Assembly (NCBI GenBank): GCA_965655095.1
Contig: OZ296650.1
Coordinates: 19,468,001 to 19,532,000 of the forward strand
DNA: 64,000 nucleotides
Reading direction: 5' to 3'
From: Haplodiscus bocki
Lineage: Eukaryota
Positions 1-64,000 of this stretch are shown here, one piece after another (positions within the stretch are counted from its first letter, which is position 1; every line of letters begins with the position of its first letter). The translations under genes and the position numbers were made by a program. Below the pieces are notes generated by a model. The model ran no database searches. It saw only the letters and a program-made list of their open reading frames with translations, and was not told the DNA's origin.

Positions 1-3000
1 ACAGGCATTTCAGGGACTGTTCCGACAACCAAAAGCGTCTGTTGCACCGCAAAGGTTTATCGTTACACCTATTTTGATTATCGCGGTAAATTCAGCGAAG
101 TTTTTTTACCACCGTTGAACTGTTGAAAAAGTTCTCAACAGCAGGGATAAGTTAGCATGAGTCAAGACGAATGGAATCACGCTTATCAGGTGCTGAAACG
201 CTTTGTTAGCAGAAACCTTGGAGATTACAATGACATATACTTAGAACAGACACCCTGTCACTAGCTTGCGTGGTGGAGGAGTTCCCTAATGTGTGTTATG
301 AGACCTTAAGTCAGTGAAGTGCTTACTCAACTTTAGAAGTCCCAATGATCACAATTGTTTTATATACTGCTTTATCGCTGCATGGCTTTCAAAATATGGT
401 CCATCGCTGCAGCCACCTGGTCAAGATATGCATCGGTTGAAAACAAACCCGAGCACGTACTCCCCGTCTAACCCGCTGGCTCATCAACCAAAAGGTGAAT
501 TTGAAATGCCGATGGGAATTTGACAAATGTCAAGATTTGAAGAAATGAATCCCTACAAAATCAACGCTGTGAAATGTGGATAGAAGGAACTGGTACCCAT
601 TCGTGTCAGCAAGAAATACGATACTGACTTTTACGTTGACTTATTCCTATTGGAGGATGGTCTAACTCATCACTATGCGCTCATAACAAACCTAAAAAAT
701 CTAATCTGCTGCGTAAATGATCGAACTCTGCCATCGGAAGATTGTCTCTGCCGAAACTGCTTTCATTCATGTTCTTCAAAAGAATTATACGAGCGACACT
801 TTGTGAGCCGTTTCAACAATGAACCTGCCTTGATTCAGATGCCAAAGCCAGAGTAAAACAAAATGAACGTCACAAACTTTCAAGCTCGATGGTTCGCTCC
901 ATTAGTTATTAACTTCGACTTGTAATCCTTCTATCAAACGGTTTCCCGTTGTTTACAGGATGGTGAAAAAGCCACTACCATTGAAATTTACAAAGCTTGT
1001 GGGTTTTCCTTAGTGGGGGTTGAGCATGGTAATGCTACACCACTTTTAATTCATGATGAAAACTCAGAAATCTCTCCAACTACGACCTACACCATTTATG
1101 CAAAAATCTTCATCGATTCGGGGCAGAAAGCAAAATGGAAATTATTTCTTCAACAGACGAGAAATAGATAAGCTTGTCAGTATGCGTACCATTGCAAACG
1201 CACTAGGAAAAGAACGGCCTAGTAAAGACTGTATTTGAATTTCTGAGGTTTGTTGAGTCCCTGCGAATCATGTCATCATCACCCGACAAATTGGTTACCT
1301 TTCTTCCAGAAGACAACTTCTCATACCTGCACAGGCATTTCAGGGACTGTTCCGACAACCAAAAGCGTCTGTTGCACCGCAAAGGTTTATCGTTACACCT
1401 ATTTTGATTATCGCGGTAAATTCAGCGAAGTTTTTTTACCACCGTTGAACTGTTGAAAAAGTTCTCAACAGCAGGGATAAGTTAGCATGAGTCAAGACGA
1501 ATGGAATCACGCTTATCAGGTGCTGAAACGCTTTGTTAGCAGAAACCTTGGAGATTACAATGACATATACTTAGAACAGACACCCTGTCACTAGCTTGCG
1601 TGGTGGAGGAGTTCCCTAATGTGTGTTATGAGACCTTAAGTCAGTGAAGTGCTTACTCAACTTTAGAAGTCCCAATGATCACAATTGTTTTATATACTGC
1701 TTTATCGCTGCATGGCTTTCAAAATATGGTCCATCGCTGCAGCCACCTGGTCAAGATATGCATCGGTTGAAAACAAACCCGAGCACGTACTCCCCGTCTA
1801 ACCCGCTGGCTCATCAACCAAAAGGTGAATTTGAAATGCCGATGGGAATTTGACAAATGTCAAGATTTGAAGAAATGAATCCCTACAAAATCAACGCTGT
1901 GAAATGTGGATAGAAGGAACTGGTACCCATTCGTGTCAGCAAGAAATACGATACTGACTTTTACGTTGACTTATTCCTATTGGAGGATGGTCTAACTCAT
2001 CACTATGCGCTCATAACAAACCTAAAAAATCTAATCTGCTGCGTAAATGATCGAACTCTGCCATCGGAAGATTGTCTCTGCCGAAACTGCTTTCATTCAT
2101 GTTCTTCAAAAGAATTATACGAGCGACACTTTGTGAGCCGTTTCAACAATGAACCTGCCTTGATTCAGATGCCAAAGCCAGAGTAAAACAAAATGAACGT
2201 CACAAACTTTCAAGCTCGATGGTTCGCTCCATTAGTTATTAACTTCGACTTGTAATCCTTCTATCAAACGGTTTCCCGTTGTTTACAGGATGGTGAAAAA
2301 GCCACTACCATTGAAATTTACAAAGCTTGTGGGTTTTCCTTAGTGGGGGTTGAGCATGGTAACGCTACACCAGTTTTAATTCATGATGAAAGGTCAGAAA
2401 TCTCTCCAACTACGACCTACACCATTTGTGCAAAAATCTTCTTCGAATCGGGGCAGAAAGCAAAATGGAAATTATTTCTTCAACAGACGAGAAATAGATA
2501 AGCTTGTCAGCAGGCGTACCAATGCAAACGCACTAGGAAAAGAACGACTTAATAAAGACTGTATTTGGTTTTCTGAGGTTTGTTGAGTCCCTGCGAATCA
2601 TGTCATCATCACCCGACAAATTGGTTACCTTTCTTCCAGAAAACAACTTCTCATACCTGCACAGACATTTCAGGGACTGTTCTGACGACCAAAAGCGTTT
2701 ATTGCACCGCAAAGGTTTCTATCTTTACACCTGTTTTGATGATCATGGTAAATTCATGGAAAATTTTTTACCACCGTTGAACTGTTGAAAAAATTCTTAA
2801 CAGCAGGGATAAGTAAGCGTGAGTCAAGACAAATGGAATCACGCTTATCAGGTGTTCAAAAGCTTCATTAGCAAAAACCTTGGAGAGTACAATGACACAT
2901 ACTTAGAACAGACACTCTGTCACTAGCTTGCGTGGTGGAGGAGTTCCCTAATGTGTGTTATGAGACCTTAAGTCAGTGAAGTGCTTACTCGACTTTAGAA

Positions 3001-6000
3001 GTCCCAATGATCACAATTGTTTTATATACTGCTTTATCGCTGCATGGCTTTCAAAATATGGTCCATCGCTGCAGCCACCTGGTCAAGATATGCATCGGTT
3101 GAAAACAAACCCGAGCACGTACTCCCCCTCTAACCCGCTGGCTCATCAACCAAAAGGTTAATTTGAAATGCCGATGGGAATTTGACAAATGTCAAGATTG
3201 AAAGAAACGAATCCCTACAAATCAACGCTTTGGAATATGGAAAGAAGGAACTGGTACCCATTCGTGTCAGCAAGAAATACGATACAGACTTTGACGTTGA
3301 CTTATTCTTATTGGAGGATGGTCTAGCTCATCACTATGTGCTCAGAACAAACCTAACAAATCTAATCTGAACCTAACAAATCTAATCTGCCGCGTAAATG
3401 ATCGAACTCTGCCATCGGAAGATTGTCTCTGCCGAAACTGCTTTCATTCATGTTCTTCAAAGGAAATATACGAGTGACACATTGTGAGCTGTTTCAACAA
3501 TGAACCTGCATTGATACAGATGCCAAAGCCAGAGGAAAACAAAATGAACGTCACAAACTTTCAAGCTCGATGGTTCGCTCCATTAGTTATTTACTTCGAC
3601 TTGTAATCCTTCTATCAAGCGGTTTCCCGTTGTTTACAGGGTGGTGAAAAAGCCACTACCAGTGAAATACACAAAGCTTGTGGGTTTTCTTTAGTGGGGG
3701 TTGAGCATGGTAATGCTACACCACTTTTAATTCATGATGAAAACTCAGAAATCTCTCCAACTACGACCTACACCATTTGTGCAAAAATCTTCATCGAATC
3801 GGGGCAGAAAGCAAAATGGAAATTATTTCTTCAACAGACGAGAAATAGATAAGCTTGTCAGCAGGCGTACCAATGCAAACGCACTAGGAAAAGAACGACT
3901 TAATAAAGACTGTATTTGGTTTTCTGAGGTTTGTTGAGTCCCTGCGAATCATGTCATCATCACCCGACAAATTGGTTACCTTTCTTCCAGAAAACAACTT
4001 CTCATACCTGCACAGACATTTCAGGGACTGTTCTGACGACCAAAAGCGTTTATTGCACCGCAAAGGTTTCTATCTTTACACCTGTTTTGATGATCATGGT
4101 AAATTCATGGAAAATTTTTTACCACCGTTGAACTGTTGAAAAAATTCTTAACAGCAGGGATAAGTAAGCGTGAGTCAAGACAAATGGAATCACGCTTATC
4201 AGGTGTTCAAAAGCTTCATTAGCAAAAACCTTGGAGAGTACAATGACACATACTTAGAACAGACACTCTGTCACTAGCTTGCGTGGTGGAGGAGTTCCCT
4301 AATGTGTGTTATGAGACCTTAAGTCAGTGAAGTGCTTACTCGACTTTAGAAGTCCCAATGATCACAATTGTTTTATATACTGCTTTATCGCTGCATGGCT
4401 TTCAAAATATGGTCCATCGCTGCAGCCACCTGGTCAAGATATGCATCGGTTGAAAACAAACCCGAGCACGTACTCCCCCTCTAACCCGCTGGCTCATCAA
4501 CCAAAAGGTTAATTTGAAATGCCGATGGGAATTTGACAAATGTCAAGATTGAAAGAAACGAATCCCTACAAATCAACGCTTTGGAATATGGAAAGAAGGA
4601 ACTGGTACCCATTCGTGTCAGCAAGAAATACGATACTGACTTTGACGTTCACTTATTCTTATTGGAAGATGGTCTAACTCATCACTATGTGCTCATAACA
4701 AACCTAAAAAATCCAATCTGCCGCGTAATTGATCGAACTCTTCCATCGGAAGATTTTCTCTGCCGAAACTGCTTTCATTCATGTTCTTCAAAGGAAATAT
4801 ACGAGTGACACATTGTGAGCTGTTTCAACAATGAACCTGCATTGATACAGATGCCAAAGCCAGAGGAAAACAAAATGAACGTCACAAACTTTCAAGCTCG
4901 ATGGTTCGCTCCATTAGTTATTTACTTCGACTTGTAATCCTTCTATCAAGCGGTTTCCCGTTGTTTACAGGGTGGTGAAAAAGCCACTACCAGTGAAATA
5001 CACAAAGCTTGTGGGTTTTCTTTAGTGGGGGTTGAGCATGGTAATGCTACACCACTTTTAATTCATGATGAAAACTCAGAAATCTCTCCAACTACGACCT
5101 ACACCATTTGTGCAAAAATCTTCATCGAATCGGGGCAGAAAGCAAAATGGAAATTATTTCTTCAACAGACGAGAAATAGATAAGCTTGTCAGCAGGCGTA
5201 CCAATGCAAACGCACTAGGAAAAGAACGGCCTAATAAAGACTGTATTTGAATTTCTGAGGTTTGTTGAGTCCCTGCGAATCATGTCATCATCACCCGACA
5301 AATTGGTTACCTTTCTTCCAGAAGACAACTTCTCATACCTGCACAGCCATTTCAGGGACTCTTCCGACAACCAAAAGCGTCTGTTGCACCGCAAAGGTTT
5401 ATATCGTTACACCTATTTTGATTATCGCGGTAAATTCAGCGAATTTTTTTTACCACCGTTGAACTGTTGAAAAAGTTCTCAACAGCAGGGATAAGTTAGC
5501 ATGAGTCAAGACGAATGGAATCACGCTTATCAGGTGCTGAAACGATTTGTTAGCAGAAACCTTGGAGATTACAATGACATATACTTAGAACAGACACTCT
5601 GTCAGTAGCTTGCGTGGTGGAGGAGTTCCCTAATGTGTGTTATGAGACCTTAAGTCAGTGAAGTGCTTGCTCAACTTTAGAAGTCCCAATGATCACAATT
5701 GTTATATATACTGCTTTATCGCTGCATGGCTTTCAAAGTATGGTCCGTCGCTGCAGCCACCTGGTCAAGATATGCGTCGGCGGAAAATAAACCCGAGCAC
5801 GTACTCCCCTCTAACCCGCTGGCTCATCAACCAAATTGTGAATTTGAAATGCCGATGGGAATTTGACAGATGTCGAGATTTGAAGAAATGAATCCCTACA
5901 AAATCAACGCTTTGGAATATGGAAAGAAGGAACTGGTACCCATTCGTGTGAGCAAGAAATACGATACTGAATTTGACGTTAACTTATGCTTATTGGAGGA

Positions 6001-9000
6001 TGGTCTAACTCATCACTATGCGCTCATAACAAACCTAAAAAATCTAATCTGCTGCGTAAATGATCGAACTCTGCCATCGGAAGATTGTCTCTGCCGAAAT
6101 TGCTTTCATTTATGTCCTTCGAAGGAAATATACGAGCGACAAATTGTGATCTGTTTCAACAATGAACCTGCATTGATACAGATGCCAAAGCCAGAGGAAG
6201 ACAAAATGAACGTCACAAACTTTCCAGCTCGATGGTTCGCTCCATTAGTTATTTACTTCGACTTGTAATCCTTCTATCAAACGGTTTCCCGTTGTTTACA
6301 AGATGGTGAAAAAGCCACTACCATTGAAATACACAAAGCTTGTGGGTTTTCCTTTGTGGGGGTTGAGCATGGTAACGCTACACCAGTTTTAATTCAAGAT
6401 GAAAGGTCAGAAATCTCTCCAACTACGACCTACACCATTTGTGCAGAAATCGTCATCGAATCGGGGCAGAAAGCAAAATGGAATTTATTCCTTCAACAGA
6501 CGCGAAATTAAGCTTGTCAGCAGGCGTACCAATGCAAACGCACTAGGAAAAGAACGGCTTAATAAAAACTGTATTTGAATTCCTGAGGTTTGTTGAGTCC
6601 CTGCGAATCATGTCATCATCACCGACAAATTGGTTACCTTTCTTCCAGAAGACAACTTCTCATACCTGCACAGCCATTTCAGGGACTGTTCCGACAACCA
6701 AAAGCGTCTGTTGCACCGCAAAGGTTTCTATCCTTACACCTATTTTGATTATCGCGGTAAATTCAGCGAAGCTTTTTTCACCACCGTTGAACTGTTGAAA
6801 AAATTCTCAACAGCAGGGATAAGTAAGCATGAGTCAAGACGAATGGAATAACGCTTATCAGGTGTTGAAAAGCTTTGTTAGCAAAAACCTTGGAGATTAC
6901 AATGACATATACTTAGAACAGACACTCTGTCAGTAGCTTGCGTGGTGGAGGAGTTCCCTAATGTGTGTTATGAGACCTTAAGTCAGTGAAGTGCTTACTC
7001 AACTTTAGAAGTCCCAATGATCACAATTGTTTTTTATACTGCTTTATCGCTGCATGGCTTTCAAAATATGGTCCATCGCTGCAGCCACCTGGTCAAGATA
7101 TGCGTGGGCGGAAAACAAACCCGAGCACGTACTCCCCTCTAACCCGCTGGCTCATCAACCAAAATGTGAATTTGAAATTCCGATGGGAATTTGACAGATG
7201 TCGAGATTTGAAGAAATGAATCCCTACAAAATCAACGCTTTGGAATATGGATAGAAGGAACTAGTACCCATTCGTGTCAGCAAGAAATACGATACTGACT
7301 TTGACGTTGACTTATTCCTATTGGAGGATGGTCTAACTCATCACTATGCGCTCATAACAAACCTAAAAATCTAATCTGCTGCGTAAATGATCGAACTCTG
7401 CCATCGGAAGATTGTATCTGCCGAAATTGCTTTCATTTATGTTCTTCAAAGGAAATATACGAGCGACACATTGTGAGCTGTTTCGACAATGAACCTGCCC
7501 TGATTCAGATGCCAAAGCCAGAGTAAAACAAAATGAACGTCACAAACTTTCAAGCTCGATGGTTCGCTCCATTAGTTTAATTACTTCGACTTGTAATCCT
7601 TCTATCAAACGATTTCCCGTTGTTTACAGGATGGTGAAAAAGCCACCACCGTTGAAATACACAAAGCTTGTGGGTTTTCCTTAGTGGGGGTTGAGCATGG
7701 TAACGCTACACCCAGTTTTAATTCAAGATGAAAGGTCAGAAATCTCTCCAACTACGACCTATACCATTTGTGCAAAAATCTTCATCGATTCGGGGCAGGA
7801 AGCAAAATGGAAATTATTCCTTCAACAGACGAGAAATAGATAAGCTTGTCAGCAGGCGTACGAATGCAAACGCACTAGGAAAAGAACGGCTTAATGAAGA
7901 CTGTATTTGAATTTCTGAGGTTTGTTGAGTCCCTGCGAATCATGTCATCATCACCCGACAAAATGGTTACCTTTCTTCCAGAAGACAACTTCTCATACCT
8001 GCACAGCCATTTCAGGGACTGTTCCGACAACCAAAAGCGTCTGTTGCACCGCAAAGGTTTCTATCGTTACACCTATTTTGATTATCGAGGTAAATTCAGC
8101 GAAATTTTTTACCACCATTGAACTGTTGAAAAAATTCCCAACAGCAGGGATAAGTAGGCATGAGTCAAGACGAATGGAATCACGCTTATCAGGTGTTGAA
8201 AAGCTTTGTTAGCAGAAACCTTGGAGATTACAATGACATATACTTAGAACAGACACTCTGTCAGTAGCTTGCGTGGTGGAGGAGTTCCCTAATGTGCGTT
8301 ATGAGACCTCAAGTCACTGAATTGCTTACTCAACTTTAGAAGTCCCAATGATCACAATTGTTTTATATACTGCTTTATCGCTGCATGGCTTTCAAAATAT
8401 GGTCCATCGCTGCAGCCACCTGGTCAAGATATGCGTCGGCGGAAAACAAACCCGAGCACGTACTCCCCTCTAACCCGCTGGCTCATCAACCAAAATGTGA
8501 ATTTGAAAAGCCGATGGGAATTTGACAGATGTCGAGATTTGAAGAAATGAATCCCTACAAAATCAACGCTTTGGAATATGGAAAGAAGGAACTGGTACCC
8601 ATTCGTGTGAGCAAGAAATACGATACTGATTTTGACGTTGACTTATGCTTATTGGAGGATGGTCTAACTCATCACTATGCGCTCATAACAAATCTAAAAA
8701 ATCTAATCTGCTGCGTAAATGATCGAACTCTGCCATCGGAAGATTGTCTCTGCCGAAATTGCTTTCATTTATGTTCTTCGAAGGAAATATACGAGCGACA
8801 CATCCTGAGCTGTTTCAACAATGAACCTGCATTGATACATATGCCAAAGCCAGAGGAAAACAAAATGAACGTCACAAACGTTCAAGCTCGATGGCTCGCT
8901 CCATTAGTTATTTATTTCGACTTGTAATCCCTGTCTCAAACGGTTTCCCGTTGTTTACAGGAAGGTGAAAAAGCCACCACCATTGAAATACGCAAAGCTT

Positions 9001-12000
9001 GTGGGTTTTGCTTAGTGTGGGTTGAGCATGGTAAAGCTACACCAGTTTTAATTCAAGATGAAAGGTCAGAAATCTTTCCAACTACGACCTACACCATTTG
9101 TGCAAAAATCTTCATCGATTCGGGGCAGAAAGCAAAATGGAAATTTTTCCTTCAACAGACGAGAATTAGATAAGCTTGTCAGCAAGCGTACCAATGCAAA
9201 CGCACTAGGAAAAGAACGGCTTAATAAAGACTGCATTTGAATTTCTGAGGTTTGTTGAGTCCCTGCGAATCATGTCATCATCACCCGACAAAGTGGTTAC
9301 CTTTCTTCCAGAAGACAACTTCTCATACCTGCACAGCCATTTCAGGGACTGTTCCGACAACCAAAAGCGTCTGTTGCACCGCAAAGGTTTCTATTGTTAC
9401 ACCTATTTTGATGATCATGGTAAATTCATGGAAAATTTTTTACAACCGTTGAACTGTTGAAAAAATTCTCAACAGCAGGGATAAGTAAGCATGAGTCAAG
9501 ACGAATGGAATCACGCTTATCAGGTGTTGAAAAGCTTTGTTAGCAGAAACCTTGGAGATTACAATGACATATACTTAGAACAGACACTCTGTCAGTAGCT
9601 TGCGTGGTGGAGGAGTTCCCTAATGTGCGTTATGAGACCTCAAGTCACTGAATTGCTTACTCAACTTTAGAAGTCCCAATGATCACAATTGTTTTATATA
9701 CTGCTTTATCGCTGCATGGCTTTCAAAATATGGTCCATCGCTGCAGCCACCTGGTCAAGATATGCGTCGGCGGAAAACAAACCCGAGCACGTACTCCCCT
9801 CTAACCCGCTGGCTCATCAACCAAAATGTGAATTTGAAAAGCCGATGGGAATTTGACAGATGTCGAGATTTGAAGAAATGAATCCCTACAAAATCAACGC
9901 TTTGGAATATGGAAAGAAGGAACTGGTACCCATTCGTGTGAGCAAGAAATACGATACTGATTTTGACGTTGACTTATGCTTATTGGAGGATGGTCTAACT
10001 CATCACTATGCGCTCATAACAAATCTAAAAAATCTAATCTGCTGCGTAAATGATCGAACTCTGCCATCGGAAGATTGTCTCTGCCGAAATTGCTTTCATT
10101 TATGTTCTTCGAAGGAAATATACGAGCGACACATCCTGAGCTGTTTCAACAATGAACCTGCATTGATACATATGCCAAAGCCAGAGGAAAACAAAATGAA
10201 CGTCACAAACGTTCAAGCTCGATGGCTCGCTCCATTAGTTATTTATTTCGACTTGTAATCCCTGTCTCAAACGGTTTCCCGTTGTTTACAGGAAGGTGAA
10301 AAAGCCACCACCATTGAAATACGCAAAGCTTGTGGGTTTTGCTTAGTGTGGGTTGAGCATGGTAAAGCTACACCAGTTTTAATTCAAGATGAAAGGTCAG
10401 AAATCTTTCCAACTACGACCTACACCATTTGTGCAAAAATCTTCATCGATTCGGGGCAGAAAGCAAAATGGAAATTTTTCCTTCAACAGACGAGAATTAG
10501 ATAAGCTTGTCAGCAAGCGTACCAATGCAAACGCACTAGGAAAAGAACGGCTTAATAAAGACTGTATTTGAATTTCTGAGGTTTGTTGAGTCCCTGCGAA
10601 TCATGTCATCATCACCCGACAAATTGGTTACCTTTTTTCCAGAAGACAACTTCTCATACTTGCACAGCCATTTCAGGGACTGTTCCGACAACCAAAAGCG
10701 TCTTTTGCACCGCAAAGGTTTATATCCTTACACCTATTTTGATTATCGCGGTAAATTCAGCGAAGTTTTTTTACCACCGTTGAACTGTTGAAAAAATTCT
10801 CAACAGCAGGGATAAGTTAGCATGAGTCAAGACGAATGGATTCACGCTTATCAGGTGTTGAAAAGCTTTGTTAGCAGAAACCTTGGAGATTACAATGACA
10901 TATACTTAGAACAGACACTCTGTCACTAGCTTGCGTGGTGGAGGAGTTCCCTAATGTGTGTTATGAGACCTTAAGTCAGTGAAGTGCCTACTCAACTTTA
11001 GAAGTCCCAATGATCACAATTGTTTTTTTATACTGCTTTATCGCTGCATGGCTTTCGAAATAAGGTCCATCGCTGCAGCCACCTGGTCAAGATATGCGTC
11101 GGCGGAAAACAAACCCGAGGACGTACTCCCCTCTAACCCGCTGGCTCATCAACCAAAATGTGAATTTGAAATGCCGATGGGAATTTGACAGATGTCGAGA
11201 TTTGAAGAAATGAATCCCTACAAAATCAACGCTTTGGAATATGGATAGAAGGAACTGGTACCCATTCGTGTCAGCAAGAAATACGATACTGACTTTGACG
11301 TTGACTTATTCCTATTGGAGGATGGTCTAACTCATCACTATGCGCTCATAACAAACCTAAAAAATCTAATCTGCTGCGTAAATGATCGAACTCTGCCATC
11401 GGAAGATTGTATCTGCCGAAATTGCTTTCATTTATGTTCTTCGAAGGAAATATACGAGCGACACATTGTGAGCTGTTTCAACAATGAACCTGCATTGATA
11501 CAGATGCCAAAGCCAGAGGAAAACAAAATGAACGTCACAAATTTTCAAGCTCGATGGTTCGCTCCATTAGTTTAATTACTTCGACTTGTAATCCTTCTAT
11601 CAAACGATTTCCCGTTGTTTACAGGATGGTGAAAAAGCCACCACCGTTGAAATACACAAAGCCTGTGGGTTTTCCTTAGTGGGGGTTGAGCATCGTAACG
11701 CTACACCCAGTTTTAATTCAAGATGAATGGTCAGAAATCTCTCCAACTACGACTTACACCATTTGTGCAAAAATCTTCATCGATTCGGGGCAGAAAGCAA
11801 AATGGAAATTATTCCTTCAACAGACGAGAAATAGATAAGCTTGTCAGCAGGCGTACCAATGCAAACGCACTAGGAAAAGAACGGCTTAATAAAGACTGTA
11901 TTTGAATTTCTGAGGTTTGTTGAGTCCCTGCGAATCATGTCATCATCACCCGACAAATTGGTTACCTTTCTTCCAGAAGACAACTTCTCATACATGCACA

Positions 12001-15000
12001 GCCATTTCAGGGACTGTTCCGACAACCAAAGGCGTCTGTTGCACCGCAAAGGTTTCTATCGTTACACCTATTTTGATTATCGCGGTGAATTCAGCGAAGT
12101 TTTCTTACCACCGTTGAACTGTTGAAAAAATTGTCAACAGGGATAAGTAAGCATGAGTCAAGACGAATGGAATCACGCTTATCAGGTGTTCAAAAGCTTT
12201 GTTAGCAGAAACCTTGGAGATTACAATGACATATACTTAGAACAGACACTCTGTCAGTAGCTTGCGTGGTGGAGGAGTTCCCCAATGTGTGTTATGAGAC
12301 CTTAAGTCAGTGAATTGCTTACTCAACTTTAGAAGTCTCAATGATCACAATTGTTTTATTTACTGCTTTATCGCTGCATGGCTTTCAAAATATGGTCCAT
12401 CGCTGCAGCCACCTGGTCAAGATATGCGTCGGCGAAAAACAAACGCGAGCTCGTACTCCCCTCTAACCCGCTGGCTCATCAACCAAAATGTGAATTTGAA
12501 ATGCCGATGGGAATTTGACAGATGTCGAGGTTTGAAGAAATGAATCCCTACAAAATCAACGCTTTGGAATATGGATAGAAGGAACTGGTACCCATTCGTG
12601 TCAGCAAGAAATACGATACTGACTTTGACGTTGACTTATTCCTATTGGAGGATGGTCTAACTCATCACTATGCGCTCATAACAAACCTAAAAAATCTAAT
12701 CTGCTGCGTAAATGATCGAACTCTGCCATCGGAAGATTGTATCTGCCGAAATTGCTTTCATTTATGTTCTTCGAAGGAAATATACGAGCGACACATTGTG
12801 AGCTGTTTTAACAATGAACCTGCATTGATACAGATGCCAAAGCCAGAGGAAAACAAAATGAACGTCACAAATTTTCAAGCTCGATGGTTCGCTCCATTAG
12901 TTTAATTACTTCGACTTGTAATCCTTCTATCAAACGATTTCCCGTTGTTTACAGGATGGTGAAAAAGCCACCACCGTTGAAATACACAAAGCCTGTGGGT
13001 TTTCCTTAGTGGGGGTTGAGCATCGTAACGCTACACCCAGTTTTAATTCAAGATGAATGGTCAGAAATCTCTCCAACTACGACCTACACCATTTGTGCAA
13101 AAATCTTCATCGATTCGGGGCAGAAAGCAAAATGGAAATTATTCCTTCAACAGACGAGAAATAGATAAGCTTGTCAGCAGGCGTACCAATGCAAACGCAC
13201 TAGGAAAAGAACGGCTTAATAAAGACTGTATTTGAATTTCTGAGGTTTGTTGAGTCCCTGCGAATCATGTCATCATCACCCGACAAATTGGTTACCTTTC
13301 TTCCAGAAGACAACTTCTCATACATGCACAGCCATTTCAGGGACTGTTCCGACAACCAAAGGCGTCTGTTGCACCGCAAAGGTTTCTATCGTTACACCTA
13401 TTTTGATTATCGCGGTGAATTCAGCGAAGTTTTCTTACCACCGTTGAACTGTTGAAAAAATTGTCAACAGGGATAAGTAAGCATGAGTCAAGACGAATGG
13501 AATCACGCTTATCAGGTGTTCAAAAGCTTTGTTAGCAGAAACCTTGGAGATTACAATGACATATACTTAGAACAGACACTCTGTCAGTAGCTTGCGTGGT
13601 GGAGGAGTTCCCCAATGTGTGTTATGAGACCTTAAGTCACTGAATTGCTTACTCAACTTTAGAAGTCCCAATGATCACAATTGTTTTATTTACTGCTTTA
13701 TCGCTGCATGGCTTTCAGAATATGGTCCATCGCTGCAGCCACCTGGTCAAGATATGCGTCGGCGAAAAACTAACGCGAGCTCGTACTCCCCTCTAACCCG
13801 CTGGCTCATCAACCAAAATGTGAATTTGAAATGCCGATGGGAATTTGACAGATGTCGAGATTTGAAGAAATGAATCCCTACAAAATCAACGCTTTGGAAT
13901 ATGGAAAGAAGGAACTGGTACCCATTCGTGTGAGCAAGAAATACGATACTGAATTTGGCGTTGACTTATGCTTATTGGAGGATGGTCTAACTCATCACTT
14001 TGCGCTCATAACAAACCTAAAAAATCTAATCTGCTGCGTAAATGATCGAACTCTGCCATCGGAAGATTGTCTCTGCCGAAATTGCTTTCATTTGTGTTCT
14101 TCAAGGGAAATATACGAGCGACACATTGTGAGCTGTTTCAACAATGAACCTGCATTGATACAGATGCCAAAGCCAGAGCAAAACAAAATGAACGTCACAA
14201 ATTTTCAAGCTCGATGGTTCGCTCCATTAGTTTAATTACTTCGACTTGTAATCCTTCTATCAAACGGTTTCCCGTTGTTTATAGGATGGTGAAAAAGCCA
14301 GCACCGTTGAATTACACAAAGCTTGTGGGTTTTCCTTAGTGGGGGTTGAGCATGGTAACGCTACACCCAGTTTTAATTCAGGATGAAAGGTCAGAAATCT
14401 CTCCAACTACGACCTACACCATTTATGCAAAAATCTTCATCGATTCGGGGCAGAAAGCAAAATGGAAATTATTCCTTCAACAGACGAGAAATAGATAAGC
14501 TTGTCAGCAGGCGTACCAATGCAAACGCACTAGGAAAACAACGGCTTAATAAAGACTGTATTTGAATTTCTGAGGTTTGTTGAGTCCCTGCGAATCATGT
14601 CATCATCACCCGACAAATTGATTACCTTTCTTCCAGAAGACAACTTCTCATACCTGCACAGCCATTTCAGGGACTGTTCCTACAACCAAAAGCGTCTGTT
14701 GCACCGCAAAGGTTTATCGTTACACCTATTTTGATTATAGCGGTGACTTCAGCGAAGTTTTGTTACCACTGTTGAACTGTTGAAAAAATTCTCAACAGCA
14801 GGGATAAGTAAGCATGAGTCAAGACGAATGGAATCGCGCTTATCAGGTGTTGAAAAGCTTTGTTAGCAGAAACCTTGGAGATTACAATGACATATACTTA
14901 GAACAGACACTCTGTCAGTAGCTTGCGTGGTGGAGGAGTTCCGTAATGTGTGTTATGAGACCTTAAGTCAGTGAATTGCTTACTCAACTTTAGAAGTCTC

Positions 15001-18000
15001 AATGATCACAATTGTTTTATTTACTGCTTTATCGCTGCATGGCTTTCAAAATATGGTCCATCGCTGCAGCCACCTGGTCAAGATATGCGTCGGCGAAAAA
15101 CAAACGCGAGCTCGTACTCCCCTCTAACCCGCTGGCTCATCAACCAAAATGTGAATTTGAAATGCCGATGGGAATTTGACAGATGTCGAGATTCGAAGAA
15201 ATGAATCCCTACAAAATCAACGCTTTGGAATATGGAAAGAAGGAACTGGTACCCATTCGTGTGAGCAAGAAATACGATACTGAATTTGGCGTTGACTTAT
15301 GCTTATTGGAGGATGTTCTAACTCATCACTATGCGCTCATAACAAACCTAAAAAATCTAATCTGCTGCGTAAATGATCGAACTCTGCCATCGGAAGATTG
15401 TCTCTGCCGAAATTGCTTTCATTTGTGTTCTTCAAAGGAAATATACGAGCGACACATTGTGAGCTGTTTCAACAATGAACCTGCATTGATACAGATGCCA
15501 AAGCCAGAGCAAAACAAAATGAACGTCACAAATTTTCAAGCTCGATGGTTCGCTCCATTAGTTTAATTGCTTCGACTTGTAATCCTTCTATCAAACGGTT
15601 TCCCGTTGTTTACAGGATTGTGAAAAAGCCAGCACCGTTGAATTACACAAAGCTTGTGGGTTTTCCTTAGTGGGGGTTGAGCATGGTAACGCTACACCCA
15701 GTTTTAATCCAAGATGAAAGGTCAGAAATCTCTCCAACTACGACCTACACCATTTATGCAAAAATCTTCATCGATTCGGGGCAGAAAGCAAAATGGAAAT
15801 TATTCCTTCAACAGACGAGAAATAGATAAGCTTGTAAGCAGGCGTACCAATGCAAACGCACTAGGAAAACAACGGCTTAATAAAGACTGTATTTGAATTT
15901 CTGAGGTTTGTTGAGTCCCTGCGAATCATGTCATCATCACCCGACAAATTGGTTACCTTTCTTCCAGAAGACAACTTCTCATACCTGCACAGCCATTTCA
16001 GGGACTGTTCCTACAACCAAAAGCGTCTGTTGCACCGCAAAGGTTTATCGTTACACCTATTTTGATTATAGCGGTGACTTCAGCGAAGTTTTGTTACCAC
16101 CGTTGAACTGTTGAAAAAATTCTCAACAGCAGGGATAAGTAAGCATGAGTCAAGACGAATGGAATCACGCTTATCAGGTGTTGAAAAGCTTTGTTAGCAG
16201 AAACCTTGGAGATTACAATGACATATACTTAGAACAGACACTCTGTCAGTAGCTTGCGTGGTGGAGGAGTTCCCTAATGTGTGTTATGAGACCTTAAGTC
16301 AGTGAATTGCTTACTCAACTTTAGAAGTCTCAATGATCACAATTGTTTTATTTACTGCTTTATCGCTGCATGGCTTTCAAAATATGGTCCATCGCTGCAG
16401 CCACCTGGTCAAGATATGCGTCGGCGGAAAACAAACCCGAGCACGTACTCCCCTCTAACCCGCTGGCTCATCAACCAAAATGTGAATTTGAAATGCCGAT
16501 GGGAATTTGACAGATGTCGAGATTTGAAGAAATGAATCCCTACAAAATCAACGCTTTGGAATATGGAAAGAAGGAACTGGTACCCATTCGTGTGAGCAAG
16601 AAATACGATACTGATTTTGACGTTGACTTATGCTTATTGGAGGATGGTCTAACTCATCACTATGCGCTCATAACAAATCTAAAAAATCTAATCTGCTGCG
16701 TAAATGATCGAACTCTGCCATCGGAAGATTGTCTCTGCCGAAATTGCTTTCATTTATGTTCTTCGAAGGAAATATACGAGCGACACATCCTGAGCTGTTT
16801 CAACAATGAACCTGCATTGATACATATGCCAAAGCCAGAGGAAAACAAAATGAACGTCACAAACGTTCAAGCTCGATGGCTCGCTCCATTAGTTATTTAT
16901 TTCGACTTGTAATCCCTGTCTCAAACGGTTTCCCGTTGTTTACAGGAAGGTGAAAAAGCCACCACCATTGAAATACGCAAAGCTTGTGGGTTTTGCTTAG
17001 TGTGGGTTGAGCATGGTAACGCTACACCAGTTTTAATTCATGATGAAAGGTTAGAACTCTCTCCAACTACGACCTACACCATTTGTGCAAAAATCTTCAT
17101 CGAATCGGGGCAGAAAGCAAAATGGAAATTATTCCTTCAACAGACGAGAAATAGATAAGCTTGTCAGCAGGCGTACCAATGCAAACGCGCTAGGAAAAGA
17201 ACGGGTTAATAAAGACTGTATTTGAATTTCTGAGGTTTGTTGAGTCCCTGCGAATCATGTCATCATCACCCGACAAATTGGTTACCTTTCTTCCAGAAGA
17301 CAACTTCTCATACCTGCACAGCCATTTCAGGGACTGTTCCGACAACCAAAAGCGTCTGTTGCACCGCAAAGGTTTCTATCGTTACACCTATTTTGATTAT
17401 AGCGGTGAATTCAGCGAAGTTTTCTTACCACCGTTGAACTGTTGAAAAAATTCTCAACAGCAGGGATAAGTAAGCATGAGTCAAGACGAATGGAATCACG
17501 CTTATCAGGTGTTGAAAAGCTTTGTTAGCAGAAACCTTGGAGATTACAATGACATATACTTAGAACAGACACTCTGTCAGTAGCTTGCGTGGTGGAGGAG
17601 TTCCCTAATGTGTGTTATGAGACCTTAAGTCAGTGAATTGCTTACTCAACTTTAGAAGTCTCAATGATCACAATTGTTTAATTTACTGCTTTATCGCTGC
17701 ATGGATTTCAAAATATGGTCCATCGCTGCAGCCACCTGGTCAAGATATGCGTCGGCGGAAAACAAACCCGAGCACGTACTCCCCTCTAACCCGCTGGCTC
17801 ATCAACCAAAATGTGAATTTGAAATGCCGATGGGAATTTGACAGATGTCGAGATTTGAAGAAATGAATCCCTACAAAATCAACGCTTTGGAATATGGATA
17901 GAAGGAACTGGTACCCATTCGTGTCAGCAAGAAATACGATACTGACTTTGACGTTGACTTATTCCTATTGGAGGATGGTCTAACTCATCACTATGCGCTC

Positions 18001-21000
18001 ATAACAAACCTAAAAAATCTAATCTGCTGCGTAAATGATCGAACTCTGCCATCGGAAGATTGTATCTGCCGAAATTGCTTTCATTTATGTTCTTCGAAGG
18101 AAATATACGAGCGACACATTGTGAGCTGTTTCAACAATGAACCTGCATTGATACAGATGCCAAAGCCAGAGGAAAACAAAATGAACGTCACAAATTTTCA
18201 AGCTCGATGGTTCGCTCCATTAGTTTGATTACTTCGACTTGTAATCCTTCTATCAAACGATTTCCCGTTGTTTACAGGATGGTGAAAAAGCCACCACCGT
18301 TGAAATACACAAAGCTTGTGGGTTTTCCTTAGTGGGAGTTGAGCATGGTAACGCTACACCAGTTTTAATTCATGATGAAAGGTTAGAACTCTCTCCAACT
18401 ACGACCTACACCATTTGTGCAAAAATCTTCATCGAATCGGGGCAGAAAGCAAAATGGAAATCATTCCTTCAACAGACGAGAAATAGATAAGCTTGTCAGC
18501 AGGCGTACCAATGCAAACGCACTAGGAAAAGAACGGCTTAATAAAGACTGTATTTGAATTTCTGAGGTTTGTTGAGTCCCTGCGAATCATGTCATCATCA
18601 CCCGACAAAGTGGTTACCTTTCTTCCAGAAGACAACTTCTCATACCTGCACAGCCATTTCAGGGACTGTTCCGACAACCAAAAGCGTCTGTTGCACCGCA
18701 AAGGTTTATCGTTACACCTATTTTGATTATAGCGGTGAATTCAGCGAAGTTTTCTTACCACCGTTGAACTGTTGAAAAAATTCTCAACAGCAGGGATAAG
18801 TAAGCATGAGTCAAGACGAATGGAATCACGCTTATCAGGTGTTGACAAGCTTTGTTAGCAAAAACCTTGGAGATTACAATGACATATACTTAGAACAGAC
18901 ACTCTGTCAGTAGCTTGCGTGGTGGAGGAGTTCCCTAATGTGTGTTATGAGACCTTAAGTCAGTGAATTGCTTACTCAACTTTAGAAGTCTCAATGATCA
19001 CAATTGTTTTATTTACTGCTTTATCGCTGCATGGCTTTCAAAGTATGGTCCGTCGCTGCAGCCACCTGGTCAAGATATGCATCGGTTGAAAACAAACCCG
19101 AGCACGTACTCCCCCTCTAACCCGCTGGCTCATCAACCAAAAGGTGAATTTGAAATGCCGATGGGAATTTGACAGATGTCGAGATTTGAAGAAATGAATC
19201 CCTACAAAATCAACGCTTTGGAATATGGATAGAAGGAACTGGTACCCATTCGTGTCAGCAAGAAATACGATACTGACTTTGACGTTGACTTATGCTTATT
19301 GGAGGATGGTCTAACTCATCACTATGCGCTCATAACAAACCTAAAAAATCTAATCTGCTGCGTAAATGATCGAACTCTGCCATCGGAAGATTGTATCTGC
19401 CGAAATTGCTTTCATTTATGTTCTTCGAAGGAAATATACGAGCGACACAATGTGAGCTGTTTCAACAATGAACCTGCATTGATACAGATGCCAAAGCCAG
19501 AGGAAAACAAAATGAACGTCACAAATTTTCAAGCTCGATGGTTCGCTCCATTAGTTTAATTACTTCGACTTGTAATCCTTCTATCAAACGATTTCCCGTT
19601 GTTTACAGGTTGGTGAAAAAGCCACCACCGTTGAAATACACAAAGCTTGTGGGTTTTCCTTAGTGGGGGTTGAGCATGGTAACGCTACACCCAGTTTTAA
19701 TTCAAGATGAAAGGTCAGAAATCTCTCCAACTACGACCTACACCATTTGTGCAAAAATCTTCATCGATTCGGGGCAGAAAGCAAAATGGAAATTATTCCT
19801 TCAACAGACGAGAAATAGATAAGCTTGTCAGCAGGCGTACCAATGCAAACGCACTAGGAAAAGAACGGCTTAATAAAGACTGTATTTGAATTTCTGAGGT
19901 TTGTTGAGTCCCTGCGAATCATGTCATCATCACCCGACAAATTGGTTACCTTTCTTCCAGAAGACAACTTCTCATACCTGCACAGCCATTCCAGGGACTG
20001 TTCCGACAACCAAAAGCGTCTGTTGCACCGCAAAGGTTTCTATTGTTACACCTATTTTGATGATCATGGTAAATTCATGGAAAATTTTTTACAACCGTTG
20101 AACTGTTGAAAAAATTCTCAACAGCAGGGATAAGTAAGCATGAGTCAAGACGAATGGAATCACGCTTATCAGGTGTTGAAAAGCTTTGTTAGCAGAAACC
20201 TTGGAGATTACAATGACATATACTTAGAACAGACACTCTGTCAGTAGCTTGCGTGGTGGAGGAGTTCCCTAATGTGTGTTATGAGACCTTAAGTCAGTGA
20301 ATTGCTTGCTCAACTTTAGAAGTCTCAATGATCACAATTGTTTTATTTACTGCTTTATCGCTGCATGGCTTTCAAAATATGGTCCATCGCTGCAGCCACC
20401 TGGTCAAGATATGCGTCGGCGGAAAACAAACCCGAGCACGTACTCCCCTCTAACCCGCTGGCTCATCAACCAAAATGTGAATTTGAAATGCCGATGGGAA
20501 TTTGACAGATCTCGAGATTTGAAGAAATGAATCCCTACAAAATCAACGCTTTGGATTATGGAAAGAAGGAACTGGTACCCATTCGTGTGAGCAAGAAATA
20601 CGATACTGAATTTGACGTTGACTTATGCTTATTGGAGGATGGTCTAACTCATCACTATGCGCTCATAACAAACCTAAAAAATCTAATCTGCTGCGTAAAT
20701 GATCGAACTCTGCCATCGGAAGATTGTCTCTGCCGAAATTGCTTTCATTTGTGTTCTTCAAAGGAAATATACGAGCGACACATTGTGAGCTGTTTCAACA
20801 ATGAACCTGCATTGATACAGATGCCAAAGCCAGAGCAAAACAAAATGAACGTCACAAATTTTCAAGCTCGATGGTTCGCTCCATTAGTTTAATTACTTCG
20901 ACTTGTAATCCTTCTATCAAACGGTTTCACGTTGTTTACAGGATGGTGAAAAAGCCAGCACCGTTGAATTACACAAAGCTTGTGGGTTTTCCTTAGTGGG

Positions 21001-24000
21001 GGTTGAGCATGGTAACGCTACACCCAGTTTTAATTCAAGATGAAAGGTCAGAAATCTCTCCAACTACGACCTACACCATTTATGCAAAAATCTTCATCGA
21101 TTCGGGGCAGAAAGCAAAATGGAAATTATTCCTTCAACAGACGAGAAATAGATAAGCTTGTCAGCAGGCGTACCAATGCAAACCCACTAGGAAAAGAACG
21201 GCTTAATAAAGACTGTATTTGAATTTCTGAGGTTTGTTGAGTCCCTGCGAATCATGTCATCATCACCCGACAAATTGGTTACCTTTCTTCCAGAAGACAA
21301 CTTCTCATACCTGCACAGCCATTTCAGGGACTGTTCCGACAACCAAAAGCGTCTGTTGCACCGCCAAGGTTTCTATCGTTACACCTATTTTGATTATCGC
21401 GGTGAATTCAGCGAAGTTTTCTTACCACCGTTGAACTGTTGAAAAAATTCTCAACAGCAGGGATAAGTAAGCATGAGTCAAGACGAATGGAATCACGCTT
21501 ATCAGGTGTTGAAAAGCTTTGTTAGCAGAAACCTTGGAGATTACAATGACATATACTTAGAACAGACACTCTGTCAGTAGCTTGCGTGGTGGAGGAGTTC
21601 CCCAATGTGTGTTATGAGACCTTAAGTCACTGAATTGCTTACTCAACTTTAGAAGTCCCAATGATCACAATTGTTTTATTTACTGCTTTATCGCTGCATG
21701 GCTTTCAGAATATGGTCCATCGCTGCAGCCACCTGGTCAAGATATGCGTCGGCGAAAAACTAACGCGAGCTCGTACTCCCCTCTAACCCGCTGGCTCATC
21801 AACCAAAATGTGAATTTGAAATGCCGATGGGAATTTGACAGATGTCGAGATTTGAAGAAATGAATCCCTACAAAATCAACGCTTTGGAATATGGATAGAA
21901 GGAACTGGTACCCATTCGTGTCAGCAAGAAATACGATACTGACTTTGACGTTGACTTATTCCTATTGGAGGATGGTCTAACTCATCACTATGCGCTCATA
22001 ACAAACCTAAAAAATCTAATCTGCGTAAATGATCGAACTCTGCCATCGGAAGATTGTATCTGCCGAAATTACTTTCATTTATGTTCTTCAAAGGAAATAT
22101 ACGAGCGACACATTGTGAGCTGTTTCAACAATGAACCTGCATTGATACAGATGCCAAAGCCAGAGTAAAACAAAATGAACGTCACAAACTTTCAAGCTCG
22201 ATGGTTCGCTCCATTAGTTTAATTACTTCGACTTGTAATCCTTCTATCAAACGATTTCCCGTTGTTTACAGGATGGTGAAAAAGCCACCACCGTTGAAAT
22301 ACACAAAGCTTGTGGGTTTTCCTTAGTGGGGGTTGAGCATGGTAACGCTACACCCAGTTTTAATTCAAGATGAAAGGTCAGAAATCTCTCCAACTACGAC
22401 CTATACCATTTGTGCAAAAATCTTCATCGATTCGGGGCAGGAAGCAAAATGGAAATTATTCCTTCAACAGACGAGAAATAGATAAGCTTGTCAGCAGGCG
22501 TACGAATGCAAACGCACTAGGAAAAGAACGGCTTAATGAAGACTGTATTTGAATTTCTGAGGTTTGTTGAGTCCCTGCGAATCATGTCATCATCACCCGA
22601 CAAAATGGTTACCTTTCTTCCAGAAGACAACTTCTCATACCTGCACAGCCATTTCAGGGACTGTTCCGACAACCAAAAGCGTCTGTTGCACCGCCAAGGT
22701 TTCTATCGTTACACCTATTTTGATTATCGCGGTGAATTCAGCGAAGTTTTCTTACCACCGTTGAACTGTTGAAAAAATTCTCAACAGCAGGGATAAGTAA
22801 GCATGAGTCAAGACGAATGGAATCACGCTTATCAGGTGTTGAAAAGCTTTGTTAGCAGAAACCTTGGAGATTACAATGACATATACTTAGAACAGACACT
22901 CTGTCAGTAGCTTGCGTGGTGGAGGAGTTCCCCAATGTGTGTTATGAGACCTTAAGTCAGTGAATTGCTTACTCAACTTTAGAAGTCTCAATGATCACAA
23001 TTGTTTTATTTACTGCTTTATCGCTGCATGGCTTTCAAAATATGGTCCATCGCTGCAGCCACCTGGTCAAGATATGCGTCGGCGGAAAACAAACCCGAGC
23101 AGGTACTCCCCTCTAACCCGCTGGCTCATCAACCAAAATGCGAATTTGAAATTCGATGGGAATTTGACAGATGTCGAGATTTGAAGAAATGAATCCCTAC
23201 AAAATCAACGCTTTGGAATATGGATAGAAGGAACTAGTACCCATTCGTGTCAGCAAGAAATACGATACTGACTTTGACGTTGACTTATTCCTATTGGAGG
23301 ATGGTCTAACTCATCACTATGCGCTCATAACAAACCTAAAAAATCTAATCTGCTGCGTAAATGATCGAACTCTGCCATCGGAAGATTGTATCTGCCGAAA
23401 TTACTTTCATTTATGTTCTTCAAAGGAAATATACGAGCGACACATTGTGAGCTGTTTCAACAATGAACCTGCATTGATACAGATGCCAAAGCCAGAGTAA
23501 AACAAAATGAACGTCACAAACTTTCAAGCTCGATGGTTCGCTCCATTAGTTTAATTACTTCGACTTGTAATCCTTCTATCAAACGGTTTACCGTTGTTTA
23601 CAGGATGGTGAAAAAGCCAGCACCGTTGAATTACACAAAGCTTGTGGGTTTTCCTTAGTGGGGGTTGAGCATGGTAACGCTACACCCAGTTTTAATTCAA
23701 GATGAAAGGTCAGAAATCTCTCCAACTACGACCTACACCATTTATGCAAAAATCTTCATCGATTCGGGGCAGAAAGCAAAATGGAAATTATTCCTTCAAC
23801 AGACGAGAAATAGATAAGCTTGTCAGCAGGCGTACCAATGCAAACGCACTAGGAAAAGAACGGCTTAATAAAGACTGTATTTGAATTTCTGAGGTTTGTT
23901 GAGTCCCTGCGAATCATGTCATCATCACCCGACAAAGTGGTTACCTTTCTTCCAGAAGACAACTTCTCATACCTGCACAGCCATTTCAGGGACTGTTCCG

Positions 24001-27000
24001 ACAACCAAAAGCGTCTGTTGCACCGCAAAGGTTTCTATTGTTACACCTATTTTGATGATCATGGTAAATTCATGGAAAATTTTTTACAACCGTTGAACTG
24101 TTGAAAAAATTCTCAACAGCAGGGATAAGTAAGCATGAGTCAAGACGAATGGAATCACGCTTATCAGGTGTTGAAAAGCTTTGTTAGCAGAAACCTTGGA
24201 AATTACAATGACATATACTTAGAACAGACACTCTGTCAGTAGCTTGCGTGGTGGAGGAGTTCCCTAATGTGTGTTATGAGACCTTAAGTCAGTGAATTGC
24301 TTACTCAACTTTAGAAGTCTCAATGATCACAATTGTTTTATTTACTGCTTTATCGCTGCATGGCTTTCAAAATATGGTCCATCGCTGCAGCCACCTGGTC
24401 AAGATATGCGTCGGCGGAAAACAAACCCGAGCACGTACTCCCCTCTAACCCGCTGGCTCATCAACCAAAATGTGAATTTGAAATGCCGATGGGAATTTGA
24501 CAGATGTCGAGATTTGAAGAAATGAATCCCTACAAAATCAACGCTTTGGAATATGGAAAGAAGGAACTGGTACCCATTCGTGTGAGCAAGAAATACGATA
24601 CTGAATTTGACGTTGACTTATGCTTATTGGAGGATGGTCTAACTCATCACTAAGCGCTCATAACAAACCTAAAAAATCTAATCTGCTGCGTAAATGATCG
24701 AACTCTGCCATCGGAAGATTGTATATGCCGAAATTGCTTTCATTTATGTTCTTCAAAGGAAATATACGAGCGACACATTGTGAGCTGTTTCAGCAATGAA
24801 CCTGCATTGATACAGATGCCAAAGCCAGAGGAAAACAAAATGAACGTCACAAATTTTCAAGCTCGATGGTTCGCTCCATTAGTTTAATTACTTCGACTTG
24901 TAATCCTTCTATCAAACGATTTCCCGTTGTTTACAGGATGGTGAAAAAGCCACCACCGTTGAAATACACAAAGCTTGTGGGTTTTCCTTAGTGGGGGTTG
25001 AGCATGGTAACGCTACACCCAGTTTTAATTCAAGATGAAAGGTCAGAAATCTCTCCAACTACGACCTACACCATTTGTGCAAAAATCTTCATCGATTCGG
25101 GGCAGAAAGCAAAATGGAAATTAATCCTTCAACAGACGAGAAATAGATAAGCTTGTCAGCAGGCGTACCAATGCAAACGCACTAGGAAAGGAACGGCTTA
25201 ATAAAGATTGTACTTGAATTTCTGAGGTTTGTTGAGTCCATGCGAATCATGTCAAGATCACCCGACAAATTGGTTACTTTTCTTCCAGAAGACAACTTCT
25301 CATACCTGCACAGTCATTTCAGGGACTGTTCCGACAACCAAAAGCGTCTGTTGCACCGCAAAGGTTTCTATCGTTACACCTATTTTGATTATAGCGGTGA
25401 ATTAAGCGAAGTTTTCTTACCACCGTTGAACTGTTGAAAAAATTCTCAACAGCAGGGATAAGTAAGCATGAGTCAAGACGAATGGAATCACGCTTATCAG
25501 GTGTTGAAAAGCTTTGTTAGCAGAAACCTTGGAGATTACAATGACATATACTTAGAACAGACACTCTGTCAGTAGCTTGTGTGCTGGAGGAGTTCCTCAA
25601 TGTGTGTTATGAGACCTTAAGTCAGTGAATTGCTTACTCAACTTTAGAAGTCTCAATGATCAAAATTGTTTTATTTACTGCTTTATCGCTGCATGGCTTT
25701 CAAAATATGGTCCATCGCTGCAGCCACCTGGTCAAGATATGCTTCGGCGGAAAACAAAACCAAGCACGTACTCCCCTCTAACCCGCTGGCTCATCAACCG
25801 AAATGTGAATTTGAAATGCCGATGGGAGTTTGACAGATGTCGAGATTTGAAGAAATGAATCCCTACAAAATCAACGCTTTGGAATATGGAAAGAAGGAAC
25901 TGGTACCCATTCGTGTGAGCAAGAAATACGATACTGAGTTTGACGTTGACTTATGCTTATTGGAGGATGGTCTAATTCATCACTATGCGCTCATAACAAA
26001 CCTAAAAAATCTAATCTGCTGCGTAAATGATCGAACTCTGCCATCGGAAGGTTGTCTCTGCCGAAATTGCTTTCATTTATGTTCTTCCAAGGAAATATAC
26101 GAGCGACACATTGTGAGCTGTTTCGACAATGAACCTGCATTGATACAGATGCCAAAGCCAGAGGAAAACAAAATGAACGTCACAAACTTTCAAGCTCGAT
26201 GCCTCGCTCCATTAGTTATTTATTTCGACTTGTAATCCCTCTATCAAACGGTTTCCCGTTGTTTACAGGATGGTGAAAAAGCCACCACCGTTGAAATACA
26301 CAAAGCTTGTGGGTTTTCCTTAGTGGGGGTTGAGCATGGTAACGCTACACCCAGTTTTAATTCAAGATGAAAGGTCAGAAATCTCTCCAACTACGACCTA
26401 CACCATTTGTGCAAAAATCTTCATCGATTCGGGGCAGAAAGCAAAATGGAAATTAATCCTTCAACAGACGAGAAATAGATAAGCTTGTCAGCAGGCGTAC
26501 CAATGCAAACGCACTAGGAAAGGAACGGCTTAATAAAGATTGTACTTGAATTTCTGAGGTTTGTTGAGTCCATGCGAATCATGTCAAGATCACCCGACAA
26601 ATTGGTTACTTTTCTTCCAGAAGACAACTTCTCATACCTGCACAGTCATTTCAGGGACTGTTCCGACAACCAAAAGCGTCTGTTGCACCGCAAAGGTTTC
26701 TATCGTTACACCTATTTTGATTATAGCGGTGAATTAAGCGAAGTTTTCTTACCACCGTTGAACTGTTGAAAAAATTCTCAACAGCAGGGATAAGTAAGCA
26801 TGAGTCAAGACGAATGGAATCACGCTTATCAGGTGTTGAAAAGCTTTGTTAGCAGAAACCTTGGAGATTACAATGACATATACTTAGAACAGACACTCTG
26901 TCAGTAGCTTGTGTGCTGGAGGAGTTCCTCAATGTGTGTTATGAGACCTTAAGTCAGTGAATTGCTTACTCAACTTTAGAAGTCTCAATGATCAAAATTG

Positions 27001-28281
27001 TTTTATTTACTGCTTTATCGCTGCATGGCTTTCAAAATATGGTCCATCGCTGCAGCCACCTGGTCAAGATATGCTTCGGCGGAAAACAAAACCAAGCACG
27101 TACTCCCCTCTAACCCGCTGGCTCATCAACCGAAATGTGAATTTGAAATGCCGATGGGAGTTTGACAGATGTCGAGATTTGAAGAAATGAATCCCTACAA
27201 AATCAACGCTTTGGAATATGGAAAGAAGGAACTGGTACCCATTCGTGTGAGCAAGAAATACGATACTGAGTTTGACGTTGACTTATGCTTATTGGAGGAT
27301 GGTCTAATTCATCACTATGCGCTCATAACAAACCTAAAAAATCTAATCTGCTGCGTAAATGATCGAACTCTGCCATCGGAAGGTTGTCTCTGCCGAAATT
27401 GCTTTCATTTATGTTCTTCCAAGGAAATATACGAGCGACACATTGTGAGCTGTTTCGACAATGAACCTGCATTGATACAGATGCCAAAGCCAGAGGAAAA
27501 CAAAATGAACGTCACAAACTTTCAAGCTCGATGCCTCGCTCCATTAGTTATTTATTTCGACTTGTAATCCCTCTATCAAACGGTTTCCCGTTGTTTACAG
27601 GAAGGTGAAAAAGCGACCACCATTGAAATACGGAAAGCTTGTGGGTTTTGCTTTGTGGGGGTTGAGCATGGTAAAGCTACACCAGTTTTAATTCAAGATG
27701 AAAGGTCAGAAATCTCGCCAACTACGACCTACACCATTTGTGCAAAAATCTTCATCGATTCGGGGCAGAAAGGAAAATGGAAATTATTCCTTCAACAGGC
27801 GAGAAATAGATAAGCTTGTCAGCAGGCGTACCAATGCAAACGCCTAGGAAAAGAACGGCTTAATAAAGACTGCATTTGAATTTCTGAGGTTTGTTGAGTC
27901 CCTGCGAATCATGTCATCATCACCCGACAAATTGGTTACCTTTCTTCCAGAAGACAACTTCTCATAACTGCACAGCCATTTCATCAGGGACTGTTCTGAT
28001 GACCAAAAGCGTCTATTGCACCGCAAAGGTGTCTAGTATTACACCTATTTTGATGATCGTGGTAAATTCAGGGAAATTTTTTACCACCGTTGAACTGTTG
28101 AAAAAATTCTCAACAGCAGGGATAAGTAAGCATGAGTCAAGACGAATGGAATCACGCTTATCAGGTGTTCAAAAGCCTGATCAGCAAAAACCTTGGAGAT
28201 AACAATTACATATACTTAAAACAGACACTCTGTCACTATCTTGCGTGGTGGAGGAGTTCACTAATGTGTGTTATGAGATCT
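1..28281 (+). repeat. Tandem array of ~1330-bp 'short' units derived from the pPolB N-terminal/exonuclease region (21 complete units plus a 306-bp partial; continues left of the window)
   Basis: Junction 'tgtgttatgagacct|taagtcagtg' recurs about 7 bp before 314, 1644, 2976, 4327, 5658, 6986, ~8317, ~9648, 10979, 12310, ~13640, 14971, 16302, 17633, 18963, 20297, ~21630, 22960, 24292, 25625, 26957. The same ORF fragments repeat with period 1328-1351. Confidence 0.97.
3350..3389 (+). repeat. 20-bp local tandem duplication inside one unit
   Basis: aacctaacaaatctaatctg x2, which lengthens this unit to 1351 bp. Confidence 0.9.
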
Positions 28282-31200
28282 TAAGTTAATGAAGTGCTTA
28301 CTCAAATTTAGAAGTCCCAATGATCACAATTGTTTTCTATACTGCTTTATCGCTGCATGGATTTCAAAATATGGTCCATCGCTGCAGCCACCTGGTCAAG
28401 ATATGCGTCGGTGGAAAACAAACCCGAGCACGTAATCCCCTCTAACCCGCTGGCTCATCAACCAAAATGTGAATTTGAAATGCCGATGGGAATTTGACAG
28501 ATGTCGAGATTTGAAGAAATGAATCCCTACAGAATCAACGCGTTGGATTATGGAAAGAAGGAACTGGTACCCATTCGTGTCAGCAAGAAATGCGATACTG
28601 ACTTTGACGTTGACCTTTTCTTATTTGAGGATGGTCTAACTCATCTTTATGGGCTCATAACCAACCTAGAAAACTTAATCTGCCGCGTAAATGGTTGAAC
28701 TCTGTCGTCGAGAGATTGTCTCTGCCGAAATTGCTTTCATTTATGTTCTTCAAAGGAATCAAAGGAGCGACACATTGTGGGGTGTTTCAGCAATCAACCT
28801 GCTTTGTTACAAATGCCAAAGCCATGCAAAAACAAACTCAAGGTCACAAAGATTCAAGCTCGTTGGTTCGCTCCAATAGTTCTTTACTTCCACTTGTAAT
28901 ACCTCATTCAACCGGTTTCCAATTGTTTACAGGATGGTGGAAAAGCCGCTACCATTGAAATACACAAAGCTGGTGGGTTTTTCTCAGAAGGGCTTGAGCA
29001 TGGTAACCGTACACCAGTGTTAATTCAAGTTGAAAGGTCCGGAGTTTGCATGCGGAAATTAGTTGTGGCATTGAAAGGAATTGCGCAAGATGTGCATGGT
29101 CAAAAGCATTCCCACAAGTATTTCAACGATTTTATTCCTGAAAAACCCCAGACCTCTCGAAAGTGCTGGATGTGCGACGGCTTCTTTGTTGAAGAAAGTC
29201 AAGTATATAAAGTGCTAGACCATTGTCACTACGGTGGAGACTTCCTCGGCTATACACACAACGAATGCAGTCTCGAAAGAAGAACGCTCAACTTCATTCC
29301 AATGATAGCACATAGTCTCTCCAACTACGACCTACACCATTTGTTCAAAAAACTTAATCGGTTTCGGGGCAGAATGGAAAATGGCAGTTATTCCATCAGC
29401 GGACGAGAAATACATCACTTTGTCAGCAGTCGTACCAAAGTCAACGTACTAGAAGAACGGCGTAACAAAGATTGTATTTGAATATCTGAGGTTTGCTGTG
29501 TCCCTACGATTGATGTCGTCATCACTCGACAAATTGGTTACCTTCCTTCCAGTAGACAATTTCTCACACCTGCACAGCCATTTCAGGGACTATTCTGACG
29601 ACCAAAAGCGTCGATTGCACCGCAAAGGTGTCTATCCCTACACCTGTTTTGATGATCATGGTAAATTCATGGAGAAATATTTACCACCGTTGAACTGTTG
29701 AAATAATTCTCAACAGCAGGGAGAAGTAAGCATCGGTCAAGACGAATGGAATCAAGCTAATGAGGTGTTTGGTAGTTTTGATCGCAAAAACCTTGGAGAA
29801 TACCACGAGCTATTCTTAGAACAGACACTGTGTTACTAGCATGCGTGGTGGAGGATTCCCTAAAATGTGATGAGACCTCAAGTCAGTGAACTGCCTACTC
29901 AACATTAGCGGTCCCCATGATCACAATTGTTTTAGTTACTGCTTTATCGCTGCATGGCATTCAAAGTATGGTCCATCGCTGCAGCCACCTGGTCAAGATA
30001 TGCGTCGGTTGAAAACACCCGAGCATGTATTCCCCTCTAACCTGCTGGCTCTTCAACCAAAAGGTAAATTTGAAATGCCGATGGGAATTTGACAGATGTC
30101 AAGGTTTGAATAAATGAATCTCTACAAAATCAAGTTTTTGGAATACGGAAAGAAGGAGCTGGTACCCGTTCGTATCAACAAGAAATTCTATACTGACTTT
30201 GACGTTGACTTATTCTTATTGAAGGATGGTCTAACTCATCACTATGTGCTCAAAACCAACCTAAAAAATTTTTATCCGCCGCGTAGATGGTCGAACTCTG
30301 TCATCGACAGATTGTCACTGCCGAAACTGCTTTCATATATGCTCTTCAAAGGAATTATACGAGCGACACATTGTGAGCTGTTTGAACAATGAACCTGCAT
30401 TGATACAGATGCACAAGCCAGTGAAAAACAAAATGAAGGTCACAAAGATTCAACCTCGATGGTTCTCTCCAAAAATTTTTACTCCGATTTGTAGTCCCTC
30501 TTCCAACCGGTTTGCTGTTGTTTACAGGATGGTGAAAAATACACTAGCATTGAAATACACAAAGCTTGTGGGTTTTGCTTAGTGGGGTTTGAGCAAGGTA
30601 ATCCTACACCAGTTTTAGTTCATGTTGAAAGGTCAGAAGATTGCATGCGGAATTTAGTTGCGGCATTGAGAAGAATTGCGCAAAATGTGCATGGTCAAAG
30701 GCTTTCCCTCAAGTCTTTCAACGATTTTATTCCTGAAAGCCCCCAGACCTCTTGAAAGTGCTGGATGTGCAACGGCTTGTTTGTTGGAGAAATTCAAGTA
30801 GATAAAGTACTAGACCATTGTCACTACGGTGTGGAATTCCTCGGCTGTGCACACAACGAATGCAATCTCAAAAGAAAAACGCTCAACTTCTTACCAATGA
30901 TAGCACCTTATCTCTCCAACTACGACCTACACCATTTGTTCAAAGAATTTCATCGGTTCTGGGCAGAATGGAAAATGGAAGTTATTCCATCAACAAACGA
31001 GAAATACATCAATTTCGCAGCAGTCGTACCCAAGTCAACGTACTAGGACAAGAACGGCATAACAAAGACTGTATTTGAATATCTGAGGTTTGTTTTGTCC
31101 CTACGATTGACGTCGTCATCACTCGCCAAATTGGTTACCTTCCTTCCAGTAGACAACTTCTCATACCTGCACAGCCATTTCAGGGACTATTCTGACGACC

Positions 31201-34200
31201 AAAAGCGTCGATTGCACCGCAAACGTGTCTATCCCTACACCTATTTTGATGATCCTGGTAAATTCATGGAGAAATATTTACCACCGTTGAACTGTTGAAA
31301 AAATTCTCAACAGCAGGGAGAAGTAAGCATCAGTCAAGACGAATTGAATCATGCTAATGAGGTGTTTCGTAGTTTTGATCGCAAAAACCTTGGAGAACAC
31401 CACGAGCTATTCTTAGAACAGCCACTCTGTTACTAGCATGCGTGGTGGAGGAAATCCCTAAAATGTGTTATGAGACCTTAAGTCAGTGGACTGCTCACTC
31501 AACATTAGCGGTCCCCATCATCACAATTGTTTTAGTTACTGCTTCATCGCTGCGTGGCATTCAAAGTATTGTCCATCCGTGCAGCCACCTGGTCAAGATA
31601 TGCGTCGGTTGAAAACAAACTCCGGCACGAATTCTGCCTCTAATACGCTGGCTCATCAACCAAAAAGTGAATTTGAAATACCGATGGGAGTTTAAAAGAT
31701 GTCAAGTGTTGAAGAAATGAATCTCAAAATCAACTTTTTTGGATTGTGGCAACAAGGAACTGGTACCCAATCGTGGCAGTAAGAAATGCTATACTGGCTT
31801 GGACGTTGACTTATTCTTATTGGACGATGGTCTAACTCATCACTATGTGATCATAACCAACCTAAAAAACTTAATCTGCCGCGTAAATGTTTGAACTCTG
31901 TCATCGAGAGGTTGTCTCTGCCGAAACTGCTTTCATACATGTTCTTCAAAGGAATTATACGAGCGACACATTGTGAGCAGCTTCAACAATGAACCTGCCT
32001 TGATACAGATGCCAAAGCCGGAGGAAAACAATATGAAGGTCACAAACATTCAAGCTCGATGGTTCGCTCCGATAGTTATTTACTTCGATTTACAGTCCCT
32101 CATTCAACCGGTTTTCGGTTGTTTACAGGATGGTGAAAAAGCCACTACCATTGAAATACACAAAGCTTTTGGGTTTTGCTTAGTGGGGTTGAGCATGGTA
32201 ATCCTACACCAGTTTTAAATCAAGTTGAAAGGTCAGAAGATTGCATGCGGAAATTAGTTGTGGCATTGAAAAGAATTGCGCAAGATGTGCATGGTCAAAA
32301 GCATTCCCACAAGTATTTCAACGATTTTATTCCTGAAAGACCCCAGACCTCTCGAAAGTGGTGGATATGCGACGGCTTCTTTGTTGAGGAAAATCAATAA
32401 GATAAAGTGCTAGACCGTTGCCACTACAGTGGGGAATTCCTCGGCAATGCACACAACGATTGCCATCTCAAAAGAGAAACGCTCAACTTCATTCCAATGA
32501 TAGCACATAATCTCTCCAACTACGACCTACACCATTTGTTCAAAAAACTTCATCGGTTCGGGGCAGAATGCAAAATGGAAGTTATTCCGTCAATAGACGG
32601 GAATTACATCAATTTGTCAGCAGGCGTACCAATGTAAACGAACTAGGACAAGAACGGCAAAACAAAGACTGTATTTGAATATCTGAGGTTTGTTGTGTCC
32701 CTACGATTGATGTCGTCATCACTCGACAAATTGGTTACCTTCCTTTCAGTACACAACTTCTCATATCTGCACAGCCTTTTCAGGGACTATTCTGACGACC
32801 AAAAGCGTCGATTGCACCGCAAAGGTGTCTATCCCTACACCTATTTTGATGATCCTGGTAAATTCATGGAGAAATATTTACCACCGTTGAACTGTTGAAA
32901 AACTGAACAGCAGGGAGAAGTAAGCATCAGTCAAGACGAATTGAATCACGCTAATGAGATGTTTGGTAGTTTTGATCGCCTTGGAGAACACCACGAGCTA
33001 TTCTTAGAACAGACACTCTGTTTCTAGCATGCGTGGTGGAGGAGTTCCCTAAAATGTGTTATGAGAACCTTAAGTCAATGGACTGCTCACTCAACATTAG
33101 CGGTCCCCATGATCACAATTGTTTTAGTTACTGCTTCATCGCTGCGTGGCATTCAAAGTATTGTCCATCGGTGCAGCCACCTTGTCAAGATATGCGTCGG
33201 TTGAAAACAAACTCCGGCACGAATTCTGCCTCTAATACGCTGGCTCATCAACCAAAAAGTGAATTTGAAATACCGATGGGAGTTTAAAAGATGTCAAGTG
33301 TTGAAGAAATGAATCTCAAAATCAACGTTTTTGGATTGTGGCAACAAGGAACTGGTACCCAATCGTGGCAGTAAGAAATGCTATACTGGCTTGGACGTTG
33401 ACTTATTCTTATTGGACGATGGTCTAACTCATCACTATGTGATCATAACCAACCTAAAAAACTTAATCTGCCGCGTAAATGTTTGAACTCTGTCATCGAG
33501 AGGTTGTCTCTGCCGAAACTGCTTTCATACATGTTCTTCAAAGGAATTATACGAGCGACACATTGTGAGCAGCTTCAACAATGAACCTGCCTTGATACAG
33601 ATGCCAAAGCCGGAGGAAAACAATATGAAGGTCAGAAACATTCAAGCTCGATGGTTCGCTCCGATAGTTATTTACTTCGATTTACAGTCCCTCATTCAAC
33701 CGGTTTTCGGTTGTTTACAGGATGGTGAAAAAGCCACTACCATTGAAATACACAAAGCTTTTGGGTTTTGCTTAGTGGGGTTGAGCATGGTAATCCTACA
33801 CCAGTTTTAAATCAAGTTGAAAGGTCAGAAGATTGCATGCGGAAATTAGTTGTGGCATTGAAAAGAATTGCGCAAGATGTGCATGGTCAAAAGCATTCCC
33901 ACAAGTATTTCAACGATTTTATTCCTGAAAGACCCCAGACCTCTCGAAAGTGGTGGATATGCGACGGCTTCTTTGTTGAGGAAAATCAATAAGATAAAGT
34001 GCTAGACCGTTGCCACTACAGTGGGGAATTCCTCGGCAATGCACACAACGATTGCCATCTCAAAAGAGAAACGCTCAACTTCATTCCAATGATAGCACAT
34101 AATCTCTCCAACTACGACCTACACCATTTGTTCAAAAAACTTCATCGGTTCGGGGCAGAATGCAAAATGGAAGTTATTCCGTCAATAGACGGGAATTACA

Positions 34201-35160
34201 TCAATTTGTCAGCAGGCGTACCAATGTAAACGAACTAGGACAAGAACGGCAAAACAAAGACTGTATTTGAATATCTGAGGTTTGTTGTGTCCCTACGATT
34301 GATGTCGTCATCACTCGACAAATTGGTTACCTTCCTTTCAGTACACAACTTCTCATACCTGCACAGCCTTTTCAGGGACTATTCTGACGACCAAAAGCGT
34401 CGATTGCACCGCAAAGGTGTCTATCCCTACACCTATTTTGATGATCCTGGTAAATTCATGGAGAAATATTTACCACCGTTGAACTGTTGAAAAAATTCTG
34501 AACAGCAGGGAGAAGTAAGCATCAGTCAAGACGAATTGAATCACGCTAATGAGATGTTTGGTAGTTTTGATCGCCTTGGAGAACACCACGAGCTATTCTT
34601 AGAACAGACACTCTGTTTCTAGCATGCGTGGTGGAGGAGTTCCCTAAAATGTGTTATGAGAACCTTAAGTCAATGGACTGCTCACTCAACATTAGCGGTC
34701 CCCATGATCACAATTGTTTTAGTTACTGCTTCATCGCTGCGTGGCATTCAAAGTATTGTCCATCGGTGCAGCCACGTGGTCAAGATATGCGTCGGTTGAA
34801 AACAAACCCCGGCACGAATTCCGCCTCTAATACGCTGGCTCATCAACCAAAAAGTGAATTTGAAATACCGATGGGAGTTTCAAAGATGTCAAGAGTTGAA
34901 GAAATGAATCTCAAAATCAACTTTTATGGATTATGGTAACAAGGAACTGGTACCCAATCGTGGCAGTAAGAAATGCCTTACTGACTTGGACGTTGACTTA
35001 TTCTTTTTGGACGATGGTCTAACTCATCACTATGTGCTCATAACCAACCTAAAAAAACTTAATCTGCCGCGTAAATGTTTGAACTCTGTCATCGAGAGGT
35101 TGTCTCTGCCGAAACTGCTTTCATACATGTTCTTCAAAGGAGTTATACGAGCGACACATT

Positions 35161-35826
35161 GTGAGCTGTTTCAACAATGAACCTGCCTTGATACAGATGC
35201 CAAAGCCGGAGGAAAAGAATATGAAGGTCACAAACATTCAAGCTCGATGGTTCGCTCCAATAGTTATTTACTTCGATTTACAGTCCCTCATTCAACCGGT
35301 TTTCGGTTGTTTACAGGATGGTGAAAAAGCCACTACCATTGAAATACACAAAGCTTTTGGGTTTTGCATAGTGGGGGTTGGGCATGGTAATCCTAAACCA
35401 GTTTTAAATCAAGTTGAAAGGTCAGAACATTACATGCGGAAATTAGTTGTGGCCTTGAAAGGAATTGCGCAAGATGTGCATGGTCAAAAGCATTCTCACA
35501 AGTATTTCAACGATTTTATTCCTGAAACACCCCAGTCCTCTCGAAAGTGCTGGATGTGCGACGGCTTCTTTGTTGAAGAAAGTCAAGTAGATAAAGAGCT
35601 AGACCATTGTCACTACGGTGGGGAATTCTTCGGCTATGCACACAACAAATGCAATCTCAAAAGAAGAACGCTCAACTTCATTCCAATGATAGCACATAAT
35701 CTCTCCAACTACGACCTACACCATTTGTTCAAAAAACTTCATCGGTTCGGGGCAGAATGCAAAATGGAAGTTATTCCGTCAATAGACGGGAATTACATCA
35801 ATTTGTCAGCAGGCGTACCAATGTAA
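35161..35826 (+). pseudogene. Longest uninterrupted pPolB fragment in the array (221 aa: ExoI, EndoVII-like zinc finger, ExoII)
   Basis: The ORF reads VIYFDLQS...KCWMCDG...DHCHYGGEFFGYAHNKCNL...AHNLSNYDLH. The ExoI Glu position is Gln. Confidence 0.85.
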
Positions 35827-38800
35827 ACGAACTAGGACAAGAACGGCAAAACAAAGACTGTATTTGAATATCTGAGGTTTGTTGTGTCCCTACGATTGAT
35901 GTCGTCATCACTCGACAAATTGGTTACCTTCCTTTCAGTACACAACTTCTCATACCTGCACAGCCTTTTCAGGGACTATTCTGACGACCAAAAGCGTCGA
36001 TTGCACCGCAAAGGTGTCTATCCCTACACCTATTTTGATGATCCTGGTAAATTCATGGAGAAATATTTACCACCGTTGAACTGTTGAAAAAATTCTGAAC
36101 AGCAGGGAGAAGTAAGCATCAGTCAAGACGAATTGAATCACGCTAATGAGATGTTTGGTAGTTTTGATCGCCTTGGAGAACACCACGAGCTATTCTTAGA
36201 ACAGACACTCTGTTTCTAGCATGCGTGGTGGAGGAGTTCCCTAAAATGTGTTATGAGAACCTTAAGTCAATGGACTGCTCACTCAACATTAGCGGTCCCC
36301 ATGATCACAATTGTTTTAGTTACTGCTTCATCGCTGCGTGGCATTCAAAGTATTGTCCATCGGTGCAGCCACGTGGTCAAGATATGCGTCGGTTGAAAAC
36401 AAACCCCGGCACGAATTCCGCCTCTAATATGCTGGCTCATCAACCAAAAAGTGAATTTGAAATACCGATGGGAGTTTCAAAGATGTCAAGAGTTGAAGAA
36501 ATGAATCTCAAAATCAACTTTTATGGATTATGGTAACAAGGAACTGGTACCCAATCGTGGCAGTAAGAAATGCCTTACTGACTTGGACGTTGACTTATTC
36601 TTTTTGGACGATGGTCTAACTCATCACTATGTGCTCATAACCAACCTAAAAAAACTTAATCTGCCGCGTAAATGTTTGAACTCTGTCATCGAGAGGTTGT
36701 CTCTGCCGAAACTGCTTTCATACATGTTCTTCAAAGGAGTTATACGAGCGACACATTGTGAGCTGTTTCAACAATGAACCTGCCTTGATACAGATGCCAA
36801 AGCCGGAGGAAAAGAATATGAAGGTCACAAACATTCAAGCTCGATGGTTCGCTCCAATAGTTATTTACTTCGATTTACAGTCCCTCATTCAACCGGTTTT
36901 CGGTTGTTTACAGGATGGTGAAAAAGCCACTACCATTGAAATACACAAAGCTTTTGGGTTTTGCATAGTGGGGGTTGGGCATGGTAATCCTAAACCAGTT
37001 TTAAATCAAGTTGAAAGGTCAGAACATTACATGCGGAAATTAGTTGTGGCCTTGAAAGGAATTGCGCAAGATGTGCATGGTCAAAAGCATTCTCACAAGT
37101 ATTTCAACGATTTTATTCCTGAAACACCCCAGTCCTCTCGAAAGTGCTGGATGTGCGACGGCTTCTTTGTTGAGGAAAATCATTAAGATAAAGTGCTAGA
37201 CCGTTGCCACTACAGTGGGGAATTCCTCAGCAATACACACAACAATTGCCATCTCAAAAGAGGAACGCTCATCTTCATTCCAATGATAGCACATAATCTC
37301 TCCTACTACGACCTACACCATTTGGTCAAAAAACTTCATCGGTTCGGGGCAGAATGCAAATTGGAAGTTATTCCGTCAGTAGACGGGAATTACATCAATT
37401 TGTCAGCAGGCGTACCAATGTAAACGAACTAGGACAAGAACGGCAAAACAAAGACTGTATTTGAATATCTGAGGTTTGTTGTGTCCCTACGATTCATGTC
37501 GTCATCACTCGACAAATTGGTTACCTTCCTTCCTGTAGACATCTTCTCATACCTGCACAGCCATTTCAGGGACTATCCTGACGACCAAAAGCGTCGATTG
37601 CACCGCAAAGGTGTCTATCCTTACACCTATTTTGATGATCATGTTAAATTCATGGAAAAATGTTTACCACCGTTGAACTGTTGAAAAAATTCTCAACAGC
37701 AGGAAGAAGTAAGCATCAGTCAAGACGAATGGAATCACGCTAATGAGGTGTTTAGTTGTTTTGATCGCATAAACCTCGGAGATTACCACGAGCTATTCTT
37801 AGAACAGACACTCTGTTACTAGCATGCGTGGTGGAGGAGTTCCGTAAAATGTGTTATGAGACCTTAAATCATTGAACTGCGCACTCAACATTAGCAGTCC
37901 CAATGATCACAATTGTTTTAGATACTGCTTTTTCCGTGCATGGCAATCAAAGTCAGGTGCATTGCTGCAGCCACGTGGTCAAGATATGCGTCGGTTGAAA
38001 ACAAACCCGGGCACGAATTCCGCCTCTAGTCCGCTGGCTCAACCAAAAAGTGAATTTGAAATGCCGATGGGATTTTCACAGATGTCAAGAGTTGAAGAAT
38101 TGAATCTCAAAATCAACTTTTTGGATTTTGGCAACAAGGAACTGGTACCCAATCGTGTCAGTAAGAAATGCCATACTGACTTTGACGTTGACTTTTTTTT
38201 ATTGGAGGATGGTCTAACTCATCATTATGTGCTCTTAACCAACCTAAGAAACCTAATCTGCCGCGTAAATGGTTGAACTCTGTCATCGAGGGATTGACTC
38301 TGCCGAAACTGCTTGCATACATGTTCTTCAAAGGAATTATACCGGCGACACATTGTGAGCTGTTTCAACAATGAACCTGCATTGTTGCTGATGCCGAAGC
38401 CAGCGAAAAACAATAGGTCACAAGGATTCAAGCTCGATGGTTCGCTCCAATAGTTCTTTACTTCCACTTGTAATACCTCATTCAGCCGGTTTCCGAATGT
38501 TTACAGCATGGTGAAAAAGCCACTACCATTGAATTACACAGAGCTGGTGGGTTTTGCTTAGAGGGGCTTGAGCATGGTAACCGTACACCAGCGTTGATTC
38601 AAGTTGAAAGGTGCGAAGTTTGCATTCGGAAATTAGTTGTGGCCTTGAAAGGAATTGCGCAAGATGTGCATGGTCAAAAGCATTCTCACAAGTATTTCAA
38701 CGATTTTATTCCTGAAACACCCCAGTCCTCTCGAAAGTGCTGGATGTGCGACGGCTTCTTTGTTGAGGAAAATCATTAAGATAAAGTGCTAGACCGTTGC

Positions 38801-41800
38801 CACTACAGTGGGGAATTCCTCAGCAATACACACAACAATTGCCATCTCAAAAGAGGAACGCTCATCTTCATTCCAATGATAGCACATAATCTCTCCTACT
38901 ACGACCTACACCATTTGTTCAAAAAACTTCATCGGTTCGGGGCAGAATGCAAATTGGAAGTTATTCCGTCAGTAGACGGGAATTACATCAATTTGTCAGC
39001 AGGCGTACCAATGTAAACGAACTAGGACAAGAACGGCAAAACAAAGACTGTATTTGAATATCTGAGGTTTGTTGTGTCCCTACGATTCATGTCGTCATCA
39101 CTCGACAAATTGGTTACCTTCCTTCCTGTAGACATCTTCTCATACCTGCACAGCCATTTCAGGGACTATCCTGACGACCAAAAGCGTCGATTGCACCGCA
39201 CAGGTGTCTATCCTTACACCTATTTTGATGATCATGTTAAATTCATGGAAAAATGTTTACCACCGTTGAACTGTTGAAAAAATTCTCAACAGCAGGAAGA
39301 AGTAAGCATCAGTCAAGACGAATGGAATCACGCTAATGAGGTGTTTAGTTGTTTTGATCGCATAAACCTCGGAGATTACCACGAGCTATTCTTAGAACAG
39401 ACACTCTGTTACTAGCATGCGTGGTGGAGGAGTTCCGTAAAATGTGTTATGAGACCTTAAATCATTGAACTGCGCACTCAACATTAGCAGTCCCAATGAT
39501 CACAATTGTTTTAGATACTGCTTTTTCCGTGCATGGCAATCAAAGTCAGGTGCATTGCTGCAGCCACGTGGTCAAGATATGCGTCGGTTGAAAACAAACC
39601 CGGGCACGAATTCCGCCTCTAGTCCGCTGGCTCAACCAAAAAGTGAATTTGAAATGCCGATGGGATTTTCACAGATGTCAAGAGTTGAAGAATTGAATCT
39701 CAAAATCAACTTTTTGGATTTTGGCAACAAGGAACTGGTACCCAATCGTGTCAGTAAGAAATGCCATACTGACTTTGACGTTGACTTTTTTTTATTGGAG
39801 GATGGTCTAACTCATCATTATGTGCCCTTAACCAACCTAAGAAACCTAATCTGCCGCGTAAATGGTTGAACTCTGTCATCGAGGGATTGACTCTGCCGAA
39901 ACTGCTTGCATACATGTTCTTCAAAGGAATTATACCGGCGACACATTGTGAGCTGTTTCAACAATGAACCTGCATTGTTGCTGATGCCGAAGCCAGCGAA
40001 AAACAATAGGTCACAAGGATTCAAGCTCGATGGTTCGCTCCAATAGTTCTTTACTTCCACTTGTAATACCTCATTCAGCCGGTTTCCGAATGTTTACAGC
40101 ATGGTGAAAAAGCCACTACCATTGAATTACACAGAGCTGGTGGGTTTTGCTTAGAGGGGCTTGAGCATGGTAACCGTACACCAGCGTTGATTCAAGTTGA
40201 AAGGTGCGAAGTTTGCATTCGGAAATTAGTTGTGGCCTTGAAAGGAATTGCGCAAGATGTGCATGGTCAAAAGCATTCTCACAAGTATTTCAACGATTTT
40301 ATTCCTGAAACACCCCAGTCCTCTCGAAAGTGCTGGATGTGCGACGGCTTCTTTGTTGAGGAAAATCATTAAGATAAAGTGCTAGACCGTTGCCACTACA
40401 GTGGGGAATTCCTCAGCAATACACACAACAATTGCCATCTCAAAAGAGGAACGCTCATCTTCATTCCAATGATAGCACATAATCTCTCCTACTACGACCT
40501 ACACCATTTGTTCAAAAAACTTCATCGGTTCGGGGCAGAATGCAAATTGGAAGTTATTCCGTCAGTAGACGGGAATTACATCAATTTGTCAGCAGGCGTA
40601 CCAATGTAAACGAACTAGGACAAGAACGGCAAAACAAAGACTGTATTTGAATATCTGAGGTTTGTTGTGTCCCTACGATTCATGTCGTCATCACTCGACA
40701 AATTGGTTACCTTCCTTCCTGTAGACATCTTCTCATACCTGCACAGCCATTTCAGGGACTATCCTGACGACCAAAAGCGTCGATTGCACCGCAAAGGTGT
40801 CTATCCTTACACCTATTTTGATGATCATGTTAAATTCATGGAAAAATGTTTACCACCGTTGAACTGTTGAAAAAATTCTCAACAGCAGGAAGAAGTAAGC
40901 ATCAGTCAAGACGAATGGAATCACGCTAATGAGGTGTTTAGTTGTTTTGATCGCATAAACCTCGGAGATTACCACGAGCTATTCTTAGAACAGACACTCT
41001 GTTACTAGCATGCGTGGTGGAGGAGTTCCCTAAAATGTGTTATGAGACCTTAAATCATTGAACTGCGCACTCAACATTAGCAGTCCCAATGATCACAATT
41101 GTTTTAGATACTGCTTTTTCCGTGCATGGCAATCAAAGTCAGGTGCATTGCTGCAGCCACGTGGTCAAGATATGCGTCGGTTGAAAACAAACCCGGGCAC
41201 GAATTCCGCCTCTAGTCCGCTGGCTCATCAACCAAAAAGTGAATTTGAAATGCCGATGGGATTTTCACAGATGTCAAGAGTTGAAGAATTGAATCTCAAA
41301 ATCAACTTTTTGGATTTTGGCAACAAGGAACTGGTACCCAATCGTGTCAGTAAGAAATGCCATACTGACTTTGACGTTGACTTTTTTTTATTGGAGGATG
41401 GTCTAACTCATCATTATGTGCTCTTAACCAACCTAAGAAACCTAATCTGCCGCGTAAATGGTTGAACTCTGTCATCGAGGGATTGACTCTGCCGAAACTG
41501 CTTGCATACATGTTCTTCAAAGGAATTATACCGGCGACACATTGTGAGCTGTTTCAACAATGAACCTGCATTGTTGCTGATGCCGAAGCCAGCGAAAAAC
41601 AATAGGTCACAAGGATTCAAGCTCGATGGTTCGCTCCAATAGTTCTTTACTTCCACTTGTAATACCTCATTCAGCCGGTTTCCGAATGTTTACAGCATGG
41701 TGAAAAAGCCACTACCATTGAATTACACAGAGCTGGTGGGTTTTGCTTAGAGGGGCTTGAGCATGGTAACCGTACACCAGCGTTGATTCAAGTTGAAAGG

Positions 41801-44800
41801 TGCGAAGTTTGCATTCGGAAATTAGTTGTGGCCTTGAAAGGAATTGCGCAAGATGTGCATGGTCAAAAGCATTCTCACAAGTATTTCAACGATTTTATTC
41901 CTGAAACACCCCAGTCCTCTCGAAAGTGCTGGATGTGCGACGGCTTCTTTGTTGAAGAAAGTCAAGTATATAAAATGGTAGACCATTGTCACTACGGTGG
42001 GGAATTCCTCGGCTATGCACACAACGATTGCAATCTCAAAAGAACAACGCTCAACTTCATTCCAATGTTAGCACATAATCTCTCCAACTACGACCTACAC
42101 CGTTTGTTCAAAAAACTTCATCGATTCGGGGCAGAATGGAAAATGGAATTTATTTCATCAACAGACGAGAAATACATCAATTTGTCAGCTGTCGTACCCA
42201 AGTGAACGTACTAGGACAAGAACGGCGTAAAAAATACTGTGTTTGATTATCTGAGGTTTGTTGAGTCCCTGCGAATCATGTCATCATCACCCGACAAATT
42301 GGTTACCTTTCTTCCAGAAGACAACTTCTCATAACTGCACAGCCATTTCAGGAACTGTTCTGACGACTAAAAGCGTCTATTCCACCGCAAAGGTGTCTAT
42401 CCTTACACCTATTTTGATGATCGTGGTAAATTCAGGAAAAATTTTTTACCACCGTTGAACTGTTGAAAAAATTCTCAACAGCAGGGATAAGTAAGCATGA
42501 GTCAAGACGAATGGAATCACGCTAATGAGGTGTTTAGTTGTTTTGATCGCAAAAACCTCGGAGATTACCACGAGCTATTCTTAGAACAGACACTCTGTTA
42601 CTAGCATGCGTGGTGGAGGAGTTCCCTAAAATGTGTTGAGACCTTAAATCATTGAACTGCGCACTCAACATTAGCAGTCCCAATGATCACAATTGTTTTA
42701 GATACTGCTTTTTCCGTGCATGGCATTCAAAGTCAGGTGCATTGCTGCAGCCACGTGGTCAAGATTTGCGTCGGTTGAAAACAAACCCCGGCACGAATTC
42801 CGCCTCTAATACACTGGCTCATCAATCAAAAAGTGAATTTGAAATGCCGATGGGATTTTCACAGATGTCAAGAGTTGAAGAATTGAATCTCAAAATCAAC
42901 TTTTTGGATTTTGGCAACAAGGAACTGGTACCCAATCGTGTCAGTAAGAAATGCTATACTGACTTTGACGTTGACTTTTTCTTATTGGAGGATGGTCTAA
43001 CTCATCAATATGTGCTCTTAACCAACCTAAAAAACCTAATCTGCCGCGTAAATGGTTGAACTCTGTCATCGAGAGGTTGCCTCTGCCGAAACTGCTTGCA
43101 TACATGTTCTTGAAAGGAATTATACCGGCGACACATTGTGAGCTGTTTCAACAATGAACCTGCATTGTTACTGATGGCGAAGCCAGGGAAAAACAATAGG
43201 TCACAAGGATTCAAGCTCGATGGTTCGCTCCAATAGTTCTTTACTTCCACTTGTAATACCTCATTCAGCCGGTTTCCGAATGTTTACAGCATGGTGAAAA
43301 AGCCACTACCATTGAATTACACAGAGCTGGTAGGTTTTGCTTAGAGGGGCTTGAGCATGGTAACCGTACACCAGCGTTGATTCAAGTTGAAAGGTGCGAA
43401 GTTTGCATTCGGAAATTAGTTGTGGCCTTGAAAGGAATTGCGCAAGATGTGCATGGTCAAAAGCATTCTCACAAGTATTTCAACGATTTTATTCCTGAAA
43501 CACCCCAGTCCTCTCGAAAGTGCTGGATGTGCGACGGCTTCTTTGTTGAAGAAAGTCAAGTATATAAAATGGTAGACCATTGTCACTACGGTGGGGAATT
43601 CCTCGGCTATGCACACAACGATTGCAATCTCAAAAGAACAACGCTCAACTTCATTCCAATGTTAGCACATAATCTCTCCAACTACGACCTACACCGTTTG
43701 TTCAAAAAACTTCATCGATTCGGGGCAGAATGGAAAATGGAATTTATTCCATCAACAGACGAGAAATACATCAATTTGTCAGCTGTCGTACCCAAGTGAA
43801 CGTACTAGGACAAGAACGGCGTAAAAAATACTGTGTTTGATTATCTGAGGTTTGTTGAGTCCCTGCGAATCATGTCATCATCACCCGACAAATTGGTTAC
43901 CTTTCTTCCAGAAGACAACTTCTCATAACTGCACAGCCATTTCAGGGACTGTTCTGACGACCAAAAGCGTCTATTCCACCGCAAAGGTGTCTATCCTTAC
44001 ACCTATTTTGATGATCGTGGTAAATTCAGGAAAAAATTTTTACCACCGTTGAACTGTTGAAAAAATTCTCAACAGCAGGGATAAGTAAGCATTAGTCAAG
44101 ACGAATGGAATCACGCTAATGAGGTGTTTAGTTGTTTTGATCGCAAAAACCTCGGAGATTACCACGAGCTATTCTTAGAACAGACACTCTGTTACTAGCA
44201 TGCGTGGTGAAGGAGTTCCCTAAAATGTGTTGAGACCTTAAATCATTGAACTGCGCACTCAACATTAGCAGTCCCAATGATCACAATTGTTTTAGATACT
44301 GCTTTATCCGTGCATGGCATTCAAAGTCAGGTGCATTGCTGCAGCCACGTGGTCAAGATTTGCGTCGGTTGAAAACAAACCCCGGCACGAATTCCGCCTC
44401 TAATACACTGGCTCATCAATCAAAAAGTGAATTTGAAATGCCGATGGGATTTTCACAGATGTCAAAGGTTGAAGAATTGAATCTCAAAATCAACTTTTTG
44501 GATTTTGGCAACAAGGAACTGGTACCCAATCGTGTCAGTAAGAAATGCTATACTGACTTTGACGTTGACTTTTTCTTATTGGAGGATGGTCTAACTCATC
44601 ATTATGTGCTCTTAACCAACCTAAAAAACCTAATCTGCCGCGTAAATGGTTGAACTCTGTCATCGAGAGATTGTCTCTGCCGAAACTGCTTGCATACATG
44701 TTCTTGAAAGGAATTATACCGGCGACACATTGTGAGCTGTTTCAACAATGAACCTGCATTGTTACTGATGGCGAAGCCAGGGAAAAACAATAGGTCACAA

Positions 44801-46207
44801 GGATTCAAGCTCGATGGTTCGCTCCAATAGTTCTTTACTTCCACTTGTAATACCTTCTTCAGCCGGTTTCCGAATGTTTACAGCATGGTGAAAAAGCCAC
44901 TACCATTGAATTACACAGAGCTGGTGGGTTTTGCTTAGAGGGGCTTGGGCATGGTAACCGTACACCAGTGTTGATTCAAGTTGAAAGGTCCGAAGTTTGC
45001 ATGCGGAAATTAGTTGTGGCCTTGAAAGGAATTGCGCAAGATGTTCATGGTCAAAAGCATTCTCACAAGTATTGCAACGATTTTATTCCTGAAACACCCC
45101 AGTCCTCTCGAAAGTGCTGGATGTGCGACGGCTTTTTTGCTGAAGAAAGTCAAATATATAAAATGGTAGACCATTGTCACTACGGTGGGGAATTCCTCGG
45201 CTATGCACACAACGATTGCCATCTCAAAAGAAGAACGCTCAACTTCATTCCAATGTTAGCACATAATTTCTCCAACTACGACCTACACCTTTTGTTCAAA
45301 AAACTTCGGGGCAGAATGGAAAATGGAAGTTATTCCAACAACAGACGAGAAATACATCAATTTGTCAGCTGTCGTACCCAAGTGAACGTACTAGGACAAG
45401 AACGGCGTAAAAAATACTGTGTTTGATTATCTGAGGTTTGTTGAGTCCCTGCGAATCATGTCATCATCACCCGACAAATTGGTTACCTTTCTTCCAGAAG
45501 ACAACTTCTCATAACTGCACAGCCATTTCAGGAACTGTTCTGACGACTGAAAGCGTCTATTCCACCGCAAAGGTGTCTAGTATTACACCTATTTTGATGA
45601 TCGTGGTAAATTCAGGGAAATTTTTTAACCACCGTTGAACTGTTGAAAAAATTCTCAACAGCAGAGATAAGTAAGCATGAGTCAAGACGAATGGAATCAC
45701 GCTTATCAGGTGTTCAAAAGCATTGTTAGCAAAAACCTTGGTGATTACGATGACATATACTTGGAACAGACACTCTGTCACTAGCTTGCAAGGTGGAGGA
45801 GTTCCCTAATGTGTGTTATGAGACCTTAAGTCAGTGAAGTGCTTACGCAACTTTAGAAGTCCCAATGATCACAATTGTTTTATATACTGCTTTATCGCTG
45901 CATGGCTTTCAAAATTTGGTCCATCGCTGCAGCCACCTGGTCAAGATATGCGTCGGCGGAAAACAAACCCGAGCACGTACTCACCTCTAACCCGCTGGCT
46001 CATCAACCAAAATGTGAATTTGAAATGCCGATTGGATTTTGACAGTTGTCGAGATTTGAAGAAATGAATCCCTACAAAATCAACGCTTTGGAATATGGAA
46101 AGAAGTAACTGGTACCCATTCGTGTCAGCAAGAAATGCAATACTGACATTGACGTTGACTTTTCCTTATTGGAGGATGGTCTAACTCATCACTATGGGCT
46201 CATAAAC

Positions 46208-49200
46208 AACCTAAAAAACTTAATCTGCCGCGTAAATGGTTGAACTCTGTCATCGAGAGATTGTCTCTACCGAAATTGCTTTCACATATGTTCTTCAAAG
46301 GAGTAATAGGAGCGACACATTGTGGGGTGTTTCAACAATGAACCTGCATTGTTACAGATGCCAAGGCCACGGAAAAACAAAATCAAGGTCACAAAGATTC
46401 AATCTCGATGGTTCGCTCCAATAGTTCTTTACTGCCACTTGTAATACCTCATTCAACCGGTTTCCGATTGTTTACAGGATGGTGAAAAAGCCACTACCAT
46501 TGAATTACACAGAGCTGGTGGGTTTTGCTTGAGGGGCTTGAGAATGGTAACCGTACACCAGTGTTAATTCAAGTTGAAAGGTCCGAAGTTTGCATGCGGA
46601 ATTTAGTTGTGGCATTGAAAGGAATTGCGCAAGATGTGCATGGTCAAAAGCCTTCTCACAAGTATTTCAACGGTTTTATTCCTGAAAAACCCCAGACCTT
46701 TCGAAGGTGCTGGATGCGCGACGGCTTCTTTGTTGAAGAAAGTCAAGTAGATAAAGTGCTAGACCATTGTCACTACGGTGGGGAATTCCTCGGCTCTGCA
46801 CACAACGAATGCAATCTCAAAAGAAAAACGCTCAACTTCATTCCAATGTTAGCACATAATCTCTCCAACTACGACCTACACCTTTTGTTCAAAAAACTTC
46901 GGGGCAGAATGGAAAATGGAAGTTATTCCATCAACAGACGAGAAATACATCAATTTGTCAGCAGTCGTACCCAAGTGAACATACTAGGACAAGAACGGCG
47001 TAAAAAATACTGTGTTTGATTATCTGAGGTTTGTTGAGTCCCTGCGAATCATGTCATCATCACCCGACAAATTGGTTACCTTTCTTCCAGAAGACAACTT
47101 CTCATAACTGCACAGCCATTTCAGGAACTGTTCTGACGACCAAAGGCGTCTATTGCACCGCAAAGGTGTCTATCCTTACACCTGTTTTGATGATCGTGGT
47201 AAATTCAGGGAAAATTTTTTACCAACGTTGAACTGTTGAAAAAATTCTCAACAGCAGGGATAAGTAAGCATGAGTCAAGACGAATGGAATCACGCTTATC
47301 AGGTGTTCAAAAGCATTGTTAGCAAAAACCTTGGTGATTACGATGACATATACTTGGAGCAGACACTCTGTTACTAGCTTGCAAGGTGGAGGAGTTCCCT
47401 AATATGTGTTATGAGACCTTAAGTCAGTGAAGTGCTTACTCAACTTTAGAAGTCCCAATGATCACAATTGTTTTATATACTGCTTTATCGCTGCATGGCT
47501 TTCAAAATTTGGTCCATCGCTGCAGCCACCTGGTCATGATATGCGTCGGCGGAAAACAAACCCGAGCACGTACTCACCTCTAACCCGCTGGCTCATCAAC
47601 CAAAATGTGAATTTGAAATGCCGATGGGAATTTGACAGTTGTCGAGATTTGAAGAAATGAATCCCTACAAAATCAACGCTTTGGATTATGGGAAGAAATA
47701 ACTGGTACCCATTCGTGTCAGCAAGAAATGCAATACTGACATTGACGTTGACTTTTCCTTATTGGAGGATGGTCTAACTCATCACTATGGGCTCATAAAC
47801 AACCTAAAAAACTTAATCTGCCGCGTAAATGGTTGAACTCTGTCATCGACAGAATGTCTCTGCCGAAACTGCTTTCATATTTGTTCTTCAAAGGAATTAT
47901 ACGAGCGACACATTGTGAGCTGTTTCAACAATGAACCTGCCTTGATACAGATGTCAAAGCGGGAGGAAAACAATATGAAGGTCACAAACGTTCAAGCTCG
48001 ATGGTTCGCTCCAATAGTTATTTACTTTGACTTATAGTCCCTCATTCAATCGGTTTTCGGTTGTTTACAGGATGGTGAAAAAGTCACTACCATTGAAATA
48101 CACAAAGCTTTTGGGTTTTGCTTAGTGGGGGTTGAGCATGGTAATCCTACACCAGTTTTAAATCAAGTTGAAAGGTCAGAAGATTGCATGCGGAAATTAG
48201 TTGTGGCATTGAAAAGAATTGCGCAAGATGTGCATGGTCAAAAGCATTGCCACAAGTATTTCAACGATTTTATTCCTGAAAGACCCCAGACCTCTCGAAA
48301 GTGGTGGATATGCGACGGCTTCTTTGTTGAGGAAAATCAATAAGATAAAGTGCTAGACCGTTGCCACTACAGTGGGGAATTCCTCGGCAATGCACACAAC
48401 AATTGCCATCTCAAAAGAGGAACGCTCAACTTCATTCCAATGTTAGCACATAATCTCTCCAACTACGACCTACACCGTTTGTTCAAAAAACTTGATCGAT
48501 TCGGGGCAGAATGGAAAATGGAATTTATTTCATCAACAGACGAGAAATACATCAATTTGTCAGCTGTCGTACCCAAGTGAACGTACTAGGACAAGAACGG
48601 CGTAAAAAATACTGTGTTTGATTATCTGAGGTTTGTTGAGTCCCTGCGAATCATGTCATCATCACCCGACAAATTGGTTACCTTTCTTCCAGAAGACAAC
48701 TTCTCATAACTGCACAGCCATTTCAGGAACTGTTCTGACGACTAAAAGCGTCTATTCCACCGCAAAGGTGTCTATCCTTACACCTATTTTGATGATCGTG
48801 GTAAATTCAGGAAAAATTTTTTACCACCGTTGAACTGTTGAAAAAATTCTCAACAGCAGGGATAAGTAAGCATGAGTCAAGACGAATGGAATCACGCTAA
48901 TGAGGTGTTTAGTAGTTTTGATCGCAAAAACATTGAAGATTACCCAGAGCTATTCTTAGAACAGACACTCTGTTGCTAGCATGCGTGGTGGAGGATTTCC
49001 CTAAAATGTGTTACGAGACCTTAAATCATTGAACTGCGCACTCAACATTAGCAGTCCCAATGATCACAATTGTTTTAGATACTGCTTTATCCGTGCATGG
49101 CATTCAAAGTATGGTCCATTGCTGCAGCCACCTGGTCAAGATATGCGTCGGTTAAAAACAAACCCGGGCACGAATTCCGCCTCTAATCCGCTGGCTCATC

Positions 49201-52200
49201 AACCAAAAAGTGAATTTGAAATGCCGATTGGAATTTCACAGATGTCAAGAGTTGAAGAATTGAATCTCAAAATCAACTTTTTGGATTATGGCAACAAGAA
49301 ACTGGTACCCAATCGTGTTAGTAAGAAATGCTATACTGACTTGGACGTTGACTTTTCTTATTGGAAGATGGTCTAATTCATCACTATGTGCTCATAACCA
49401 ACCTAAAAAACTTAATCTGCCGCGTAAATGGTTGAACTCTGTCATCGAGAGATTGTCTCTACCGAAATTGCTTTCACATATGTTCTTCAAAGGAGTAATA
49501 GGAGCGACACATTGTGGGGTGTTTCAACAATGAACCTGCATTGTTACAGATGCCAAGGCCACGGAAAAACAAAATCAAGGTCACAAAGATTCAATCTCGA
49601 TGGTTCGCTCCAATAGTTCTTTACTGCCACTTGTAATACCTCATTCAACCGGTTTCCGATTGTTTACAGGATGGTGAAAAAGCCACTACCATTGAATTAC
49701 ACAGAGCTGGTGGGTTTTGCTTGAGGGGCTTGAGAATGGTAACCGTACACCAGTGTTAATTCAAGTTGAAAGGTCCGAAGTTTGCATGCGGAATTTAGTT
49801 GTGGCATTGAAAGGAATTGCGCAAGATGTGCATGGTCAAAAGCCTTCTCACAAGTATTTCAACGGTTTTATTCCTGAAAAACCCCAGACCTTTCGAAGGT
49901 GCTGGATGCGCGACGGCTTCTTTGTTGAAGAAAGTCAAGTAGATAAAGTGCTAGACCATTGTCACTACGGTGGGGAATTCCTCGGCTCTGCACACAACGA
50001 ATGCAATCTCAAAAGAAAAACGCTCAACTTCATTCCAATGTTAGCACATAATCTCTCCAACTACGACCTACACCTTTTGTTCAAAAAACTTCGGGGCAGA
50101 ATGGAAAATGGAAGTTATTCCATCAACAGACGAGAAATACATCAATTTGTCAGCAGTCGTACCCAAGTGAACATACTAGGACAAGAACGGCGTAAAAAAT
50201 ACTGTGTTTGATTATCTGAGGTTTGTTGAGTCCCTGCGAATCATGTCATCATCACCCGACAAATTGGTTACCTTTCTTCCAGAAGACAACTTCTCATAAC
50301 TGCACAGCCATTTCAGGAACTGTTCTGACGACCAAAGGCGTCTATTGCACCGCAAAGGTGTCTATCCTTACACCTGTTTTGATGATCGTGGTAAATTCAG
50401 GGAAAATTTTTTACCAACGTTGAACTGTTGAAAAAATTCTCAACAGCAGGGATAAGTAAGCATGAGTCAAGACGAATGGAATCACGCTTATCAGGTGTTC
50501 AAAAGCATTGTTAGCAAAAACCTTGGTGATTACGATGACATATACTTGGAGCAGACACTCTGTTACTAGCTTGCAAGGTGGAGGAGTTCCCTAATATGTG
50601 TTATGAGACCTTAAGTCAGTGAAGTGCTTACTCAACTTTAGAAGTCCCAATGATCACAATTGTTTTATATACTGCTTTATCGCTGCATGGCTTTCAAAAT
50701 TTGGTCCATCGCTGCAGCCACCTGGTCATGATATGCGTCGGCGGAAAACAAACCCGAGCACGTACTCACCTCTAACCCGCTGGCTCATCAACCAAAATGT
50801 GAATTTGAAATGCCGATGGGAATTTGACAGTTGTCGAGATTTGAAGAAATGAATCCCTACAAAATCAACGCTTTGGATTATGGGAAGAAATAACTGGTAC
50901 CCATTCGTGTCAGCAAGAAATGCAATACTGACATTGACGTTGACTTTTCCTTATTGGAGGATGGTCTAACTCATCACTATGGGCTCATAAACAACCTAAA
51001 AAACTTAATCTGCCGCGTAAATGGTTGAACTCTGTCATCGACAGAATGTCTCTGCCGAAACTGCTTTCATATTTGTTCTTCAAAGGAATTATACGAGCGA
51101 CACATTGTGAGCTGTTTCAACAATGAACCTGCCTTGATACAGATGTCAAAGCGGGAGGAAAACAATATGAAGGTCACAAACGTTCAAGCTCGATGGTTCG
51201 CTCCAATAGTTATTTACTTTGACTTATAGTCCCTCATTCAATCGGTTTTCGGTTGTTTACAGGATGGTGAAAAAGTCACTACCATTGAAATACACAAAGC
51301 TTTTGGGTTTTGCTTAGTGGGGGTTGAGCATGGTAATCCTACACCAGTTTTAAATCAAGTTGAAAGGTCAGAAGATTGCATGCGGAAATTAGTTGTGGCA
51401 TTGAAAAGAATTGCGCAAGATGTGCATGGTCAAAAGCATTGCCACAAGTATTTCAACGATTTTATTCCTGAAAGACCCCAGACCTCTCGAAAGTGGTGGA
51501 TATGCGACGGCTTCTTTGTTGAGGAAAATCAATAAGATAAAGTGCTAGACCGTTGCCACTACAGTGGGGAATTCCTCGGCAATGCACACAACAATTGCCA
51601 TCTCAAAAGAGGAACGCTCAACTTCATTCCAATGTTAGCACATAATCTCTCCAACTACGACCTACACCGTTTGTTCAAAAAACTTGATCGATTCGGGGCA
51701 GAATGGAAAATGGAATTTATTTCATCAACAGACGAGAAATACATCAATTTGTCAGCTGTCGTACCCAAGTGAACGTACTAGGACAAGAACGGCGTAAAAA
51801 ATACTGTGTTTGATTATCTGAGGTTTGTTGAGTCCCTGCGAATCATGTCATCATCACCCGACAAATTGGTTACCTTTCTTCCAGAAGACAACTTCTCATA
51901 ACTGCACAGCCATTTCAGGAACTGTTCTGACGACTAAAAGCGTCTATTCCACCGCAAAGGTGTCTATCCTTACACCTATTTTGATGATCGTGGTAAATTC
52001 AGGAAAAATTTTTTACCACCGTTGAACTGTTGAAAAAATTCTCAACAGCAGGGATAAGTAAGCATGAGTCAAGACGAATGGAATCACGCTAATGAGGTGT
52101 TTAGTAGTTTTGATCGCAAAAACATTGAAGATTACCCAGAGCTATTCTTAGAACAGACACTCTGTTGCTAGCATGCGTGGTGGAGGATTTCCCTAAAATG

Positions 52201-52591
52201 TGTTACGAGACCTTAAATCATTGAACTGCGCACTCAACATTAGCAGTCCCAATGATCACAATTGTTTTAGATACTGCTTTATCCGTGCATGGCATTCAAA
52301 GTATGGTCCATTGCTGCAGCCACCTGGTCAAGATATGCGTCGGTTAAAAACAAACCCGGGCACGAATTCCGCCTCTAATCCGCTGGCTCATCAACCAAAA
52401 AGTGAATTTGAAATGCCGATTGGAATTTCACAGATGTCAAGAGTTGAAGAATTGAATCTCAAAATCAACTTTTTGGATTATGGCAACAAGAAACTGGTAC
52501 CCAATCGTGTTAGTAAGAAATGCTATACTGACTTGGACGTTGACTTTTCTTATTGGAAGATGGTCTAATTCATCACTATGTGCTCATAACC
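46208..52591 (+). repeat. Two-unit (3192-bp) higher-order tandem duplication
   Basis: Identical ORFs at offset 3192: 46236/49428, 46525/49717, 47031/50223, 47427/50619, 48125/51317, 48350/51542, 48633/51825, 49008/52200. The ends are approximate. Confidence 0.9.
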
Positions 52592-55500
52592 AACCTAAAA
52601 AAAACTTAATCTGCCGCGTAAATATTTGAACTCTGTCATCGAGAGATTGTCTCTACCGAAACTGCTTTCATACATGTTCTTCAAAGGAATTATACCGGCG
52701 ACACATTGTGAGCTGTTTCAACAATGAACCGGCCTCGATACAGATGCCAAAGCCGGAGGAAAACAATATGAAGGTCACAAATATTCAGGCTCGATGGTTC
52801 GCTCCAATAGTTATTTACTTCTATTCATAGTCCCTCATTCAACCGGTTTTCGGTTGTTTACAGGATGGTGAAAAAGCCACTACCATTGAAATACACAAAG
52901 CTTTTGGGTTTCGCTTAGTGGGGGTTGAGCATGGTAATCCTACACCAGTTTTAAATCAAGTTGAAAGGTCAGAAGATTGCATGCGGAAATTAGTTGTGGC
53001 ATTGAAAAGAATTGCGCAAGATGTGCATGGTCAAAAGCATTCCCACAAATATTTCAACGTTTTTGTTCCTGAAAGACCCCAGACCTCTCGAAAGTGCTGG
53101 ATATGCGACGGCTTCTTTGTTGAGGAAAATCATTAAGATAAAAAGCTAGACCATTGCCACTACAGGGGAATTCCTCGGCAATGCACACAACAAATGCAAT
53201 CTCAAAAGAAGAACGCTCTACTTCATTCCAATGATAGCAAATAATCTCTCCAACTACGACCTACACCATTTGTTCACAAAACTTCATCGGCTCGGGGCAG
53301 AATGCAAAATGGAAGATATTCCGTCAATAGACGGGACTTACATCAATTTGTCAGCAGGCGTACCATTGTAAACGTACTAGGACAAGAACGGCAAAACAAA
53401 GGTTTTATTCGAATATCTGAGGTTTGTTGAGTCCCTACGATTCATGCCGTCATCACTCCACAAATTGGTTACCTTTCTTCAGTAGACAACTTCTCATACC
53501 TGCACAGCCATTTCACGGACTATGCTGACGACCAAAAGCGTCTATTGCACCGCAAAGGTGTCTATCCTTACACCTATTATGATGATCCTGCTAAATTCAT
53601 GGAAAAATTCTTACCACCGTTGCACTGTTGAAAAAATTACCAACAGCAGGGAGAATTTAGCATGAGTCAAGGCGATTGAAATCACGCTAATGAGGTTTTT
53701 AAAAGCTTTGATTGCAAAAACCTTGGAGATAACCATGACCTATACTTAAAGCAGACACTCCTACTGGCATGCTTCGTGGAGCAGTTCGCTAAAGTGTGTT
53801 ATGAGACCTACAAACTTGACAGTCTCCATGATCTAACTTAATGTCACTTGTCTGTTGATGCATTTCTTCGCACCTGTGAAGCAGATCTTCACTTTTTAAC
53901 AGATAGACGTTATTTGGAGAATGTTAAAAATATGATAGATAGAGGCGTAGCATCGGTTTCGGAGAAACGTTTCTTGACGGCAAAGAATAACAATTTGATT
54001 GACTTCAATCACGGCAGAGATGAAACTTACGGAGTTTTGGTCATGCCAATAATCTTTACGTTGGAGTCACGGGAAATTTCTTCTACCGCTGAAAGGTTTT
54101 TGAACAATCTGCCGAATAGATCTGCAAGAGATATTGGACGCACCAACTGATTTTGAACTTGGTTTTATTTTGGAAGTGGATCTCCATTATCCAGACGAGC
54201 TACATGACGACCATAGAGACTTTCCACATGCACCTACTAAAGAAACAATATCTTATAAAGATCTTGTTTTCTGGCAACATGACCTGCTAGAAGGAGAAGG
54301 TGTTCTTCGATGTCAAAGCCAGCCGAAGAAACTCATACAAACCTTGTCGGATAAAAATAGTTATACTGTACACTATATCGCCCTGAAGCTCTATGTAAGC
54401 TTGGGCTGGCAAATTATGAAATTACACAGAGTCCTCTTGTGTCAGGAACCGTGGTTGAAGCCTTACATTCAACTGAATACAGAGAAACAATAGTAAAAAA
54501 AAAAATTTGAACAGAGCTTCTATAAGATGATGAATAACAGTTGCTACGGGAAAACATTGGAAAGCAAACGAAGTGGGGTCAACATGCGGTTGGTGTGTTC
54601 CGAAAATAAAGGTAGAGAACGTACAATTTCTCATTTATTCTGCGCTTTCAAACTTTTTGACGAAAACTTGACTACAATTACTTCCAAGAAAAGAAATATT
54701 TTATGGAACAAACCAACGATTGTGGGCGCGACTATCCTCGATTTTGCGATTGCGAAGTGTCATATGTAGGACTTCCATTACAATTTTATGAAATCGAAAT
54801 TCAACTGTCGATTGCTATACTCGGACACGGATTCTCTTCTATACGAAGTTAAAGGGAGACTTCTAACAAGAACTGAATAAAAATCCTGCGCTCAAGCAAC
54901 ATTTCGCTTTATCAAATGATCCTCAGAACCATGAGTTGTATAGTTCGGATCAAAAATTGGTCACTCCAAGTTCAAAGATGAGTTCGCAGGCTGTCCAACA
55001 AATGAGTTCATTGGAATAAAACCGAAGATGTATTCTATTCTCTGTGGTGGTAAACTGAAACTTTTGGAGAAAGGAGTCACATGCTTTGCTCAAGGTAGTC
55101 TCAAACAGGAACTCTACCTCGAAGTATTGCTCACAGGAGACTCATTCTCCACAATGAACACACGCATTGGTTCTAAAAACCATCATTTGCGAACGATATT
55201 CACGAAGAAGCTGTCCCGCAGTGCTTTGGATCACAAAATGTTCGTATTGGAAGACGATATTACATGTCTTTCTCTTGCACATCAATCGATCAGAGATATG
55301 GCAGTATTTAGAGAAATATTAGAAGAGGACGGATGGGGTGAAGATTTTTCATCATCTAGTCCAACATGGAGCTATATGGAGAACGAGAGATGTGTGTCTG
55401 GGGCAGACTCTCCAAGCACTCGAACTCAAAACAGTGTGCAAGCAAACGCATTAGACCCGATAACAAATTGGACACCACCCGATCACGGATTGAACCAAAG

Positions 55501-55808
55501 AGTATTTTCTGAAGAACTGAAAGAAAACTTTGCAAACTCGGACTCAGAAGGTTAAGAGCTACAGTCTCCACGAAACCCTTTGACTGATGATGAAGCGGAA
55601 AAAGAAACCGTGGAAGATGATAGAGAAAGTGTCGGAAGTGGTCATTCAAGCGACATTCAAGTCATTACAGTATCATCAGAAGATGACAGGAACTTGCTAT
55701 CCGATTCGTTAAGATATATTGACTTTAACAACTTTAACTACTGAAGACGAATCATACAGACCGAAGAAAAAAGCAAAGCTGAATGACTTGGAGAAAGATA
55801 GCGAATGA
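52214..55808 (+). pseudogene. polB: Parental protein-primed family B DNA polymerase (Polinton/Maverick/adintovirus type), with stops and frameshifts, 5' part missing here
   Basis: Motifs appear in order: DHNCF, HHY, CRNCF..H..C, ExoI region (VIYFDL in most array copies), degenerate DHCH..G..AH..CN, ExoII (NLSNYDLH), RFVESLRFM, KGVYPYTY, CYETYKLD (to ~53820), motif A remnant (D)ANNLY (~54045), GFILEVDLHYP, WLKPYIQLNT, motif B KMMNNSCYGKT (~54524-54556), KPTIVG..ILD, motif C YSDTDS (54818-54835), KFKDE, PKMYS, KGV, SALDHKM. An acidic tail ends RPKKKAK...SE* at 55808. Confidence 0.93.
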
Positions 55809-55825
55809 GAGCTAACACTGTTGAT

Positions 55826-56210
55826 TTACTTTGGTATGCCTTTTTGTGCAATGGAGCTTAAGTAGTTTCGAATAGCTTGTTCAAGATGATCTTGACTGGT
55901 TTTGAGCGCTTTTGTTAGCCATGAAATGAAGTATTGTTTGGTGGATTTTTTTTGGCTCATCAGTAGCGAACCGGAGCAATGAACGTGTTTTATGAAGGAA
56001 ATATTCATGTAAGGTACCCAATGTAGGTTCAAATGGGTCGTTTCGTTATATGTTTTCCGATGATAATTTAAGTTGACGTATCAGTCAGTTTATATAGGAC
56101 TAGATCGAGTCAAATGATACCAAGTGTTATTATTCAGAAGCCTGTTGTGCACTACGTTACCTAATTTATATTGTAATTGAAGGATGCTGCATCCCCAACA
56201 TTACAACATT
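55826..56210 (-). pseudogene. Small degenerate hypothetical gene convergent with polB
   Basis: ORF 55826-56032 extends upstream in the same frame through stops (CWGCSILQLQYKLG...HLNLHWVPY). It ends 18 bp from the polB stop. No family recognised. Confidence 0.3.
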
Positions 56211-56314
56211 TCATAGATAGAAAGTTGAATTCAGACTTGTAATGTGAATCAACAGAGCAAAATCAAAACATGGAAAATCATCAATGCATATAATGTTTCA
56301 ACGATTTCAACCAT

Positions 56315-57317
56315 TCACTTTTTCTGTGATTGTTTATCCTTCCGTGCTTTGTTCATGATTTCTATCTTTGCGAGCTGTTTTTGTCTCTTGGATTTTTTCC
56401 GAGCTGCTTCCGTTGTTGCAATTTTGGCAAAGTTCGACGCTTCCTGCTGGGTTTTCAGGAAATCACGCACTAAACTTCTCTTCTAAAAGTCACTTCTAAA
56501 ATGCCCAACACCCCTTCGGTGGTTTGACAAAGCCTTGATCAATTTTGTGGTTTCGTTTTGACTGTTTTCCAAGACTTCAAAACCTTAAACAAAAGTTTAA
56601 AAATGAAACTTTCAGTCTCCAGTGTGGCAAAAACTCTTTTGAGTACTCAATAAAGATTGACATGCACTGAAAAAAAGCTCTCGTTTTTTGTACCAACTGC
56701 TGAGCCGTACAGTAACTGTCAGAAACGCATTATGATAGGGAATGATGACTGTTTCCTCCGGTTGTTGGATATGAAACAGAATTTTTTCTTTCTTTCCGTG
56801 TTTCCTCCGGAGATTAGCCTCTACGGCGTTCGGGCTGGTCAGCGCCCGAGAAGCCAGAATGTCCTTCCTCTGTGATCCCCACGAGATCCACAGTCGTTGT
56901 ACATTTCGAGTAAAGAAACAATTCGCATAAGTTTGTCCTAAAGCCGGAAACTGTGGTTCTTGAATCCGCTCCCTTTCATGACAGTCCTAATATTGGTTCA
57001 ACGTACCATTGAGCTTGAACAGAGCTAGTTGATCGCGATCCTCCAATAGCTGCATGCGATTCCAATATGGGTAGTTACAGCTATCGGGATCAACGTTTTT
57101 CTCAGTTACTTCGAATAAATGCCGTAAACCAAACTCCGATGTTGTTTTCCATGGCTAGAGTGTGATCCCAGATTTTAACTGGTAAAGCACCGGACAAAAC
57201 AACAGGCTCTTTTAGGTCTGCTCGATCCTGAACATAATCAGAGGCACGTGCAGTCGACTAGAAGTGCCCAACGTCAAAAACAGATATCAGACGTGATGAG
57301 ATATTCATATCAATGAC
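56315..57317 (-). pseudogene. Degenerate JmjC/cupin-like gene (paralog 2)
   Basis: Manual translation across stops and frameshifts gives LKEPVVLSGALPVKIWD ... KGSGFKNH (56953-56973) ... ANCFFTRNVQRLW ... FHIQQPEETVIIPYHNAFLTV ... KALSNHRRG ... a basic tail ending at TGA 56315. A possible acceptor ttttcag lies at 57318. The distal His is not clearly present. Confidence 0.4.
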
Positions 57318-57674
57318 CTGAAAAACAAGTGAAAATCGAGTGAAAAAAGAATTTGCTCAAATTACGCGAAACCCGTAGCAAAAACGATTTGAGAATTGTT
57401 TTGAGCGTCCGATCAGCGGTGCTGCATCAACTTTCTAAACTGCACTGAAAAAGGGCACACGTTTTTGATAGCAAATTAATTAAACCCGCAATCAAAACTT
57501 CTGAAAACAAACTGAACGTATGATAGACTGATCTGCTGGGTAGACTTTTAGCCAAAATGGGTTCACCTCCTCCGCTTCTTATACACCGCACTCGCAAGAA
57601 AATATCAAATTTGTTGTATGTTTTATTCTGATGACAGGCCACCTGAGAGCCACCTGCTTAACCAGGTAAAAAAA

Positions 57675-57872
57675 TCAAATTGTTTGAAATGAAATCATCA
57701 ACATAATCATTATCAATGTTGTTTTTGAAACAGTTTTCTTAAACCAGAAGTCTTCAGTCCACACCCGAAAGGGGCCGTGGTGTATGATTGTAAAGTCCAT
57801 CTGTAAATGCATACCTTTACTTGCCCGACCCAAAGGGCCTGGGCTTATCACTGTAAACTCTGTGTGTTCCAT
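57675..57872 (-). CDS. Hypothetical 65-aa ORF between the two JmjC-like genes
   Basis: ATG-started ORF beginning ~40 bp after the inferred stop of the upstream JmjC-like gene. No motif. Confidence 0.2.
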   Translation of the reverse strand: MEHTEFTVISPGPLGRASKGMHLQMDFTIIHHGPFRVWTEDFWFKKTVSKTTLIMIMLMISFQTI

Positions 57873-57909
57873 TCGTTACAAAAAATTGTATCACAACATC
57901 TGTTCTTTT

Positions 57910-58922
57910 TTACTTGGAAAAGCCTCCTATGTTTTTATATTTCTGTCTCAGGACAGGCAGGTTCTTGCTTCGCCTGACCTTTTTAGTGTTCTTTCGGTTG
58001 AAGGATTTTTTCATATCCTTCTTTTCCAATACAGTTTTGTTTTAATGGAACCACATCAAATGTTCTGTCAAACTGCTTATTTCATCAAGTTTTGTCAGCT
58101 TTTTCTTCGATAATTTTTTTGAGACATCACGATTGCTTTTTCGAAAACTTCGTCTACATGTTCTTCTTTTCTCTTCTTTTGCCTTCCATGTGCGTATTAA
58201 TTGAGAACCTGCCTACCTCGTTTGACATCAGCAGCCAGAGTTCCCTCCCATCTACAAACTAAAAACGGCCCTGCACTCACTGTCAGCACAACATGCGCAC
58301 ACAGTGCAGGTGGACACAAGACTGGATTACTGTCAGATATGAAAAACTTGACCTTATCTTTTTCAACCTTCGATGGTCCACGTTGAATCCCATACCACAG
58401 ATAAGCAATTGACTTGACTTTCGGTTCCAAAAACACTGATTGTACTCCTCGGTCATGATTTTTGTCCCCAAGAGGGCTGTAGGAGATGGAATCGTCTCCC
58501 TCACTCTCGATGTGACCATCTGTGGACCAGGGACCACTTCCAATGATAGCATCTGTGCTGGTTACTTTAACAGATGCCGGTGCGTCGACACTAGGGAAAC
58601 CTTCAAAATTACATGTAACTGCTCGCGATCCCGCCACGTTTAACTGTTTCTCAATGCATTTTATCCCTTGGTAAAAATTGATCTTTTTCTTTTTCAATTT
58701 CAGGACAGTAGCAAGTAAAAACGTCCCGCGAGTGGCATCACTGATAACGTCTTCCCTCACACTAACAAAACCCTGGTTAACATTTTTCACTGGTTTGGTT
58801 AATCAATCTTTGCATATTAGCTCTTTCACATCTGATGAAGCAGTACGAGTCATTATTTCAATCCAAGGTTTCAGGTCTTCACCATCAACCGCAGGAACCT
58901 CCTCCCAGCCATATTCTTTCAT
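57910..58922 (-). pseudogene. JmjC/cupin-fold 2OG-Fe(II) dioxygenase-like gene (paralog 1), with premature stops and a frameshift
   Basis: The core ORF 58197-58790 has IIGSGPWSTDGHIE..GDDS....PLGDK (HxE within 58506-58517) and PALCAHVVLTV (distal His 58293-58295). It extends upstream through one stop to an ATG at 58922 (..KD*LTKPV..) and downstream to a basic tail ending at 57910. Confidence 0.6.
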
Positions 58923-59145
58923 ATTTTTCCGAAATCTGGATGATTTCTCAAATTCTCTACTGTCTGGGAAATTGAGTGTCGCCTGACTGAAACTTCACTT
59001 CTCTGAAAACCAATGACTTTGAGAATAACATCTATAACCGGCTATTTCAAGACATCTTCAAAGCGAAAAACGTGCCACTTTAAGACTCATTTCAAATCTT
59101 GCGGAGAATCAGAATACAGAGAACAAAAATTTAACGTCTAAAAAT

Positions 59146-59300
59146 GCACTATGAACGAGTGGTTAGTGCACGTGGCCGCTAGCTGAGGGGTCTGGGTTCG
59201 GGGATTTTTACATCATATCTTTATATTTAATAATCCCGGGATTGCCCTGAGAAACCATGTAAATAACCTTACTCTTGAGGTAGGTTGGTGTCAAATGGAT
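59146..59300 (+). mobile_element. Probable tRNA-derived SINE remnant
   Basis: gcactatgaacgAGTGGTTAGtgcacg (A-box-like), then ggGTTCG (B-box-like) about 40 bp downstream. No complete cloverleaf. The 3' end is uncertain. Confidence 0.4.
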
Positions 59301-59309
59301 GGCTCAGTT

Positions 59310-60230
59310 TCTTTCTAAGAGCTTTTTTTGATACAACTCCATACACAAGCAGCACATATTGAATCCCCGGATCGATGTAACCATTAGAAGACACCATAGA
59401 AAGGGTCTCTGACAGAATTTTGATGATAGGGGATATCACAGAGCTCAGATAATTTTCGATTTACTCCGTTAACACGCTTTTTCAAATTTAGCTGATTATC
59501 AAGAACAATTCAAAGGTTTTCTACACACTCTGATAAGACCATTTGATTAAGTTGCAGATCAACCATCATCTAGCCTTCGACTTTTCTGCCAAAACTTATC
59601 AAGAGAGCCTTCGATTTTCCAGACTTCAAGGAGATCCGTTAAAACTGCAGCCATTCCTTAAATTTTGTAGATCCTTGTTACCTACACTTAAACTTACATC
59701 GTTTTCAGAGTGGCATACATTCAAGACAGTGATAAAACGGAACGATCGTCTTCTTTTCAAGCGATCGGGTAACTGGTTTAGGTACATGAAGAACAGTAAA
59801 GGTCCCAAAACAGAGCCCCATGCGACACTTAATTTTTTTTACCTTAGTGAAGATTTCAAGTGTTTTTTCTGAACAAATTGATTTCGATTACTAAGCCTCG
59901 AATTGCTATGGCTGCCAGTTTATCCAATAATATTTTGTGATTTACAGTGTTGAATGCTTCACTAACTTTCCCAAAAACAAAAAATAGCGTACTTAATTTG
60001 AGGTAAATCTCGATTTCGCCACGTGCAGGTGCAGTGCAGTACCGGCTCTAAGCACTGCCTCAAGTGTGTTCCGTTTCTTCTCGCAACTGAATTCATCCGC
60101 TGTGAAGATTTCGCTACCAGAATATACTCGTTGTTTCATCAGTTTCTCGAAAATTTTTAAAAGCACATTATGACTGATACTGGTCTGTGATTTGATGGTG
60201 TTGTAAGATTTCCTCATTGATTATCTACTT
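59310..60230 (-). mobile_element. Degenerate LINE (CR1/L2-like) reverse transcriptase fragment
   Basis: Minus-strand remnants in the correct order: LKIFEKLMKQR, SEAFNTVNHKILLDKL...IRG, SNRNQFV, GSVLGPLLFFMYLNQLP, DLQNL..., and C..VW near 59340. Confidence 0.8.
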
Positions 60231-61624
60231 GTTTGACGAATGAAAAGAGCAATGCATGGAATCGTTCTCATTGATAGCACCCGTTTTCAACGATAGCAAC
60301 CGTTCTCTAAGTTTGGATTAGTTCGGTGCTTTAGGACGGACCTATTAGTTGAACACCGTTTCTGTTGTTGGCTCAGTTAAAACTTGCCGGGAGAGTAGAC
60401 CTAAATTTTCACAGTCATCAAATTGATGAAAAACACGAACTCGAAATGCGAAAAAAAGGAATTAATTGTAACTCAAAAAATATGCTGAAAGTTCCCCGTC
60501 ATTTCACCAATACCAGCAACCGGTTATTTAATCATTTACCGCCCATATTTAAACATGGAAGGAAAACACTCCACTTGAAGGGTGTATTTTTCTACGCTTA
60601 TTTGGCAATCGAAAATGACCAAATGTCCAACGGTTGCAAATTTTTTATCGCCAAACTACAGCAAATTAGCCGTAGAATCCATGAGAAATAGAAAGATTTC
60701 TCAAATACGTACGCAAATAAAAGAAGTTGATTTCTTTTGAAATCAAGTAAAGCTGGCAATTTTTCTGTAAAATTATTTTTCAAAATTGTTTTTTCCACCT
60801 TTATTAAGGTTTGCAAAACAAAATTATTTTTGAACTTCTAAAAGTTACAAATTTGATGGTTTTTCTTCAAAACTTACGTTTTCATCATTCTAATAGGTAT
60901 CTTCAACCAAGTTGGAGGGCGCAAAATATCCCAATGCTGAGAACAATGTTGACTTGGTTACGAGTGTAACGAAGTTTATTTCTGAGCTAAAGCTGTCACG
61001 AGGCTTTTCTCTTCAGGAGCTGATAACTGTTTTTTAAGCGAAAGATATCAATCATTTTCGGGATATTGTTCAGTTTGCATGCACGAAAAACCTGAGACTT
61101 TTTGATGCTCAGTTTATGTATTTTGGCAGCAAACATTTGTTTTGTAAAATTGGCTCCTCAAAATTTGATTCCCTTATTCTTCAAGCGAGCAATTGGAGAA
61201 GAAACCCCTAAGGCAGCGTGTTAAAACTTGTTTATTTCAACCAAAACTAATTCATGTGACGTTACAACAAAGTAGACTTCCAGACAGCTGGAAATGAGAG
61301 AAAATTTCTGTCGAAATTAACTCTGAAAATCATCGGGTCCAATTTTTTTGTTTGTGATTCTCTTTTCGATGCAAGTCCGTGAATCACAATTCCCTATCAA
61401 TATCAATTTTTGGCTCATATATTTTGTACATTCTCATCAACAAGTTCGTTGATTTAGCTTTTTTTGTAGGACACACTTCGAAAATGCTCCATTGCTATCG
61501 TTTTGTCCATGTGGCTTTCGAATGTCGATTGATGATTTCCATCGATAATCAGTCCGCCCAGGTATTTTGTTTTCCATCCCTGTCAGGAGCTTTTGTTGCA
61601 CTCTGAAAATGTTTTTTTTTCAAC

Positions 61625-61692
61625 TTTCACTGAATAGAAATCGAATTTCACTGAATAGAAATCGAATTTCACTGAATAGAAATCGAATTTCA
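61625..61692. repeat. 21-bp minisatellite, 3.2 copies
   Basis: tttcactgaatagaaatcgaa x3 plus tttca, perfect copies. Confidence 0.95.
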
Positions 61693-63471
61693 ATTGAATT
61701 TTCAAAAGTCTCTTCTGTCGTCGATTGTTGAAAGTGCTCTTTTTGACGACCATTCGTTCGATTGCCTCCACCCAGTGTGAATTCTACTTCTCGGTGCTTG
61801 GAGAATCTGCCTGATAGCGGAGGCAGCTGGTTTGACACTTTTTTCTGTCTAATATGTGTTTTTCTGAATGGAAACGTAAATTTGTTGTGCGCTTTCCTTC
61901 AAAAGATTGTTTCCTAATTACTATTGGTCAGGTCATGGCCATCCTGTGCTGAATAAACTAGTTTTTGCCTCAGGTATCGGTTGAGTATCAAAAACTGTGT
62001 TTTCTGTATTATTCGGTCGATAATATATAAAGCACAGTACATAAACACGGTTTTCTATGCTATGTCGGTAGCTGCCGTATAGATCTTTTTCATTCGGTTT
62101 TAGCTTTATTCATTTCACAACGCTGCTATTGCGCAGCGTTTGATAGCATTGTGTTCATTGGGAATACACCTCAACATCATTTCAAGTCATGGGAAATCTG
62201 ATTTCTTCGTCAAGCGGTGGTGTAGTGTAAAGATTGTTCAACTCTTTTAGAACCGCTTGTTCGTAGGAATTAGGTTCACGAGTGTTTATGGTTTTCTGTT
62301 AGACTGACGTCAATCAGGTGTTCTGGAATAGAATTGTGAGGGACCTTTTTCCGCTCTTTGGGTTGTCGACTCGGTTGTTGAACTGTTCTCTAACACCGGG
62401 GTGCAATTTTGGCTGTTTTCGCTCGCTTGCTTTGCGCGGTCACTGATAAATTACGAAACCGCGTAGCAATGAATTGACAAATTTGTGTATAAATGGACAA
62501 ATTTTGTAGTGTCGGTAATTGGTGCTTGTCTGAAATCTTTTTCAATTGTTTTTCACCGATAATTCTGCAATTTGCATTCATCTACTGCCTAATTCACCTA
62601 AGTTCAATGAAAGAAGAACTTGCACTGGTGTAAAATAAATCTGTGAGCAAAAATTTACTGCGTACGTGCATTTTCACAGAAAAACTCCGACCTTTTTTTC
62701 TCCAAATCGTTTTTCTCGAAGGACATTGGTTGGATTGCGACTATGCAGTGCTCAATGGAAAGTCCATAATCTGGAAAATATGCGACGAAGCAGGGATGTC
62801 TCCTTTAATACCTTTCACGCGAATTATCTTGACTTGTACTCTGAAATTCGAAAGTTATTTGCTGGTGTGTTCTTTGAAAGTTGCTGTTCTCGAAGAATTT
62901 GCGAAGGTGCTGGGGTGTTTCGTTTCGTGCTTTTCGCGCGATTTATTAGGACTTAGGAATTTTTGAACTTCGAAAATACTCATGGGGTTATTCGGTTTCC
63001 ATTTTTTGTGGTTTTCTACGATTTTCGTTCGACATTTTTCGTTTTTTTTTTTTCATTTTGGGGAGTGAGGATGTTTTGTTTCTTGTACTGTTACCGCGAA
63101 ATGTTTCGACTTGTAATTGGAATTTTGAATTTTTCTTCTTACCAGAAGTTTTGATAACTTACTGATGTCTTTTCAAAACATTTTTTGGCAAATGAGGATG
63201 GCTTTGCGTCCATTCAATGTTTAATTTGAGTGCTGTTAAGTAGAATTGCTGTTGAATACTTGTATTTTTCATTTCTTTGTCTTCAATTGAAACAATTTTT
63301 TCTGTTGACATTTGCTATGACCAAAGTACAATTGATCAGTTTGTGTGCGAAGCGCAACTTCGCCTTTGTGTCATTTATCATTTTTGCTTTAGCATTCGAG
63401 TCTCGCAAATTGATCAACAGAGCAGCATTACCTCTGAGCTGAGTGCGTTGTATCTATACGAGAACCAAAAG

Positions 63472-63834
63472 ATGCCAAATTACGACTTTCAAACTGAAGA
63501 CTATACCAATTTGGAGCCCCTCAAAGCGCTCACCCCCGAGGATCTACAAATGCTGGGCTTGCCTGACTCTGGAGGCTGCGAGATGGAAAACACCGAAGAG
63601 ATTGATCAGTATTGGTCTTCTCAAGTCCGCATCTCGGGTGAACCAGTTGCAACTAGTACTCAAATGGCTTCATCGCTGTCTGTTGGTAACGCGATGCCGG
63701 AATTGACAATGGAAGATTTGAATCCGTATGAATCGTTCGCTTTCTCTGCTAGCAATGTTGAGTGTGAGGAAGAGGAAGAGGAGGATGAACAAGATGAAGA
63801 GCAGGATGCTGAACTTAATGTGAAGTTTTTATGA
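63472..63834 (+). CDS. Acidic, probably disordered ORF or exon of an unknown gene
   Basis: The open frame 63277-63834 has an in-frame ATG at 63472, higher GC than its flanks, and a poly-Glu/Asp tract. There is a candidate acceptor tttttgctttag at 63392 and a weak candidate donor at ~63820. Confidence 0.45.
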   Translation: MPNYDFQTEDYTNLEPLKALTPEDLQMLGLPDSGGCEMENTEEIDQYWSSQVRISGEPVATSTQMASSLSVGNAMPELTMEDLNPYESFAFSASNVECEEEEEEDEQDEEQDAELNVKFL

Positions 63835-64000
63835 AACGAAAAAATGCCCAAGTTGATGATCAATCTGCATGAATAATTTGATTTGTTATCAGGAATATTC
63901 CGGCAGAAAAATTAATTCTCACTCCCGAGATGATCTATTTTACCATTTCTCATCAATTTGCTTCAAATGATTTTCCTTCAATTTCTTGGCTTTTAAAAAA

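Follow-up and report, generated by a model that had tools for sequence, protein, structure and literature searches.

A single-locus macrosatellite within the polymerase gene of a degenerate Polinton, with both halves of the parent gene retained

Introduction

Satellites with similarity to Polintons are already known. In Crassostrea gigas, CgiSat52 has a 1656-bp monomer carrying a DNA/Polinton label and is found on one chromosome, with 17 monomers in one assembly and 6 in another (PMC8268682). The array described here resembles it in having a Polinton-type monomer of ~1.6 kb on one chromosome only. The tabulated data for CgiSat52 do not state the part of the Polinton involved or whether the parent flanks it (PMC8268682), whereas here 84 units are present and both gene halves have been mapped. 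Likewise, LmiSat34-299 of Locusta migratoria is homologous to Polinton coding sequence (PMC4935994); its monomer is 299 bp and comes from short reads, in contrast to the ~1.6-kb unit here, and its main description gives no gene or flanks (PMC4935994). The supplements of both papers may give this information.

Other satellites have been traced to transposon ORFs, including PROsat, Pvc20 (LINE-1 ORF2), HinfI (CR1), and a gag-derived satellite of rye, and a review concludes that any part of a mobile element can seed a satellite (PMC9659126). These ORF-derived satellites share with the present array the tandem amplification of a coding piece of a mobile element (PMC9659126), although the main text of that review makes no mention of Polintons or Mavericks, and in the present case neither side of the birth site has been lost. 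In Lathyrus sativus, retrotransposon-derived satellites are similar in that the arrays have grown from sequence within the parent element; there the start was in short tandem repeats of dispersed elements, whereas here it was unique coding sequence at one locus (PMC7004042).

Polintons/Mavericks and adintoviruses are recognized by terminal inverted repeat (TIR) ends of the (AGT)2 type, a polymerase of OTU, exonuclease, and palm regions with an inserted nuclease, an ATPase, a double jelly-roll capsid protein, and a protease, and the Polinton copies in vertebrate genomes are mostly degraded (PMC8097293, PMC8502044, PMC10748475, PMC11071308). AGTAGT ends and a 6-bp target-site duplication are hallmarks of Polintons (PMC8097293). 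The element investigated here differs from a typical Polinton in being without integrase and target-site duplication and in having been stretched by the array to 138.5 kb.

A literature search, mostly without subscription papers, turned up no report of an array that lies within the polymerase gene of a Polinton and retains both edges. The event is nevertheless less special than first thought, because Polinton-like satellites had been catalogued before and because the genome is rich in unrelated arrays of kilobase units; what appears to be new is the description of both parental edges. Satellite origins are usually guessed from leftover transposon similarity. In the present case, the sequence that started the array survives, as do its two breakpoints, eight outgroups with a single copy, and a pair of internal clocks, and the order of events can be read, from integration through first duplication and a deletion variant to higher-order repeats, which makes models of array birth testable. 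Little is added to what is known about Polintons, and the wider lead is the host genome, in which arrays of kilobase units make up about 8% of the sample.

The reading favoured here, with a probability of roughly 0.8, is that this is a single-locus macrosatellite derived from the middle 1.6 kb of a dead Polinton's polymerase gene, which probably began, not long after integration, as a single tandem duplication guided by microhomology and probably reached 84 copies by unequal exchange between copies, with no function shown.

Results and Discussion

Extent and composition of the array

The window is the whole 64,000-bp stretch that was analysed (G000:C3:19468001-19532000), in a genome of 1.5 Gb, and periods of 1331 and 1593 bp dominate it. 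Its units were found by mapping the last unit onto the window. The sequence-only reading had counted 37 complete head-to-tail units on one strand, and unit mapping bears this out, placing them at window 307-53809, with a partial unit at window 1-306. It had put the size of the array at more than 53 kb, which holds as a minimum: when 200 kb of leftward sequence was added, the array was found to extend 69.7 kb beyond the left window edge. In total there are 84 units over 123,514 bp (C3:19398296-19521809), all head-to-tail and at a single locus, in two length classes, 44 long (~1.6 kb) and 40 short (~1.33 kb). A genome search with the unit joint returned 85 candidates; the 40 that were scored all map to the array, which has 83 joints, and none of these 40 places the joint elsewhere in the genome.

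Units 1-47 (28 long, 19 short) lie at C3:19398296-19468306, to the left of the window apart from the tail of unit 47, which forms the partial unit on the plus strand at window 1-306. These are followed on the plus strand by units 48-68 (window 307-28281), all 21 of which are short (~1331 bp) and without a 270-bp Endo VII-like segment, and by units 69-84 (window 28282-53809), 16 long units (~1596 bp) with an OTU-like domain and an exonuclease with the Endo VII-like insertion, equivalent to residues 286-813 of the polymerase probe described below. The deletion of 269-271 bp occupies identical columns in all 40 short units, and the short units cluster together in the unit tree. In the units at window 307-28281 the lost segment corresponds almost exactly to the Endo VII-like insertion, and the long unit begins close to where the OTU-like domain starts and stops where the exonuclease ends. 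This match of the deletion and of the unit limits to domain limits is probably a coincidence.

The parent polymerase gene

A natural polymerase ORF from a younger Polinton family of the same genome was used as ruler and probe. It contains DNA_pol_B_2 (E 1.6e-12, 47.5 bits, a weak Pfam score) and C2H2 fingers, and a weak Endo VII match at residues 574-610 that is below cut-off in this ORF and above cut-off in two of the 10 database relatives scanned. By tblastn, probe residues 22-276 map to the left of the array, 286-813 to the unit, and the remainder to the right. This collinear match across both edges identifies the gene as a protein-primed family B polymerase, the origin that had been proposed from the letters alone, and the unit is likewise collinear with the single-copy polymerase genes of eight sister elements.

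The 5′ part of the gene is at C3:19397544-19398295, immediately left of the array, where a single HSP crosses the array edge. Its presence had been predicted, and on checking it does run into unit 1. On the right, the last unit continues into the palm at window 53810, as first described, with GAGACCT followed by ACAAACTTGAC only at window 53803-53820. The 3′ part, from the palm onward, occupies window 53810-55808 on the plus strand and contains stops and frameshifts; the tblastn match reaches 55618, DNA_pol_B_2 scores E 3e-4 at window 54074-54781, which is below the Pfam cut-off, and the sisters align rightward of the array to about window 56000. The source gene had been expected at one edge of the array; it is preserved, but at both.

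Pfam gave no match for 10 raw ORF fragments from the window, and relatives were needed for identification. A structure model of the part of the probe equivalent to the unit (pLDDT 89.5) matches the phi29 exonuclease over residues 201-539 (Z 14.9, rmsd 3.0, 175 aligned) and Otu2 over residues 3-132 (Z 7.6, rmsd 3.7, 100 aligned), the latter at rank 49, in the expected place with a middling score. The model also matches polymerases of the adintovirus/bidnavirus type (E 1e-22 to 4e-13). No Endo VII fold is among its best 50 structure matches, and a Foldseek comparison with the PDB gave no match at E<=0.001. The unit is accordingly modelled as an OTU-like domain plus an exonuclease with a nuclease insertion, after which the palm follows. 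A TP-vOTU-EXO-PALM layout and inserted nucleases have been reported for Polinton polymerases (PMC11071308, PMC10748475). An OTU domain ahead of the polymerase is a mark of adintoviruses (Starrett et al.), of which the Alpha class has a PolB close to the pfam03175 type and the Beta class one that is <30% identical; the 47.5-bit Pfam score of the probe PolB is no more than a hint at the Beta class.

The host element

A whole Polinton frame encloses the array, supporting the earlier proposal of birth in place inside a viral-type polB. The array has stretched the element from about 17 kb to 138.5 kb, with termini at C3:19388743 and 19527275. To the left of the array are a broken ATPase gene (C3:19391859-19392598) and broken protease-like, major capsid, core-like, and minor-capsid-like genes (C3:19393455-19396140, by tblastn against younger-family ORFs). 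The broken genes match the younger-family ORFs at 38-83% by tblastn and are in the same order as in the sisters. The minor-capsid, core, and protease labels are assumed from motifs; Pfam gave no match for the protease, core, or minor capsid homologues, and for the ATPase gave Pox_A32 below cut-off. The major capsid remnant matches a younger-family ORF at 44-83% (tblastn), and a model of the younger-family capsid matches those of Sputnik (E 1.7e-11), iridovirus, and mavirus, which identifies it as a double jelly-roll protein.

The integrase was lost through a deletion of ~1.1 kb at about C3:19393455, left of the array, and all that remains is a weak match to residues 1-22. An rve integrase is present at the same place in most sisters, and the rve domain of the probe scores E 7.5e-9. 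Because the integrase is deleted here but present in most sisters, the family is Polinton and the array-bearing copy a defective derivative. By its genes and termini, the host of the array is thus classed as a dead, integrated, degenerate Polinton.

The left TIR is at C3:19388743-19388909 and the right TIR at window 59126-59275 on the minus strand, with its terminus at 59275. The pair differs at 21 of 150 bases (14%) and has a degenerate AGT end; four sisters start with AGTAGT, and the sister on C10 has a perfect 6-bp target-site duplication. In the array-bearing copy, the 1.65 kb of host flank outside the left TIR (C3:19387095-19388742) recurs in inverted orientation outside the right TIR (window 59276-60932, minus strand), in place of a target-site duplication, which has therefore been lost. 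Together, flank and TIR form a 1.8-kb inverted repeat bracketing the element (window 59126-60932 and C3:19387095-19388909), 1.65 kb of which is host DNA. Its arms are 95.6% identical over 1825 columns, with two mismatches in the central ~1.2 kb and 5-11% mismatches at the edges, a pattern suggesting that gene conversion has recently acted between the arms over a distance of 140 kb. The inverted repeat was rejected as a true TIR, and its 4.4% divergence as an age clock, because only its innermost ~170 bp recur in the sisters and its central part has been homogenized recently.

The outer 280 bp of the inverted flank are a high-copy repeat, and the host-flank repeat presumably contains a decayed LINE reverse transcriptase, judging by its motifs. 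Contig depth on the inverted repeat is 1.6-2.5x that of the flank in three of four short-read runs and mixed in the fourth. Two stop-free stretches lie nearby. One of 201 aa (window 58197-58802, minus strand) is inside the element between the polymerase and the right TIR and has no Pfam or sister match, and one of 192 aa with an acidic tail (window 63256-63834, plus strand) is outside the element and has no Pfam match.

Sister elements and the younger family

Searching the genome with the unit and the 3′ part of the gene revealed dispersed relatives. Nine close sisters align around the array at about 65-80%. The unit segment is present in eight of these, in single copy in each, and several sisters are continuous across both edges. 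All eight contain stops. Units are 18-29% distant from the sisters and the gene flanks 17-29%; since the two are about equally far, no faster mutation rate in the array is needed. The younger family has long open frames and a 27-bp minisatellite 3′ of the polymerase gene (C6:2151001-2165000, with like copies on C4, C7, C9, and C12), and the named homologues of its capsid protein, 58% identical, belong to an acoel worm, which is no more than a hint at the host group. Between the younger families and the unit, similarity is confined to short patches of about 70%.

Birth joint and mode of growth

The two edges share a microhomology of seven out of eight bases in register, a score reached by 9 of 2999 control offsets for an eight-base window that was picked after the edges had been seen. 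The edge letters are conserved at both sites in most sisters. On the left the cut follows the second base of a codon and on the right the first, and the joint is therefore out of frame. A clean crossover in the microhomology would leave letters that are seen in none of the 83 internal joints; nearly all of them deviate from this form at two shared positions, which means that the joint was either altered at birth or homogenized afterwards. The internal joints are best read as having one shared origin, yet not as a perfect product of microhomology. At the left array edge there is a deletion of ~26 bp relative to the sisters.

In a tree with the eight sisters, the 84 units make up a single clade with a support of 0.976, a stem of 0.056, and a mean depth of 0.099; as the units are mosaics, the tree depth, and hence the dating, is rough. 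Four-gamete violations climb from 0.28 to 0.64 with distance (261 sites). Exact recent duplications are present at lags of one, two, and three units, and divergence grows with distance, being 5.7-6.9% between units one or two apart and 10.7% between units 24 apart. The single clade, mosaic units, and lag-dependent divergence are those of concerted evolution by unequal exchange.

Stop-bearing columns common to 90% of the units are rare (1 of 47), and a single 1-base gap is common likewise. TIR divergence is 14%, against a maximal unit divergence of 16%, on a TIR clock of 150 bases only, which conversion could slow. Because few stops or gaps are common to the units and the TIRs differ so much, most decay followed the first duplication, which was probably early, soon after integration.

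In the proposed course of events, the end of the exonuclease region would have become linked, through a break or template switch at the two seven-of-eight-base sites, with the start of the OTU-like region, giving two copies and breaking the frame. Unequal crossing-over and conversion would then have raised the copy number by one to three units at a time, and one copy would have lost 270 bp, its descendants now being the 40 short units. The driver may have been a general tendency of the host to grow arrays, with no enzyme of the Polinton involved.

Coding status of the units

In macrosatellites such as D4Z4/DUX4 and RS447/USP17 each unit has an intact, selected ORF. Here there are 2-13 in-frame stops per unit, and the longest stop-free stretch is 81-247 aa. 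Variants among the units comprise 850 non-synonymous and 263 synonymous changes over 492 codon columns, with an N/S ratio against the neutral expectation of 1.00. On the stem the same analysis gives 0.48 (38 versus 24), which also verifies the frame and is as expected if part of the stem predates integration. Stop variants number 45, somewhat fewer than neutrality would give (ratio 0.76). With an N/S of 1.00, the units drift neutrally as protein. A coding macrosatellite or polyprotein is ruled out by the stops, the N/S of 1.00, and the out-of-frame joint.

Decay driven by methylation or editing was also considered and rejected, with 0.80 alleles per column in CpG columns versus 0.90 in other C/G columns and a spectrum without strong bias. 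CpG observed/expected is 0.8 in the array versus 1.0 in sampled windows.

Alternative explanations

The same microhomology that may have guided a tandem duplication could also have closed a circle. An initial burst is therefore conceivable, in which a circle, cut out at the microhomology, underwent rolling-circle synthesis by host machinery or by the strand-displacing polymerase of the Polinton and was reinserted in place, unequal exchange having merely reshuffled the copies later. Internal tandem copies on the kilobase scale in three of 23 other Polintons, one of the three having been selected for double matches, are in keeping with such a burst. The unit, however, has no terminal repeat or origin, the growth that is visible is stepwise (mosaics and duplications of one to three units), such arrays are about as frequent in non-Polinton DNA, and the joint was not found at other loci among the scored candidates. 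A burst of this kind is unlikely, and tandem duplication followed by unequal exchange is preferred. Repeat arrays can serve as sources of small RNA, and an array this old and large, in a genome with younger Polinton copies that have long open frames, might have been maintained as such a source or as a chromatin block silencing related Polintons. This is less probable still, given that the younger families match the unit only in the short patches noted above, that all eight close sisters already bear stops, and that unrelated arrays show like behaviour.

An assembly artefact, whether it concerns the entire array or the greater part of it, is the least probable of these explanations. Two long exact repeats, of 5243 bp at lag 4792 and of 3204 bp at lag 3192, could be erroneous duplicates, but they amount to about five of the 84 units, and the others differ by up to 16% in a nested pattern. 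Over all pairs, unit divergence is 10.2% on average and 16.3% at most, and only three of 3486 pairs are identical; with divergence this high and so few identical pairs, neither chance nor a collapsed assembly would yield the array. There is no N in the 264 kb covering the window and its left extension. The array is spanned by no read set, and none of the contigs of four short-read runs covers the whole of it; unit variants are nevertheless present in these contigs, and in all four runs contigs cross the joint from the last unit to the palm without difference. The four runs come from one study and at most two samples, possibly the assembly's own source, and consist of contigs, in which depth is not usable as copy number.

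Other kilobase-unit arrays in the genome

Tandem arrays with units of 0.3-5 kb were found in six of 40 sampled 10-kb windows, covering 33,487 of 399,600 bases (about 8%); the 40 windows were hand-chosen at round coordinates on contigs C1-C12 and are not a random sample. Against this genome baseline, amplification specific to Polintons is unsupported. Four large arrays are unrelated to the polymerase array. Their units measure 1.39 kb in a neighbouring array, 1.68 kb in a 102-kb array on C5, 1.67 kb in one of at least 90 kb on C2, and 1.69 kb in one of about 20 kb on C3. None of these matches the polymerase unit, and two are pieces of dispersed elements. Smaller arrays have units of 0.5-2.3 kb. 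Pfam matched none of 27 frames from the units of the other arrays, the post-polymerase region, and the inverted flank.

Five unrelated arrays thus have units of 1.39, 1.60, 1.67, 1.68, and 1.69 kb, and variants of 1.33 kb have been gained independently in two of them; these five cases are the whole basis for a clustering at 1.4-1.7 kb among large arrays. It is a tentative and somewhat doubtful proposal that a general process in this genome makes single-locus arrays, up to at least 100 kb, from 1.4-1.7-kb pieces of any resident mobile DNA, of which the polymerase array would be a dated member, its birth being recorded by both edges, the outgroups, a codon clock, and a TIR clock. If so, the genome would be a natural experiment on how satellites start and on the selection of unit length.

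The 1.39-kb-unit array is in two blocks of ~37 and ~29 kb (C3:19534480-19571289 and C3:19597715-19626997) and begins 5.5 kb to the right of the inverted flank. Near it are a 0.94-kb array and duplications of 8.9 and 6.6 kb. The C2 array has 1.67-kb units throughout the 90 kb of C2:79960001-80050000, with 73% identity to a single dispersed copy on C8. On C5, an array of 102 kb (C5:117649185-117751035) with at least 58 units of 1.68 kb abuts a sister Polinton. It was considered as a second array of the polymerase type and rejected, as its unit is mostly from a dispersed element with long inverted repeats (~1.6 kb), together with ~90 bp of the sister's minisatellite; on the left side of the array, the end of the dispersed element is still attached.

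Tandem copies are also present inside other Polintons, namely 4179 bp in ~2.7 copies over the 5′ half of the polymerase gene (C6:25385021-25396491, 98.8%), 1023 bp in six copies over the start of the integrase gene (C5:17784507-17790643, 99%), and 968 bp in two copies (C8:26043953-26045887, 100%). It is possible that such young copies are early stages of the same process.
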